Below are positions 1-64,000 of a stretch of DNA of 64,000 nt, piece after piece. The position numbers and the translations under genes are program-made. Within the stretch, counting starts at the first letter, position 1. Each line of letters starts with the position of its first letter. The notes below the pieces were generated by a model, which was given only the letters and a program-made list of their open reading frames with translations, searched no databases and had not been told where the DNA came from. Origin of the DNA: Candidatus Zixiibacteriota bacterium (GTDB lineage: Bacteria; Zixibacteria; MSB-5A5; GN15; JAAZOE01). The stretch is taken from NCBI GenBank assembly GCA_043819555.1, contig JBDREQ010000025.1:1-64000 (forward strand). The letters run 5' to 3'.

Positions 1-1
1 C

Positions 2-337
2 ATAATTTATCCTGAAGATGTGCATGAGATGGGCAGAGTCATTGGTGAAATTAAATCGTTCTCTGGGCGCAGGATATTGAAGGAATGGAGAGCACGAGAT
101 TATAAGATATTGAAAAGGATGACTCATAATTCTGGTCAGACGACTTTTTGGCAGAGGCGTTGCTATGATCACAATTGTCGGACTGTGGAAGCAGTCCGTC
201 AGAAGATAGAGTATTGTCATGGCAATCCGGTACGGGCAAGATTAGTAAAAGAGCCGGGTGATTGGGACTGGTCGAGCTATAATTGGTATCAAGGCCGACG
301 TAATGTGCCATTAGAGATAGACGAGATTGAAATATAG
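2..337 (+). CDS. REP-associated tyrosine transposase (RAYT, Y1/IS200-like), 5'-truncated by window edge
   Basis: Frame open from position 2; FWQRRCYDHNCR...YCHGNPVRARLV...DWDWSSY matches the RAYT C-terminal signature; REP hairpin starts 12 bp after the stop. Confidence 0.85.
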   Translation: MIYPEDVHEMGRVIGEIKSFSGRRILKEWRARDYKILKRMTHNSGQTTFWQRRCYDHNCRTVEAVRQKIEYCHGNPVRARLVKEPGDWDWSSYNWYQGRRNVPLEIDEIEI

Positions 338-348
338 GCTCTCAAGCT

Positions 349-383
349 GGAACCCACCGCAACAAGTTGCAGTGGGCCACCGG
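349..383 (-). repeat. REP palindrome family A, copy 1
   Basis: CCCACCGCAAC-AA-GTTGCAGTGGG hairpin (353-376); on the minus strand it is preceded by GTGG. Confidence 0.85.
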
Positions 384-479
384 CCAAACATTATGATGGT
401 TTTCCGTTGCTTAGATTTTCTTTTTGGCAAAAAGTTGTTTTGATCAAAATTGGCCGTTCTATATTGATATCAGGAAAAG

Positions 480-568
480 CGTAATGTGGCCTTGGAGATA
501 GACGAGATTGAAATATAGGCTCTCAAGCGGGAACCCACCGCAACAAGTTGCGGTGGGCCACCGGTCAA
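480..568 (+). repeat. Direct repeat of 299-387 (transposase 3' end plus REP family A copy 2 at 530-564)
   Basis: GAGATAGACGAGATTGAAATATAGGCTCTCAAGC...GGAACCCACCGCAACAAGTTGC repeated at offset 181; perfect 11-bp hairpin 534-557. Confidence 0.9.
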
Positions 569-581
569 TAAAGTTTATGGT

Positions 582-628
582 ATAGCGCTTCGCGCGATTG
601 GCAGGAGCCCTTCAGGCTCCTTCCCTAC
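582..628 (-). repeat. GTAG-type REP (family B)
   Basis: Minus strand GTAG-GGAAGGAGCCT-GAA-GGGCTCCTGCC plus a small adjacent hairpin; similar to 38811-38842 and 38901-38945. Confidence 0.7.
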
Positions 629-685
629 AAGATATTCCTATTAATTTGCCGATAATTACTAAGTTTTCCTCATGGATAGAGTATG

Positions 686-732
686 TATGGATTCCCTACG
701 CATGCAAGAATGACACAAGGCAAGGGCCTGTT
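686..732 (-). repeat. Degenerate GTCATTC-type palindromic repeat (family C)
   Basis: Minus strand GTGTCATTCTTGCATGCGTAGGGAATCCATA; similarity to 39117-39160 extends into the flank (AGGCA.GG.CTGTT). Confidence 0.55.
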
Positions 733-893
733 TTTTGGCTGTTGCGCTGTGGATTTATGAGAGAAAGAAAATCCGGGATAAATTAATATTGCCGAATTTT
801 GTATGGATTCAATCTTGTCAATTTCCAAAAAATCAATTAATTGGCGACAACAGGGAATGGTCTGTTTTTGGCTGTCGCGTGACCGATCTGGAG

Positions 894-928
894 GGAACCC
901 ACCGCAACAAGTTGCAGTGGGCAACCGG
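894..928 (-). repeat. REP palindrome family A, copy 3
   Basis: GGAACCCACCGCAACAAGTTGCAGTGGGCAACCGG. Confidence 0.85.
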
Positions 929-963
929 TTGGCACTATTTTGGAAGAAGCTAAGGTTAAGTTT

Positions 964-1971
964 ATGTATGAAGTTGTCGCGAAAGTTTATCGGGGGGAGG
1001 GGATCGAATCGGTTCATCATGGTTCGGTCGCCGTTGTCAATGATAAAAAAGAATTGACACACTTTGTCGGTGATCCTGATTTTTTTACGCAGGCTCGAAG
1101 CGAAGCCAAGCCGTTTCAGGTTATTCCGCTTATCGAAACCGGGGCGGCGGATCATTTTGGATTTACTGATAAACAAATCGCGATTTTGTGCGGTTCGCAT
1201 ATTGGAACTGAAAAACATGTTGAAGTTGTGAAATCAATTCTTGATAGGATTGACCTCAAAGAATCTGATTTAAAATGCGGTACTCATCAACCGATGCACC
1301 AGACAATGAATAATATACCGGTCAAAGAAAATGAAAAATTCAGTCCGCTTCAGCATAATTGTTCGGGTAAACATGCCGGCTTTCTGGCCTTGGCGAAATA
1401 TATTGGCGATGATATCAAGGAATATATTAATCCCAAAAGTAAAACTCAGCAGTTAATTATCGGTGCTGTCAGCAAAACATACGATTATCCCCGAGATAAA
1501 ATAAAAATCGGGATTGACGGATGCAGCGCTCCGGTTTTTGGGATGCCTCTGCGGCAGGCGGCGACAGCGTATATGTCTCTGGCGAATCAGATATGCGATG
1601 TCAAAGAGTTGGAACCAATTCTGGGACGGGTGAAATCAATTATGACCAAATATCCCGAGATGATATCAGGTAAAGGGCGATTCGATCTGGCACTGGCGCG
1701 GACATTTCGCGGCAATGTGGTCAACAAAATAGGGGCCGAGGGAATTGAAGGGGTAGGATTTAGTGACCCTCCAATGGGTATAGCCGTGAAAATCCTCGAT
1801 GGAAATTTCAGGGCGTTATATCCGGTCGTAATTGAAGTACTCCGGCAACTGGGATTACTCGAAGGGGTGGACATGACTCATCTGGAACCGTTCGCGCATC
1901 CTAAAGTTCACAACTGGCGGAATCTTGAAGTAGGCAAAATTATTACCGATTTCGAATTGAAAAGAGTTTAG
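964..1971 (+). CDS. L-asparaginase II (Rhizobium-type)
   Basis: RG..IES.H.G, RSEAKPFQ, NCSGKH and DGC motifs; ATG 964 preferred over TTG 940. Confidence 0.85.
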   Translation: MYEVVAKVYRGEGIESVHHGSVAVVNDKKELTHFVGDPDFFTQARSEAKPFQVIPLIETGAADHFGFTDKQIAILCGSHIGTEKHVEVVKSILDRIDLKESDLKCGTHQPMHQTMNNIPVKENEKFSPLQHNCSGKHAGFLALAKYIGDDIKEYINPKSKTQQLIIGAVSKTYDYPRDKIKIGIDGCSAPVFGMPLRQAATAYMSLANQICDVKELEPILGRVKSIMTKYPEMISGKGRFDLALARTFRGNVVNKIGAEGIEGVGFSDPPMGIAVKILDGNFRALYPVVIEVLRQLGLLEGVDMTHLEPFAHPKVHNWRNLEVGKIITDFELKRV

Positions 1972-2017
1972 GAATTCAATATATTGTTGCCAAGCGGGAT
2001 TATTAAAGGGACGTGCA

Positions 2018-3418
2018 ATGACAAAAAAACCGATTGAACCTTTTCGCATAAAAGTAACCGAACCGATAAGTCTGTTGTCTGAGAAGGAACGGATAAAAAA
2101 GATTGAAGAAGCCGGATATAATATATTCAAGATTCGGGCTGAGGATATCTTTATTGATCTTTTGACCGACTCGGGGACCGGGGCATTGTCGCAGAATCAG
2201 TGGGCCGGTCTGATGGTCGGTGATGAATCGTATGCCTGCGGACGCAACTGGTATAATTTCGAAGCAACCGTCAAAGATATTTTTCAAAAAGAATTTGTCC
2301 TGCCGTGTCATCAGGGAAGAGTCGCTGAGAATATTTTGTTTTCCACGCTTATTAAAAAAGGCGACTACGTTCCCAATAATACTCATTTTGATACGACCCG
2401 GGCCAATACGATGCATAAAGGCGGTATTCCGCTCGATTTACCCTGCGAGGAAATCGACAAGGAGGATTCTGATTTTCGGTTCAAGGGTAATTTCGATACC
2501 AAGGCGCTGGAAAGTTTGATAAAGCGCGTCGGGCCGGATAAGGTTCCGCTCGTTGTCATAACTGTTACAAATAATTCCGCCGGTGGTCTTGGCGTTTCGA
2601 TGGAAAATATTCGTCAAGTTCGTTCGATTTGCAACCGTTATGGAATTTTGATGTTTTTTGATGCCGCCCGATTTGCTGAAAACGCTTATTTTATTAAAAA
2701 GTTCGAACCCGAATTTAAAAATCATACAATTAAGTCAATCGCGCAGGAGATGCTGGGGTATGCCGATGGCTCAATGATGTCGGCCAAAAAAGACGGCCTT
2801 TCTAATATGGGCGGGTTTTTGGCTGTCAATGACGAATCGCTGGCGGGGCGGTTAAAAGAATTATTAATATTGATCGAAGGATTTCCGACTTATGGCGGTC
2901 TCAATGGCCGCGACCTTGAGGCGATTTCCATTGGGTTAAAAGAAGCATTGAATGAAGATTATCTGGAATATCGAACCGGTCAGATCGCTTATTTTGGAGA
3001 AATATTAACTCAGGCCGGAGTGCCGATTGTTTCGCCGACCGGCGGACATGCCGTATTTATTGACGCGGGGAAGATGTTGCCGCATATCGAGCCGGGTCAT
3101 TTTCCGGGACAGTCTCTGACGGTTGAACTTTACCGCAAGGGTGGAGTTCGGGCGGTGGAGATCGGTTCTTTGATGTTCGGCGGCGTCGATCCCAATACCG
3201 GTGAAAAGCTGACTGCCAAAAAAGAATATGTACGTCTGGCGGTTCCAAGAAGGATGTACACGGTTAGTCATCTGGAATACGTTGCCGATATTGCCGCTGA
3301 GATAGTAAAAAATAAAGATAAACTACGTGGGTACCAAATTATCCAGGAGCCGAAATACCTGCGTCATTTTACCTGCATATTGAAGGAAATGACTAAAGAT
3401 TTCGCGAAGGTATCGTAA
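2018..3418 (+). CDS. tnaA: Tryptophanase (PLP beta-eliminating lyase)
   Basis: DLLTDSGT, HQGR, MSAKKD (PLP Lys), EGFPTYGG; VEIG and LRHFT are tryptophanase-type rather than tyrosine phenol-lyase-type (MERG, LRFFT). Confidence 0.85.
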   Translation: MTKKPIEPFRIKVTEPISLLSEKERIKKIEEAGYNIFKIRAEDIFIDLLTDSGTGALSQNQWAGLMVGDESYACGRNWYNFEATVKDIFQKEFVLPCHQGRVAENILFSTLIKKGDYVPNNTHFDTTRANTMHKGGIPLDLPCEEIDKEDSDFRFKGNFDTKALESLIKRVGPDKVPLVVITVTNNSAGGLGVSMENIRQVRSICNRYGILMFFDAARFAENAYFIKKFEPEFKNHTIKSIAQEMLGYADGSMMSAKKDGLSNMGGFLAVNDESLAGRLKELLILIEGFPTYGGLNGRDLEAISIGLKEALNEDYLEYRTGQIAYFGEILTQAGVPIVSPTGGHAVFIDAGKMLPHIEPGHFPGQSLTVELYRKGGVRAVEIGSLMFGGVDPNTGEKLTAKKEYVRLAVPRRMYTVSHLEYVADIAAEIVKNKDKLRGYQIIQEPKYLRHFTCILKEMTKDFAKVS

Positions 3419-3635
3419 TTCTCCGTTAAATCTCAAAAATTCTGTTCACAATGTGAAATGGAGTTCATTGTTTTCGCATTTACACCGGCCAAAAAGGATG
3501 TAAGAATAAGGGAACCTGTTTGAACGAAGGGTGTTAAATGATTGTAAGACATAGCACAGAAGATATTTGGTAATTTATTTAAGAAATCGGCCGGAATTTT
3601 GCGATGTATGTTGCCTTAAGATATTGCCAATAAGC

Positions 3636-3664
3636 TTGACAATTTCTGGCTAAATGCTTAACTT
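3636..3664 (+). promoter_or_regulatory. sigma70-type promoter of the porU-like operon
   Basis: TTGACA-N17-TAACTT. Confidence 0.6.
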
Positions 3665-3703
3665 ATAACGTATAAAGGGATCATAGAAGATTTACAAGGA
3701 GAA

Positions 3704-3853
3704 ACTATCGAACCAAGTTAAAGGGTAATTGAAACGAAGTTTTTTATTCAGGGTCAGGAATTTGACCGCAAAATGAAATAGTAATTGATGTTGCACCCTT
3801 TGGCTACGGTTGGATAGTGAATTATCCGGCCGTGTTCGGGCTTTGCCCGGGAC
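3704..3853 (+). promoter_or_regulatory. Candidate structured 5' leader with alternative pairings
   Basis: 3704-3726 pairs with 3795-3818; alternatively 3806-3816 pairs with 3823-3833; hairpin 3834-3853 abuts the ATG. Confidence 0.4.
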
Positions 3854-6800
3854 ATGGTTTTTTTTGTGCTAAAAAGAAACGCGCTCACATTTTTAGTTCT
3901 TATCTTGCTCTCATTCACATGGGTCTCGTTCTGTCGAGCTGATTCTTCAAGTAATGCCCATTATCCCGATTTTGAAATCGACTATATCGCCGATGACCAT
4001 ATTTTGATAAAATATTCCCCCTTATATTCAAAAGATTTTTCATCAGTTAGACGATTGGCGCGGCATAATTATAATGGGAATGAGGTTTTTGGTCGCTCGG
4101 TATTGATTGCAGTTCCCGAGAATGGAGAAGTGAGTTTCACCTTCAATTTTAGTAAAGTTGGAGTATTCAGCTTTAATAATGCAGGCGAATATGCATCCGA
4201 ACAATTGCCATTGGTGGTCAAACATTCTGAGTTCAATGCCCGGGGGCATAGAATTGTCAGAATGCTGATTTTCCCTCAGAGAATGGAAGAAACCGGGCTC
4301 GGCGCGTATGATGATTTTACGATTGATGTTTATTTCACCAACACCATGCGCGAATCTTCGCCGTTTGAAAAGCAAACGCGGCTGGATTCTCTATTGGCTC
4401 GGACCGTGATAAATGGAAAACAGCTTTTTTCTTTCGGTTCTTCCCGAGAAAATATGACGGCATATAAGCCGTTGGAATCTAATTTTGGAAACGCGACGCG
4501 TTGGTTGAAAATCGCGGTCGATGAATGCGGAATATATCGAATCAATGGAAATGACTTGATCACTGCCGGCGTTAATTTGTCAGGTCTGTATTCTGATTCA
4601 TTACGGTTGTTTTATGGCGGTGGGAAAAATCCTCCGATTGGATTTTCCGAACCATTGCCGGAGTTGAATGAAATTCCTGTGGATATAATTGATGGAGGAG
4701 ACGGTCTCTTCAATTCGGGCGATTATATTCTGTTTTATGGTCAGGCGGTAAATCGATATGATTATTCACAGAATCCGCCGGGTTACATCAGGAATATTTA
4801 TAATCGGCTGAATTATTACTGGCTGGCGGTTGGAGGGGATTATTCATCTCCACGTAAGCGCTGGAGGCATATCAATTCCGAAATCGGAACGCCTGATTTG
4901 ATCTTAAACAGCTTTAGACAATTAAAGATGGTTGAACAAAATCATGATTTACGGATTGATACTGATGGACATATCCGCGATTATTATACCTGGTACTGGT
5001 CGAATATGCCGAATGTTACGGCATCTTTTAGTCTGGAAAATCCGATTCATGACGATATCATAGAGATTGAAATGGCGGCAATTACCAATTTTTCGGGTAC
5101 GACCCTGGTACTGAATGGAACCGATATGACCCGAACGACCGGTTCGGGAAATGTTTATAAATATGTTGTTGATTCTGACGCCGGTGCGGCTGGATTGAAT
5201 ACGGCTCAAGTTTCGTTGCAGCCGAATATTCGTGGAAGCTATCTTGATTATTTACGCGTTAATTATCCTCAGAATTTAGAATATGCCGGCGGCCAATTGT
5301 CATTCAGTTCATATACTTATTCGGGATTGATTAGATATCATATTGAAAACGTTTCCGCGTCGCAGAGCATATTGGATATTACTTTTCCGGATGATCCGGC
5401 CATAATTGAAAATATCAATTTCACTGGTAATGCGGCAGAATTTCAGATGATGGCAGCAGATGACGTTTTGAGCTTTGTACTGTTTTCCGAAAATGACGCT
5501 TTGCGGCCGGAATGGATAAGAAATTGGGAAGGCGCAAATTTACACAATGATATTTCTCAATATGATTGTATCATCGTTTACCCGGCAAGCTTTCATAGCG
5601 CGATGGGAGAATACGTTTCTTATCGGCATGGGCAAGGGTACGGCCTGAAGCTTGTCGCCGTGGAAGATATATATGATCAATTCGGATTCGGCCTTGAATC
5701 TCCTCTGGCGATACGCAATTACCTGAAATTCGCTTATGAGAATTTCGCGCCCCCGGCCCCTTACGCTGTTCTATTGGTTGGCGACGGCCATTATGATTTT
5801 CTGGATAATATGGGGCATCATTCTTCTTCATATCTGCCGCCCTTTATCTGGGAAGCGGAGCAATCGGCGGGTGATGATAATTTCGTTTATTTTGGCGATA
5901 TCGGAATGCTTGATTCAGACAGTAGTTATGTTTTTAATTCCGATCGAGGCTGGGATATGATGGTCGCTCGCTGGCCGGTTAAGTCAGCTTTTGAAATTTC
6001 CACATATATTGAGAAATTGAAGCGCTATGAATCAGATGACACCCGTGGCATCTGGAGAAGTAAAGTTACTTTTGTGGCCGATGATGAATTTAAAAGCGAT
6101 TATACAGGAGAGATAATTCATACCGCTCAGGCTGAAACGCTGGCGGTGTTTCATACGCCTCCTGAAATTACGAAGCGAAAAATTTATGCCACTGAGTACT
6201 CTTTCGCTTCCAGCGGCGAAAAGCCAATGGTCAATGACGCCATTGTCAAAGCGATAAATGAAGGGACGCTGATAATCAATTACATCGGGCATGGCTCTCC
6301 TGATGTCTGGGCCGATGAGCATATATTCAAGAAAGATTCCGATCTGGGGCGATTGCGCAATATAGATAAACCAGCCATTGTAATAGCCGGTTCATGTTCT
6401 ATTGGGAAATTTGATCAGCCTTCGAAAGAAGGAATGGCGGAGATGATGTTTCGCCAGGAAAGCGGAGCGATTGAAACAGTCTCGGCAACACGATTAGTTT
6501 ACGCAAGGGACAACGCGATTTTTAGTTTTGATTTGTATGATGCCGTTTTTGACGGTTCAAAAAATATAACGGAAGCGGTGTTTACGGCCAAACTCCTGCA
6601 TCAATATGAAAGATCGGGGCAGGTTAATCTTTTGCGCAACGACCGCTCTTATGTAGTTTTTGGCGATCCTCTCGGAGACCTGGGAGCGCCCGAATATAAA
6701 ATAAAAATCACTCCGACCGCAGCAAGCACGCTGGTGCCATTGGAGGATTTTGAATTTTCCGGGGAAATCGTTGATGACAATGACAATATTATCGTAGCAG

Positions 6801-7741
6801 ACGGACTGGTCAACGCCGAAGTTTTTGACTCTCGGTTCGTTCGCCATCATCCCGCGGGGATTGATTATTCTCTCGGCGGTCCTCGGATTTTCAGCGGTAC
6901 TTTCGAAGTTAGTTCCGGACGATTCGAAGGAGGATTCATTGTCCCCCTGGATATTGATTATGGAGGCGAAGCCGCTCAGATTACATGTTTCGGATCATTT
7001 GGTGTCGGCTCCGCTCTGGGAAGCCTCGATTCTCTTGAAATCTCTCAGTCCGCCGGAACAACAACGGATAATTCCGGTCCAATTATTGAATATAGTTTCG
7101 AGGAAAACCCTGATTTTGTCAACGGCGGGAGAATTCCATCACAGGCGACCTTAGTTTTAAATATTGCCGATAATTCGGGAATTAATCTAACCGGCGGATT
7201 GGGGCATCGGATAGAATTGACAATCGACAACGATAATAACTCGACTCTGAATTTAACGGATAATTTCGTTTATAATCAGGGCAGCTATCGCGAAGGTCGA
7301 ATAAGTTATCGTCTGCCGGAATTGACGCCGGAAAGGCATATTTTCAAAGTAAAAGTATGGGATAATGCCAATAATCCGGGAATAATCGAGTTTGAAGCTT
7401 TGTCATCTCAAGTTGGAAGTATCGCCATTCACAATGTTCTAAACTATCCCAATCCGATGGAAGAATCGACTGAATTTTATTTTGAATTGAGTGAACCTGC
7501 GGAATGGGCGGAATTAAGGATATTTACTCTGGCGGGACGCCAAATAAAAAAACTCCGTGAATCGGATTTGAACTCCGGTCGAAATCGGCGCTTCTTTTGG
7601 GATGGGCGCGATCTTGACGGCGACCGTATCGCCGAAGGAGTATATCTCTATAAAATTTCGATAAAAGGAAAGGTGTTTTCCAGCGGGAGAAATACCGATA
7701 ACTTGACAGAAGCATTTGGTAAATTGATTCTACTGAACTAA
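3854..7741 (+). CDS. porU: PorU-like peptidase C25 (type IX secretion sortase-like) with C-terminal CTD/FlgD-Ig domain
   Basis: Signal peptide; GIYRI, DYILFYGQ, LLVGD, NYIGHG (His) and GSC (Cys) dyad, FGDP, SGINLTG.GHRIEL.ID, KVWDNANN; tail NYPNP...WDGRDLDG..IAEGVYLYKI. Confidence 0.8.
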   Translation: MVFFVLKRNALTFLVLILLSFTWVSFCRADSSSNAHYPDFEIDYIADDHILIKYSPLYSKDFSSVRRLARHNYNGNEVFGRSVLIAVPENGEVSFTFNFSKVGVFSFNNAGEYASEQLPLVVKHSEFNARGHRIVRMLIFPQRMEETGLGAYDDFTIDVYFTNTMRESSPFEKQTRLDSLLARTVINGKQLFSFGSSRENMTAYKPLESNFGNATRWLKIAVDECGIYRINGNDLITAGVNLSGLYSDSLRLFYGGGKNPPIGFSEPLPELNEIPVDIIDGGDGLFNSGDYILFYGQAVNRYDYSQNPPGYIRNIYNRLNYYWLAVGGDYSSPRKRWRHINSEIGTPDLILNSFRQLKMVEQNHDLRIDTDGHIRDYYTWYWSNMPNVTASFSLENPIHDDIIEIEMAAITNFSGTTLVLNGTDMTRTTGSGNVYKYVVDSDAGAAGLNTAQVSLQPNIRGSYLDYLRVNYPQNLEYAGGQLSFSSYTYSGLIRYHIENVSASQSILDITFPDDPAIIENINFTGNAAEFQMMAADDVLSFVLFSENDALRPEWIRNWEGANLHNDISQYDCIIVYPASFHSAMGEYVSYRHGQGYGLKLVAVEDIYDQFGFGLESPLAIRNYLKFAYENFAPPAPYAVLLVGDGHYDFLDNMGHHSSSYLPPFIWEAEQSAGDDNFVYFGDIGMLDSDSSYVFNSDRGWDMMVARWPVKSAFEISTYIEKLKRYESDDTRGIWRSKVTFVADDEFKSDYTGEIIHTAQAETLAVFHTPPEITKRKIYATEYSFASSGEKPMVNDAIVKAINEGTLIINYIGHGSPDVWADEHIFKKDSDLGRLRNIDKPAIVIAGSCSIGKFDQPSKEGMAEMMFRQESGAIETVSATRLVYARDNAIFSFDLYDAVFDGSKNITEAVFTAKLLHQYERSGQVNLLRNDRSYVVFGDPLGDLGAPEYKIKITPTAASTLVPLEDFEFSGEIVDDNDNIIVADGLVNAEVFDSRFVRHHPAGIDYSLGGPRIFSGTFEVSSGRFEGGFIVPLDIDYGGEAAQITCFGSFGVGSALGSLDSLEISQSAGTTTDNSGPIIEYSFEENPDFVNGGRIPSQATLVLNIADNSGINLTGGLGHRIELTIDNDNNSTLNLTDNFVYNQGSYREGRISYRLPELTPERHIFKVKVWDNANNPGIIEFEALSSQVGSIAIHNVLNYPNPMEESTEFYFELSEPAEWAELRIFTLAGRQIKKLRESDLNSGRNRRFFWDGRDLDGDRIAEGVYLYKISIKGKVFSSGRNTDNLTEAFGKLILLN

Positions 7742-7785
7742 ATGGAAGAAATTTGTTCTAAATAAACTTATTGGAGATGGAAATT

Positions 7786-10461
7786 ATGAAAAAGGCACAC
7801 ATTCTGTTAATTTTCACCATCGCATTATTATCGACCTCACAATCGGTTCTGGCAGTATCCGACGCGGCGGTATTATATCTGCGGGTTGCCGCGGGAGCTC
7901 GCCCGGGAGGAATGGGAGAAGCATTTGTGTCCGTGGCCGATGACGCTACGGCCACCTATTGGAATCCTGCCGGTTTGGGTAACGCTCCTATCGCGGGAAT
8001 GCTGAAAACGGAGAAGTTTCCATCTCGGTTTGGCGAAGTTTCGGATGTAATTACGCTAAAGAGAAGCACCGGCCTGGAAAACTGGTTTATTGCCGGAAAT
8101 AACCTTGTCATGTATGATGGAAATTCATGGAAAACCGGCAAAGAATACGTGACCTCATCTGATCAGTCATTAACGGATTTTGTCAACAGTATCGTTTCCA
8201 TAAAAAGTGATGAACAGGGTGAGTTGATGGCGCGCAAAATCGTTGCGGTAAACTGTTCGATTACCGAAGCCGAGGTTAACAGTTTTATCGAATCGGTCAG
8301 GGAAAATATACCTGGTGATTATAAAGAACTGGAAGTATTAAATAGAGGGCTTGATACTCTTGCGGCCGGATATAAGCTTTGTCTTCTCAAGCCGGATCGA
8401 TTCAAAGATTTGAGAAACAAATTAAATGACGGTCTCAAAGATAAAGCGATAACTTCTGATGAAATGGATCGCATTACTTTTTCGATTGACCAGGCAGTGT
8501 CGCGTTTTCTCCCCGGTCGTCTAACGGTACCTTTCTCGTCGGCTATTGACGGTAATTTAACATGCCTGGGCAAAACCAAGGAATATCTCTGGGTTGGAAC
8601 CGATATGGGTTTGTTTCGTTTATCCGGTATGCAATGGGCCAATTTTACGACCGACGAAGGATTACCCTCCAATGAAATTACCGTATTAAGCGATGCCGGA
8701 GACCATATCCTGATAGGAACTGCCAATGGTTTGACCAAGTATTTTCATGGCACGTTTGATATCTACGAATCGCTTCCTTCGGGTTTGGTGCAGGCCGTTA
8801 CAATGGCCTCACCGACTCACGCCTATGCCGTAATCGATGGCATAATTTATAGTTTCAATGGTACGGAATGGTCGGATAGTTATGATTACACGGTGCGCAT
8901 CGATGATTCGATTGAAGATATCGCGCGCCGATCGGCCATCTATGGGACGCCCTCCGAAGTGGAAAAATTAATTGCCCGCATTCGGGAATTGAACGCAACC
9001 TCGGAACAGATGACAACTGAAGAAGTCTCACCGGATGCCGAACCGGCAACGGAGATTGATGAAACTTCGGTCAATGAGGAACGAATCGAAGTTGCTCCCA
9101 TAGAAACCACTTTGAACTTTTGGTTTACTGAGGGCAATGTCATCCAGATACCTTATACGGCCGGATTGAGATTTGATGCGACCGCGATGGCGGTAGATCT
9201 ATCCAATAGACTTTGGATTGGTACAAAAAGCGGCCTTCTTTCATTTGAGGGAAATAGATGGACACGGCATGGATATGTTGAATTTTCGGTACCCGCCGGA
9301 GACGCTGATGGCGAAGCGGCAACTATGACTGCATCGGATATTGCAGCCAAATTTATACCCGACAATAACCCCGATAAAATTGCCGTTCTGGATTCAAATA
9401 TAAGCGATTATAATGACCTCGGCGATGAGGCGGTAGAGCCGGGCCGGACGGTTTATGTTTATAACTCAAACATCGGTTCTTCAATTCGGTCAATTGGATT
9501 TGTTCATAACGAAATATATGTGGGAACCGAATATGGTTTGGAAATGAAAAATTCTTCAGGCTGGGAACCGGTTGATTTTGAAGACCTTGATCGCAAGCAG
9601 GTTATCGACTGTTATAATTATGATGGCCAATCATATTATGTATCAACCGATGGGATCACGAGCGAAAGCAAGGGGAAACGTGAATTTGTATTTATGCATG
9701 TCAACTGGCTGCCGTCGTTTAATCTCGATATCTATTATGATTTCGCGTCATATGTTCATCATAAACGCGGTCTTGGAACATTTGGCCTGAGCATAATTTA
9801 TCTGAATTACGGCAGTATTCCCGGTACTGATGCAAGTGGGGCGGAAACGATTGTCCTTAATCCGTTTGAAATCGCCATTTCGGCATCGTACGGCACTTCC
9901 ATAAACTCCAGACTTAAATGGGGTATGACAGGAAGATTTATTCATTCTCGTTTATCTCCTCAGGGCGCCGGAGCGGAAATGGGTGAAGGTATCGCTTCAA
10001 CCTTTTCGGTGGATATGGGCATTCTCTATATAATATCGCGGAAGTTTCAATTCGGCGCGGCGCTAACCAATGTCGGCCCTGATATCACGTACATTGACGC
10101 CGATCAGTCGGATGCTTTACCCCGCAATATTGGCCTGGGATTGTCTTATAAAGTATGGGACAGCCCATATAACAGCCTGTTGGTTCAGGGTGAATTAAAC
10201 AAAATCCTGGTTGGAGTTGATCGCGATTTTGGCACAGAAGCGGAATATGCCATTCGTCATATCGGAGCTGAATACTGGTACGCCCAATTTATTGCTCTGC
10301 GGGCCGGATATAAATATGATAAAGAAGGACAGGTCAAGCATCTGACATTTGGAGCCGGGCTGAAATTGAATTTACTACGTATTGATTTTGCATATGTGCC
10401 GTCTTCAGTAGATTCGCCACTGGCCAATACATTGAGGATTTCGGCCACGGGAACATTTTAA
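7786..10461 (+). CDS. PorV/PorQ-family outer-membrane barrel with large internal beta-propeller/LysM-like insertion
   Basis: N-terminal YLRVAAGARPGGMGEAFVSVADDATATYWNPAGL; barrel resumes at FMHVNWLP near 9676; terminal Phe; insert has LWVGT.xGL repeats. Confidence 0.75.
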   Translation: MKKAHILLIFTIALLSTSQSVLAVSDAAVLYLRVAAGARPGGMGEAFVSVADDATATYWNPAGLGNAPIAGMLKTEKFPSRFGEVSDVITLKRSTGLENWFIAGNNLVMYDGNSWKTGKEYVTSSDQSLTDFVNSIVSIKSDEQGELMARKIVAVNCSITEAEVNSFIESVRENIPGDYKELEVLNRGLDTLAAGYKLCLLKPDRFKDLRNKLNDGLKDKAITSDEMDRITFSIDQAVSRFLPGRLTVPFSSAIDGNLTCLGKTKEYLWVGTDMGLFRLSGMQWANFTTDEGLPSNEITVLSDAGDHILIGTANGLTKYFHGTFDIYESLPSGLVQAVTMASPTHAYAVIDGIIYSFNGTEWSDSYDYTVRIDDSIEDIARRSAIYGTPSEVEKLIARIRELNATSEQMTTEEVSPDAEPATEIDETSVNEERIEVAPIETTLNFWFTEGNVIQIPYTAGLRFDATAMAVDLSNRLWIGTKSGLLSFEGNRWTRHGYVEFSVPAGDADGEAATMTASDIAAKFIPDNNPDKIAVLDSNISDYNDLGDEAVEPGRTVYVYNSNIGSSIRSIGFVHNEIYVGTEYGLEMKNSSGWEPVDFEDLDRKQVIDCYNYDGQSYYVSTDGITSESKGKREFVFMHVNWLPSFNLDIYYDFASYVHHKRGLGTFGLSIIYLNYGSIPGTDASGAETIVLNPFEIAISASYGTSINSRLKWGMTGRFIHSRLSPQGAGAEMGEGIASTFSVDMGILYIISRKFQFGAALTNVGPDITYIDADQSDALPRNIGLGLSYKVWDSPYNSLLVQGELNKILVGVDRDFGTEAEYAIRHIGAEYWYAQFIALRAGYKYDKEGQVKHLTFGAGLKLNLLRIDFAYVPSSVDSPLANTLRISATGTF

Positions 10462-10463
10462 GT

Positions 10464-10490
10464 TGATAAGGGGATGAATTCCCCTTATCA
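10464..10490. other. Intercistronic perfect 11-bp hairpin
   Basis: TGATAAGGGGA-TGAAT-TCCCCTTATCA, no U-tract. Confidence 0.7.
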
Positions 10491-10517
10491 TTGCTCACAA
10501 AATTAAAACATCATGGG

Positions 10518-13500
10518 ATGATGATTAAAAAAACCTTATACGCTATCAGCATCGTTGTTCTGCTCGGCGGTTATTTGCTCGCCAATGATGTCCTCAGAAT
10601 AAAAGACAAGCAGACAATTATTAACGCCGACGAAATTACCGGTAAAAAAGAGTTTTATTCAGGGCGAGCTCAGGAGAATTTCCTGAGACTGAAACGGGAT
10701 AAGCCGTACGGTCTGCCCAAAGCGGCGTTATCGGCCGATATGGTCGATACTATCACTATCCTCGCGCTTCGCATCGGTTTTGTATATGAGGCGGCCGATA
10801 ATCCGACGACCACCGGTCGGGGAAACTTCGATATCCGCGACAGCGCGACGTTTGTCAATGATGAAGGCCACTGGCTCGACCCGGCACCTCATAACAAGCA
10901 TTATTTTGAATCTCATTTGAGGTCGTTGAGCCATTACTGGTCGGTTGTCAGCAAAGGCAAAATTCATATTGAATACGAAGTCTGGCCCGTCGGCGCCGAT
11001 AACGATACCAATTACTACCTTTTGGGGCATGCTATGGATTATTACGGCGCCCAGCCTCCGAATTTTGGTCTGGGCGAGTTTTTCCATAATGCCATAACAA
11101 AAGCGTATGATATCGACGGTGATAATTTCGAATTCCGAGATACGCGGGGCAATAAGAAAGCAATTATTTTGTTTCATGCCGGGGCGGATCGCCAGACTGA
11201 TTTGTCGTTTTCGGCCACCCCGACGCCCAATGATCTTTTTACCGGATTCGTTACTTTTGATTTGGCCAATGCATTAGTCCTTGATAACGACACTATCGTC
11301 GAAGGCATCATTATGCCCGAGACGATGGCTCAGGATAATCGCATCACGGTCATGAATGCCGTCATGGCGCATGAGTTTGGGCATCAACTGGGCTTAATCG
11401 ATCTTTATAATACGGGAAGTTCGCCATTTTTGAGCCAGATGGGTGATTTTGCCCTGATGGATAATAATGGTTTGAATACGGCGGCGTACATTGATGAATA
11501 TGGAACGGGCGCGTTCGGAACCGTGCCAATTTTCCCCTGCGCCTGGTCGCGCGCTTTTCTGGGAATTGACGAAGTGGCTGAATATCGTGAAGGAACATCG
11601 ATTGAACTGGCGGCGGTGAAGATGGAGACGGAAAACATCAAGATCGTCAAAATTCCAATATCCGCAACCGAATATTATCTTCTTGAAAATAGACGGTCCG
11701 ATATTGATGGAAATCTCGACGGGCTCCGGGTTGACAGCACTTCCAATGTTGTTTTGTGGCCGGTAAAAGTCCAGGAGATTCTCGATGGTGACAGCGTTAT
11801 ATTAGTTAAAACTCCGGTTCCCGAATATGATGTTTATCTCCCGGGCAGCGGTGCTGGGATAGCAATCTGGCATGTTGATGAAGCGGTCGCGGCGATGGAT
11901 TATTATCCATTCGATATTCATGACAATAATTTTCAGGCAAATACTCTGCAATGGGATCGCAACCGTCGCTTTGTCAGATTAGTTGAAGCGGACGGGCTGA
12001 TCGATTTTGGAGGAAATTATTCTCGCGGCTACGGATTTGCGGAAGATTTGTTCTATCGAGGCAATAACACTACCTTTGGTTCATATACCAATCCTCCATC
12101 AAAGGCAAACAGCGGCGGATATACTCATATAAAAGTTGAAAACATATCCAATGCGGAAATGGTAATGACTTTCGATATCGTCAAAGAAAAGATGGCGGAT
12201 AATTTTCCCCGGAGGATGTCAATCCCCAATGATCCCGATTTATCTCCTGTTGCCGCTGACTTGGACGGCGAGGGCAATAAGGAAATTATTGCCGTTTCAG
12301 GAAATAAAATACTGGCGGTGACGTCTGGCGGCCGGGACTTTATGGATCCTTATGATTCGCTTCCTGACAATGATATGATTTTGAGCGGGATAAATATCAA
12401 TACTGATATAAACACGTTTCGTCCGACGGATACTCAGTATGCTTCAATGCCTCTGTTTGCCCAAATACCTCTTGGCAATATTTCCACCAGGCCGGTTGTG
12501 ACAAAGATTCTGGATACGACCTTGGTTTTTGTCGGAGCGAGTAATGGCTGGATTTATTCATATCTGCCGTTTACTGATGTGACGACTTCACCGGCGAAAT
12601 ATCGAGCCAAGCTCCATTCGCTTCGTTCTCTGCAGGGCTCGGTCGATGTCAATTCAATCATAGTTGACGAGGAGAATAATATCATCTACGGTTTTTATTC
12701 TGATGGAAATATTCTGGCCGCGCCGTATGACAGCATTGCTTCGTTTGTCCAGCCGACTTTCGCGCGAATGCCGATGATTGTCGGCGTGTGTGAGTATGGC
12801 GATGGCATGGCGATTCTGTATGATAGGAACGACTATTCGATTTTGTATCAAGCCCGATTCGCGCCATTTGTCGATTTGAACAGTTCATTTTTTGCCGACA
12901 GTGTGGTAATTGACAGGACGGATTTCAAAAGATCTCCAGTAGCGTCGGATTTTAATCGTGACGGGATTGATGAGATTATTATCGTTTCGGAAAACGGTCA
13001 GGTTCTTGCTTACAGTTTTACGGCAGGTGGAATGGTTGCTTATAGTGAACTGAATTTGCAAACCGGAGATACGGTCGCATCTGATCCAGCCATTGCTGAT
13101 ATGAATGATGATGGATTCCCGGAACTTTATATTCCCGGGATCAATAAGATATATGGATATGATAGAAGGGGAACGATCGTTTCCGATTTTCCCCTGGATA
13201 TAGATTTTAATCGACCCGGTCAGGTCATAATTGGCGGGCCGATTATATCTGATATCAATGGCGACAATATTGCTGATGTGGCCATAATCGGTTTGGATTC
13301 AATCCTCAATAAGCGAACGATACCGGCCTTTTATATCATGTTTCCCGATACAATTAACTATCCCGATTCGGTAATTGTCGTCGATACGGTTTTGGATTAT
13401 GCCTACTACAATTATTACAGCAATCTCTATGCGATCACGCCCGGATACGGTATTCTGCCGGGTTATCCGATTCCGGCGGGGATGCTGGGAATGAGACAAG

Positions 13501-14003
13501 TCACTGATACTGTCAACGGCATCGGTACACCGCTTCATGTCCAAAACGGTTCCGGCGGATTATTGATTACATTCGGCGGAGATGGATGGATGGATGCCTG
13601 GGATTGCGGCTGGTCGGATATCAAGGCCGGATGGCCGATGAGCGGCGGCTACGCCGACGGTTCGGGATATATGCCCTTAGATTCTTTGGGACAGGAAAAA
13701 ACGCTGGCGGAATTGCTTCCGGAATCGAGTTTCTATAACTATCCCAATCCGGCTTCCGGTGAAAAGACGACGATTAGATTTTATGTTAATCAGCCGGCGC
13801 GAGTTACGATTTCGATGTTTGATGCAACCGGCGATATGGTTGAGGAAAAATCTGCCGACGTTGCCGACGGCAACCGCAATGTCGAGATTGACTGGTATTT
13901 ATCGGGAGTCGCTTCGGGTATTTACCATTGCCGGATCGAAGCGGCGCCGGTCGCGGGCGGCGATACGGAAGTGGCTTTTACAACCATTGCGGTAGTCAGG
14001 TAG
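10518..14003 (+). CDS. Secreted M6 (immune inhibitor A-like) metalloprotease with FG-GAP/VCBS repeats and CTD
   Basis: HEFGHQLGLIDLY zinc motif, YYLLENR, IWHVDE; DxNxDGxxEI repeats; tail YNYPNP...VASGIYHCRI. Confidence 0.8.
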   Translation: MMIKKTLYAISIVVLLGGYLLANDVLRIKDKQTIINADEITGKKEFYSGRAQENFLRLKRDKPYGLPKAALSADMVDTITILALRIGFVYEAADNPTTTGRGNFDIRDSATFVNDEGHWLDPAPHNKHYFESHLRSLSHYWSVVSKGKIHIEYEVWPVGADNDTNYYLLGHAMDYYGAQPPNFGLGEFFHNAITKAYDIDGDNFEFRDTRGNKKAIILFHAGADRQTDLSFSATPTPNDLFTGFVTFDLANALVLDNDTIVEGIIMPETMAQDNRITVMNAVMAHEFGHQLGLIDLYNTGSSPFLSQMGDFALMDNNGLNTAAYIDEYGTGAFGTVPIFPCAWSRAFLGIDEVAEYREGTSIELAAVKMETENIKIVKIPISATEYYLLENRRSDIDGNLDGLRVDSTSNVVLWPVKVQEILDGDSVILVKTPVPEYDVYLPGSGAGIAIWHVDEAVAAMDYYPFDIHDNNFQANTLQWDRNRRFVRLVEADGLIDFGGNYSRGYGFAEDLFYRGNNTTFGSYTNPPSKANSGGYTHIKVENISNAEMVMTFDIVKEKMADNFPRRMSIPNDPDLSPVAADLDGEGNKEIIAVSGNKILAVTSGGRDFMDPYDSLPDNDMILSGININTDINTFRPTDTQYASMPLFAQIPLGNISTRPVVTKILDTTLVFVGASNGWIYSYLPFTDVTTSPAKYRAKLHSLRSLQGSVDVNSIIVDEENNIIYGFYSDGNILAAPYDSIASFVQPTFARMPMIVGVCEYGDGMAILYDRNDYSILYQARFAPFVDLNSSFFADSVVIDRTDFKRSPVASDFNRDGIDEIIIVSENGQVLAYSFTAGGMVAYSELNLQTGDTVASDPAIADMNDDGFPELYIPGINKIYGYDRRGTIVSDFPLDIDFNRPGQVIIGGPIISDINGDNIADVAIIGLDSILNKRTIPAFYIMFPDTINYPDSVIVVDTVLDYAYYNYYSNLYAITPGYGILPGYPIPAGMLGMRQVTDTVNGIGTPLHVQNGSGGLLITFGGDGWMDAWDCGWSDIKAGWPMSGGYADGSGYMPLDSLGQEKTLAELLPESSFYNYPNPASGEKTTIRFYVNQPARVTISMFDATGDMVEEKSADVADGNRNVEIDWYLSGVASGIYHCRIEAAPVAGGDTEVAFTTIAVVR

Positions 14004-14023
14004 GATTTTATGAGGATGCATCT

Positions 14024-14932
14024 ATGAATACGAGGTTTGTTTCAAATTGTATTTTTATTTTGCTGGCATGTGTATGTACCTGTTCTCTATCTATTGCCAC
14101 AGATGAAATAAATCCTCCTTATTTAAACTCTGAAACAGGATTTTCGATCAGCCAATACTTAAATGAAATCAATTCTTATTCAACACTGGCATTAAATGAT
14201 GGCGATGGAGATAATAATGGCAAGACTCTGAATTTTCGTGAGAGCGTTCCAAAAGAAAAAAAATCTATTGGAAATAAAAGCCCGGTCAAAGCCTTCATAT
14301 ATTCGGCAATAATTCCGGGAGCGGGACAATTGTATAACGGCTCCAAAATTAAAGCTGTAGCGTTTTTGGGACTGGAAACGCTGGCGTGGACAGGCCATGT
14401 GATTTACAGCGGCAAGGGCGATGATAAGACGGCGGAATTTGAAAACTACGCCAATACCAATTGGAGCGAGGATAAATATGTGTCATGGCTTGAATTTAAT
14501 TGGCAGAAATCGGATGATGAACTGGTTTTGAATACTAATGGTTTTCCTCTCTTCACACATCACTTGCCAGACACTAAAACTCAGCAATATTACGAGATGA
14601 TTGGCAAGTACAATCAGTTCGTTTATGGCTGGGCAGATGCGGGAGATGTGGAGACTTCTCCATTTCAGGAGGCGCACCCTGACACATATTCGGCGATGCG
14701 TTTACATTATGAGTCGATGCGGCATGATGCTAATAAATTGTATGATAAGGCGACGACCTCGATTGTGGTCTCAATGATTAATCATGTTATATCCGGATTT
14801 GAAGCGGCCATTGCGGCCCGAAGCCATAACAAAAACGCAGATACGATCGCAAATAAGATATCGGTTAAGGCTCAAACGGCGCAGTTGAACGATGAGTATT
14901 TCCCGATGTTAACCATGGCGTATAAATTTTAG
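14024..14932 (+). CDS. DUF5683-like exported/membrane protein 1
   Basis: KSPVKAFIYSAIIPGAGQLYNG motif; signal peptide from ATG 14024 (SD GAGGA); ends LTMAYKF. Confidence 0.6.
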   Translation: MNTRFVSNCIFILLACVCTCSLSIATDEINPPYLNSETGFSISQYLNEINSYSTLALNDGDGDNNGKTLNFRESVPKEKKSIGNKSPVKAFIYSAIIPGAGQLYNGSKIKAVAFLGLETLAWTGHVIYSGKGDDKTAEFENYANTNWSEDKYVSWLEFNWQKSDDELVLNTNGFPLFTHHLPDTKTQQYYEMIGKYNQFVYGWADAGDVETSPFQEAHPDTYSAMRLHYESMRHDANKLYDKATTSIVVSMINHVISGFEAAIAARSHNKNADTIANKISVKAQTAQLNDEYFPMLTMAYKF

Positions 14933-14938
14933 GACGAT

Positions 14939-15724
14939 ATGAAAAAGATATTTTTTACAATGGCGTTAGTCTTTTTGGTTTTTGCGAGTAATTGCCTGGC
15001 GGCGAAATTCGCTTTTAATTCATCGAAAGTAATCAAGCCGATTCCTCCGGTTTCAGGTCAGTTTCTTTTGTCAGGCCAGAACGATACCGGCAAGACTTTT
15101 CTCGATATGTCTCAACCTCAATCGGAAAAAAGTAAATTATCCATGAAGAAGGCTTTGTTTTTATCCATTCTTCTCCCGGGGGCAGGAGAATACTACGCCG
15201 GTTCAACGTTTAAGGGCCAGGTATTTATGGGAGTCGAAGCCGCGATCTGGGGCGGTTTTATAGGTTACCGTGTTTACGGCGCGTGGAAAAAAGATGATTA
15301 TCTTTCGTATGCTTCGGCTTACGGCGGAGTCAATATTTCCGATAAAGATGATGTTTATTTTGACATGATTGGATTTTACGATAATCGAGAAGAATATAAT
15401 CAGTATGGACGGCTCTATCATCCCGACCGGCCTTATTACCCGGATGCCGATGACTACGATTGGCAATGGGATTCGGAAGAGCGGCGTTTGAAATACAAAG
15501 AATTGAAAGATCAAGCCAAGACGGCTCTGCGCAATTCCACATTTTTAATCGGACTGGCAATCGCCAATCGGGTTGTTTCGGCTATTGATACATATCGGAC
15601 AGTAAAATCGGCTTCGAAAAGGATCAGATCACTGACCCAATTCGGTGAGTATCATATGAAGATAGCCCCAAAAATATTTAGAAGTAATCCCGAAGTCAAA
15701 TTGACTTTGACGCGGAAGTTTTGA
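14939..15724 (+). CDS. DUF5683-like exported/membrane protein 2
   Basis: KALFLSILLPGAGEYYAG; paralogous to the upstream gene (Y.DMIG.Y core); ends LTLTRKF. Confidence 0.6.
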   Translation: MKKIFFTMALVFLVFASNCLAAKFAFNSSKVIKPIPPVSGQFLLSGQNDTGKTFLDMSQPQSEKSKLSMKKALFLSILLPGAGEYYAGSTFKGQVFMGVEAAIWGGFIGYRVYGAWKKDDYLSYASAYGGVNISDKDDVYFDMIGFYDNREEYNQYGRLYHPDRPYYPDADDYDWQWDSEERRLKYKELKDQAKTALRNSTFLIGLAIANRVVSAIDTYRTVKSASKRIRSLTQFGEYHMKIAPKIFRSNPEVKLTLTRKF

Positions 15725-15725
15725 T

Positions 15726-16691
15726 ATGCGGCCGGCGGCAATTATCTGTCTGATAATTCTTGTTTCATGCGGTGGCCAAGCTCCGCCGCGTACTCCGGAT
15801 AATACCAATATCTCGAGGTCAGGTTTCGTTTCTCTCGTTTTTGAAAATAAAATTTCCGGACGGATATTGACGCACGAGTTGTCGCGTCCATCCGGCCTGG
15901 CAATAGATTCACGAGGCGATATTTATATAAGCGATCATGGCAATCATCGCATAATAAAGCTTAATCGAGATTTATTACCGCTTCGTGATTACGGCGGCTA
16001 TGGAGCGGGCATGGGGCGATTGCAAAATCCTGATGATTTATTCGTTGATCGTTTGCTCAATTTGTACGTACTTGATACCGGAAACAGGCGGGTAGTGCAT
16101 CTTGATGCCAATCTTAATTTCGTCGAGGAAATTATCCCGGAAGATGATCCCGAAGAGATTATATCAACGCTGACGAATTACGCGGGTTTGGCTGTTTCGC
16201 CGACCGGGGAATTGACGGTAGTCGATTATGATAATTCTCGACTAATCAGGCTGGATAATTTTAATCATTTTAGCCGATACATTGGCGATTTTGGCTATGG
16301 CCTGGGAACGCTTCTTAATCCCAAATCAATGGCGCTTGATAAGGACGGCAATCAATACGTGGCCGATTTGGGCAATAAAAGAATCGCCGTTTTTGACGAT
16401 TATGGGAATTTCATAAGGCAAATCGGAAATCAAATCCTTAAAAGTCCGGAAGCGGTCGCGATTGGATACAATGGTGTGATCTGGGTGTCAGATAGTCAAT
16501 CAGGGACACTTTTCGCTTTTAATAATGTCGGTAAGCTTATTTTTGACGGCCCTATGGAATCTAATCAGGGAACAAAATTGAGAAATGTGCAAGCCCTGAT
16601 AGTAACGCCCGATAACAAATTATTCATTGCCAACACCGATAATAATGAAATCTTAATATACCGTGTTATTTATGAGGCCGATAAGGATTAA
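15726..16691 (+). CDS. NHL-repeat beta-propeller lipoprotein
   Basis: Lipobox LVSC; repeated P.G/D.A.D..G.IY.xD.GN.RI. Confidence 0.8.
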   Translation: MRPAAIICLIILVSCGGQAPPRTPDNTNISRSGFVSLVFENKISGRILTHELSRPSGLAIDSRGDIYISDHGNHRIIKLNRDLLPLRDYGGYGAGMGRLQNPDDLFVDRLLNLYVLDTGNRRVVHLDANLNFVEEIIPEDDPEEIISTLTNYAGLAVSPTGELTVVDYDNSRLIRLDNFNHFSRYIGDFGYGLGTLLNPKSMALDKDGNQYVADLGNKRIAVFDDYGNFIRQIGNQILKSPEAVAIGYNGVIWVSDSQSGTLFAFNNVGKLIFDGPMESNQGTKLRNVQALIVTPDNKLFIANTDNNEILIYRVIYEADKD

Positions 16692-19600
16692 TCCGGCGAG
16701 ATTTCAAAAAGCCCTTTTTATATTATTGGCAGCCGTCATATATATTTTTCCAAATGCCGCCTCGCGTGCGGAATATATCAGCATAAGATTTGTAATTCAG
16801 CCAATGGATATCCCGGTTCAAACTGATTTGGCGCCATTTGCGGAAGGTTCTGATTCCATTTATTGCGGGGGCAGATTACTGAATCGGGATTTAGACTATC
16901 GCCTTCATCATCGCACCGGCAATCTGAAAATTTTGACTGAGATGGATTGCGATAGTATTGATGTCCGTATTTTTCGGCTTCCCAAATGGATGTTTGAATC
17001 TTTGGGGAATATTCCGGGGGAAGGTAAGAAATTTATCAGTTTACCAGGTGTCTCAGCCAAAAATCAAACGGTTCGCGGGGGTGGGGGGGATGTGAAAAAA
17101 ATCAATCTGTCCGGAAGTAAATCATTCGCGTTCAATGTCGGCCAAACGGGCCAGAGTAATTTCTCCCAGGGATTATCGGTTGACTTCGATACGCGCATTG
17201 GTTCAGGTTTAGAAATCAGGGGATCTGTTTCCGATAAGGCCAGTCCTGTTAATAATCCGGCGGGTCCGGGCGGATCGACAACGCTGCTATCAGAACTGGA
17301 TAAATACTATTTTGAGATCAGAGGACGGCGATTGACTGCTCAGGCAGGGGATATCCTCTCGATATCAAACACATACTTACCGCAAAAACGAATTATGGGA
17401 GTAGCAAGTGTTTTTAAATCTGATCATTATAAATCAGCGGTTTCAATTGGGCGACCAGCGGGTAAGTTTCATATAGCTCGCATCAGAGGCGGTGATGGTA
17501 AACAGGGACCTTATCAGGTAAATGGCCGGGGAGGTGTGCCGGTTTCAATTGTCGCGGGTTCGGAAAAAGTCTATGTCGATGGCCAGCTCCTCGAAGGACG
17601 AACCGATCGCCATTACGTGATTGATTATGCCGCCGGGAGAATTACGTTTTCACCGGGGACATTGATAACATCGCGAAGCCGCATCGAAATTGATTTTGAG
17701 GAAGCTGATAATAAATACCAGCAAGCTATTTATGAATTGTCCCAGGAACTAAATCTGCTCAATGAGCGATTGAGATTATCATTTGGAGGAAGGCGCGAGG
17801 TGGATGAAAAAGACAGATTGAGATTTTTGTCTTTGAGCCCGGCCGATATCGTTGGCCTGTCGGCTGCGGGAGATTCGACTTCGAATGCTTTTCAAAGCGG
17901 TGCCGCGGCCGATTCGGCTGGAGAATATGAACTTATTACAGATACTACAGGTACACAGTATTACAATTTTGTTGGGAGGGGAAACGGGGGATATTCGGTT
18001 CAATTTTCATTTGTCGGGGAAGACCAGGGCGACTATATCCGCCTTGGTGAAAATATATTCCAGTTTACGGGAGCCGGGCAAGGTGACTATTTACCGGTTA
18101 GATTTTTACCTCTGCCGGCATCAAACAGTTTTTTCTATTCAGCCGCGGAAATAAGACCGTATAATGATGGCAAAATTGCCATTGAATATCACGGCAATGA
18201 CCGCGATGAAAATTTGTTTTCCAGTATCGACGACGAGGATAACTATCGCGGCCAGATTAAAACAGTTTTTACACATCATAATGAAAATTTGCGTTCGGAA
18301 ACGTCATTAAGGTATCAGAGCGCAAACTACAATCCTGTCTATAGAGTCGATGTTCCCGATAATAATCGGATGTGGGCGCTTCCCGAGGGGAGTATTAGCG
18401 GCGACGAATTTCGAATTGAATCTGAGCAGAGGATAACATTCCCTAAGCATGCATTTATACTTGATGGGGGCATTATTAATTTTGGGAAAAGCCTGAAGTC
18501 GTATCGAATAAATTTCGGTGGTAATCATTTTATTGAAAGCTTCGTTAGCCCTCGATATTCTTACCAGATGGGGCATACGCATAATAAAATTCTGAATGAG
18601 ACAAAAGGATTGTTTGAAAAATATTCGGGAGGCATGTTCATCAAAGGTCCACGAACAATTCGGATGGAGGTCGATTATTTCCAGGAGCTGACAAAGGATT
18701 TATATGGGGATAAGCCTGATATAGAAAAATATACTGAATACAAATCGACATTATTCATTCGCAATAGCGTCGTGGCTTTATCTCGTCGATTGGATTATCA
18801 AAGCGATGATTACGGCCGCAAGGGTCCCCGGCTTGACAAAGTGACGATTAATTCGGATGAAAATCTGGGACGGCTCAGGCTTAATCTTACAGGCACGCTT
18901 CTCAATCAAAAGCGTCTCGATTCATTTCGTGAAGATCGCACGGCAAGGATGTTCGCGACAGCCGCGCGATATCTGGCCCCCGACGGATGGCTTTCCCTTC
19001 AAGCGGATTACCGTCAAAATAGCGAACAGGGGAAATCATCGGAATTCAGATATATAGAAGTTGAGAGCGGGCAGGGCAATTATCGGTTTGAAGACGGTCA
19101 GTATTTTTTTGATATTGCCGGCGATATTATCAGGATTCGGCAGGAAGTCGGGCAGGCGGCCTCGATTACCCGTGGAGAAAAATCTCATAATTTGACTTTC
19201 AACCCGGGAAGAGCGAGGTTTTTGACAAAATTAAGTTCCTGGCTTGACCAGTTTTCTTTTCGGATGAGATCCGAAATTATCGAAGAAGCTTCGGGTAAAG
19301 ACAAAAGGCATCTATCATGGATTTTGCCGTGGACAAGCCAATCCGGTGTAGATTATATCAATCGCGCGCGCCGGGAACGATACACATTCTTATTATTTCC
19401 CCGATTAAATTTCTATGTGATGAATTTTATTTTCACTCACAATTTCAGCGAACAGGACGGCGGACGGTCAGTATTTAAAGATACAAAAAACTACAATGCC
19501 GAAATAAAAAACGCCATTTCCTCTGCGCTGAACTCAATCCTGAAATATAATCATGGCCGTACGGAACAGAGAGGAGGGGGCTTGATTCCCGCCAGGTTGA

Positions 19601-19989
19601 GAACGTCCTCATATGGATGGGCTTTATTATATTTTGGAAGTCAATTTCAGATCACGCCTGAACTGGAATATATCCGCTTTAATGAGGAGGAAAATGGAGG
19701 ACGGGGAGTAGGATTGGCTGCCAAGCTTGAGGCCATTGCCAGGTTTTCCGGCCGGGGTGAATTTCGCATCAGGGGGGAATTTCGAGATTTGTCAGAGAAA
19801 GAAAGGTTTATCGCCTCCGAGTATTTTGTCACCGACGGCAATCGGTTCGGAAAATCAGGGCATTTTTCAATGATAATAAATTATAAAATTGGAAAGACGA
19901 TGAGGATAACCGGAAGTATGAGGAATAGATTTTTTGAAAATCGAAAATCTGAATTTACGGGTCGAGGTGAATTGATTGCGTTGTTCTAA
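16672..19989 (+). CDS. Large (~1105 aa) predicted outer-membrane beta-barrel protein of unknown function
   Basis: Signal peptide, alternating beta-strand pattern, terminal Phe; GSEKVYVDG..L.....YVIDY..GRITF module (weaker copy near N-terminus). Confidence 0.65.
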   Translation: MRPIRINPARFQKALFILLAAVIYIFPNAASRAEYISIRFVIQPMDIPVQTDLAPFAEGSDSIYCGGRLLNRDLDYRLHHRTGNLKILTEMDCDSIDVRIFRLPKWMFESLGNIPGEGKKFISLPGVSAKNQTVRGGGGDVKKINLSGSKSFAFNVGQTGQSNFSQGLSVDFDTRIGSGLEIRGSVSDKASPVNNPAGPGGSTTLLSELDKYYFEIRGRRLTAQAGDILSISNTYLPQKRIMGVASVFKSDHYKSAVSIGRPAGKFHIARIRGGDGKQGPYQVNGRGGVPVSIVAGSEKVYVDGQLLEGRTDRHYVIDYAAGRITFSPGTLITSRSRIEIDFEEADNKYQQAIYELSQELNLLNERLRLSFGGRREVDEKDRLRFLSLSPADIVGLSAAGDSTSNAFQSGAAADSAGEYELITDTTGTQYYNFVGRGNGGYSVQFSFVGEDQGDYIRLGENIFQFTGAGQGDYLPVRFLPLPASNSFFYSAAEIRPYNDGKIAIEYHGNDRDENLFSSIDDEDNYRGQIKTVFTHHNENLRSETSLRYQSANYNPVYRVDVPDNNRMWALPEGSISGDEFRIESEQRITFPKHAFILDGGIINFGKSLKSYRINFGGNHFIESFVSPRYSYQMGHTHNKILNETKGLFEKYSGGMFIKGPRTIRMEVDYFQELTKDLYGDKPDIEKYTEYKSTLFIRNSVVALSRRLDYQSDDYGRKGPRLDKVTINSDENLGRLRLNLTGTLLNQKRLDSFREDRTARMFATAARYLAPDGWLSLQADYRQNSEQGKSSEFRYIEVESGQGNYRFEDGQYFFDIAGDIIRIRQEVGQAASITRGEKSHNLTFNPGRARFLTKLSSWLDQFSFRMRSEIIEEASGKDKRHLSWILPWTSQSGVDYINRARRERYTFLLFPRLNFYVMNFIFTHNFSEQDGGRSVFKDTKNYNAEIKNAISSALNSILKYNHGRTEQRGGGLIPARLRTSSYGWALLYFGSQFQITPELEYIRFNEEENGGRGVGLAAKLEAIARFSGRGEFRIRGEFRDLSEKERFIASEYFVTDGNRFGKSGHFSMIINYKIGKTMRITGSMRNRFFENRKSEFTGRGELIALF

Positions 19990-21652
19990 GCTCATATTTA
20001 TTTTATTCGCATTTATATGTCTGGGCGTAAATGTTTGCTCGGGCAAATATTTGGTTGAATATATCGAGACTGCTCCCGATAAATATATTATACCCAAAAT
20101 TGATAAAATTGCGGCTACTATTGGCGAAAGTAGTATTTCAGATACTATTGAGGCCATTCTATCTTCTTCCGGATATTATAATGCCAAAGTTTTCATCACC
20201 GATTCAATGATTACGATTGATGCGGGGAAGTTGTCATTTATTGGTCAGATAAATCTTGAGATAATTAAACCCGCAGGTGAAATATTAAGTAAGCAAATCG
20301 ATCAAATGGCCGGTGTCATTGCATCAAAGGAACATATCGATTCCGTCAAATCAGAGATTTTATTTGTATATCAAGAGAAAGGGTATTTCTACGCGTCATT
20401 AAACACAGTGAATGTAATGTATGATGACAATTTATTAGAATTTAATTTGAGACTTTTAACCGGTCCTCTAGTTAATCTGGATCGAATCAGGTTTAAAGGG
20501 CTTGCCAAAACATCTCCCGGTTTTGTCGAAAAATTATCTGGGCTTAAACAGGGAGATGCCCTGATTTTTTCTCATATCGAAAGAGCCGCAGAAAAAATAA
20601 ATAATAGCGGGTACTTGCTTGTCGATACAATTCCATCGGTAATCCCGAATCAGAATTATGATGGAGTGGAATTGATTTTCAATTTATCTGAATTGAAGAG
20701 TAACCAGATTGAATTTGCCGGAGGTTATTTACCTGGGCGTGGTGACAGGAAAGGTGAGTTTGTCGGTTTTTTGAATTTCAAATCAAAAAATATATTTGGC
20801 GGGGGCCGCCGAATTGATTTATTAATTGACCGTAAGGATAGGTTGTCATCAAGGATCGAATTCGGATATATTCAGCCGTTTTTTATACCCGAACTGTTGG
20901 AGATTTCCGGACGTTTTCGGCAAATTGACAACGGTGATTTTTACTATCTTTTTACAATTGAGGCGGCGCTTGCGATTCAATCCGGAAAACATGCCAAATT
21001 GACCGGAGAAATTTCATGGACAAAGACCGAGCCTCAAAATTTATCTCAACCGCCTTCGCGGGCATGGACGGGAAATATCTCTTATCTGCATTCCAATCTT
21101 TATGATATGCTGAATCCAATGAAGGGGAACTCGTTCGAGGGAAATATTTCATATATTCGCCATATCAGCTGGCCGGATTCCGTCGCAACGGGTGTGGTCA
21201 ACAATGACAGCAAATTTTCCGCTGCGCTGAATAATTATATTCCGCTTGCCAATCATTTTGTCTTTCGCCTGAGTCTGGAAAGTCAGGTTTATATTACATC
21301 CCGTAAAGTTATTGATTTCTCGGAGCAATTCAGGCTCGGCGGATTCGCGTCGCTGAGGGGATATCGGCAGGAGCAGTTTTCAGGAATGCGAGTAGCTTTG
21401 GGGCAGGCGGAATTGCGCTACCGGCCTTCTGCCTTCGCATCATTATATATGTTTTCGGATTTAGGCTATATCTATTCTCGAGAATTGATTTCGGAATACA
21501 ATCTGATAACTATAGAACTTTTCAAACCGGGCTTTGGAGTAGGAATATTCGCGGCAAGGTCGAATACATCAGTAACACTCGAAGCGGGCTGGGGCGAGGG
21601 CGATAATTTGGGGCAGGGGAAACTTCATTTTGGTTTACAGACCAAGTTTTAA
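19976..21652 (+). CDS. Omp85 (BamA/TamA-family) protein with POTRA domains
   Basis: KGYFYA POTRA motif, NIFGGGR, LGGFASLRGY (VRGF-like loop 6), HFGLQTKF beta-signal. Confidence 0.8.
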   Translation: MRCSKLIFILFAFICLGVNVCSGKYLVEYIETAPDKYIIPKIDKIAATIGESSISDTIEAILSSSGYYNAKVFITDSMITIDAGKLSFIGQINLEIIKPAGEILSKQIDQMAGVIASKEHIDSVKSEILFVYQEKGYFYASLNTVNVMYDDNLLEFNLRLLTGPLVNLDRIRFKGLAKTSPGFVEKLSGLKQGDALIFSHIERAAEKINNSGYLLVDTIPSVIPNQNYDGVELIFNLSELKSNQIEFAGGYLPGRGDRKGEFVGFLNFKSKNIFGGGRRIDLLIDRKDRLSSRIEFGYIQPFFIPELLEISGRFRQIDNGDFYYLFTIEAALAIQSGKHAKLTGEISWTKTEPQNLSQPPSRAWTGNISYLHSNLYDMLNPMKGNSFEGNISYIRHISWPDSVATGVVNNDSKFSAALNNYIPLANHFVFRLSLESQVYITSRKVIDFSEQFRLGGFASLRGYRQEQFSGMRVALGQAELRYRPSAFASLYMFSDLGYIYSRELISEYNLITIELFKPGFGVGIFAARSNTSVTLEAGWGEGDNLGQGKLHFGLQTKF

Positions 21653-21688
21653 CTTGACTGAAGCCTGCCAATCATCTAATTCTCATAA

Positions 21689-22543
21689 GTGGATATATTC
21701 CTGAAACATTATACATTGATTCGTTTGTCCAATTGCCTGATAGCATCTTTGGCAGTCGCGGTGGGGCAATATCTGGTCTCAATCCCCGGTTATTTCAAGA
21801 TTTCATATATTCCAGCAATGGCCGCCTTTTTTGTATGCGGTTATGGCAATATCATAAATGATATTGTCGATAGAAAATCGGATGAGATAAATCATCCCGA
21901 TCGACCAATTCCAGCCGGGCAAATTTCAATCGGTTCGGCGCGGGCTCTGGCTATTCTGTTTTTGGCCGTCTGCGGAATTTTAGCCATATTTCTCAACTTG
22001 GTAGGAATCCTAATCGTTTTTTCCGGGATAATTCTGGTGACGTGGTATGATTTTAGACTCAAGCACACTCCATATTGGGGAAATGCCGTTGTCTCATTAT
22101 TGGGAGGGATGACTTTTATTCTGGGGGGAGTTGCGGTTCGACCAGACAATATTAATACTAATCCGGGAGTTTTGGCCGCGGCGGGATTTGCTTTTATCGC
22201 TCATTTTGGGCGTGAAATTATAAAAGATATTCAAGACCGCATCGGAGATTCTGCGGCAGGGAGTCGAACTGGCGCAATTTCAGGCGGCCCTCTACAAGCC
22301 ATGATAATCGTATATATCCTGTTCGGCTTATTGACGGTAATGACTATAGTCGTATATAAACTGGAATGGTTTAATAAAACGTTTTTGTATATCACCATAC
22401 TGGGAGTGATATCGCCGGCGCTTATACAATTTATCTGGCTGGGGAAATCATTGGACGGCAGAAAATTGGGATTAGTCTCATTATTCATGAAACTTGAAAT
22501 GTTGCCCGGAGTTTTGGCTTTAATCTTGGGCCGGCAATATTAA
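21689..22543 (+). CDS. UbiA-family prenyltransferase, DGGGP-synthase-like
   Basis: LIR..NC, NDIVDRKSDEINHPDRPIPAG, REIIKDIQD..GD; multiple TM segments. Confidence 0.75.
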   Translation: MDIFLKHYTLIRLSNCLIASLAVAVGQYLVSIPGYFKISYIPAMAAFFVCGYGNIINDIVDRKSDEINHPDRPIPAGQISIGSARALAILFLAVCGILAIFLNLVGILIVFSGIILVTWYDFRLKHTPYWGNAVVSLLGGMTFILGGVAVRPDNINTNPGVLAAAGFAFIAHFGREIIKDIQDRIGDSAAGSRTGAISGGPLQAMIIVYILFGLLTVMTIVVYKLEWFNKTFLYITILGVISPALIQFIWLGKSLDGRKLGLVSLFMKLEMLPGVLALILGRQY

Positions 22544-22646
22544 CAGAAATTAACATTTTTTTGAAAACTTTTCCATACTTTCACTGTATAATTGTCCTTA
22601 GTCGAAGATTTAAAAGAGCTTCACTATTTTTGGAAGTGATTATTAA

Positions 22647-23549
22647 GTGGCGTCTATTATGAGGAAAATTTCTAATAAGGCAGCGATATTTGGTGGGATT
22701 TTCATTATGATCCTGTCTGGCTGGGCTTATTCGGGCAACATCGGAATTTCGGCTGAAATCTCGAATGGCACCGTCGCATTTGAGCAAAAGGATACTCTGG
22801 TAATTCGATTGACCTGGGAAGGCGAACCTTCTTTGTATCAAATTGACAATTTTCCCATGCCCGAACTGGATAAATTCCAGATTCTGGGCTCATCGTCAAC
22901 GCTTTTGGCAACTCAGGCAGACAGCTCGTCAAATCAGGAAGTAACGACCCGGAAATTTGTATATATTCTGGAACCCACCGATTACGGCACCGGAATAATT
23001 CATCCCTTATCTCTAAATGCAACTAATGCCGTTACCGGTGATGTTCAACTAATGCAAACGAGCCAAATGATGGTGGATATAGCCAAACCGATTCCCAAAG
23101 AAGAAAAGGAAGAAACGGATAATACAGTATTGTTGATTGTCATCGCGGCCGTTTTGATTATTGGTATTGGCGTTGTTACTTATTTTTATATAAAGCGATC
23201 AAAACAGCGAGAAGCTGAGGCGGGGTTCGAGGATCGCTTCTTTGTACAGTCAATGGAAGAGATTAAAAAAGACACCGTGGCCGATAAAAAGCTCTTTTAT
23301 TCGCGAACATATCGGCTTTTAATAAAGTATCTGGAGAAAGAGCTCAATCTTGAAGTTTCGAGCAAAACCAGCGAGGAAATAATCGCGAATGTCCAGAAGT
23401 TGGATGACAGTGAAAACAAAACATCATTAATTGCCTGGTTGGAGTTATTGCAGAAAGAAAAATACAGCCCAGTTTCTCCATCTCCGGGCGAGGTTGAGGA
23501 ATTATACCAAAAGATATTTCGATTTTTCGAAAACAAATTGTCTAAATAA
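22647..23549 (+). CDS. BatD-like single-domain membrane protein
   Basis: Signal peptide, BatD-type Ig-like domain (YILEP...G...I), TM helix, helical tail (YLE..L......TSEEI). Confidence 0.6.
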   Translation: MASIMRKISNKAAIFGGIFIMILSGWAYSGNIGISAEISNGTVAFEQKDTLVIRLTWEGEPSLYQIDNFPMPELDKFQILGSSSTLLATQADSSSNQEVTTRKFVYILEPTDYGTGIIHPLSLNATNAVTGDVQLMQTSQMMVDIAKPIPKEEKEETDNTVLLIVIAAVLIIGIGVVTYFYIKRSKQREAEAGFEDRFFVQSMEEIKKDTVADKKLFYSRTYRLLIKYLEKELNLEVSSKTSEEIIANVQKLDDSENKTSLIAWLELLQKEKYSPVSPSPGEVEELYQKIFRFFENKLSK

Positions 23550-23561
23550 AGTGGAGGATAT

Positions 23562-24551
23562 ATGGATCTCGATATCAAACAGATTCAGGAAGAAGTCGCG
23601 CGGAAATCCGAATTTATTGAAAAACTCACGGTGGAGTTGGGTACTATTATTGTTGGTCAGAAATATATGATCGAACGGCTTATGGTTGGACTTCTGGCGG
23701 ATGGGCATATACTTCTTGAAGGCGTTCCGGGATTGGCCAAAACATTAGCGGTAAAATCGTTGGCAGGAGCCATCGATGCCAAATTCAGGCGGATTCAGTT
23801 TACTCCCGATTTGTTACCGGCTGACCTGATTGGAACGATGATATATAATCCTCAAAAAGGAGAGTTTTCGGTAAAGAAAGGGCCCATTTTTTCCAATATC
23901 ATACTGGCTGATGAAATCAACCGCGCTCCGGCAAAAGTGCAATCGGCTTTACTGGAAGCAATGCAGGAGCGGCAGGTGACAATTGGCGATGAGACTTTTC
24001 CACTTGGCCGACTGTTTTTGGTTCTTGCGACACAAAACCCGATTGAGCAGGAAGGAACATACCCGCTTCCTGAAGCGCAGATTGACAGATTTATTTTCAA
24101 ATTAAAAATAACTTATCCCTCAATCGAAGAAGAGCGAATTATTATGGATCGCATGACCGTCGGCAGTGATTTGAAAGTGTCGGCAACGGTTACGCCGGGA
24201 GATATTCTTGAGGCCCGTAAAGTTGTCACTGGAATATATGTCGATGAAAAAGTAAAAGAATATATCCTCAATATCGTTTTTGCGACCCGCAACCCTGAAA
24301 AATACGGATTGGGAAGCATGACCGATTTGATTGCTTACGGCGCATCCCCGCGAGCATCGATATATCTAAATCTGGCCGCCAAGGCTCATGCCTTTATAAA
24401 AGGCCGCGGATATATTACTCCCGAAGATGTCAAGGCGATTGGATTGGATGTGTTGCGCCATCGCATCCTGGTCACTTATGAAGCGGAAGCTGAGGAAACT
24501 ACTGCGGATGATATTGTCCGGAGAATTTTTGATACCATTGAGGTGCCATAA
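23562..24551 (+). CDS. moxR: MoxR-family AAA+ ATPase
   Basis: GVPGLAKT, RIQFTPDLLPAD, LADEINRAPAKVQSALLEAMQE, ATQNPIEQEGTYPLPEAQ.DRF. Confidence 0.95.
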   Translation: MDLDIKQIQEEVARKSEFIEKLTVELGTIIVGQKYMIERLMVGLLADGHILLEGVPGLAKTLAVKSLAGAIDAKFRRIQFTPDLLPADLIGTMIYNPQKGEFSVKKGPIFSNIILADEINRAPAKVQSALLEAMQERQVTIGDETFPLGRLFLVLATQNPIEQEGTYPLPEAQIDRFIFKLKITYPSIEEERIIMDRMTVGSDLKVSATVTPGDILEARKVVTGIYVDEKVKEYILNIVFATRNPEKYGLGSMTDLIAYGASPRASIYLNLAAKAHAFIKGRGYITPEDVKAIGLDVLRHRILVTYEAEAEETTADDIVRRIFDTIEVP

Positions 24552-24557
24552 GCCGCT

Positions 24558-25433
24558 ATGATTCCCAAAGATATTTTCAAAAAAATCAGGCGCATCGAGA
24601 TTCGCACTCGCAAACTGGTCAATGATCTCTTTTCCGGAGAATATCATTCGACGTTTAAAGGTCAGGGGATTGAGTTTGAAGAGGTGCGCGAATATTTCCC
24701 CGGAGATGATATTCGCTTGATTGATTGGAATGTCACCGCTCGAACAGGTATTCCTCACGTAAAGAAGTTCAAAGAAGAACGCGAATTGACGGTAACGCTT
24801 TTGGTGGATGCTTCTTCATCTGGAAGATTTGGCACTTTTGAACGATATAAAGAGGAATTGGCGGCTGAGCTTTGCGCTCTTCTGGCGTTTTCGGCCATTA
24901 AGAATAATGACAAAGTCGGCCTGATAATTTTCACCGACAAAATTGAAAAATATATTCCGCCCAATAAGGGCAAACCGCACGTGTTGAGGCTTATCAGGGA
25001 AATACTTTATTTTACCCCGGAACATACCAAAACAGATATCGCCGGGGCTCTGGAATTTTTCAGTAAAGTCACCAAACGTCGTTCGGTGGTGTTTTTGATT
25101 TCGGATTTTCTTTCGGAGAATTATTCCCGGCCGCTGCAAATAGCCAACCGCAGACATGATGTTATCGCGATCAAGATATCTGATCCGCGTGAAATTTCGT
25201 TTGATAATTATGGATTAATTGAACTGGAAGATGCTGAGACGGGCGAGGTGATTGTACTCGATACTTCTTCGCATCAATTCCGCAAAGAGTTTTCAGAACA
25301 GGCTCAGGCAACGGTTGATAGTCTGCAGCATGATTTTAGATTGATTGATACGGATTTCATTCAGATCCGGACGGATAAGCCTTATACGATTCCGCTTGTA
25401 CAATTTTTCAAAATGAGGGAGAAGCGACGCTGA
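24558..25433 (+). CDS. DUF58 (vWA-like) protein
   Basis: FKGQGIEFEEVREY.PGDDIR.IDWNVTAR. Confidence 0.9.
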   Translation: MIPKDIFKKIRRIEIRTRKLVNDLFSGEYHSTFKGQGIEFEEVREYFPGDDIRLIDWNVTARTGIPHVKKFKEERELTVTLLVDASSSGRFGTFERYKEELAAELCALLAFSAIKNNDKVGLIIFTDKIEKYIPPNKGKPHVLRLIREILYFTPEHTKTDIAGALEFFSKVTKRRSVVFLISDFLSENYSRPLQIANRRHDVIAIKISDPREISFDNYGLIELEDAETGEVIVLDTSSHQFRKEFSEQAQATVDSLQHDFRLIDTDFIQIRTDKPYTIPLVQFFKMREKRR

Positions 25434-26356
25434 TGGCTGGGAATAATAAAATTTCGGTGATGCAAATAATCACGATGCTATTTGCCCTTGGAGCTGTAGC
25501 TATGGCTATCCTGATATATTTTGATATGCCGCCCCGTCCCGAAGATGAAATCGTATCCTCGGCGAAGAAACTGGCTGGTGAATTGGCTGATAATAATCTC
25601 CCCGAAGCGGCTATTGAGGAATATCAAAAAATCCTCAGTAAGGCGGAATTGAGTCCGGCCGAACGGGGCGCGATAAATTATCTGATCGCGAGAGTATATT
25701 TTGAGGAAATTGGCGATTATCAACAAGCCGCGGCGCATTATATCAGAGCGCGGTCGCTTGATGAAAACGGATCGTATTATAATGAGGCTGGAAAAAATCT
25801 AATTGCCAGTCTGGAGAAAATGGGACGGCGCCTCGATGCTCGCCGCGAACTGGATGCGCAGGCCAGCGCCCACCCCGATACAGCAGCTGGAAAAGTTGTG
25901 GCTATTGTGGGCTCGGATAAAATTACTCTGTCGGAATTTAATATGGCCCTCGAATCAATTCCAAATGAGATGCGGACTCAATATTCATCGTTAGAAGGGA
26001 AGAAAGAGTTTCTCAATCAACTGATTGGGCGGGAATTGATTTATCATGCGGCCTTGCGCGAGGGTTTAGATCGCTCAAGTGAAATACAAAAGGCCTTGAG
26101 GGATGTCGAAAAAGACTATTTGGTTCAATACTATACCAGCAAGAAAATAGCGCCCACTGTCAAGCCGGATACGGGTGATTTGAAAATGTATTATGAAGCC
26201 AATAAGGGGAAATATGGGGACCAGGATTTTGAAGCCATTAGTCAGGATGTGGCTCAGGATTATATGAATTATCTGGGGCAGAAAGCGATTAATGAATATA
26301 TCAGCGTTTTATTGCAGGCCGAACCGGTTCAAAAATTCGAGGAGAATTTGAAATAA
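25433..26356 (+). CDS. Membrane-anchored TPR + SurA N-terminal-like chaperone domain protein
   Basis: N-terminal TM, TPR-like helices, VVAIVGSDKITLSEF...LNQLIGRELIYHAA..EGLD; no parvulin domain seen. Confidence 0.6.
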   Translation: MAGNNKISVMQIITMLFALGAVAMAILIYFDMPPRPEDEIVSSAKKLAGELADNNLPEAAIEEYQKILSKAELSPAERGAINYLIARVYFEEIGDYQQAAAHYIRARSLDENGSYYNEAGKNLIASLEKMGRRLDARRELDAQASAHPDTAAGKVVAIVGSDKITLSEFNMALESIPNEMRTQYSSLEGKKEFLNQLIGRELIYHAALREGLDRSSEIQKALRDVEKDYLVQYYTSKKIAPTVKPDTGDLKMYYEANKGKYGDQDFEAISQDVAQDYMNYLGQKAINEYISVLLQAEPVQKFEENLK

Positions 26357-27441
26357 TGAATTGGCGGCTTATTATAGTTGTTTTGACGGTCTTCAGTATA
26401 TTATGCGGCAATATATTTGCCGATGGCGAAATCGAGATAACCGCCTCGGTCGATAAACAGTCTGCCTTTATCGGGGATTTGATTGAATATACGGTCAGCG
26501 TTACCTATGATTCAACCATAGTTCTAACGCCTCCGGCCGTGGGAGCCAATCTCGGCCAATTTGATGTCAAAGATTATAAGGCCGGTGAAGAGGAAAAGCT
26601 TGACGATGGCCGGTTGCGGCAATCGCTGTGGTTTAATATGCGAACCTTTACGACCGGCGAGTATATCATCCCGCCGCTTCCGATAGAATACATGATGCCT
26701 GATTCGACCCGGCGGGTATTGTCATCGGATCCAATAAAAATCAACATCAAATCGGTTTTAGGCGAGGGAGCGCAATCTGATACTTTACAATTAGTTGATA
26801 TTCGCGGACAGGTTTCGTTACCGGGCGATAATACCGTTTTAATCTGGAGCATCGTGGGGGCCGTGATTTTTGTCAGCGGCGGGATATTCGCTTTATGGTG
26901 GTTCAAATGGAAAAAAAGGGAAGAAGAAGAATATGTTGATCCCCGACCGGCGTGGGAAATCGCCTTTGCTGATCTGGCCGCACTCAAGGATAAAAATCTG
27001 CCTGAAAAGGGAGAATTGAAACTTTTTTATATTGAACTGACCGAGATTATCAGGCGCTTTGTCGGCAGAAAATTCGAATTTGACGCAATCGATCTGACCA
27101 CGTCGGAGATTAATGAAAAACTGAATGAACTTTCCATCGATGAAGATTATTCAAAAGAGTTCACCGAATTTCTTGAGCAGGCAGACCTGATAAAATTCGC
27201 CAAATTTATACCCCCCCCCGAACAGCCGACAACTGACTGGCAGACCGCCTTTTCTTTGGTTGATAAAGCGCGTGAATTAACCTATACGATACCTGAACCG
27301 GAGACTCCAGATATATATGTCCCATCGTATCAAAGTACTCTTGATGGAGAATTCGGGGAATTGAAATACGCTCCGCCGGAACTGCGCCATACACTGGCGG
27401 CCAATTCCGCTTCTAATACAAACGGGGAGGAAGCGGAATGA
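26356..27441 (+). CDS. BatD-like / DUF4381-like membrane protein
   Basis: Signal peptide, ASVDK..A.IGD.I.Y, F..G.Y.IP, TM, TT.EI...ADL.KFAK. Confidence 0.7.
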   Translation: MNWRLIIVVLTVFSILCGNIFADGEIEITASVDKQSAFIGDLIEYTVSVTYDSTIVLTPPAVGANLGQFDVKDYKAGEEEKLDDGRLRQSLWFNMRTFTTGEYIIPPLPIEYMMPDSTRRVLSSDPIKINIKSVLGEGAQSDTLQLVDIRGQVSLPGDNTVLIWSIVGAVIFVSGGIFALWWFKWKKREEEEYVDPRPAWEIAFADLAALKDKNLPEKGELKLFYIELTEIIRRFVGRKFEFDAIDLTTSEINEKLNELSIDEDYSKEFTEFLEQADLIKFAKFIPPPEQPTTDWQTAFSLVDKARELTYTIPEPETPDIYVPSYQSTLDGEFGELKYAPPELRHTLAANSASNTNGEEAE

Positions 27442-28466
27442 GAATCCTGAAATTCGAGGGATGGGACGTAATTTTGTTCCAGATTCCGGGCTGGTGTATA
27501 CTTCTTATCGGAGCGTTGATAATCGGATTAATGGTCTGGTACTATATCAAGAAAATGCCAGGCCGTTCGGCGTCAATGCGTTATTCGGATGTGTCGCTGG
27601 TTAAAACGGGCAAAAAAACTCTGCGCCAAAAATTCAGACCGCTTTTGTTCTGGCTTCGTCTTCTGGCTCTGGCATTGCTTTTTATCGCGATGGCTCGGCC
27701 TCAATCGGGAACGGAACAGCGCGATGTTGATGCCGAGGGCATTGACATAATTATGGCGCTGGATATTTCGGGCTCAATGGAAGCGGAGGATTTCAAACCG
27801 CATAATCGCCTATATGTAGCCAAAGAAGAAATGAGCAAATTTATTGACCGGCGCACCAATGATAGAATCGGACTGGTCGTTTTTGCCAAGCATTCGTTCA
27901 CTCAGTGCCCATTGACGCTCGATTATGGCATACTGAAGAATTTCCTTGAGCAGATTGATTTTGGCATGGTCGAAGATGGCACGGCGATTGGCATGGCGCT
28001 GGCCAATTCGGTTAATCGTTTGCGAGAAAGCGAAGCCAAATCAAAGCTGATTATTCTCCTGACTGACGGCATTAATAATGCGGGTGAAATTGATCCCTTG
28101 ACGGCGGCCAATGTCGCCAAAACGATGGGAATTAAAATTTACGCAATCGGGGCCGGAAAGCCGGGCAATGCTATGTATCCGGTACAAACAATTTTTGGCA
28201 AACGGTACCAATACTTGCCCAATGAAATCGATGAGGATTTACTTACTGAAGTCGCTGAAAAAACCGGCGGCAAGTATTACCGAGCGCGTTCGGAAACGGA
28301 GCTGGAACAGATTTATGCCGAAATAGACCAATTGGAAAAAACCAAAATTCACGTTCATGAGTACACGCAGTACGAAGAATTGTTTTTCGAATTTGTAATT
28401 TTTGGATTTATAATTTTGATGGTTGAGATGTTTTTGAGTCAGACTTATTTTAGGAAAATACCGTAG
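27438..28466 (+). CDS. batA: vWA domain protein BatA
   Basis: AMARPQ, MIDAS DISGS, DRIGLVVFA, GTAIG, LLTDG.NNAG. Confidence 0.88.
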   Translation: MRILKFEGWDVILFQIPGWCILLIGALIIGLMVWYYIKKMPGRSASMRYSDVSLVKTGKKTLRQKFRPLLFWLRLLALALLFIAMARPQSGTEQRDVDAEGIDIIMALDISGSMEAEDFKPHNRLYVAKEEMSKFIDRRTNDRIGLVVFAKHSFTQCPLTLDYGILKNFLEQIDFGMVEDGTAIGMALANSVNRLRESEAKSKLIILLTDGINNAGEIDPLTAANVAKTMGIKIYAIGAGKPGNAMYPVQTIFGKRYQYLPNEIDEDLLTEVAEKTGGKYYRARSETELEQIYAEIDQLEKTKIHVHEYTQYEELFFEFVIFGFIILMVEMFLSQTYFRKIP

Positions 28467-28476
28467 GCATGATACG

Positions 28477-29511
28477 ATGAGATTTTATGAACCTCTATAT
28501 TTGCTTGGAATACTTCTAATTCCCATTTTGGGATTATTCTACTGGATTGCTATCGAGCGGAAGAAGAAAATTCTGGCCCGGTTTGGCGAGATTCCTCTAA
28601 TCATGCGAGCGGCGTCGGGAATATCATATACCCGGCAGGCGGGCAAGGCGGCCATGCTTTTATCGGCCATACTTTTTCTAAGTCTGGCGGCGGCCAAACC
28701 TCAGTTGGGGACGCATATGGAAATGGTCAAACGGGAAGGACTCGATGTTATGATTGCCATCGATGTCTCCCGCTCGATGGAGGCGCTGGACGTCATACCG
28801 GGGCCAATTTCCCGGTTGGAAAAAGCCAAACAGGAAATACGGGGTCTTTTGACTCCCGAGAGATTGCAGGGCGACCGGATCGGTTTGGTCGCTTTTGCCG
28901 GTGAAGCGTTTATTCAATGTCCTCTGACGATTGATTACCGGGCCGCGCGGATTTTTCTCGACATTATTACTACCGAGATTGTAAATGTCCCCGGAACGGC
29001 AATAGGCAGCGCGATTCAAAAAGCGGCAACCGGATTTGAAAGCAAAGAACGAAAGCATAAAGTATTGATTCTTTTAACCGACGGCGAGGACCATAATACC
29101 GATCCAATCACGGCCGCGACAGAAGCCAGAAAGCAGGGCATTAAAATATACACAATCGGCATTGGCAATCCTGACGGCGAGCCGATTCCTATATATAACA
29201 AGCAGGGGGAGCGGGTCAGCTTTAAAAAGGACGAAGAAGGCGAAATTATTATATCAAAAATGGATGAAGCGACTCTGCAGAAAATCGCTCTCGAAACCGG
29301 CGGCAGGTATTTCCATGCGACGCCGTCAGAGCTTGAATTGGATAAGATATTTGATGAAATCTCAGGGATGGAAAAAAAGGAACTCGAAGGAAAACTGCTG
29401 TTACAATATGATGATCGGTTTCAATGGCCGCTGGTTTTCGCCTTATTGTTTATTATTTGGGAAGTTTTTGTTCCCGAGCGTATAAAGAAGAAGAAGGAAG
29501 AGTTCGCATGA
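28477..29511 (+). CDS. batB: vWA domain protein BatB
   Basis: DVSRSM.A.DV.P..SRLEKAK, LTDGEDH, C-terminal FQWPL TM. Confidence 0.85.
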   Translation: MRFYEPLYLLGILLIPILGLFYWIAIERKKKILARFGEIPLIMRAASGISYTRQAGKAAMLLSAILFLSLAAAKPQLGTHMEMVKREGLDVMIAIDVSRSMEALDVIPGPISRLEKAKQEIRGLLTPERLQGDRIGLVAFAGEAFIQCPLTIDYRAARIFLDIITTEIVNVPGTAIGSAIQKAATGFESKERKHKVLILLTDGEDHNTDPITAATEARKQGIKIYTIGIGNPDGEPIPIYNKQGERVSFKKDEEGEIIISKMDEATLQKIALETGGRYFHATPSELELDKIFDEISGMEKKELEGKLLLQYDDRFQWPLVFALLFIIWEVFVPERIKKKKEEFA

Positions 29512-30257
29512 TAAAGATATTGGTTTTTTTGGCATTGTTGCTGTTTGTCAGCCCGGTTTTTGGCACCGGCGTTTCATCGTTGATAGATGATGGGAACGCA
29601 GCATTTGATACCGGTGAATTCAGCAAGGCGCTTGATTTTTATAATGAAGCCGAGATTGAACGTCCCGAGACACCTGAGATTTATTATAATCAGGGTAACG
29701 CGCTTTTGAAATCGGGCAAATATGAAGAGGCGGTCGAGAAATATAATAAGGCCCTCAACACCGAGAATGTCGAATTGCAGGCGAATGCTTATTATAACCA
29801 GGGAAACGGATATTTTTTACAATCGTCTTATGACAAGGCGATTAATTCTTATGAACGAGTTTTGGAGATAAATCCTGAAGACATGGACGCAAAATACAAC
29901 TTAGAATTGGCCAGAAATCGTTTAAGAGAGCAAATGGAAAGACAGCCACAGGATCAGAAACAGAAGTGTGATAAAGAAAATTGCCAGGATCCACAGCATG
30001 ACCATAACAAGGTGCAACAAGAACAAGAGCAGTTGAAGGAAGAAAAGTCTCAGCAAAAAGAACCAAGCGAAGAAGGCGATAAAAATGAGGAACAAGAAAA
30101 GCAGCAGGCGCAGGAACAACAGGAAGCTGATCCCAATGAAATGAGCAAAGAAGACGCTCTTCGTATATTGCGGGCCCTGGAAGATGATGAGAAGAAAAAT
30201 CAGGAAAACAAAAAACAAGTCAAGATTCGTTCAAACTATCGGGGTAAAGATTGGTAA
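29508..30257 (+). CDS. batC: TPR protein BatC with Q/E/K-rich tail
   Basis: YYNQGN TPRs, AKYNLELA, MSKEDA.RIL.AL, terminal KDW; ATGA overlap with batB. Confidence 0.8.
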   Translation: MIKILVFLALLLFVSPVFGTGVSSLIDDGNAAFDTGEFSKALDFYNEAEIERPETPEIYYNQGNALLKSGKYEEAVEKYNKALNTENVELQANAYYNQGNGYFLQSSYDKAINSYERVLEINPEDMDAKYNLELARNRLREQMERQPQDQKQKCDKENCQDPQHDHNKVQQEQEQLKEEKSQQKEPSEEGDKNEEQEKQQAQEQQEADPNEMSKEDALRILRALEDDEKKNQENKKQVKIRSNYRGKDW

Positions 30258-32074
30258 AGCGGAGATTTATATATAACGCGATTCTTTTTATCCTGACGGC
30301 AGTTTTCTGCTTCGCAACTGATTATTCTTTTGCCGCCGAGGATATCAAGCTGGAGCTATCTCTTGACCGAGATAAAATCGGCCAGGAAGAGATGTCAACG
30401 CTGAGCCTCAAAGTAATTACCACGAAACAGCTGGATTTGCCGGAACCAAAGCTTCCTCCAATGCCGATGTTTGATATTTTCCCATCGGGAACGTCATCGA
30501 TGTATAATCAGACCAATAACGAAGTAATTATTACGCTGACATATAATTATGTTTTATCTCCCAAGCGAACCGGTAAATTTCCCATTCGTTCGGCGTGGCT
30601 GGTCTATGATAATGAACGCTATGAATCAAATGAATTGATGATAGAGGTTGTCGGCTCGGCCGAAGAAGCATCGGGCCCGCTGGGCAATCAGTCGCTGAAT
30701 GAAGACGGTCAGAACAAAGAAGTATTTATGACGGCCGAAGTGGACAAGACCGAGGCTTATGTCGATGAGCAAATAACACTCAGTGTCAAGTTTTACAGGC
30801 TGTCGCGCATAAGCAATCCGCAGGCTCAATATGACGCGCCCAGCGTGACAGATTTCTGGCCAATCGATATCCCGCCTCAAAAAACATATAATCAAATTAT
30901 CAACGGAAAAGAGTATGCGGTCGTTGAGCTCAGGCAGGCCCTGTTTCCCACCAAACCGGGAAAACTGACAATTGGTCCGGCTCGAATTACAGCTTCAATT
31001 CCGGAAAGACAAGGCCAGCGAAATCGAGATCCCTTCTCACTTTTTGATAATATTTTTACACCAACCAAAAGAGTGCAGATTAAATCAAATTCTGTTACCA
31101 TTAACGTAAAGCCGTTACCTGCGGCGGGGAAAACCGGTGAGTTTTCGGGAGCGGTTGGCGATTATCGAATAACGGCCAGTGTCGATAAGTCTGAAGTTGA
31201 AGTCAATGAAGCAATCACTCTCACGGTTAAGATTGCGGGCCGCGGGAATACGCGTTCGATACCGGAACCACAATTTCCATCCTTGGATAATTTCCGCTTT
31301 GAAAAATCATCATCGGATTTAAAGCCGGCCAATATCGGTAATGAAATTGGCGGTACCAAAACTTTTGAATATTTATTAATCCCCAAACTTCCGGGCGTGC
31401 AGACGATTGAACCCTTGGAATTGACGTTTTTTGATCCGGCCGCGGGCCGGTATCGCGTTGTCCAAACATCAACCATAACATTTAATGTTAAGCAGGGTGA
31501 GCTTACAGCCGGTTCTGACATCCCATATAATCCCGTAGCCGACCAAATTATTGATCTTCATGCGACTGATATCCGGCATATTAGGACAGAAAATGGTTCT
31601 TTGTATCCAATTGGCAGGGTTCTTTTAACTTCCCCGTATTTCCTCTGTGCCGTCGCATTGCCTGCTATGATTCTGTTGGGTGGATTTGTCGATGTCCGAA
31701 GGCGTCAAAAGTTGCAGGGAGATATCGCTTATGCCCGTTCGCGCAGGGCCAAGAGGGCCGTTAGAAAGCGCCTCAAAGCCGCTGAATCGTGCCTATCAAA
31801 GCATGAAGAGGAATTTTTCGCTGAGTTGTCGGGGGCGGTTTTTCAATATGTCGGTGATAAGCTGAATAGGTCGGAGTATGGATTGACTTCGGAATCATTG
31901 GATGCGCTTTTGGTTGAAAATGGCATCGCGGAAGATGTTCGTGAGGAAATTCGAGAAGTGTTGAAAAGGGCCGATTTTGGGCGATTCGCCGGGTCCTCAA
32001 TTGATAAAACAGCGCGTCAGGTTCTTTTTGATAAAACGGAAAAGGCGATTTTGAAATTGGAGGACGAGTTGTGA
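30251..32074 (+). CDS. batD: BatD family protein
   Basis: Repeated Ig-like domains, VKPLP...FSGAVG, I.GRGN, FFDP...Y, TM near C-terminus. Confidence 0.85.
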   Translation: MVKRRFIYNAILFILTAVFCFATDYSFAAEDIKLELSLDRDKIGQEEMSTLSLKVITTKQLDLPEPKLPPMPMFDIFPSGTSSMYNQTNNEVIITLTYNYVLSPKRTGKFPIRSAWLVYDNERYESNELMIEVVGSAEEASGPLGNQSLNEDGQNKEVFMTAEVDKTEAYVDEQITLSVKFYRLSRISNPQAQYDAPSVTDFWPIDIPPQKTYNQIINGKEYAVVELRQALFPTKPGKLTIGPARITASIPERQGQRNRDPFSLFDNIFTPTKRVQIKSNSVTINVKPLPAAGKTGEFSGAVGDYRITASVDKSEVEVNEAITLTVKIAGRGNTRSIPEPQFPSLDNFRFEKSSSDLKPANIGNEIGGTKTFEYLLIPKLPGVQTIEPLELTFFDPAAGRYRVVQTSTITFNVKQGELTAGSDIPYNPVADQIIDLHATDIRHIRTENGSLYPIGRVLLTSPYFLCAVALPAMILLGGFVDVRRRQKLQGDIAYARSRRAKRAVRKRLKAAESCLSKHEEEFFAELSGAVFQYVGDKLNRSEYGLTSESLDALLVENGIAEDVREEIREVLKRADFGRFAGSSIDKTARQVLFDKTEKAILKLEDEL

Positions 32075-32829
32075 ATTATCTAAAGCGCGTTTTCCTATCT
32101 ATGTTCGTGGTGTTCATCTATTCAGCTCCTGTTTTTGCCAGCACTTTGGAATATAATTTCGAGCAGGGGAATAATTTTTATACCGAGGGCAAGTATCGCG
32201 ACGCGATTGGCGAATATGAAAAAGTAATTCAAGGCGGTTATCAATCAGCGGAGCTTTATTATAATTTGGGCAACGCCTATTTCCGCGAAGGGATGTTGGG
32301 CCAGTCTATAAAAAATTATATTCGGGCCAAACGATTGAATCCGCGCGATGAGGATATCCGAACCAATCTGGAATTTGCCCGCCAGTTTACCATCGATAAG
32401 ATTGAGATTTCTCAGGAAACGATCTTTTTTCAATACATAAATCGATTTTTCGATTCATTCAGCCTTACCGAGATATCATGGATTGCTTTAATTCTGTATT
32501 TTTTGGTAATTGCGATTATTCTGGTTCGTTATATATATCGCTGGTGGTATGTGTCATCTCCTGTATTTGTTGTTCTGCTGGTCTTGTTTATAATTTCAAC
32601 GGCATTTGCCGGTATCAAATTCGACCAAGATGTATTGACGCGAGGCGGAGTAGTTATATCTCACCAGACCGATATAAAAAACGGTCCCGGTGAAGATTAC
32701 AATACTCAATTTACAGCTCATTCCGGATTGACTTTTAAGATAGACCGGGAAGAGTTGGGGTATTATCTGGTTAATTTTGAAAATCGGTTAAAAGGCTGGA
32801 TAAAGATTCAGGCAGTCGCCGAAATATAG
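32071..32829 (+). CDS. batE: TPR + SH3-like protein BatE
   Basis: LYYNLGNAYF, two TMs, GPG...F..H.G, KGWI. Confidence 0.8.
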   Translation: MNYLKRVFLSMFVVFIYSAPVFASTLEYNFEQGNNFYTEGKYRDAIGEYEKVIQGGYQSAELYYNLGNAYFREGMLGQSIKNYIRAKRLNPRDEDIRTNLEFARQFTIDKIEISQETIFFQYINRFFDSFSLTEISWIALILYFLVIAIILVRYIYRWWYVSSPVFVVLLVLFIISTAFAGIKFDQDVLTRGGVVISHQTDIKNGPGEDYNTQFTAHSGLTFKIDREELGYYLVNFENRLKGWIKIQAVAEI

Positions 32830-32855
32830 CAATTAATAGTATTATCCAATTTTGT

Positions 32856-32884
32856 TTGACACCCAATTTGTTTTTATCTACCTT
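32856..32884 (+). promoter_or_regulatory. sigma70-type promoter
   Basis: TTGACA-N17-TACCTT. Confidence 0.55.
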
Positions 32885-32928
32885 TCATGTCATTTTTAAT
32901 TCCGGCGGGGACCGGTAATTTTTGAATT

Positions 32929-33981
32929 ATGGCGAAATTTCTGAAGAAAAAGCAGTTTTGGGGCGGGATTGTGGCCGCTGGGATCATGGCTTTCCTGTTT
33001 TATGATCTCGATATACCGCACACAATTGAAGTCGCCAGGCATTTGCGCCTGATTTACACGATTCCTATTCTAATATGCACGACCGGACTGATATTTTTTA
33101 AGACTTTACGATGGATGACGATAGTCAGTAAAATCAAAAAAGTACTATTTTGGCCGACGCTGGCATTGTATTCTACCGCGCAGGTTATCGCTGTTTTGCT
33201 TCCGGCCCTGACGGGGCAGGCCGGACGGGTTCTCCTGTTTTCCCGCAAGGGTGATTTTACGAAAACCTATGCTTTTTCGACAATCTTTCTGGAAATTGTC
33301 CTTGACGGTGCCGGTTTGATAATATTAATGATGATAAGTTCCAGCGTCTTTGTATTTCCCGAGGAATATCGATTCGTCAGCTATATTATCGGCGGCGCGA
33401 CAGTTCTTGTTTTGATTTTGTTTTATTGCAGTTTGCATTTTCAATCCCGCATGGAGGGATTTGGATATCGCCGCATCAGGCCCCGATCCCCCAAAGTTTA
33501 TCTAGTTGTCAGGAAATTTATCAGGTCCTTCAACGATGGAATATCGGTCATTAAATCAACCGACAAATTATTCGTGATTTCTCTTAATACTTTTCTGTCC
33601 TGGGCCTGTCATGTCGGAGCGGTTTTTTATTTGTTTCACATGTTTAATTTTGATCTTCCTATATGGGCCGCGGTAGTCGTTATTATTGTCAATTACCTGG
33701 CTCTGATGATACCGATTACCCCCGGGAACATCGGGTCCTTTCAACTGGCGGTCGTGGCCAGCCTTAATATATTCTCGGTTCCCAAAACCGAAGCGGTTTT
33801 GTTTTCAATTCTCTTATATATTGCGGATATGCTGCCTTTGATTATTTTGGCGGGGTTTTTTATTTTTAAGGAGAATTTTTCGATATCAGAAATAAGCGAA
33901 GACGAAGAGTTGATTGCTGAAGTTGAAAATATTGTAGGCGAAAGCGATATAAAGATATCGGATGAGGTGGAAGAAACGTGA
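32929..33981 (+). CDS. UPF0104 / lysylphosphatidylglycerol synthase TM-domain (flippase-like) membrane protein
   Basis: LRW, LP...G...R, E...DG, P.TPGNIG.F motifs; multiple TMs. Confidence 0.75.
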   Translation: MAKFLKKKQFWGGIVAAGIMAFLFYDLDIPHTIEVARHLRLIYTIPILICTTGLIFFKTLRWMTIVSKIKKVLFWPTLALYSTAQVIAVLLPALTGQAGRVLLFSRKGDFTKTYAFSTIFLEIVLDGAGLIILMMISSSVFVFPEEYRFVSYIIGGATVLVLILFYCSLHFQSRMEGFGYRRIRPRSPKVYLVVRKFIRSFNDGISVIKSTDKLFVISLNTFLSWACHVGAVFYLFHMFNFDLPIWAAVVVIIVNYLALMIPITPGNIGSFQLAVVASLNIFSVPKTEAVLFSILLYIADMLPLIILAGFFIFKENFSISEISEDEELIAEVENIVGESDIKISDEVEET

Positions 33982-34946
33982 TACGGTCATTTATTTGGAA
34001 TCCCGAAGAGGGAACGAGTTATCATGAAGGCATAATTGATTTTGATGCCATTCTAGCCCGACCCAATATAGTCATGTGGGTCGATATGACAGCGCCGTCG
34101 GACAAGGAATCGTTCGCACTGACTCATGATTTCAAATTCCACCCTCTGGCCATCGAAGACGTTATCTCTGAATTACCCCGCCCAAAGCTCGACGATTATG
34201 GCAATTATTTATTTTTGGTTTTTCAACTGGCCGATTACATGGGGCGGGATAAAGGATTAAAAATCAGCGAAGTCGATTTTTTCCTGACCAAAAATTGTCT
34301 GGTCACTATTCATTTTGATGATCATAAGGTTTTTGGGAATTTATATGCCCGTGCCCGTAAAGATGATCGATTATTTTTGCGCGGCGCGGACTTTCTCTTT
34401 CATGCCGTTCTTGATGGAATAGTTGATAATTATACGGCGGCGCTTGATTTGCTTGAATTCGAAGTGGACGCGATTGAAAGCGATGTTTTCGAAGAACCGG
34501 ATGAAGAAACGGTCAAAACGATTTTTAATTTGCGCCGGGATATTCAGGGGTTAAAAAGAATCGCCGGCCCTCAGCAGGAAGTCCTTTCGCTGATAACTCG
34601 CGAAGATTATATGCTCATTTCGGAAAAGTCATCGGTCTATCTAAGTGACATTCTCGACCACATGGCCCGTATCAATGAAATTGCGGATATGCACCGCGAT
34701 ACCTTAATTTCGGCCCTGGAAGTTTATTTTTCCGGCGTGTCAACGCGCACCAATGAAATTATAAAAGTCCTGACGATATTTACCGCGATTTTAATGCCGC
34801 CAACATTTTTGGTTGGTTTGTATGGCATGAATTTTAAGCTAATGCCGGAATTGAATTGGGAATATGGTTACCTCTTCTTCTGGATTCTGGTTGTCATAAT
34901 AACAATTTCGCTGCTGTTTTTCTTCAAGAAAAAGAAATGGATTTGA
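33978..34946 (+). CDS. corA: Magnesium/cobalt transporter CorA
   Basis: FHPLAIED, RPKLD, GLYGMNF..MPEL.W.YGY. Confidence 0.93.
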   Translation: MIRSFIWNPEEGTSYHEGIIDFDAILARPNIVMWVDMTAPSDKESFALTHDFKFHPLAIEDVISELPRPKLDDYGNYLFLVFQLADYMGRDKGLKISEVDFFLTKNCLVTIHFDDHKVFGNLYARARKDDRLFLRGADFLFHAVLDGIVDNYTAALDLLEFEVDAIESDVFEEPDEETVKTIFNLRRDIQGLKRIAGPQQEVLSLITREDYMLISEKSSVYLSDILDHMARINEIADMHRDTLISALEVYFSGVSTRTNEIIKVLTIFTAILMPPTFLVGLYGMNFKLMPELNWEYGYLFFWILVVIITISLLFFFKKKKWI

Positions 34947-35047
34947 AACAAAATAGCGGCCGGGTTGTTTATCTTTTTATATCCTGTCAGAATTTGCATT
35001 TGTTGCATTTGTGGATTTTATCGTGATAGTTTACTTGCGGGGTATTA

Positions 35048-36670
35048 TTGAAGGATACAATAGTAAAATATTCTGATTTATCCGGTTATTCGAAAATCTT
35101 TTTGGATTTTAATTATAACCGAGAAAATCTCTCCGGAATTTTTGGCGCTTCCAAACCAGGTTGTTTAATCAAGCAAATAAATAATTCTTTTTATCCTAGA
35201 AAAGAATTAACCGATATGCTTTTGCGCCAAAATAAAGGCTGGAATGCCCCCGAAAAAGTTATAAATAATATCGGCAAATTGGGTGATGAGAAATCAGTCG
35301 TAGTCACGGCGGGCCAGCAGGCTTGTCTATTTGGCGGACCTTATCTGGTACTATTGAAAATGCTGACAGTATTGAAGAAGGCGAAATTGTTGCAAACTAA
35401 ATATAATATCCATGTGATTCCGTTATTCTGGATTGCATCTGACGATCATGATTTTACCGAGATATCTCAGGCTCATTTATTTGATACCGGGGGAGAGATA
35501 GCCCGATTAGCAATAGATTATGACAAAAATAGAAAATACCCTCCTGTGGGTTCACTCGCTTTTGATGATTCGGTTTCCCGTGAAATCAATCAACTAAAAA
35601 ATTATTTACCGGAAAACGATTTTAAGGAAACGGCCATAAGTTCGATTGAAAAATATTATTCACCGGGAATATCCATCATTGATGCCTTTGCCCGGTACTG
35701 GCTTGAACTGCTCGGTCATCAGGGTCTTGTGTTGTTTAATCCGTATGATGCCGAAGTCAAAGAGTTATGCGCCCCATTTATGGCAGGCGTCATCGATAAA
35801 CGTGCCGACTTGAAAAAAATATTAAGTGAATCTAACGAATACCTCATATCAAGAGGTTATCAATTGCAGGTTCAAAAGCCCGAATCATCGACCCATTTGT
35901 TTGCCCATCTTCCTGAACGCACAGCGATTCATCGCATAGGAAATAAATTTGAAGCTGGCAAAGTAAAATATTCTCCGGAACGTCTTTATGGGGAGATAAG
36001 GGCGAATCCTTTTAATTTCTCGCCAGATGTTTTCATGCGGCCTCTCATGCAATCGTATCTCTTTCCGGTTTTGGATATAATTGCGGGCCCATCAGAAATC
36101 GCTTATCTGGCGCAGATGATGCCTTTATTTAAATTATATGATTTACCTCAACCGGAAATTACTGCGCGTTTATCGGCGACACTGGTTGAGAAAAAATTTG
36201 AAAATATGATGACGTCTTTTGATCTTCAATATCAGGATATTGTGTTGGATTTTAAAAAACAATTGGAAGAGTACGTAAAAGAAGATTTTCCTGATTCAAT
36301 CAGCCGGCAAATTGATTCGATTAAAAAATCCAATAAAGAAATGCTTTTGGAATTAGGCGAAATATCAGATCGGTACAGTTTTGATTCGAAAAATATAATT
36401 GAAAAGTACCGGCGCAAGTTGGACTATCTGACAGGCGAACTTGGTAAAAAACTGAAAGGCGCACATGCCACGCAGTATGGCTTGCATAAAAATAAATTCG
36501 AGCGAATGCGAAAAGCTTTATGGCCTCATGAAAGCCCCCCGGAAAGGTCAATCGCTCTCTTGTATTTTATTTCGCGTTACGGCAAACATGTAATTGACTT
36601 CATAGACAAAAAACTTGATATTAATCCAGCGGGGCATCAGTTGATTTATTTATCGGAGCATCATGGATAA
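35048..36670 (+). CDS. bshC: Bacillithiol cysteine-adding enzyme BshC
   Basis: AGQQ..LFGGP, FWIASDDHDF.EI, SPDV..RPL.Q..LFP, GPSEIAY.AQ. Confidence 0.85.
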   Translation: MKDTIVKYSDLSGYSKIFLDFNYNRENLSGIFGASKPGCLIKQINNSFYPRKELTDMLLRQNKGWNAPEKVINNIGKLGDEKSVVVTAGQQACLFGGPYLVLLKMLTVLKKAKLLQTKYNIHVIPLFWIASDDHDFTEISQAHLFDTGGEIARLAIDYDKNRKYPPVGSLAFDDSVSREINQLKNYLPENDFKETAISSIEKYYSPGISIIDAFARYWLELLGHQGLVLFNPYDAEVKELCAPFMAGVIDKRADLKKILSESNEYLISRGYQLQVQKPESSTHLFAHLPERTAIHRIGNKFEAGKVKYSPERLYGEIRANPFNFSPDVFMRPLMQSYLFPVLDIIAGPSEIAYLAQMMPLFKLYDLPQPEITARLSATLVEKKFENMMTSFDLQYQDIVLDFKKQLEEYVKEDFPDSISRQIDSIKKSNKEMLLELGEISDRYSFDSKNIIEKYRRKLDYLTGELGKKLKGAHATQYGLHKNKFERMRKALWPHESPPERSIALLYFISRYGKHVIDFIDKKLDINPAGHQLIYLSEHHG

Positions 36671-37799
36671 GTTAAAAATTGGCATAACCTGTTATCCGGT
36701 GGCGGGAGGTTCAGGAATCATCGCCACAGAATTAGGCATTAAACTTGCCGAACGAGGGCATCAGGTGCATTTTATCGCTTACGCCCTGCCTTTTCGACTG
36801 GACGTGTTCCAGCCGAATCTGTTTTTTCACGAAGTTGACACGATTTCTTATCAGCTCTTTAAATATCCGCCTTATACATTGACATTAGCGGCTAAAATGG
36901 CCGAAATATCAGAGGCGTACAAACTCGATTTGCTGCACGTTCATTATGCCATACCGCACGCGACCGCGGCGTTTTTGTCTAAGCAGCTGACAAATAATCA
37001 TTCTCCCAAAATTATCACAACTTTGCACGGCACCGATATTACTCTGGTTGGAGCGGATAAATCGTATTATGATATCACTCGATTTTCAATTCTTATGTCC
37101 GACGGTATCACGGCCGTATCAAAATACCTGGCCGCGGAGACGGAGCAGGAATTTAATATTGAAAAACCGATTGAAGTGATTCCGAATTTTGTTGATGTCA
37201 CTCGATTTAATCCCACCCTGACCGATTGCTGCCGGGCAGATTTTTCGATAAATCCAGAAGAACGTTTGATATGTCATATGTCGAATTTCCGGCCGGTCAA
37301 ACGTGTCATGGATGTCATCGAAATATTCCGCCAAATCCGAGAAACTCTGCCGGCTAAACTTCTTTTAATCGGAGAAGGCCCCGATACAATGCTGGCGCGG
37401 CGAACTGTTAAGAAATATAAATTAGATGAAAGCGTGATTTTTCTTGGTAATCAGGCAAAGGTCGAAGAATTATTACCATGCGCTGATTTGTGTCTTTGTC
37501 CGTCGGAGGAAGAATCGTTTGGGCTGGCGGCATTGGAAGCTCTTGCCTGCGGCGTACCGGTTATAGGCTCGAGCGGAACCGGGCTGGTCGAAGTTGTTGA
37601 TCATGGCGTCAATGGATTTTTATTCCCCGTAGCCGACACGCGCTCGATGGCGGGCGCGGCGATATCTTTATTGACCGGGAAATATGATATATTGGAGTTC
37701 AGGAAAAACGCCGCTGAAAAATCGCACGAAAGATTCAATGCGGAATTAGTGGTTGATCATTATGAAAAATATTATCATACCATATTGGAGAACGATTAA
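36663..37799 (+). CDS. bshA: N-acetyl-alpha-D-glucosaminyl L-malate synthase
   Basis: KIGITCYP..GGSG..ATELG, HVHYAIPHA, TTLHGTDIT, SNFRPVKRV, ESFGLAALEA. Confidence 0.93.
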   Translation: MDKLKIGITCYPVAGGSGIIATELGIKLAERGHQVHFIAYALPFRLDVFQPNLFFHEVDTISYQLFKYPPYTLTLAAKMAEISEAYKLDLLHVHYAIPHATAAFLSKQLTNNHSPKIITTLHGTDITLVGADKSYYDITRFSILMSDGITAVSKYLAAETEQEFNIEKPIEVIPNFVDVTRFNPTLTDCCRADFSINPEERLICHMSNFRPVKRVMDVIEIFRQIRETLPAKLLLIGEGPDTMLARRTVKKYKLDESVIFLGNQAKVEELLPCADLCLCPSEEESFGLAALEALACGVPVIGSSGTGLVEVVDHGVNGFLFPVADTRSMAGAAISLLTGKYDILEFRKNAAEKSHERFNAELVVDHYEKYYHTILEND

Positions 37800-38512
37800 T
37801 GGAGCTTGATGTATTGGCAATCGGCGCCCATCCGGATGATATCGAAATTACCTGTGGTGGAACGATGATAAAATTGGCCGATGCCGGAAAAACGACCGGC
37901 GTGCTCGATCTTACCGAGGGGGAAATGGGAACGCTGGGGACGCCCGCTGAACGGATGGAAGATGCCGCGCGAGCGTCCAAAGTATTGGGTCTGGCCGTGC
38001 GGGAAAATCTACATTTGCCCGATGCCGCATTAGAACCAAGCCGCGATAATCGGCTTCGCATCGCTTCCATAATAAGAAGTTACAGACCTCACACGGTTAT
38101 CCTTCCGTTTCGCCGCAAACAGCGGCATCCCGACCATCGCATCGCTTCGATTCTGGGTTATGATGCCTGTTTTTTGGCAGGATTAAAAAAAACCGAAATT
38201 GACGGGGATCCGTTCCGGCCTTTTAAGATAATATATGCTTCGTCGTTTTTGGCTGTCGCTCATACTTTTTTTACGGATATTTCGGATCAGTTCGAAAAAA
38301 AGTGCAAGTCGGTTCAGGCTTTTCGCTCGCAATTTGATGGTTCGGCGCAGTCGCGGCAGATTTATAAACCGGGTAATGATATATTTGAGATGATGCGCGT
38401 TTATGCCCGGAAATATGGCATTGAAGTCGGCTGTCAATATGCTGAGGCATTCGTGATGATTGAGCCGATGCTGATTGATGATCTCATGGCGATTCCGGTT
38501 CAGTCCATCTAA
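37799..38512 (+). CDS. bshB1: GlcNAc-malate deacetylase
   Basis: AHPDDIE..CGGT, DLTEGEMGT.G, RHPDH, YAEAF; next to bshA. Confidence 0.88.
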   Translation: MELDVLAIGAHPDDIEITCGGTMIKLADAGKTTGVLDLTEGEMGTLGTPAERMEDAARASKVLGLAVRENLHLPDAALEPSRDNRLRIASIIRSYRPHTVILPFRRKQRHPDHRIASILGYDACFLAGLKKTEIDGDPFRPFKIIYASSFLAVAHTFFTDISDQFEKKCKSVQAFRSQFDGSAQSRQIYKPGNDIFEMMRVYARKYGIEVGCQYAEAFVMIEPMLIDDLMAIPVQSI

Positions 38513-38539
38513 TCAAATTTAATCTCCACTCAGAGCCTC

Positions 38540-38568
38540 TTGCGTTTTTTGTCCGCATTCGTTATAAA
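38540..38568 (+). promoter_or_regulatory. Putative promoter of selC
   Basis: TTGCGT-N17-TATAAA. Confidence 0.5.
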
Positions 38569-38574
38569 TCAAAT

Positions 38575-38667
38575 GGAAGTGGATAGGGTCTGGTGGCCCT
38601 TGCGGTCTTCAAAACCGTGGGCCGGCGGTTATGCCGTCGGCGGTGGGTTCGATTCCCACCCCTTCCG
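38575..38667 (+). tRNA. selC: tRNA-Sec (UCA); 12-bp acceptor+T branch; CCA not encoded
   Basis: GGAAG start, 6-bp D stem AGGGTC/GGCCCT with TGGT loop, anticodon loop CTTCAAA, long variable arm GCCGGCGG/CCGTCGGC, TTCGATT T-loop, G discriminator. Confidence 0.93.
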
Positions 38668-38740
38668 TTTTTATACTCAAGTTACCCACATTATTTTTGC
38701 GATAAATCCTCGTAAGTGCATGAGATTTAATTTGTTAATG

Positions 38741-38945
38741 TCGCAGGGGCGGGATTTCTGCCGAAGGTTTCGAGCGAGGCGAGATAGATCCCGCCAATCC
38801 TCTATGCACAATTGGCAAGAGCCTAGCAGGCTCTTTCCCTACGATTCAAAAAAATAGTCTGTAGGGCAGTATCCCTTCGATGCTGCCATTCTCTTTAATT
38901 ATCCCGCTACGCGGGATTGTCAGGAGCGCAGGGCTCCTGACCTAC
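38741..38945. repeat. Two inverted pairs of GTAG-type REPs (REPIN-like)
   Basis: TCGCAGGGGCGGGAT..ATCCCGCC / ..GGCTCTTTCCCTACGA (38741-38844); GTAGGGCAGTATC..GATGCTGCC / GTCAGGAGC..GCTCCTGACCTAC (38861-38945). Confidence 0.7.
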
Positions 38946-39041
38946 TGTTTAACTAATAGTAGTAGAAATTAATTAAGTTGTCAGGTCACGATTTTGTTTT
39001 CACAAAACCAGGACCATAAAGAACGGGGAAATATTTTTATT

Positions 39042-39160
39042 TGTCATCCCAGCGAAAGTTGGGAAGCCATGCGGCGTTTGCATCATGATAAAAAATCAGG
39101 AATTCTTCATACACTGTATGGCTGCCAGCTTCCGCTAGAATAACACAGGCAGGGGCTGTT
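39042..39160. repeat. Inverted pair of family C (GTCAT-type) palindromic repeats
   Basis: TGTCATCCCAGCGAAAGTTGGGAAGCCATG (39042-39071) faces TATGGCTGCCAGCTTCCGCTAGAATAACAC (39117-39146). Confidence 0.6.
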
Positions 39161-39318
39161 AGTGGCAGGCATGACACGATAACTCATAAGTTGTCGCTAT
39201 ACTTTTATACAAGACTTTTAGGGATTTAGCTATACATGAATTAAAAACACCCCGTCCCGTTATTCCGGGACACCCCTCTCAAGACAGGCAAAAGCATGGT
39301 TGGGGACAAATAATCTAA

Positions 39319-39348
39319 TTGACAATTGGCTCTGCAAAGCTCTAATAT
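39319..39348 (+). promoter_or_regulatory. Putative promoter of the K+ uptake genes
   Basis: TTGACA-N18-TAATAT. Confidence 0.45.
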
Positions 39349-39390
39349 GTTTCATTGGATTTTTATACAAAATTGGAATAGATAATATTA

Positions 39391-40731
39391 ATGGAACTTA
39401 TTGGAGCCCAACCGGGACGGAAAGTTATAATTTATTTTGCGGCGACGATAATCATCGGGACGATACTTCTATATCTGCCGGTCAGTTCGGCCGGTGATTC
39501 GATAAGTTTAATCGACGCCTTTTTTACTTCGACATCAGCGGTATGCGTCACCGGATTGACGGTTCTTGATACCGGTTCTGATTTTTCATTCTTCGGACAG
39601 GTCGTGATTCTAATCCTGATACAGCTTGGTGGGCTGGGAATAATGACGTTCGCGACGTCGCTTTTGATGATGATGGGAGCGCGGGTGTCGTTTTATGATC
39701 GGATAGGGATATTCGAGGATTTCGGCAACTGGACTCGAACGGGAACGATTTTGGCGGCGATAATATTAACAACGATTGCAATTGAGGGATTGGGTGCGGC
39801 GGCTTTGTATACTCAGTTCAGCCAGGAGTTTCCTTCGGATCAAGCGATATTTTATTCGGTTTTTCATTCCATTTCGGCCTTCTGCAATGCTGGATTTTCA
39901 ACGTTTCCAAATAGTCTCGAATCGTATCATGGGAATTTGTATATCATCGGAGTGTTTTCGTTTCTTATAATCATCGGCGGGCTGGGTTTCATCGTGATTG
40001 GAGAAATGTTTTCGCGGTTATTCAGGTTTCGCAATATGTTATCGTTACATGCCAAATTATGTTTAAGCGTAACGGGAATATTGCTTTTCGGCGGGACGGT
40101 TTTATTTTTCGCGATTGAATATAATAACTGCTTTGGATATATGTCTTTTATTGACAGCCTGGCTAACGCTTTTTTTCAATCGGTAACGTGCCGGACGGCC
40201 GGATTTAATACCATCCCTCAGGCAAATTTGACAGAAGTAGCATTGCTTATTACGCTGATTTTGATGTTTATCGGGGCCTGCCCGGGTTCGACCGGGGGAG
40301 GTATTAAGACGACTACAGCGGCCGTGATATTACTTTTAGTGTACAATAGATTCAGAGGGCATAAATCGATTCCGGTATTTAAACGGTCGATTGACAATGA
40401 TTCAATTAGGCGAGCATTGACGGTTATTCTACTGGCGAGTTTGATAATAATTGTCATGTTTGCGCTTTTAATGCTGGCGGAGCAGAAACCGCAATCGCAT
40501 CAACTTAGTCAGGGTTGGTTTGTCGATAATTTGTTTGAGGTCGTGTCGGCATTCGGTACGGTCGGGTTATCTTTGGGGATCTCAGGACATTCGACTATAA
40601 CCGGGAAATTGATACTTATTGTTTTGATGTTTATTGGTCGAGTGGGTCTTTTAACACTGGCGTTTTCTTTGGCTCGTCCGGTACAGGCGGGCGAGATAGT
40701 TTATGCCGGCGAATCGGTAATGATAGGGTAA
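39391..40731 (+). CDS. ktrB: Trk/Ktr potassium uptake membrane subunit
   Basis: SAVCVTGL, SAFCNAGF, RTAGF, GSTGGGIK, SAFGTVGLS, MFIGRVG. Confidence 0.88.
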   Translation: MELIGAQPGRKVIIYFAATIIIGTILLYLPVSSAGDSISLIDAFFTSTSAVCVTGLTVLDTGSDFSFFGQVVILILIQLGGLGIMTFATSLLMMMGARVSFYDRIGIFEDFGNWTRTGTILAAIILTTIAIEGLGAAALYTQFSQEFPSDQAIFYSVFHSISAFCNAGFSTFPNSLESYHGNLYIIGVFSFLIIIGGLGFIVIGEMFSRLFRFRNMLSLHAKLCLSVTGILLFGGTVLFFAIEYNNCFGYMSFIDSLANAFFQSVTCRTAGFNTIPQANLTEVALLITLILMFIGACPGSTGGGIKTTTAAVILLLVYNRFRGHKSIPVFKRSIDNDSIRRALTVILLASLIIIVMFALLMLAEQKPQSHQLSQGWFVDNLFEVVSAFGTVGLSLGISGHSTITGKLILIVLMFIGRVGLLTLAFSLARPVQAGEIVYAGESVMIG

Positions 40732-40736
40732 GAAAT

Positions 40737-41384
40737 ATGAAAGAATTTGCGGTAATAGGATTGGGGAATTTTGGGGCAACGGTGGCGCGGGAATTAAAAG
40801 GATTAAATTGTCAGGTAACCGCGATAGATTCTGATGAAACGGCGGTGCAGTCGATTCAGGATGATATGGTGGCGATTGTCGCCGACGCCACTCAGCGGGC
40901 CTTTCTGGAGAAAATCGAAGTTGAAAAATTCGATTGTTTTGTTGTTTCTACCGGACAGGATTCGCATGCCTCGATACTTATCACGCTGCATTTGAAGGAG
41001 CTTAAAGCCAAACGGATAATCGTCAAGGCCAATTCTGACGACCATGCCCGAATACTGACCAAGGTGGGAGCATCGGAAGCGATTATTCCTGAAAAACAGA
41101 TGGCGTTTCGATTGGCCAATTCTATGGCGCAGTCTAATCTTCTTGATTTCCTGCCGTTGACAGGCGATTATTTTGTTGTTGAACTGCAGCCGCCCAGGAA
41201 TTTCATAGGTAAAACTCTTCATAATCTGGATGTTCGGGCCAAGTTTAACGTGCAGATTATCGCCGTCCGCGATCTGGAGGCGGGGACGTTTGATCATATT
41301 CCAGGGGGTGATTATATGATTACTGAAAATGATTTATTGCTTGTAATCGGCACCAATGAAGATATCGAGAAGATGAAGGACTGA
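40737..41384 (+). CDS. ktrA: Trk/Ktr NAD-binding RCK subunit
   Basis: VIGLGNFG Rossmann motif, TrkA-N plus TrkA-C. Confidence 0.85.
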   Translation: MKEFAVIGLGNFGATVARELKGLNCQVTAIDSDETAVQSIQDDMVAIVADATQRAFLEKIEVEKFDCFVVSTGQDSHASILITLHLKELKAKRIIVKANSDDHARILTKVGASEAIIPEKQMAFRLANSMAQSNLLDFLPLTGDYFVVELQPPRNFIGKTLHNLDVRAKFNVQIIAVRDLEAGTFDHIPGGDYMITENDLLLVIGTNEDIEKMKD

Positions 41385-41533
41385 TTGTTGGCGTTTTTTT
41401 TTACTTACTTCATAGATATGAATGGCAAATTAATTGCTGATGGATAGAGTTTGTTTTAATTTCAATCATCAAAGTATCATATTCTACGTATAATTCAGTG
41501 AATAAAAGATGAGAAAGTGAAGTTTTTGGATTC

Positions 41534-42748
41534 ATGGCAGAATTATTTCCGGCCATCGCCGCCGTTATTATGCTGACGATTTTATCGGGATTGGAAATTA
41601 TCTTTTTTAAAGTTCTCAATCGCCGGTGGTGGCAACATCGATTCGTCAGGATATTTTCATATACGCTTCCGATTCTGGGCGGGGTTTTCATCGGCATCTG
41701 GATGCTGGGGATTTATTTTTTTATCAAACCACTAATGTTTATCTCGGCAGCTTTGAGCGCTCTTTCGCTGGTATTGATATTGGCGTTGCTCATCTCCCTG
41801 CCGGTTTCGGGAATTATAAATTTTATTCATGATATCTGGGAACGGCGCCAGAAGAGGCGCACTGAATCGGTCAATCAGTCAGCGACACTTAATAATCAAA
41901 AACAGATATCCCGCAGAAAGTTTTTAAATTATGCCGCGGTAATAGCTCCCACGGTTGCTTTGGGAGCCGGGGCTGCGGGTGTGGGCGGGTCATTTACAGA
42001 TATTGATGTTTATAAAAAACAAATATATTTTGATGATTTACCGGATGCTCTGGATGGATTCAGGATATTGCATATTTCCGACATTCATATTGGATATTAT
42101 CGCCATCTTGAAGATGTCGAAGTGGTGATGGAGGAGGCCAAGGCATTTTCTCCGGATATAATTGTCGCAACCGGTGATTTGTCGGATCGCATTGAATTAT
42201 ATAAAAATGTATTGGATTTGTTGGGGCAAGCAAAACCGCCTTATGGTGTGTACGCCTGCCTTGGCAATCATGAATATTTTCGCGGAATTACGCATGTAAG
42301 AAGGGCGTTTGATAAGAGCGATGTGGCTCTTTTGAAGGATAATGGCGTCGCGATCCAAATCGGCGATGGGAAACTCTATGTTGCCGGAGCTGACGATCCC
42401 ATGACTATGCATGGTGATTTAAGCGGATTTTTAAAAGCCAGTATTACAAGCGCGGTGAAAAACGCACCCGATGATGCATTCAAAATACTCCTCAGTCATC
42501 GACCAAAGGGATTTGATCAGGCTGATAAATTAGGCATAGATTTGACTCTGGCGGGGCATACGCATGGCGGACAGCTGGGTATATACGGCCAGTCGGCGTT
42601 TGAATTGGTTTCAGAAAACGCCTACCTCTGGGGTCTGTATGAAAAGGGGAATAATAAACTATATACATCTTCAGGGGTAGGACACTGGTTTCCATTTCGA
42701 TTTGGCTGTCCGGCGGAAGCCCCGATTTTCGAGCTAAAGAGAAGGTAG
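41534..42748 (+). CDS. Membrane-bound YkuE-like metallophosphoesterase
   Basis: SDIH, TGD, LGNHE, LLSH.P, GHTHGGQ; three TMs then an internal SRRKFL. Confidence 0.85.
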   Translation: MAELFPAIAAVIMLTILSGLEIIFFKVLNRRWWQHRFVRIFSYTLPILGGVFIGIWMLGIYFFIKPLMFISAALSALSLVLILALLISLPVSGIINFIHDIWERRQKRRTESVNQSATLNNQKQISRRKFLNYAAVIAPTVALGAGAAGVGGSFTDIDVYKKQIYFDDLPDALDGFRILHISDIHIGYYRHLEDVEVVMEEAKAFSPDIIVATGDLSDRIELYKNVLDLLGQAKPPYGVYACLGNHEYFRGITHVRRAFDKSDVALLKDNGVAIQIGDGKLYVAGADDPMTMHGDLSGFLKASITSAVKNAPDDAFKILLSHRPKGFDQADKLGIDLTLAGHTHGGQLGIYGQSAFELVSENAYLWGLYEKGNNKLYTSSGVGHWFPFRFGCPAEAPIFELKRR

Positions 42749-42925
42749 TTTTCGCCTTCTTTATCGTTTAACCATGTCCAATCACAATTTGAGTACCAAT
42801 CAAGTTGTTTTGGTTCTTGACGATTTTAAAATGGAGAGTATATTAATTAATAATACTCCTCACTGCCGTATAGATATCGTATCTATTTGAAATATTTACT
42901 GGGCTCAGCTGCCTTGGAGAAGATA

Positions 42926-45154
42926 ATGAAAGTATTTTTCGCATTTGTTATTGCTTTAGGATTTCTTGGGGCAGGAGTTTGGTCACTAGATGGTAATTTA
43001 ACGAACACTCCGATCAAATCACCCAATGAATTTACGCCGCCGGAAACGCATAAGTGGCTTTGGGAAAATGAATTGCGTCCATATCTCCTCAAGGTTAAAC
43101 AGGCTGAAAAAAATCGTACTCAAATGGCATTATCCAACTGGCAGGAGTACGATATTACTTTTTACAGTATTGATGTTGAGGTATTTGAAGCTGAACAGGC
43201 AATAGAAGGGGCGGTTGGGATATTCGGGAAGATAGGCGCCGGGTCATTGGATAGTATTGTTGTCGATTTACGTTATAACATGATTGTTGATTCAGTATAT
43301 AATGGCTCTGGAAACCTGGCTTTTGCGCACAATGGGGATTTATTGACGGTATATCTTGAACATGATTATTATTTCGATGAAGAATTTTATTTTACTGTGG
43401 TCTATAATGGCCAACCGTTGCAGACAGGCGGATTGCAGGGATTTCAGTTTACTGAACGATTTGGATTGCCTCTCATATCGACGCTGTCTCAGCCATATGG
43501 ATCGCGTGATTGGTGGCCGTGCAATGATATTACCGCCGACAAGGCCGATTCGGCCGATATTATTATCACTGCTGATAATTCTCTGGTAATATCATCGAAT
43601 GGACTTTTGGTGTCGGATACTGATAATGGCGATGGAACTCACACTGCCTATTGGAAAGAGCGGTATCCGATTGTGCCGTATCTTGTATCTCTGGCGTTGC
43701 ATCCATATTCGGTTTGGTATGATGAATATGATTATGGAACCGGAGTGATGCCGCTGCATTATTATGTTTTCAACGATCATGTTGAAGATTCAAAATTATA
43801 CTTCGCGATTATGCCAAACGCGCTGTCTATCTTTGAGGATAAATTTGGGGAATATCCTTATCGAAATGAAAAATACGGATGTTCTCATTTTGACTGGGGC
43901 GGGGCGATGGAACATCAGACAAACACTTCTACCCAGGCTTCAAATTGGGCTTATTCAGATGATATTATTACCCATGAACTGGCCCATCAATGGTGGGGGG
44001 ATGAAATTACCTGCAGTGATTGGCATCATATCTGGATAAACGAGGGATTCGCGTCTTATTCCGAAGCGATATACCATGAAGCCGTTTATGGAAAAGAGTA
44101 CTATCATACTTATATGGGGTATTTGGAATTCACTGGCGGCGGCAGCATATATGTCCAGGACACGACAGACATTTGGAATATCTTCGGATGGATTGTTTAT
44201 GATAAGGGCGCCTGGGTGCTGCATATGCTCCGGCATATAGTCGGTGATGAACTGTTTTTCCAGTCGCTAAATGATTATCGCCAGCAGTATAAATGGGGTT
44301 CGGCCTCGACTGAGGATTTTCAGGCGGTAGTCGAAATGACCTGTGGAATTGATCTGGATTATTTCTTCGAGCAATGGATTTATGGTACTTATTACCCTGA
44401 ATTTACAATTGCCCCCTATTCTAACATAGATCCTGAAGGAGGGTATTTAAATTATCTGTATGTCGGGCAGACTCAGGAAACCGATCCTTTGGTATTTTCC
44501 ATGCCGATTGATATTCATTTAGTGAAAGCTGCCGCAACTGATACGCTAACGGTGTTTAACAACCGCCGCGAACAAGTGTTTTATTTTCATACCGATGAAG
44601 CTGTGTTCTCAATTGAATTGGATCCTGAAAAATGGGTATTGCGTGAGGTAACTGAGGAGTTTTGGGGGATTAGAGTTTTTATCGATTCACTCTCAATGGC
44701 ATATTTTTCCTATGATTATGAAGATACGATTTCGATTTTGAGTGTAAATGATGCATATACTGCGACAATTATTTCAGGCAGTTTACCTCCCGGGCTTGAG
44801 TTTTATCCTGAAACGGGAATAATTTCTGGTCTGCCGACGGAATTGGGTGAGTTCGTCTTTAGTATTTATGCTGAAGACGAGTTTAATCCCGAGTTGAAGG
44901 ATACAACGGAATTTACCATTGTCGTAACTGACGCCATTACCGACCGACCGGGCGATGCCAATAATGATGGGGATGTAAATGTTGGGGATGCCGTATTTTT
45001 GATAAATCATGTTTTCAAAGGAGGCCCTCCTCCGGAGGTGCCCAATTGGGCGGATGCCAACGCTGATTGCGCCGTCAATGTCGGCGATGCTGTTTACCTG
45101 ATTAATCATGTCTTCAAGGGAGGTACGCCTCCTCAGCTGGGATGTGCAGAGTAG
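42926..45154 (+). CDS. Secreted M1 aminopeptidase with Ig-like and dockerin-type C-terminal domains
   Basis: GAMEH, HELAHQWWG...NEGFA, YDKGAWVLHMLR; LPPGL....GIISG.P; two DAN.D..VNVGDAV.LINHVFKGG.PP repeats; ATG 42926 with SD GGAG. Confidence 0.85.
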   Translation: MKVFFAFVIALGFLGAGVWSLDGNLTNTPIKSPNEFTPPETHKWLWENELRPYLLKVKQAEKNRTQMALSNWQEYDITFYSIDVEVFEAEQAIEGAVGIFGKIGAGSLDSIVVDLRYNMIVDSVYNGSGNLAFAHNGDLLTVYLEHDYYFDEEFYFTVVYNGQPLQTGGLQGFQFTERFGLPLISTLSQPYGSRDWWPCNDITADKADSADIIITADNSLVISSNGLLVSDTDNGDGTHTAYWKERYPIVPYLVSLALHPYSVWYDEYDYGTGVMPLHYYVFNDHVEDSKLYFAIMPNALSIFEDKFGEYPYRNEKYGCSHFDWGGAMEHQTNTSTQASNWAYSDDIITHELAHQWWGDEITCSDWHHIWINEGFASYSEAIYHEAVYGKEYYHTYMGYLEFTGGGSIYVQDTTDIWNIFGWIVYDKGAWVLHMLRHIVGDELFFQSLNDYRQQYKWGSASTEDFQAVVEMTCGIDLDYFFEQWIYGTYYPEFTIAPYSNIDPEGGYLNYLYVGQTQETDPLVFSMPIDIHLVKAAATDTLTVFNNRREQVFYFHTDEAVFSIELDPEKWVLREVTEEFWGIRVFIDSLSMAYFSYDYEDTISILSVNDAYTATIISGSLPPGLEFYPETGIISGLPTELGEFVFSIYAEDEFNPELKDTTEFTIVVTDAITDRPGDANNDGDVNVGDAVFLINHVFKGGPPPEVPNWADANADCAVNVGDAVYLINHVFKGGTPPQLGCAE

Positions 45155-45240
45155 ATATCATATTCTGAAACCATGCTGAAAGATAAGCCCCATGCGGATT
45201 CCACCGGGGGTATTAAAATCCTCCGTATTCAGGTTATTTG

Positions 45241-45270
45241 TTGACTTTGGCCGAATTTCGTAGATATATT
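45241..45270 (+). promoter_or_regulatory. Putative promoter of miaB operon
   Basis: TTGACT-N18-TATATT. Confidence 0.45.
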
Positions 45271-45324
45271 ATAGCAAATACGTTGAAGATAACAGCCGAT
45301 ACTTCACCTTGTCCGGGCTGAAAA

Positions 45325-46626
45325 ATGCAAGAGACTTACTATTTACATAGCTATGGATGTCAGATGAATGTTGCCGATTCGGGAATTCTATCGGCGGCAA
45401 TGGAAAAAGCGGGATTCGTTCCGGTTCCAAATCCTGACGAGGCTGGCGTTATAATTATTAATACTTGCTCGGTTCGGGAAAGGGCGGAAGAGCGTGCTCT
45501 GGGGCGATTGACGGAACTGGCACGAATTAAGAAAAAAGGGGACAGCCGTATTTGCGTTATTGGTTGTATGGCTCAGAGGATGGGCGAGAAAATACTTGAA
45601 CGGATTCCTGAAATGGATTTTATTTTGGGGACGGAACGGTTATTTGATCTACCGCGACTTCTGAATAATGAATCGGCTAAGCCGGTAGTTGATACTCGCA
45701 TGACTAATGATTTGAATTGGGCGGAGTTTTCTCCTGCCCCCGATAGCCCTTATTCCGCCCATGTTACTATTTCACGCGGATGTAATAATTACTGTGCCTA
45801 TTGTATCGTGCCGTATTTAAGAGGCCCCGAACGTTACCGCGAGGCGGGCGCCATAATAAAAGATATTAATGAATTGACAAGAAAAGGCATTGTGGAAATT
45901 ACATTGGTAGGGCAGAACGTAAATTCATATAATTCGGGACGAATGCATTTTCCGGGACTAATAAAAAATATGATTGACGAAACCGATGTCAAACGAATTC
46001 GTTTTATTACCTCGCACCCGAAAGATTTGTCAGACGATTTGATTGATTTGTTCGCTAGCGAGCAGAAATTGATGGGGCATTTCCATCTGCCTCTCCAAAG
46101 CGGATCGGATAGAATCCTTGACAGGATGTTTCGCAAATATGATTACGCGCATTATCTGAGTTTAATTCACAAATTGCGGCAGGCTCGTTCCAATATCGCG
46201 ATAACAACCGATTTAATTGTTGGATTCCCAACTGAGACAGAAGATGAATTTGGGATGACTCTTGAGGCGGTTCGTGAAATTCGGTTTGATGCGGCGTTTA
46301 TGTTCAGGTATTCGATGCGGGAGGGAACCTGGGCTGCTAAAAATCTTATCGATGATGTTCCCGAAGGGATTAAATTGAAACGCCTTCAGGAGTTGATAGA
46401 TTTGCAAAAGGGTATTTCGTATCAGGTCAATCAAAAGGAAATTGGCCGAATTAGTTCGGTTTTGATTGACGGGACCAGCCGCCGGGATAGATCAGTATGG
46501 AAGGGTAAAACCGAAGGGAATAAAACGATCCTGGTAAAAAATCCGGATGACCTGTTGGGCAAAATTGTAAATTCCCGCGTTAATCGGGCTGACAGCTGGA
46601 CCTTGCATGGAGAACTTGCGGCATGA
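45325..46626 (+). CDS. miaB: tRNA-i6A37 methylthiotransferase
   Basis: YGCQMN..DS, NTCSVRE.AE, GCMAQ, CNNYCAYCIVPY.RG.E, TSHP, TRAM tail. Confidence 0.92.
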   Translation: MQETYYLHSYGCQMNVADSGILSAAMEKAGFVPVPNPDEAGVIIINTCSVRERAEERALGRLTELARIKKKGDSRICVIGCMAQRMGEKILERIPEMDFILGTERLFDLPRLLNNESAKPVVDTRMTNDLNWAEFSPAPDSPYSAHVTISRGCNNYCAYCIVPYLRGPERYREAGAIIKDINELTRKGIVEITLVGQNVNSYNSGRMHFPGLIKNMIDETDVKRIRFITSHPKDLSDDLIDLFASEQKLMGHFHLPLQSGSDRILDRMFRKYDYAHYLSLIHKLRQARSNIAITTDLIVGFPTETEDEFGMTLEAVREIRFDAAFMFRYSMREGTWAAKNLIDDVPEGIKLKRLQELIDLQKGISYQVNQKEIGRISSVLIDGTSRRDRSVWKGKTEGNKTILVKNPDDLLGKIVNSRVNRADSWTLHGELAA

Positions 46627-49574
46627 CCGCTGAACTAATTGGCTCAATTCTATTTTTCGCGCTGACTATTTTTGCGTTGATTTTCAGTTCCATGAAATCG
46701 TCTCGTATTGACAGCGAAAGTTTTCCAAATAAGACACGGTTTTTTAGCGGTTTGATTCTCTGGATGATGGCGTCGATTCTGGCCGTTTTCGTAAGCTGGC
46801 CCGGGTATACGCAATGGTTTATTCCTATCGTATATCCGATTCTGCAAATCTCATTAATAGTATTTTTTCTCGCTGGTTTCTTTCTAGTTCTTACAACCGT
46901 TAACGCCTTTCCGATTCACCTTGATAGTATTCGAAAGGAATCTACCAGCCGGGTTGATAAATATTTACTCCTGGATAATATAAGGCATATCGCGTCGCAG
47001 CCATATTCAATGATGGAACAATTTGCTCTTGTTTTGAAGGAAATAGCGAGTTATCTGGTCATCAAAAAGGGAGCTGTTTTTTTAATTAATCGTGCCCGTG
47101 GTGAAATGTATCTGGCGGCCCAGATTGGCATGAGCCAGGAAGAGATGCATAATCTGGAAAGATTTCCTCTGGGGCAGGATATAATTTCTCGCGCGGCATC
47201 CGAACAACGCTCTTTCATTTCCGATGATCTGGTGGCTTCTGATTCAACCAGCCGCAAATTGATATTGGCCGGGAGGAAGCTGACTTTTTCGGCAGCCGCG
47301 ATTCCATTGAGCGCCAGAGATCTATCGCTGGGAACCCTCCTGGTTTTGTCAAATCAAGCAGGATATTTCGAAAAATCGAAGCGCTTACTTTTGGCAGCGG
47401 CGGCAGAAATCATCGCCCGGGAAATAGAATCCAACAGGCTAATTCGGGAAAATCAAAAATACAGCGGACAGCTTAAGGCCACGCAGGACTTGCTCATTCA
47501 GACTTTCGCCAATGTTAATCATTTGGCCAAATCCGGAGATTATAAAAAACTGCCTGGCGATATTTGTAAGCTATTGGTGGATGGATTTCAGCTATTAGCA
47601 TGTCGAGTTGTTTTGCTATCAAAAGGCAAAATTGAAAATCTGGCCATTCATCAGGCGCCGGCATACCGGCCGGAGCAAAGCGAATCTTATTTAATTGCGG
47701 TTGTTGAATCGATCAGGCGCGGCCAAATGATAATCCTAAATCAGGAGGCCAAAAATCCCGACGAATCGATTTTTATTAATCGCAGTACTTTACTTTGCCC
47801 TTTTAGCCTATGGAGAGGCGGCGATTACGCACTGTTATTGGATTATTCGGGGGGCAGTTTATCAGTAAATGAATCATTGCTTCAGGAAATTGAAAGTTCC
47901 ATTAGCATAATTTCGGTAGCATTAAACATTATAGAGCTAAAAAACTCCGATATTTTAAGCCAAACCGCGGTGACGTCTCTTATTAATATCCTCGAAATTA
48001 AGAATGATTCGGGATTGGATGAGATATACAGAAAATTCTTAAAGGAGATCACCCGGTTCCTGCCGAAATCCGCGGCGGCCATGATATTTGTTTCCGAAAA
48101 CGGACAGGGGTATCGCGTTCAGGCAGGTCATAGCGAAGAAATGAAGGGGTTGACTTTTGTGCCCGGAGAAGGCCCCGTCGGCAAGGCGGCCGCAACAGGC
48201 AGTATTCTTGAATTTAATTCCGCGGGCGAAATTGAAAATGCATGGGCGGATATCGAGCCGATTAATATAGATTTTTTGATAAAGTTTTGCGGCGAGAGGG
48301 GCATTCCGACATTTCAGATAAATATTCCGGTTGTGGTCATGGACGCGGTAATCGCGATTATATCCATATTTGATTTTAATCAGTCATCATTATCAGTGCG
48401 CAAGGAAAAGGGACTTCTGCTGTTGTCAGCTCAATTGCTGTCAATCAAATTGACGGCGTCGGAAATCGACAATCAGATTTTTATGAGTCAGAATGGTTCT
48501 ATAAAAGCCGGTGACAGCGTCGTCTTAAACAGGATAAATAATTACCTGGCGACGATAAGCGGGCGGGCGCAATTATTATCCCGCCAGGCGGATATTTCCG
48601 GGCCGACTCGTTACACGGCCGATGAAATAATGAAAGCTTCCGAATCAGCCGCGGAATCAATCAGCAGGCTGCAGAAATCCATAATCGATAAACAGAGCGC
48701 TCCCGATGAGCAAACGAGCGATTTGGCGATGGCTCTTGAGGAGTATCTGAGTTCGCGGCATATTACAGCGAACTTATATATGTTCGATGATAATCGAACT
48801 ATGATACTTGAAAAAGATATGGATAAGGTGGCTAGATTTGCCATCGGAAATGAAAATCTGATTTCATTAATTGAGTGCATATTGAAGCAATTCGTCAGTT
48901 TCGTCGGGGATGGGGAAGAGGTTCTGCTTAAATCAGTAATCAGCAATGCCGCTTTATATTTTAGTATAATTCGCGGATCGAAAGAGTATACCAAAGATTT
49001 TAAGCCCTCTGATTATGATTATGGAGAACCGGATGTATTGCCCAAGGAATTTATTCCCACTGAAATGATTGGCAAATTGATTAATCTAAATGCCCTTGTT
49101 TCTTTTGATCGTTTTGGACGCCGTCCTACGTATATTTCATTTAAGTTTCCTAATCAGGCTGATGCGAACAATATAATTTCGACGTCTTCAATTGAAGCCA
49201 CAGCCCTGACAATTCTTGCCATTGATGATCAGCAAATGATTTTGGATTTATTATCCGGCATTTGCCAGTCATTGGGATTCCGGCTGACGGCGGTCAAATC
49301 TCCGGCCGAAGGAATGAATCTGATTCGTAACAATAATTATGATATTGTCATGGTTGATCTGGTAATGGGCGATATTTCCGGCTGGGATGTAGCCCGAGAA
49401 GTCAAAAAGCAATCTCCCACGACCCCGGTTGTAATGATGACGGGCTGGGGGATTTCTTTGACTGAAGAACAGACCAACCGCGCCGGTGTTGATTTTACGC
49501 TGGCAAAACCATTTAAGATTGAACAACTTACCGAAGTTATAAGCCGGGCTCGCCAGAAACATAATTCCTATTAA
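46623..49574 (+). CDS. Membrane GAF-domain protein with degenerate kinase core and C-terminal receiver domain
   Basis: Three N-terminal TMs, GAF-like segments, H-box-like NRINNYLATISGRAQLL lacking His, REC with DD, D (VDLVM), T, KPF. Confidence 0.75.
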   Translation: MTAELIGSILFFALTIFALIFSSMKSSRIDSESFPNKTRFFSGLILWMMASILAVFVSWPGYTQWFIPIVYPILQISLIVFFLAGFFLVLTTVNAFPIHLDSIRKESTSRVDKYLLLDNIRHIASQPYSMMEQFALVLKEIASYLVIKKGAVFLINRARGEMYLAAQIGMSQEEMHNLERFPLGQDIISRAASEQRSFISDDLVASDSTSRKLILAGRKLTFSAAAIPLSARDLSLGTLLVLSNQAGYFEKSKRLLLAAAAEIIAREIESNRLIRENQKYSGQLKATQDLLIQTFANVNHLAKSGDYKKLPGDICKLLVDGFQLLACRVVLLSKGKIENLAIHQAPAYRPEQSESYLIAVVESIRRGQMIILNQEAKNPDESIFINRSTLLCPFSLWRGGDYALLLDYSGGSLSVNESLLQEIESSISIISVALNIIELKNSDILSQTAVTSLINILEIKNDSGLDEIYRKFLKEITRFLPKSAAAMIFVSENGQGYRVQAGHSEEMKGLTFVPGEGPVGKAAATGSILEFNSAGEIENAWADIEPINIDFLIKFCGERGIPTFQINIPVVVMDAVIAIISIFDFNQSSLSVRKEKGLLLLSAQLLSIKLTASEIDNQIFMSQNGSIKAGDSVVLNRINNYLATISGRAQLLSRQADISGPTRYTADEIMKASESAAESISRLQKSIIDKQSAPDEQTSDLAMALEEYLSSRHITANLYMFDDNRTMILEKDMDKVARFAIGNENLISLIECILKQFVSFVGDGEEVLLKSVISNAALYFSIIRGSKEYTKDFKPSDYDYGEPDVLPKEFIPTEMIGKLINLNALVSFDRFGRRPTYISFKFPNQADANNIISTSSIEATALTILAIDDQQMILDLLSGICQSLGFRLTAVKSPAEGMNLIRNNNYDIVMVDLVMGDISGWDVAREVKKQSPTTPVVMMTGWGISLTEEQTNRAGVDFTLAKPFKIEQLTEVISRARQKHNSY

Positions 49575-49653
49575 AAAAATTCCATAGATTAATATCTATC
49601 TTCATTTGCCGACAATAATAATTAGGGAGGGCTCATTTAGCAGGAATAAATAT

Positions 49654-50982
49654 ATGAAACAACTAAAATTTATTGACATGATACATCGGGATGATACGCT
49701 TTTGTCTATGCCGCAAAGTTTATCCCAGATGCTCACGCTGGTGGGTTCGAATGACTATTCAATCGATGATTTGATTAAAGTCATTATGAAAGATCCTGGA
49801 TTGGCCAGCCGGATACTTAAGATGGCCAACTCGTCATTTTATGGCTATCGATCGGAAATATCGACACTTCATCAGGCAGTAATGGTCCTTGGGGCAACCC
49901 AGTTAAAATGTTTGGTGCTATCGACTTCAATTTTCAGGTTGCAGAAACTTGAATTTGATTATGATTTCGACATCAAAGGAATGTTTGCTCATATTATTGG
50001 CGTTGGATCATTGTGCAAAAACCTGGCTGATTTTTTGGGTTATAAGAAATCGGATGAATTGTTTGTCGCTGGTCTTTTGCATGATATTGGGCAGCTTTTC
50101 TTCATTCATCATTTTCCCAAGAATTATATGGAGGTTCAGAAAAGGCTTGCCGAATTTCCCTCGCGTCTTGACGCTGAACGAAAAATAATGGGAATCGATC
50201 ATGCCATGATTGGACAAATGCTTGCCGAAAAATGGGGTTTCCCAAAGATACTTATAGACGCGATTGGTGGCCATCATAATTCAATTTCAAATATTAACGG
50301 CAACCGGGAAATGCAAATAATACAACTGGCAGTCTTACTGCACCCTTATTCCTACGCGGATACGCCGACGAAGATTGAAAAACGAATGGTATCAATTGGC
50401 CAGTTATTAAATCTATTAAATATATCCCACAATGATATTGAATCAATTACAAGGAATTTGCCCAATGAGATTTTGACAATTGCGGACAGTTTTGGAATTG
50501 ATATCGGTGATACTTGTGAGCTGCTTTCCCGCGCCAATCGAGAATTGTATAACTCATTTCTTACCATTGAGCATTTATTCCGTGAAAGGCAGGATTTATC
50601 ACAAAAAATCCTATTAGAAGAGAGACGAGTCTCGGCTATGGAGACCAAAAACGTGGCCATTGCGACATTATCTCATTATGTTAATAATGCCGCCATGGCT
50701 ATCTCCGGCCGGGTACAACTTTTGAAGATGCTCAAAGACCAGGGGAAAATAATTGACAATGATGGTCGTTTTGATAACATACTGGAAGTCGTTGAAAAAT
50801 CATTAAAAAAAATCATGGTCGTGATTCTCGAACTGCGAGATTTGACAAACCTGGACGAAATAGAAAAGTATTCTGACTCGAACGCGATCTGCATAGATGA
50901 ACGCATTTTGGAACGGTTAAAAGATTTTGATGACTGGGAAGAGGTAATTTTGCCCGACCGTGAGGCAATGCCAAATAAATAA
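49654..50982 (+). CDS. HDOD-domain protein with C-terminal DHp-like helix pair
   Basis: DPGLASRILKMANSSFY, AGLLHDIG, DHA.IG..LAEKW.FP; tail TLSHYVNN. Confidence 0.8.
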   Translation: MKQLKFIDMIHRDDTLLSMPQSLSQMLTLVGSNDYSIDDLIKVIMKDPGLASRILKMANSSFYGYRSEISTLHQAVMVLGATQLKCLVLSTSIFRLQKLEFDYDFDIKGMFAHIIGVGSLCKNLADFLGYKKSDELFVAGLLHDIGQLFFIHHFPKNYMEVQKRLAEFPSRLDAERKIMGIDHAMIGQMLAEKWGFPKILIDAIGGHHNSISNINGNREMQIIQLAVLLHPYSYADTPTKIEKRMVSIGQLLNLLNISHNDIESITRNLPNEILTIADSFGIDIGDTCELLSRANRELYNSFLTIEHLFRERQDLSQKILLEERRVSAMETKNVAIATLSHYVNNAAMAISGRVQLLKMLKDQGKIIDNDGRFDNILEVVEKSLKKIMVVILELRDLTNLDEIEKYSDSNAICIDERILERLKDFDDWEEVILPDREAMPNK

Positions 50983-51037
50983 TATTGTCCTTTACTCATA
51001 ATACCATTATATTTCAAGATTATTATCAGGAGGAGTA

Positions 51038-52234
51038 ATGCCCCGTTATTTGACGGCCGGAGAGTCGCATGGTTACGGACTTATTGGAATGATTGAATCA
51101 TTTCCGGCTGGAATTCCCATATCACAAGAAAAAATAAATATTCAGCTGGGCCGCCGTCAGCAGGGATTCGGTCGCGGCGGCCGCATGAAAATCGAAAAAG
51201 ATAAAGTTACGATTCTCAGCGGTTTGCGCTACGGTAAGACTCTTGGCTCTCCGATTGCGCTTTTGATTTCCAATAAGGATTGGGTTAATTGGAAAAAAAT
51301 AATGGATCCGATCAAGCCGGTTGCCAGAAATTTAACATCAATGCAAAAAAAACAGGCTTTTGATGTGACGGCTCCTCGTCCGGGACATACCGATCTTGCC
51401 GGAGCCATAAAATATAACACTCATGATTTAAGGAATATTCTGGAGCGCGCCTCAGCCAGGGAAACCGCCGCGCGGGTAGCATGCGGTTCTGTCGCTCGGC
51501 AATTGCTTGGGCATTTCGGCATAAATATAGCATCTCATGTTATTGCGATTGGCGGCATTAAGGCTATAAAGAAACGAATTGATTTTGATATAATTTGCAA
51601 TCTCGCTGACAATTCGCCGGTGAGGTGTGTTGACGCCGAATCGGAAAAAATAATGATAGCCCAGATTAAATCCGCAATGAAATCGCACGATACTTTGGGG
51701 GGTGTATTTGAGATAAGAGCAACCGGTATCCCGGCCGGGTTGGGAAATAACTCTCAGTGGTACCAAAAGTTTGATGCACAGCTGGCAGCGGCCATAATGT
51801 CGATTCATTCGATCAAAGGGGTGGAAATCGGCGAGGGATTTTCCAATGCGGGGAAATCTGGCTCAAAAGTGCACGACCGCATTTATTATGATTCTCCAAA
51901 TAAACATCCGCAATCAAAGGGCTTTCTTAGAAAGACTAATCGAGCCGGTGGAATTGAAGGGGGACTGACGAATGGGAGTGAGCTAATAGTTCGAGGAGCT
52001 TGCAAGCCGATATCGACCCTGATGCAACCGCTGAATACTGTGGATGTTAAAAGCAAAAAAAATGTTCAGGCGATGATTGAAAGGTCCGATATATGTGTCG
52101 TCCCGGCCGCGGCGATTGTCGGCGAGGCAATGGTGGCGATGGTACTTTCCGACGCGTTTCTTGAAAAATTCGGGGGCGATAATCTGGCAGAAATTGAAAA
52201 CAATTATGAAAGTTATCTAAAGGCTGATTTCTAA
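51038..52234 (+). CDS. aroC: Chorismate synthase
   Basis: TAGESHG, RRQ.G.GRG.RM.IE.D, RPGH.DL, ERASARETA, GGIEGG, KPISTL, RSD.C. Confidence 0.96.
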   Translation: MPRYLTAGESHGYGLIGMIESFPAGIPISQEKINIQLGRRQQGFGRGGRMKIEKDKVTILSGLRYGKTLGSPIALLISNKDWVNWKKIMDPIKPVARNLTSMQKKQAFDVTAPRPGHTDLAGAIKYNTHDLRNILERASARETAARVACGSVARQLLGHFGINIASHVIAIGGIKAIKKRIDFDIICNLADNSPVRCVDAESEKIMIAQIKSAMKSHDTLGGVFEIRATGIPAGLGNNSQWYQKFDAQLAAAIMSIHSIKGVEIGEGFSNAGKSGSKVHDRIYYDSPNKHPQSKGFLRKTNRAGGIEGGLTNGSELIVRGACKPISTLMQPLNTVDVKSKKNVQAMIERSDICVVPAAAIVGEAMVAMVLSDAFLEKFGGDNLAEIENNYESYLKADF

Positions 52235-52369
52235 AGAGTTCAATATCTATATTTTCATTAAATTCCGTGCATTTCATAGTTAATTTGGCCGGTGAAAATT
52301 GTTGGCTGAGCCTTATTAATTTTGTACATTTTCAATAATTCAAAATTCAAAATAACTCTGAGGTAAAAT

Positions 52370-53851
52370 ATGAAACTTTCATGTTATGTTTCCAATGTAT
52401 TTGAGATAGCGGCCAAAGCGGCTGTGATTTTCTGCCATAAAAATGAAATTCCAAAAGGCGATGTAATAGAAAAGATCGATATTCTGACCAATGGTGCGGT
52501 CAGTGAGATGTTCGCATCCGGAGAATTTGATGGTTCTGAGGCGAAAGCTGTCATGATACATCAGGTTCCCGAAACAGCTTCCCGCCGAATAATTATTGCC
52601 GGATTGGGCGATAAGAAAACGGTGACTTTTGATACGTATCGTAAAGCGGCCGGAATTGTTGGGAAAATGGCGTTATCACACAAATTAGAGGACGTTTCAT
52701 TTTATTTTGACGGTTCTGCCACTAATCCCATAACCTCGGCGATTTTCGAAGGATTTGTTCTCGGAAGTTATCGCTATGAGGAATATAAATCGGATAAGAA
52801 AGAAATTATCAAATCGATGTCAGTGGTTGTTCCTCAGCAGGGCAAACTGCGCCAGGCGGAAGCCGGTATGGCGCGGGGGGAGATTATAGCCGGCGCGGTG
52901 ACTCATTGCCGCGATTTAGTCAATGCTCCGGGAAATAATCTTTATCCAGAGACGTATGCCAAAGAGGCGGCTCGAATGGCGAAGAAATATAAATTCAATT
53001 GCAAAATCTTAGGCCCCTCAGAAATCAAGAAAGAAAAAATGGGGGCGTTATTATCGGTCAGCAAAGGTTCGGATAATCCGCCTCGTTTCGTAATCCTTGA
53101 ATATAATGGCAGCCCCAAAGGCAAACCGGTCGTGATAATAGGCAAAGGCGTGACTTTTGATTCGGGCGGGCTATCGTTAAAGACAGCGGCAGGCATGATT
53201 GATATGAAAAATGATATGACCGGATCGGCCGTAGTCCTAAATGTAATTGCCGCAGCCGCTCGGTTAAATGCCAAAATAAATTTGGTCGCTCTGATGCCAT
53301 TGGTGGAAAACATGCCTTCGGGTAAAGCCAGCCGTCCCGGTGATGTTGTTATATCACGCGCCGGACATTCAATTGAGATAATCAGTACCGATGCCGAAGG
53401 CCGGTTGATTTTGGCCGATGCTTTGGATTATGCGGAAACATTCGATCCCCAGGCAATTCTTGATATCGCGACATTAACCGGAGCGGCCAAGTATATTCTG
53501 GGTTACGCCGGAGCTGTTTTCGCCGGAAATAATAAGAAACTGATTGATAGTATTCACGCCGCGTCATTCGCGACCGGGGAGAGAGTCTGGGATCTGCCAA
53601 TCTGGAAAGATTTCGAAGACGCCATGAAATCGGATATCGCTGATTTGAAAAATTCCGGAGGCGCTGACGCCGGTACTCTGAAAGCCGCTGCGTTTTTGAA
53701 AAAATTTATAAAAGACAGGGCGTGGGCGCATATTGATATCGCTTATGTCGATCTTGAGCCGAAGGGATTGCCTTATGTTCCCAAAGGGGCAACCGGCTTC
53801 GGTGTGCGATTGCTTCTGGAGCTAATTATGCGCTGGAAAAAAGTTGACTAA
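52370..53851 (+). CDS. pepA: Leucyl aminopeptidase (M17)
   Basis: GKGVTFDSGG, MK.DM.G, ENMPSG, TDAEGRL.LAD, DIATLTGA. Confidence 0.93.
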   Translation: MKLSCYVSNVFEIAAKAAVIFCHKNEIPKGDVIEKIDILTNGAVSEMFASGEFDGSEAKAVMIHQVPETASRRIIIAGLGDKKTVTFDTYRKAAGIVGKMALSHKLEDVSFYFDGSATNPITSAIFEGFVLGSYRYEEYKSDKKEIIKSMSVVVPQQGKLRQAEAGMARGEIIAGAVTHCRDLVNAPGNNLYPETYAKEAARMAKKYKFNCKILGPSEIKKEKMGALLSVSKGSDNPPRFVILEYNGSPKGKPVVIIGKGVTFDSGGLSLKTAAGMIDMKNDMTGSAVVLNVIAAAARLNAKINLVALMPLVENMPSGKASRPGDVVISRAGHSIEIISTDAEGRLILADALDYAETFDPQAILDIATLTGAAKYILGYAGAVFAGNNKKLIDSIHAASFATGERVWDLPIWKDFEDAMKSDIADLKNSGGADAGTLKAAAFLKKFIKDRAWAHIDIAYVDLEPKGLPYVPKGATGFGVRLLLELIMRWKKVD

Positions 53852-53863
53852 ATAATATTTAAG

Positions 53864-53894
53864 AAAAAACCCCGCTTTGAAGCAGGGTTTTTTT
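53864..53894. terminator. Bidirectional intrinsic terminator
   Basis: AAAAAACCCCGCT-TTGA-AGCAGGGTTTTTTT between convergent genes. Confidence 0.75.
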
Positions 53895-53915
53895 ATCAAT
53901 AATTTTCTCTATTTC

Positions 53916-54962
53916 TTAATTTGACCAGGCAGGATTGGAATGATTCCCGGCGCCGGAAAGTGGTGTCAGATTTTCCCCATTAATATCTATAATAAAGATT
54001 GTGCCGTCGGCAGTGGCAAAAGTTATCCATTTTGAATTCGGCGCCCATCCGACCGGATGAGGATTTAGCTGCTGCGAAATAGTGGGAGAGAAAACAAGCC
54101 TGTTTTCGCTAAGATCTGATTTAATGATATATATCCCGGAATTGCGCATGTCGTTACTTACATAAGCCAGCCATTGTCCGTCCGGGGACCATTGGGGGGC
54201 TAAAGCGTTTTTTAGGCCCGGGCTGGGTATTCGGATTTCGCTTTCCGAGAGCATAACATCTTTTGTGTCAATTATCCTGATACCGAAATTCTGAAAGTTA
54301 TATTTATCCGGATTAAGGCTGTAATTGACCAGAAAGGCCATTTTTTTGCCATCCCGCGTAAAAGTCGGCTGCATAAAATTGGTCGATAATGTCTGCCAAT
54401 CCTTGCGGAAATAATCGGCGTGGCCGTCGGCGATACTCACTTTAGTTAATTGCATCGAGGGAACGATATAATCAACAAAGCCGGCGTTAATATCATTGAC
54501 ATAGTAAATCAAAGTGTCATTGTCTGACCACTGGGGATTGGAACCGCCCAATCCGAATGTTGTTCGCGTCCACCAGCCGAGATTAGTTGAGGCGGAATCA
54601 ATATAGGCCAGAAAAATATCATAGAGAACGTGCGCTCCGCCTTCATCTGACGGCAATTTGCTGGCATCTTGCCCTTTGCGAGCAAAAGCAATTTTTTTGT
54701 TGTCAGGAGAGAATGACAGTCGTCCAGAGGCATTAGTTATTTCACAGATAATGCGGCGATTTTTGCCGTCACTATCCATTATCCATATGCCTCCGTCTTT
54801 GATGAATGCAATTGTCCCCAAGGGACGAGGACCTGCATCAATTTTACCTGCATTGAGCGCTGGTTGTTGAGGAGCGGGCTTATCGCTATCCGCAAAGGTA
54901 AATGGCCCGGTTCCGAATATTAACACTAAGGCAATTACAAAGGCAAAATAAATTCGTGTCAT
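53916..54962 (-). CDS. Exported TolB-like (PD40) beta-propeller protein
   Basis: Signal peptide; FSPDNKKIAF, WSPDGQWLAY, PAWS repeats. Confidence 0.75.
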   Translation of the reverse strand: MTRIYFAFVIALVLIFGTGPFTFADSDKPAPQQPALNAGKIDAGPRPLGTIAFIKDGGIWIMDSDGKNRRIICEITNASGRLSFSPDNKKIAFARKGQDASKLPSDEGGAHVLYDIFLAYIDSASTNLGWWTRTTFGLGGSNPQWSDNDTLIYYVNDINAGFVDYIVPSMQLTKVSIADGHADYFRKDWQTLSTNFMQPTFTRDGKKMAFLVNYSLNPDKYNFQNFGIRIIDTKDVMLSESEIRIPSPGLKNALAPQWSPDGQWLAYVSNDMRNSGIYIIKSDLSENRLVFSPTISQQLNPHPVGWAPNSKWITFATADGTIFIIDINGENLTPLSGAGNHSNPAWSN

Positions 54963-55027
54963 CTAAATGTCCTTACCAAAATTCAAAGAAGCTCTAATAT
55001 ATGAATCCGGCCGGTAAGAAACAAGTT

Positions 55028-55897
55028 CTACCAGCAGAAATATCTTTTCAGACCAAATTGAGCCCTGGGTCCGGAAAGATTAAGTTCCACCCGATCGCCG
55101 CTGAAGTTGTATCCAGCCACAACTTCTTCGTTACTGCTATTATACCATTTCATTTTGGTAAAGTTCAGGTATTGATAATTTAATGTGCCTTCGAGTATAA
55201 GCCCGCCCATCTTAATGGGGTACTCGGCCGATACATGAGCTGAAAATCCGGGCGCCGTGCCTGTTAGATTGCCTTCAACCGTTGATGCTGCCTGAGTGCT
55301 TAAGTTAAATCCTGAATAACCATCCCATAAATCCCATTTGGCGAAATACAAACCGGCGCCCCCGCCGACTTTCAGAGCCGCCTTATTTAAAATTCCAAAT
55401 TTGTCCGGTCCGTTAATAAGATAATGATCATAAGAACCAGAAAAACCATAAACCTGAATTTGTGAACTTAAATCAAAATCCGTACGGACATCGGTGTCCT
55501 CCAGATTCAAGCTTGTAAGGTCATAATTGCCGACGTCTTTGCTGCCCATTTTTAGCCAATAAGTCAGGCCAACCTGGGCCGAGGATTTGGGAGATGTCAA
55601 TAACCCGAATCCAAGATAGAACTCTTTGGAATTATAAATGCCATCGATGCTGACCGGATCTCCGGCAGCGGTGGCCATCAGCGGGGATACATGTCCCGTA
55701 AAATAATTGTAATCATTATCCCGATTGAGGCGGCCAAAAGAACCCTGAATTATTAAGTAGCCAACCTTTTTAATTTGGTTTTTCTCTGCCCTTTTAAGGA
55801 ATTTATTGACCAGTTCCTCTTCAGTTTGCGCATACGAAGGGATGGTAAGGAGTAGTGAAACAACAATAATTGCAAAAAAGAATATACGAGTGCGCAT
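55028..55897 (-). CDS. Putative small outer-membrane beta-barrel protein
   Basis: Signal peptide, SD GGAGG, alternating strands, GLKRYFCW end. Confidence 0.6.
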   Translation of the reverse strand: MRTRIFFFAIIVVSLLLTIPSYAQTEEELVNKFLKRAEKNQIKKVGYLIIQGSFGRLNRDNDYNYFTGHVSPLMATAAGDPVSIDGIYNSKEFYLGFGLLTSPKSSAQVGLTYWLKMGSKDVGNYDLTSLNLEDTDVRTDFDLSSQIQVYGFSGSYDHYLINGPDKFGILNKAALKVGGGAGLYFAKWDLWDGYSGFNLSTQAASTVEGNLTGTAPGFSAHVSAEYPIKMGGLILEGTLNYQYLNFTKMKWYNSSNEEVVAGYNFSGDRVELNLSGPRAQFGLKRYFCW

Positions 55898-56000
55898 TTT
55901 AGCCTCCTGTTTAGAAAAATGACAGTTTTGTCATGTTATCGGAAGTAAACGGCGTAATCTTAAGCAAGAAAGTTAGTTTTGGGAAAAATAGCCTGATATA

Positions 56001-56028
56001 AAAAACGCCGGTGTAAACCGGCGTTTTT
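56001..56028 (-). terminator. Intrinsic terminator downstream of PFOR
   Basis: AAAAACGCCGGT-GTAA-ACCGGCGTTTTT. Confidence 0.85.
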
Positions 56029-56050
56029 GTAATGTGCAATAAAAACTAAG

Positions 56051-59000
56051 CTATTTTTCGGGCTCATCGCTAAAACTTAGTTTGGCGAGTTGTTCATAGA
56101 CATGGAAGCGAAGAGAGGCGTCTTGCTGAGCCAATTTGCCGAGACGTTCGGCTCTTTCCGGATCAATGCCTTTCAGAGATCTCCAGCGGTTTTCGCCCAT
56201 AGCGTATTCCGAATATGGGATTGACGGGGTTTTGGAATCCATTGTTAAAGGATTCTTTCCATCTTCAATAAGAGTTGGGTTAAATCTCATCAGGGGCCAA
56301 TGACCGCATTTAACCGCCTTATTCTGTTCTTCAAATCCGTGAGCCATGTCAATTCCGTGGGCGATACAATGACTGTAAGCTATTATGATTGAAGGACCAT
56401 CGTAGGCTTCCGCTTCCATGAAAGCTTTTACCGTTTGATTCTGACTGGCCCCCATTGCTACGCGGGCAACATAGACATTGCCATAGGCCATAGCCATCAT
56501 ACCCAGGTCTTTCTTGGGCAACGGCTTACCTGCCGCGGCAAACTGCGCCGTGGCTCCTCGCGGCGTGGATTTTGACATCTGGCCGCCCGTGTTGGAATAG
56601 ACTTCGGTATCAAGAACGAGCAAATTGACGTTTTTGCCGGAAGCCAGGACATGGTCAAGACCGCCGTAACCGATATCATAAGCCCAGCCGTCTCCGCCAA
56701 TACCCCACACGGATTTATTGACCAAATAATCGGCAATTTCAAACAACCGTTTGGAGTCAGCGCTGCTATTGGATTTGATTTTATCTTTCAGTTTTGCGAC
56801 TCGGCCGCGTTGTTTTTCAATTGCGATCGGTTCGGATTGGTCCGCGTTTTTAATATCATCATAATCATCGGGACTGATCTTTTTAACCAATTCCAAAGCA
56901 TATTCTTTAAGCTTATCAACGGTCAGCCGCATCCCATAGGCAAATTCGGCACAATCTTCAAAGAGAGAATTGGACCATGATGGTCCCCGGCCATCGGCAC
57001 GCTTGGCGAATGGAGTCGTGGGGAGATTGCCTCCGTAAATGGAAGAGCATCCGGTCGCGTTTCCTATAAGGGCGCGGTCGCCGAATAACTGCGATACCAA
57101 TTTGACGTACGGGGTTTCACCGCATCCGGAACAGGCGCCCGAGAATTCAAATAACGGTCTGATGAACTGACTGCCTTTGACCGAGTTGATTTTGTACAGG
57201 GATGGATCGGTTTCGGGAATCGTCAGGAAGAAATCAAAATTCTCTGCCTCCAGTTTGCGAAGCGGAGCTTGCAAAGACATGTTAATCGCTTTGCGGCCGG
57301 TCTTCTGCTTGTTATCATCTTTTTCAAAGGCTGGACAAACATTAACGCAGACCATACATCCGGTACAGTCCTCAGGCGCGACCTGGAGAGTATATTTCAT
57401 GCTTTTGAAAGTAGGACCAGTGGCATCGGCAGATTTAAATGCATCGGGAGCCTTGTCCAAAATCGCCGGGTCGTATGCTTTTTGCAAAATTGCCGCATGA
57501 GGGCAGACCATAACGCATTGACCGCATTGAATGCATATTTCCTCATCCCAGACTGGAATTTCGACCGCGATATTACGCTTCTCGTATTGAGTTGTGGCGG
57601 TCATATAGGTTCCGTCTGCGGGGAATGCGGAAACCGGCAGGTCGTCACCGCGGCCGGCTATTATTTCGGCGGTGACATTCTTGACGAAATCGGGAGCGCT
57701 GGCCGGAACCACCGGCGGCATAACAATATCACTGGTGACTTCATTGGGATAAGTCACCTTAAAAATAGCATTTATGGCGCCATCGACGGCGGAATAGTTC
57801 ATGTTAACAACTTTTTCGCCTTTGCGGCCGTAGGTCTTTTCAATCGCCTTCTTAATTTCCTTGACGCTTTGCTCTTTGGGGAGAATTTCGGAGATGATAA
57901 AAAAGGCCGTCTGCATGATCATATTAATTCGCGAACCAAGACCGAGTTTTTTGCCCAGGGCCAAAGCGTCTATAACATAAAAATTGAGTTTTTTATCAGT
58001 TATTTGTTTCTGGACTTCCCTGGGCATTTTATCCCAGACTTCATCGGCCGAATAGGGGCTATTGAGCAGGAAAGTTCCGCCATTAATTACTGAGGAAAGC
58101 ATATCATATTTTTCGAGGAATGAAAAATTATGACAGGCGACAAGATTGGCCTGTGAAATGAGATAGGGGCTCAGGATCGGTTTTTTGCTGAAGCGGACAT
58201 GCGATACGGTGATAGCTCCTGCTTTTTTGGAATCATAAACAAAATATCCCTGAGCATAGTTATCCGTATTTTCGCCAATAATTTTAATTGTGTTTTTATT
58301 GGCTCCAACAGTCCCGTCAGCTCCAAGGCCATAGAATAATGCCCGATATACGTCGTCAGATTCGGTATTGAAACTCCTGTCGTAATCCAGACTAGTATTT
58401 GTAACATCATCAACTATTGAGACCGTGAAATGATTTTTCGGTTTGGCCGCGCTCAGGTTATCAAAAGTTCCTTTGACATCGGCGGGTGTGAAGTCCTTAG
58501 AACCCAATCCATATCTTCCGCCGACTACTACTGGTGACGCGTCAAGAGGCAGAGTGTTATTCTGTTCGGCCTCTCTTAAAGCGCTCTGAACGTCAACATA
58601 AAGAGGCTCACCCATGGAGCCCGGTTCTTTGGTACGATCCAAAACAGCGATTGCCTTGACAGTTTTCGGGAGAGCATTGATTAAGGCGTGTGAATCGAAT
58701 GGACGATATAGACGGACTTTGAGGAGACCGACTTTTTCACCCTGACTATTAAGATAATTGACGGTTTCATGAGCACATTCGGCGCCGGAACCCATAATGA
58801 CGATTACCCGTTCGGCTTCAGGGTGACCGACATAGTCAAATAGATGGTACTGCCGTCCAGTCAACTGAGCAAACTGGTTCATTTTGCTTTGTACAATTTC
58901 AGGCGCGGCCAGATAATATTTATTGACCGTCTCACGCGACTGGAAGAACACATCGGGATTTTGCGATGTGCCTTTGATCGTCGGCTTATCCGGATTTAAA

Positions 59001-59677
59001 GCTCGATTACGGTGCGCAAACACCATTCCATCGGTAATCATCTGTTTCATTGTTTCTTGATTGACTTCACAAACTTTCTGGACTTCATGCGAAGTACGGA
59101 AGCCGTCGAAAGCATGAACAAATGGCACCCGGCTATCTAACGATGCGGCTTGCGATATAAGAGCCATATCCATAGCTTCCTGCACCGATCCGGACAGAAT
59201 AAGACCAAATCCGGTGGAACGAACGGCCATAATATCGGAATGATCGCCAAAAATCGATAAGGCATGAGTCGCAACTGCCCGGGCTGAAACATGAAATGTA
59301 GTCGGAGTCAATTCCCCGGCAATCTTAAACATATTGGGTATCATTAGAAGCAAGCCCTGTGAAGCGGTAAAAGTAGTCGCCAATGATCCACTGGTCACGG
59401 CTCCATGAACCGCGCCGGCGGCCCCGGCTTCCGATTGCATTTCGGTCACGATTGGAATCGTGCCCCAGATATTGGTTTTCCCGGCCGCCGAATAAGCGTC
59501 AGAAACTTCACCCATAACTGAAGAAGGTGTAATCGGATAAATCGCGATCACCTCATTAATGGCATGGGCGACATCGGCAACAGCCGTGTTACCGTCAATA
59601 GTAATCATATTGGCGGAAATTGTGCCGGTCGATCCTTTGGCGTCCGGTTTATCTTTTGAAGCTGTCTTGCTTTGCAT
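56051..59677 (-). CDS. nifJ: Pyruvate:ferredoxin (flavodoxin) oxidoreductase
   Basis: YPITPS, QSEAGAAG, GADGTVGANK, two CxxCxxCxxxCP, FSGACSGCGETPY, GGDGWAYDIG. Confidence 0.95.
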   Translation of the reverse strand: MQSKTASKDKPDAKGSTGTISANMITIDGNTAVADVAHAINEVIAIYPITPSSVMGEVSDAYSAAGKTNIWGTIPIVTEMQSEAGAAGAVHGAVTSGSLATTFTASQGLLLMIPNMFKIAGELTPTTFHVSARAVATHALSIFGDHSDIMAVRSTGFGLILSGSVQEAMDMALISQAASLDSRVPFVHAFDGFRTSHEVQKVCEVNQETMKQMITDGMVFAHRNRALNPDKPTIKGTSQNPDVFFQSRETVNKYYLAAPEIVQSKMNQFAQLTGRQYHLFDYVGHPEAERVIVIMGSGAECAHETVNYLNSQGEKVGLLKVRLYRPFDSHALINALPKTVKAIAVLDRTKEPGSMGEPLYVDVQSALREAEQNNTLPLDASPVVVGGRYGLGSKDFTPADVKGTFDNLSAAKPKNHFTVSIVDDVTNTSLDYDRSFNTESDDVYRALFYGLGADGTVGANKNTIKIIGENTDNYAQGYFVYDSKKAGAITVSHVRFSKKPILSPYLISQANLVACHNFSFLEKYDMLSSVINGGTFLLNSPYSADEVWDKMPREVQKQITDKKLNFYVIDALALGKKLGLGSRINMIMQTAFFIISEILPKEQSVKEIKKAIEKTYGRKGEKVVNMNYSAVDGAINAIFKVTYPNEVTSDIVMPPVVPASAPDFVKNVTAEIIAGRGDDLPVSAFPADGTYMTATTQYEKRNIAVEIPVWDEEICIQCGQCVMVCPHAAILQKAYDPAILDKAPDAFKSADATGPTFKSMKYTLQVAPEDCTGCMVCVNVCPAFEKDDNKQKTGRKAINMSLQAPLRKLEAENFDFFLTIPETDPSLYKINSVKGSQFIRPLFEFSGACSGCGETPYVKLVSQLFGDRALIGNATGCSSIYGGNLPTTPFAKRADGRGPSWSNSLFEDCAEFAYGMRLTVDKLKEYALELVKKISPDDYDDIKNADQSEPIAIEKQRGRVAKLKDKIKSNSSADSKRLFEIADYLVNKSVWGIGGDGWAYDIGYGGLDHVLASGKNVNLLVLDTEVYSNTGGQMSKSTPRGATAQFAAAGKPLPKKDLGMMAMAYGNVYVARVAMGASQNQTVKAFMEAEAYDGPSIIIAYSHCIAHGIDMAHGFEEQNKAVKCGHWPLMRFNPTLIEDGKNPLTMDSKTPSIPYSEYAMGENRWRSLKGIDPERAERLGKLAQQDASLRFHVYEQLAKLSFSDEPEK

Positions 59678-59715
59678 ATTAACTCCTCTGTTACTCTAAA
59701 CTTCCCTTTCAGAAA

Positions 59716-59774
59716 ATTATCCTATCCGGGGAAGTATAAGTCAAAATTATCCTCTCCCAAATTCAGACGGTCAA
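59716..59774 (-). promoter_or_regulatory. Two tandem sigma70 promoters of PFOR (30-bp period)
   Basis: Minus strand TTGACC-N17-GATAAT (59774-59746) and TTGACT-N17-GATAAT (59744-59716). Confidence 0.65.
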
Positions 59775-59854
59775 TATATGAAAAAATCAAAAAAAAGATA
59801 CACTCAAATTCTCAATTTTATTCGTGTTTGAAATCGACGTAATTTTTGTTTTCC

Positions 59855-60406
59855 TTATATTTTGGCCGGAGTAATCCGTTTTTGAGCCTGATATTTCCCT
59901 TTTTTGTCTGCGTACGAAACCTGGCATAATTCGTCGGCCTCAAAAAACAACAATTGGCCGATTCCTTCATTTGCATAAATTTTAACCGGCATCGGCGCTG
60001 TATTGCAAATGGCCAGGGTGGCGAATCCTTCCCACTCAGGTTCAAAAGGCGTAACGTTTATAACTACTCCGCAGCGGGCATAGGTTGATTTCCCCTGGCA
60101 GATAGTCAAAATATTTCGCGGAATCTTAAAATATTCGACGGTCTGTCCCAAGGCAAAAGTATGCGGGGGGAGAAGCAGTGTTTTACTTTTTATTGTTGTA
60201 AATGAAGAAATATCAAAGTTTTTGGGATCAATAATACAGGCTTCAATGGGATTAAATATTTTGAACTCATCGGCTACTCTGAAATCATATCCATACGAAG
60301 CCACCCCATACGATACACCTCTTCGTATTTGCCGGGGTGAAAACGGCCGAATCATATTTTTTTGCCTGGCCATTTTCTTGATCCAGGCATCACATTTTAT
60401 CGCCAT
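59855..60406 (-). CDS. dcd: dCTP deaminase
   Basis: [17 protein letters not shown]...[27 protein letters not shown]. Confidence 0.93.
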
Positions 60407-60482
60407 TCGATGCGCTCCGAAATAAAATCCTTATACCTCGCCGTCCATCAGCAGGGTATAGTAAAAATTACTTCGGCGTTTG

Positions 60483-60911
60483 TCAAACTTTTTGAGACTC
60501 TATTGCCTGTTTTTGCAATGCCAGTAAATCAGAAACAGTGTGGCTTTCAAAAACGTCAACCAAAGCAAATTGTGCTTTTTCAAGTAAAACTCTCAAGACG
60601 CAGTCAACTCGATCGCAAGCATCGGCATTATATAAACATTTCGCTATATAATATGGGCCATGAACGCTCTCGACAATCTGTTTGATTGTAATTTCATCCG
60701 GGGACTCCGCCAAAGAGAATCCGCCCTTTACTCCTCGATGCGAAATAACAATTCCCGATTTAGATAATGATTGAAAAATTTTGGCCAGAAATTTCTCTGG
60801 AACAGCTTGAGCTTCAGAAATCTCAGAAAGAGGGACGATCTTGCCAGATGGCTGTATAGCCAGATGGAGTACACCGAATATTCCATATGACTCAGCCTTA
60901 GTAAATTGCAT
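60483..60911 (-). CDS. Rrf2-family transcriptional regulator with three Cys
   Basis: FL.KI...L...G...S.RG..GGF.LA..P..I; CLYNADACDRVDC. Confidence 0.9.
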   Translation of the reverse strand: MQFTKAESYGIFGVLHLAIQPSGKIVPLSEISEAQAVPEKFLAKIFQSLSKSGIVISHRGVKGGFSLAESPDEITIKQIVESVHGPYYIAKCLYNADACDRVDCVLRVLLEKAQFALVDVFESHTVSDLLALQKQAIESQKV

Positions 60912-60963
60912 TAATCCTCTCCCAGTTAAGGCATCTCGTCAATATATATTTATCCCACGCTTT

Positions 60964-60992
60964 ATTATACTATTCCTGGATGAATAGGTCAA
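60964..60992 (-). promoter_or_regulatory. rrf2 promoter with palindromic operator in the spacer
   Basis: Minus strand TTGACC-N17-TATAAT; CTATTC-N6-GAATAG at 60970-60987. Confidence 0.75.
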
Positions 60993-61152
60993 TAAAATTT
61001 GTGCATTTTTTCACAAATTCGATAAAAATATTTGAAGACTAAAGTTGTCGTAAAACCCGCATTATTGTGTCTAACTTGTTGAATATCAATGACATGATAA
61101 TGGAATACATAAGCCACATAGTTATAATATAGATTTCATGTATCCCATAAAC

Positions 61153-61182
61153 TTGACTTTGGGCGCTATATTGAGATATATT
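61153..61182 (+). promoter_or_regulatory. Putative promoter of the oxidoreductase (leaderless)
   Basis: TTGACT-N18-TATATT ending 5 nt before ATG 61188. Confidence 0.45.
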
Positions 61183-61187
61183 CATAT

Positions 61188-63917
61188 ATGAGCAAAAGGA
61201 AAAGTAAAAACGGGAAATACTTCGGCACCTCAAAGGCAGTTTCGAATATCTCGAGAGAGGCATACGGTTCAGATGCGTCCATTTATAGGATATTTCCTCA
61301 GGAAGTTTATTGTCCTTCCACATTGCCTGAACTTTTTGATATAGTCCGGAAATCCCTAAAAAATCAAATGCCTGTGACTCCGAGGGGAGGGGGAACCGGT
61401 TTATCCGGAGGGGCTCTGGGAACCGGCGCTGTCATAGATTGTTCGAGATTGGCCAATATTAACTCAATAGATGTCAGCGCCAGGACTGTGACCTGCCAAA
61501 CGGGAATCATCTACAGCGATTTGAATCGCCGCCTCAAGAAAGATAGTTTGTTCTTTCCACCTGATCCATCATCCGGTGATAGCTGCCAGATAGGAGGCAT
61601 GCTGGCTAATAATTCATCCGGCCCAAGATCAGTGAAATACGGTTTGACATCTCATTATGTTGAAGAAATAAAAATAATTAATGCACAGGGCAAAGAGGTT
61701 GAGTTAAAAAAAATGGCGCTTGATAGTGATGAATTGAATGAATTTGTCACGCGTTTTCCAGAATATTATAAACTCCTGGGGCTTCTGACCGAAAACAAAA
61801 AACTTATTCAGGACAATTGGCCGAAGGTCAAAAAGAACTCAGCCGGATATAATTTAAGACAGGTTGCAGATGATTTTGATAAAGGAATATTTAATTTGCC
61901 GGCCCTATATGTCGGTTCCGAAGGGACATTGGGATTATTTGTTTCTGTAAAGCTGAGTTTGCGGACCCTTCCGGATGAGAATTTATCATACCGATTATTT
62001 TTTGAATCTCTTGAGCAGGCAGGACAGGCAATCATGCCGCTGATGTCAACCAATCCATCGGCGCTTGAAATCGTTGACGGCTCGACACTTGATTTGATAG
62101 GCCGGGATGAATTTTCGATTCCTGCCAATGCCGATGCGATGCTGCTTCTTGAGTATGACGCTGACATAAAAGCAGCCAGACTAAAATTGGATAATATTCT
62201 TTCTCGACTGAATTTATTACATCCGCCCGAAGAAGCGGATGATACGGAAAAACAATCGAAATTATGGGCAGCGCGCCGCGCCATTGTTCCAATATTGTAT
62301 CGTCATGATTCGATAAAACGGCCGTTGCCTTTTATTGAAGACGCATCTTTACCAATTGGAAGTCTCCCCGAATTTATCGCCTGGGTCAGGGAGAGATTGG
62401 AAAGAAGGGGACTGGTCTTTGGACTTTTTGGCCATATCGGCGACGGCAATCTGCATATTCGGCCGCTTTTAAATTTGGCGAATGATAATGACTTTAAAAC
62501 CCTGAAGGAATTGTATGGCGAGGTCTACGTAAAAATTATTTCTCTGAAAGGATCGAGTACGGCTGAACATGCCGACGGACGTCTCCGGGCTCCCGTAGTT
62601 AAAAACGTCTATGGCGAAGAGATTTATAAGATATTTAAAGAATTAAAATCTATCCTTGATCCGGATAATCTTATGAATCCAGGAGTGATATTATCTACCG
62701 ATGATTTCACCGAAAATATTGACCTGAAAAAACTTGAACTGGCCTGTGCCGCCTGCGGAAAATGCAATGGATATTGCCCGGCGTTTGAAATTTTCCGCCG
62801 TGAGGATATGTCTCCGAGGGGTTGGCTGCGCATGCTTCATTTCAGCGAAAATGATCATCATGTATTATCGGAGTCATTAAAGTTTTGTTTGAACTGTAAA
62901 AACTGCACGACGGTATGTCCGGCCGGTATTGATATTGCCGAAGAGATTTTGAAATATAAAGCCAGTCATCCGAATTACAAAGCCGGCCGGATAATCACGG
63001 TTTTTGATAAAAAGTCAGTCTTTGAAAAGGTAATGAATATTTCCGCTTTAGCCAATCCGATTATCTCTTCAAGAATTGCTAAAAGTATAATTTCAACTCT
63101 CGGGAAGTCTCCGTTTGGATTTGATAATGAAGTGGAATTACCGCTGCCCGCTCGCAGGAATTTTCGTCAGAGATATAAACGACTAATTGACTCCGATTCC
63201 GGCGTTGCGATATTTCATGGATGCGCTGACAATTATTTTGAATCGAAAACATGCGATGCTCTGGTTCATGTTTTGGAGCGTTTGGATATGCATCCCGCCA
63301 TTCCCGCGCAGGATTGCTGTGGATTGCCGATGGAAGTATATGGCCATCGCGATAATATGATTGCAAAAGCCAGGAAGAATCTGGATGCATTGGACGAGTA
63401 TGATGCGATTATATTCACATGCGCATCATGCCTGCATCGAATTCAAGATTATAGCATCCTTTTTGAAGAAAATTCTGAATACTGGCATAAAGCTGATTCG
63501 ATTAAAAACAGGTTGTTTGATATTTGCGGGTATTTGTTGACGATTAGGGAAAAATTGCCGCAGCTAAAAACGAAAAAACCAATTCGATTGACCTATCATC
63601 ATCCCTGTCACCTGCGGGCGGCGAAAAAAGAGAATGAGCCGCTGAAACTGCTGGGTATGATTGATGGAATTGAGATTATTCATCCTGAGCTGGCGGGGAG
63701 ATGTTGCGGACAGGCGGGGTCCTTTGGGTATATACACTATCAGGAAGGCAAAGCGATGTTTGATCGCAAGCGGGAAGAATATCTCGATTTTGGCGTGAAA
63801 CATATAGTCAGCAGTTGTCCCTCCTGCATCGCAAAGATTAAGAAAGAGATGGGATCTGAATATCATGTTTGCCATCCAATTGAAATAATCTCAGACATAA
63901 TTTCGGGGAAATTATAG
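61188..63917 (+). CDS. FAD-binding / 4Fe-4S / CCG-domain oxidoreductase (GlcD-GlcF-like fusion)
   Basis: RGGGTGLSG, PPDPSS...IGGM.ANN.SG, GSEGTLG, GHIGDGNLH, AEHADG, two CxxCxxCxxxCP, two CCG motifs. Confidence 0.88.
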   Translation: MSKRKSKNGKYFGTSKAVSNISREAYGSDASIYRIFPQEVYCPSTLPELFDIVRKSLKNQMPVTPRGGGTGLSGGALGTGAVIDCSRLANINSIDVSARTVTCQTGIIYSDLNRRLKKDSLFFPPDPSSGDSCQIGGMLANNSSGPRSVKYGLTSHYVEEIKIINAQGKEVELKKMALDSDELNEFVTRFPEYYKLLGLLTENKKLIQDNWPKVKKNSAGYNLRQVADDFDKGIFNLPALYVGSEGTLGLFVSVKLSLRTLPDENLSYRLFFESLEQAGQAIMPLMSTNPSALEIVDGSTLDLIGRDEFSIPANADAMLLLEYDADIKAARLKLDNILSRLNLLHPPEEADDTEKQSKLWAARRAIVPILYRHDSIKRPLPFIEDASLPIGSLPEFIAWVRERLERRGLVFGLFGHIGDGNLHIRPLLNLANDNDFKTLKELYGEVYVKIISLKGSSTAEHADGRLRAPVVKNVYGEEIYKIFKELKSILDPDNLMNPGVILSTDDFTENIDLKKLELACAACGKCNGYCPAFEIFRREDMSPRGWLRMLHFSENDHHVLSESLKFCLNCKNCTTVCPAGIDIAEEILKYKASHPNYKAGRIITVFDKKSVFEKVMNISALANPIISSRIAKSIISTLGKSPFGFDNEVELPLPARRNFRQRYKRLIDSDSGVAIFHGCADNYFESKTCDALVHVLERLDMHPAIPAQDCCGLPMEVYGHRDNMIAKARKNLDALDEYDAIIFTCASCLHRIQDYSILFEENSEYWHKADSIKNRLFDICGYLLTIREKLPQLKTKKPIRLTYHHPCHLRAAKKENEPLKLLGMIDGIEIIHPELAGRCCGQAGSFGYIHYQEGKAMFDRKREEYLDFGVKHIVSSCPSCIAKIKKEMGSEYHVCHPIEIISDIISGKL

Positions 63918-63918
63918 T

Positions 63919-64000
63919 ATGAGCGAAAAGGAAATATCATCCCGGAAAAAAGGGTTTATTATTGTTTATACGGGGAACGGAAAAGGAAAGACTACGGCCG
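63919..64000 (+). CDS. cobO: cob(I)yrinic acid a,c-diamide adenosyltransferase (CobO/BtuR), 3'-truncated
   Basis: MSEKEISSRKKGFIIVYTGNGKGKTTA P-loop signature; not in the supplied ORF track. Confidence 0.8.
   Translation, partial: MSEKEISSRKKGFIIVYTGNGKGKTTA

Follow-up and report, generated by a model that had tools for sequence, protein, structure and literature searches.

The motor of the type IX secretion machinery (T9SS) is thought to be essential for pulling cargo off SprA. In F. johnsoniae the extended translocon comprises SprA, PorV, SprE and SkpA (PMC10994853; PDB 6H3I, 8GL6, 8GL8), and the accessible part of that article reports that release from SprA requires energy. In P. gingivalis, PorU, PorV, PorZ and PorQ make up an attachment complex, and attachment complexes sit on PorKN rings, according to the available portion of PMC12365241. 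SprA, or Sov, is the largest known beta-barrel, with 36 strands, as stated in the accessible text of 10.64898/2026.03.07.710327. Among the papers searched, none describes a T9SS variant that lacks the motor and has its attachment platform tethered to the wall.

Here we describe an operon whose products probably form the part of a T9SS that sorts and attaches proteins at the outer membrane. Profile searches run without a positive control found no GldL, GldM or GldN above cut-off in this lineage and, in five genomes, no more than partial GldK matches far below cut-off. Its PorV is likely tethered to peptidoglycan, and a separable barrel-Omp85 pair likely forms a second SprA-like channel.

The porU-porV operon

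The window is the whole stretch of DNA that was analysed, 64,000 nucleotides of contig JBDREQ010000025.1. At 3854-21652 its forward strand carries eight co-oriented open reading frames with successive gaps of 44, 29, -46, 6, 1, -29 and -14 nt, the tight packing that a first-pass annotation had described. That annotation had also named PorU-like and PorV-like proteins, a CTD protease, two DUF5683 proteins, an NHL protein and an Omp85, all of which are matched by profiles above cut-off. It had further claimed export signals; signal peptides, and the lipobox of the NHL protein, can be recognised by eye. The features are:

3636..3664, + strand: putative sigma70-type promoter (predicted; perfect -35, weak -10)
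3854..7741, + strand: PorU sortase, a C25 peptidase with its own type A CTD (NF033707, motifs)
7786..10461, + strand: PorV orthologue, 891 aa, with N-terminal hatch, insert and 14-strand barrel (NF033709, fold)
7993..9675, + strand: PorV insert, aa ~70-630 (~560 aa; AF2 model)
10491..14003, + strand: metalloprotease of the M6 family; carries FG-GAP repeats and a type A CTD (profile matches, zinc motif)
13958..14932, + strand: DUF5683 protein A (DUF5683 above cut-off; start may be further downstream)
14939..15724, + strand: DUF5683 protein B, paralogue of A (DUF5683 above cut-off)
15726..16691, + strand: NHL beta-propeller lipoprotein (NHL match above cut-off)
16672..19989, + strand: SprA-related outer-membrane barrel, 1105 aa (AF2 model, hhalign)
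19976..21652, + strand: Omp85-family protein with POTRA domain(s) (POTRA/Omp85 matches above cut-off)
21689..22543, + strand: UbiA-family prenyltransferase, the usual next gene downstream of the operon in Zixibacteria

Close homologues of two operon proteins carry the names Zixibacteria or FCB group. On these names we assign the host genome to Zixibacteria, in agreement with the earlier proposal of a non-Bacteroidota host. The promoter argument first offered for that proposal is not supported. TTGACA is perfect at 3636-3641, the -10 hexamer 17 nt further on matches at 3 of 6 positions, and the pair is unlisted by the promoter scan, which found 62 sites against 45.2 +/- 7.4 in shuffles. The promoter evidence was rejected as non-specific, and the lineage is taken from homologue names because the promoter evidence is weak. 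Several close loci bear the label 'uncultured Ignavibacteriales'.

PorU matches NF033707 with 622.6 bits (cut-off 420) and Peptidase_C25 with E 8e-72. With P. distasonis PorU as the query it is the sole match at E<=1e-3, reaching E 1e-76, and it has the catalytic dyad His813/Cys848 (GHGS at residue 812, GSCS at 846). PorV follows directly and matches NF033709 with 231 bits (cut-off 90) and the equivalog NF033710 with 170.8 of 250. The best Foldseek matches of its model are the PorV chains 8gl6_F (E 2e-16) and 6h3i_F, VIA gives Z 25.7 at rmsd 3.3 over 271 aligned residues, the protein is the best match of P. distasonis PorV, and fold and tree agree with PorV. The 'PorV-like barrel' of the first reading is thus a true PorV orthologue, the T9SS carrier; its size had gone unremarked, 891 aa instead of about 350, owing to a large insert. 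In having porV directly after porU (as also in P. distasonis), a C25 sortase with a His/Cys dyad and its own CTD, and a 14-strand FadL-like PorV, the locus resembles the P. gingivalis attachment complex as far as the accessible part of PMC12365241 describes it.

The AF2 model of the insert (pLDDT 82) is a beta-propeller, with structural matches at Z ~22, plus three beta-alpha-alpha-beta LysM-like units, one of them with a helical bundle. At E<=0.05, Pfam LysM (PF01476) is found in 12 of 37 PorV orthologues (best E 4e-10) and Reg_prop in 17 of 37; neither is matched in the window's own PorV. From the strand and turn pattern of the model we infer that the insert faces the periplasm, and the fused PorV is likely tethered to peptidoglycan. 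PorV is 857-1055 aa long in all 14 operons compared and 323-355 aa in two Eisenbacteria.

The M6 protease has a Por_Secre_tail match above cut-off and an intact zinc motif (HEFGHQLGLID). Of 29 ORFs from orthologues, 28 keep HExxH and the last is truncated at a contig end. DUF5683 protein A ends in an amphipathic hairpin with a terminal Phe, and a PDB search found no relative; DUF5683 is detected in 24 of 28 orthologues of protein B. A predicted complex of A and B scored 0.00, a value informative in neither direction. The NHL lipoprotein has the lipobox LVSC, identified by eye, with the Cys present in most orthologues, and its gene is missing from the operon in two genomes (G049, G051).

Gene order is conserved across Zixibacteria and in Eisenbacteria. 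All eight genes stand in order in 10/10 genomes that represent seven other families. Among 12 Zixibacteria-like loci the full order is seen in 7; the remaining five run into contig ends or have genes masked by the ORF filter. The series porU-porV-M6-DUF-DUF is unbroken in 14/14 operons compared and in Eisenbacteria.

Secretion parts elsewhere and the search for a motor

The reading of the locus as a compact system in itself is not supported at the genome level: SprA and most of the ~56 CTD proteins are encoded elsewhere. SprA lies on another contig (G000:C33:6505-12573; TIGR04189, 601.6 bits against a cut-off of 200) and exceeds the cut-off in 120 of 121 Zixibacteria-phylum genomes. Its neighbours, which we take to be mostly recG, murB-like, M28-like peptidase and selA/selB-like genes, include no motor candidate. 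Type A CTDs, with classes assigned by eye, mark the expected cargo, with 45 matches to TIGR04183 and 56 to a custom profile. About a dozen PorV-family genes are present, several directly downstream of a CTD-protein gene. SprE-like and PorZ-like candidates have the expected layouts and do not reach cut-off, the former scoring 111 of 250 bits and the latter 127 of 260. When 25 pieces from the C-terminal end of the SprE-like protein were examined, 16 contained TonB_C. The Skp gene adjoins bamA. The PorP/SprF model PF11751 has no match in this genome and weak matches in 20/61 genomes, several of which lie in ORFs of fused-PorV size and are probably cross-hits.

The genome thus resembles the F. johnsoniae translocon, as described in the available part of PMC10994853, in its SprA, type A CTDs, candidate SprE-like TPR lipoprotein and Skp beside bamA. 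It differs from it in the SprE-like protein, which ends in a TonB-C domain, and in GldL, GldM, GldN and Plug, which were not found in the genomes searched (121 for the Gld proteins, five for Plug). With the P. gingivalis attachment complex, within the accessible portion of PMC12365241, it shares a candidate PorZ-like gene and PorV/PorQ-family paralogues elsewhere. In contrast to that complex, PorV carries the ~560-aa propeller-LysM insert, the operon adds M6, the DUF5683 pair, NHL, barrel and Omp85, there are about a dozen PorV-family genes, and no PorKN ring was found, the GldK matches being partial and far below cut-off.

The first-pass annotation had left room for a motor outside the window. 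Gld profile models built on Bacteroidota, run throughout without a positive-control genome, so that diverged copies could be missed, detected no GldL, GldM or GldN in this genome or the 121 of the phylum. With the same caveat of Bacteroidota-built models and no positive control, GldM gave 0/121 in the Zixibacteria phylum and 0/41 in the Eisenbacteria phylum, GldN 0/121 and also 0/5 in a five-genome set, and GldL 0/121 above cut-off with one weak match to a coiled region. The GldK model gave partial, FGE-like matches of 87-119 bits in three of five genomes (87 of 350 in the host genome) and none in the other two; in G001, whose genome is a single contig, neither the GldK nor the GldN model has any match. 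A hydropathy screen of the host genome returned no convincing GldL-GldM-like pair, and Plug was not found in 5/5 genomes, again without a positive control.

The strongest alternative is that a complete canonical T9SS is present, with motor and ring diverged past detection by HMMs; the operon would then be a usual attachment locus to which the lineage has added genes of its own. Every other core part is present, SprE and PorZ as candidates, energy is required in F. johnsoniae (PMC10994853, in its accessible part), the Gld searches had no positive control, and divergence is evident in SprE and PorZ, both below cut-off. Nonetheless, Bacteroidota-derived models do detect SprA, PorU, PorV and, in part, SprE, and the GldK model reaches remote FGE-like paralogues, yet GldM and GldN are nil in 121 genomes. 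Together with G001, which has no GldK-like match, the topology screen without a convincing pair in the host genome and the Plug not found in five genomes, this makes a hidden canonical motor fairly unlikely.

The 1105-residue barrel and its Omp85 partner

The seventh protein has no Pfam match, no sequence relative in the PDB and, in two queries, no match among plasmids. Against the SprA model TIGR04189 it scores weakly (26.7 bits over 55 aa, aa 295-349). It is related to SprA/Sov and falls outside the family proper, whose members match TIGR04189 along their full 2000-2400 aa. The hhalign comparison with Zixibacteria SprA gives P 96% and 95%, placing the SprA Ig-like domain twice, at aa 42-110 and 290-378; aa 138-272 form a weak collinear match to the first SprA barrel strands (P 4.8%). 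The AF2 model (pLDDT 86, pTM 0.75) has ~38 strands, counted from DSSP rather than from coordinates, and the protein is predicted to be among the largest outer-membrane barrels known. Its best Foldseek matches are SprA at E 4e-9, but with TM 0.22 and rmsd 30, and SprA is not among the 50 VIA matches listed. Because the global superposition is poor, only the Ig-like domains are firmly shared. The protein thus resembles SprA in two Ig-like domains and a similar modelled strand count; unlike SprA, it is half as long, lacks most of the extracellular cap, has an Omp85 partner of its own and appears dispensable.

The family is large, with 2219 clusters at E<=1e-30. Ignavibacteria and unclassified 'Bacteroidota bacterium' are the names found among the best 120 of 4704 matches, and the family presumably occurs in Bacteroidia proper as well. 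An Atlas search returned unnamed clusters and one SprA_N cluster at 0.87, which we treat as a lead only.

The 558-aa Omp85 is distinct from BamA, a protein with five POTRA domains, judging from its profile matches: it reaches 66.8 of 297 bits with the BamA model TIGR03303, while the real BamA, elsewhere in the genome, scores 456.8. Like BamA and TamA it combines POTRA and barrel, has the SLRGY loop motif and lies near a propeller lipoprotein gene; BamB is the parallel propeller lipoprotein of BamA systems. It differs from them in having no adjoining TamB gene and in its constant neighbour, the giant barrel. F. johnsoniae Fjoh_0402, TamA-like and without TamB, was considered as the same Omp85 beside a barrel and rejected, its neighbours Fjoh_0400 and Fjoh_0401 being listed as cytoplasmic.

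The barrel is near full length in 56/61 Zixibacteria and matched in 41/41 Eisenbacteria-phylum genomes. Four genomes lack the barrel and the Omp85 alike (G049, on one contig, G053, G039 and G051); a control, G056, has Omp85, and a fifth barrel-less genome, G018, lies outside this count. Independence of the losses was judged by family labels, not by a tree. All four keep SprA, PorU and many CTD-like matches; the pair is therefore accessory, and the earlier proposal that every uncharacterised gene encodes a subunit is not sustained. In Marinimicrobia-type loci, propeller, barrel and Omp85 follow lepA/lgt, and the 10 kb upstream contain no porU.

These distributions bear on a second alternative, that the operon encodes a stand-alone machine for export and attachment. 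The barrel, together with Omp85 and NHL, would be its translocon or a required subunit standing in for absent parts. The barrel has SprA domains, models at SprA size and shows tight linkage to porU-porV in two phyla. The near-universal full SprA, the four genomes that keep SprA, PorU and many CTD-like matches without the pair, the porU-free Marinimicrobia-type loci and the occurrence of the family under Ignavibacteria and 'Bacteroidota bacterium' names (among the best 120 of 4704 matches) make such a machine improbable. Very improbable is a general envelope-biogenesis operon in which only porU-porV belong to the T9SS and the other six are unrelated outer-membrane genes sharing a promoter: the barrel pair is separable, and conserved ubiA and bat genes downstream in Zixibacteria and the housekeeping genes around sprA make linkage alone weak evidence, but the M6 protease bears its own CTD, the first five genes stay together even in Eisenbacteria, whose operons are not followed by ubiA and bat, and the barrel contains SprA domains.

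Proposed route and its meaning

We thus return to the T9SS sorting and attachment module with a likely wall-tethered PorV as the probable reading. The original idea of a variant CTD-dependent export and attachment system stands as to its non-Bacteroidota host, conserved gene order and undetected GldL/M/N; self-containment, the subunit role of all genes and the promoters are given up. By analogy with Bacteroidota, cargo proteins that bear a signal peptide and a type A CTD would cross the inner membrane by Sec and reach SprA. A PorV-family carrier would bind the CTD, and PorU, held at the surface by the PorV of the adjoining gene, would remove it and join the cargo to a surface glycolipid, perhaps assisted by the PorZ-like protein. 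The modelled propeller and three LysM-like units in the periplasm may anchor PorU and its platform on the cell wall and take over the positioning that the PorKN ring provides in P. gingivalis. The M6 protease and DUF5683 pair are likely platform parts, a suggestion from linkage, as they are never apart from porU-porV in the operons examined. Barrel and Omp85 would act as a unit, in which Omp85 most likely inserts the barrel or flanks it, and secretion is apparently independent of both.

What drives release from SprA can be proposed only tentatively. Our leading candidate, at somewhat short of even odds, does without a dedicated motor and relies on cleavage and anchoring as a ratchet; the energy requirement in F. 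johnsoniae counts against it. An ExbBD/TonB-type pull, suggested by the TonB-C end of the SprE-like protein, is possible, and a diverged GldLM is unlikely. A bolder synthesis seems doubtful as a whole: an older, motor-less T9SS in Zixibacteria and sister phyla, in which a wall-tethered PorV-PorU replaces the PorKN ring, and the carrier is gripped by the TonB-C of SprE. The 1105-aa protein would, on this view, be an SprA paralogue of 38 strands that exceeds every solved barrel in size and, with its own Omp85, makes up another, so far undescribed translocon of the outer membrane throughout the FCB superphylum.

A phylum that has the pore, the carrier, the sortase and dozens of proteins as cargo, and no detectable motor or ring, makes the purpose of energy in type IX secretion testable, along with the order of assembly in T9SS evolution. 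The operon names candidate replacement parts, the LysM-propeller PorV and the DUF5683 pair, to which the TonB-C SprE can be added. It also brings to light an unnamed barrel family that has an Omp85 partner of its own and is predicted to equal or surpass the largest beta-barrel known.

An eight-gene locus resembling an attachment module

The locus is real and conserved. Its gene content was observed directly: eight ORFs, all on the + strand with intergenic gaps of -46 to 44 nt, fill positions 3854-21652, and family scans agree with the compact, co-oriented gene set of the first-pass annotation. The PorU-like C25 enzyme scores 622.6 bits against an equivalog cut-off of 420 and carries the expected His/Cys dyad (His813, Cys848), with a spacing resembling that of the P. 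distasonis enzyme. Next come a PorV/PorQ-family protein (231 bits; cut-off 90) and an M6 metalloprotease that combines FG-GAP repeats with a type A C-terminal sorting domain (CTD). Two DUF5683 proteins and an NHL propeller precede the last two products, a 1105-aa protein whose sole family-scan match is SprA over 55 aa and a POTRA-Omp85. The M6 zinc motif is intact in 28/29 orthologue ORFs. Because both DUF5683 proteins (13958-15724) end in an amphipathic beta-hairpin with a terminal Phe, like a BAM signal, they may be located in the outer membrane despite their helical membrane segments. The earlier argument from sigma70-type (TTGACA/TATAAT) promoters fails: a perfect -35 upstream of the locus precedes a -10 matching only 3/6, and a scan of the window returned 62 sites versus 45 +/- 7 by chance.

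Where close homologues carry a taxon name, both for the barrel and for PorV, that name is Zixibacteria or the 'FCB group'. The 12 closest loci are labelled Zixiibacteriota (five), 'uncultured Ignavibacteriales' (five), FCB group (one) and 'uncultured bacterium' (one); we take the Ignavibacteriales labels as loose because those loci carry this operon too, with 37-46% identity. Gene order, proposed as a check, was likewise read directly and is conserved across relatives. All eight genes occur in order at 7/12 Zixibacteria-like loci, the operon being cut by contig ends or its genes masked by the ORF filter at the other five, and the order is kept in 10/10 barrel-bearing genomes from seven other families, a single small additional gene being present in two of them. 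Eisenbacteria have the identical order with a PorV of ordinary length (323-355 aa). At five Marinimicrobia-type loci the propeller-barrel-Omp85 run is preserved in part only, downstream of lgt wherever upstream DNA exists.

The locus is followed by a gene resembling ubiA and by an entire bat/MoxR operon (21689-32829), as in most Zixibacteria examined and not in the Eisenbacteria genome G002. The window also holds bshC, bshA and bshB1 for bacillithiol biosynthesis (35048-38512; all over cut-off). A rough regular expression found 47 proteins with a dockerin-like C-terminal motif genome-wide (for example, 42887-45154).

In its accessible text, the TXSScan study found T9SS in Bacteroidetes only (10.1101/031039). 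SprA has been noted in FCB phyla beyond Bacteroidota, and 'Zixi' is absent from the available supplements of that work, Extended Data Table 2 aside (PMC12611786). No literature pairing type IX secretion with Zixibacteria was found, nor any description of the operon, PorV insert, barrel or a motor-less T9SS, in a search covering few subscription papers.

The predicted 1105-aa barrel and its linked Omp85

The barrel belongs to an unnamed family of 2219 clusters (E<=1e-30). Its predicted fold, modelled from 67 sequences (pLDDT 86, pTM 0.75), has 38 long strands between residues 145 and 1104, counted from the model's DSSP assignment, and long loops alternate with short turns as expected. A simple amphipathy filter passes 31/38 barrel strands plus two outside the barrel, 33 altogether. 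Since porin alignments reach both chain ends, the model fits a closed barrel. The available text of one preprint gives SprA, at 36 strands, as the largest known barrel and dismisses AlphaFold-data labels of 38 and 40 strands as rare or wrong (10.64898/2026.03.07.710327). Compared with 21 Zixibacteria SprA, the barrel profile shows two copies of a single SprA domain (P 96% and 95%) and aligns weakly and collinearly with the first strands; Foldseek ranked SprA top, yet with a TM of 0.22.

In 56/61 Zixibacteria the gene has close to its full length; it is matched in 41/41 Eisenbacteria-phylum genomes, and Ignavibacteria and unclassified Bacteroidota also have relatives. Five genomes lack it, and the operon was examined in four. 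In G053 and G039, NHL directly precedes ubiA with no barrel or Omp85 between; in G049 (a single contig) the second DUF5683 gene does so; in G051 the operon stops after that gene. All four also lack the Omp85 orthologue, which a control genome (G056) has. SprA and PorU persist throughout, and the observed joint absence therefore makes barrel and Omp85 one accessory unit, in which Omp85 would act alongside the barrel.

A fused PorV and an undetected motor and ring

The fused PorV is the best match of P. distasonis PorV, and a tree places it with that protein (support 0.81) and with unfused Eisenbacteria PorV (0.98). The long form occurs in 14/14 operons read. An AF2 model (37 sequences, pLDDT 82) comprises a hatch, an insert and 14 strands, and its first structural matches are solved PorV. 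The ~560-aa insert is predicted to be a propeller carrying three beta-alpha-alpha-beta units; Pfam LysM matches 12/37 orthologues and not the window's own protein. In the model it joins strand 1 at the short-turn side, periplasmic in such barrels, and would thus face the periplasm.

A genome-wide search for sprA, porKLMN and porZ, suggested earlier, yielded SprA, a PorZ candidate under cut-off, and no GldL, GldM or GldN. SprA is a single 2022-aa gene on a separate contig of the window's genome (G000; 97% complete) and exceeds cut-off in 120/121 genomes at least 90% complete. Across those 121, GldM and GldN had no match and GldL one weak sub-cut-off match; GldM was unmatched in 41 Eisenbacteria-phylum genomes, GldK gave partial FGE-like matches in 3/5 genomes, and Plug none in five. 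These searches lacked a ringing control, so the negatives are read as 'not found'. A crude hydropathy screen of G000 gave no convincing GldL-GldM-like pair. The locus probably works like a T9SS attachment module and departs from the canonical T9SS in motor and ring, which were not found.

Cargo, energy and a possible wall tether

G000 has 45 CTD proteins by TIGR04183 (56 with a profile built here) and about a dozen PorV-family genes, several directly 3' of a CTD protein gene; two such cases read TonB-dependent receptor, CTD protein, PorV. Such arrangements may represent SusCD-like units, each with a carrier of its own. Judged by eye, PorU, M6, the PorZ-like protein, PorV-linked cargo and six ~850-aa paralogues fall into a minority CTD class, set apart by its last strand. 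Glycosyltransferase-like neighbours of the PorZ-like gene hint at a surface acceptor.

Features of the window and G000 (C, contig; L089, locus)
Window 7441-7741: minority-class CTD of PorU (own-profile set, by eye)
Window 13700-14003: minority-class CTD of M6 (own-profile set, by eye)
G000:C20:102136-108551: CTD protein and PorV-like barrel
G000:C71:4085-11537: CTD protein and PorV-like barrel
G000:C25:181984-188144: CTD protein and PorV-like barrel
G000:C24:46098-50523: CTD protein and PorV-like barrel
G000:C64:10536-12211: CTD protein and PorV-like barrel (judged by eye)
G000:C1:32662-34869: PorZ-like protein, flanked by lnt and by several glycosyltransferase-looking genes in a row
G000:C11:7319-10252 (L089:4320-7253): SprE/PorW-like TPR lipoprotein with C-terminal TonB-C domain
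G000:C5:358-7549: TPR, membrane protein, ExbB, ExbD and two TonB genes in one run

Release from SprA requires energy in F. johnsoniae, according to the available text of PMC10994853. A motor-free ratchet is tentatively the leading possibility here. An ExbBD/TonB-type drive is somewhat less probable. The hydropathy screen recovered ExbB-ExbD-TonB and TolQR loci, and the C5 run is a candidate energy source. The SprE-like lipoprotein, below its family cut-off in G000, has orthologues in 41/41 phylum genomes searched; its C-terminus matches TonB_C in 16/25 pieces tested, and PDB TonB structures also matched. A hidden GldLM is unlikely.

Cargo would be exported via SprA, PorV and PorU, and the M6 protease and DUF5683 pair would belong to the attachment platform. 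In P. gingivalis, PorKN rings carry the attachment complexes (PMC12365241, available text), whereas the Zixibacteria lineage has no detectable ring and a PorV with a LysM-like insert. Because the P. gingivalis complexes rest on rings, it is plausible by analogy that in this lineage the PorV insert would tether the PorU platform to the cell wall, substituting for the ring.
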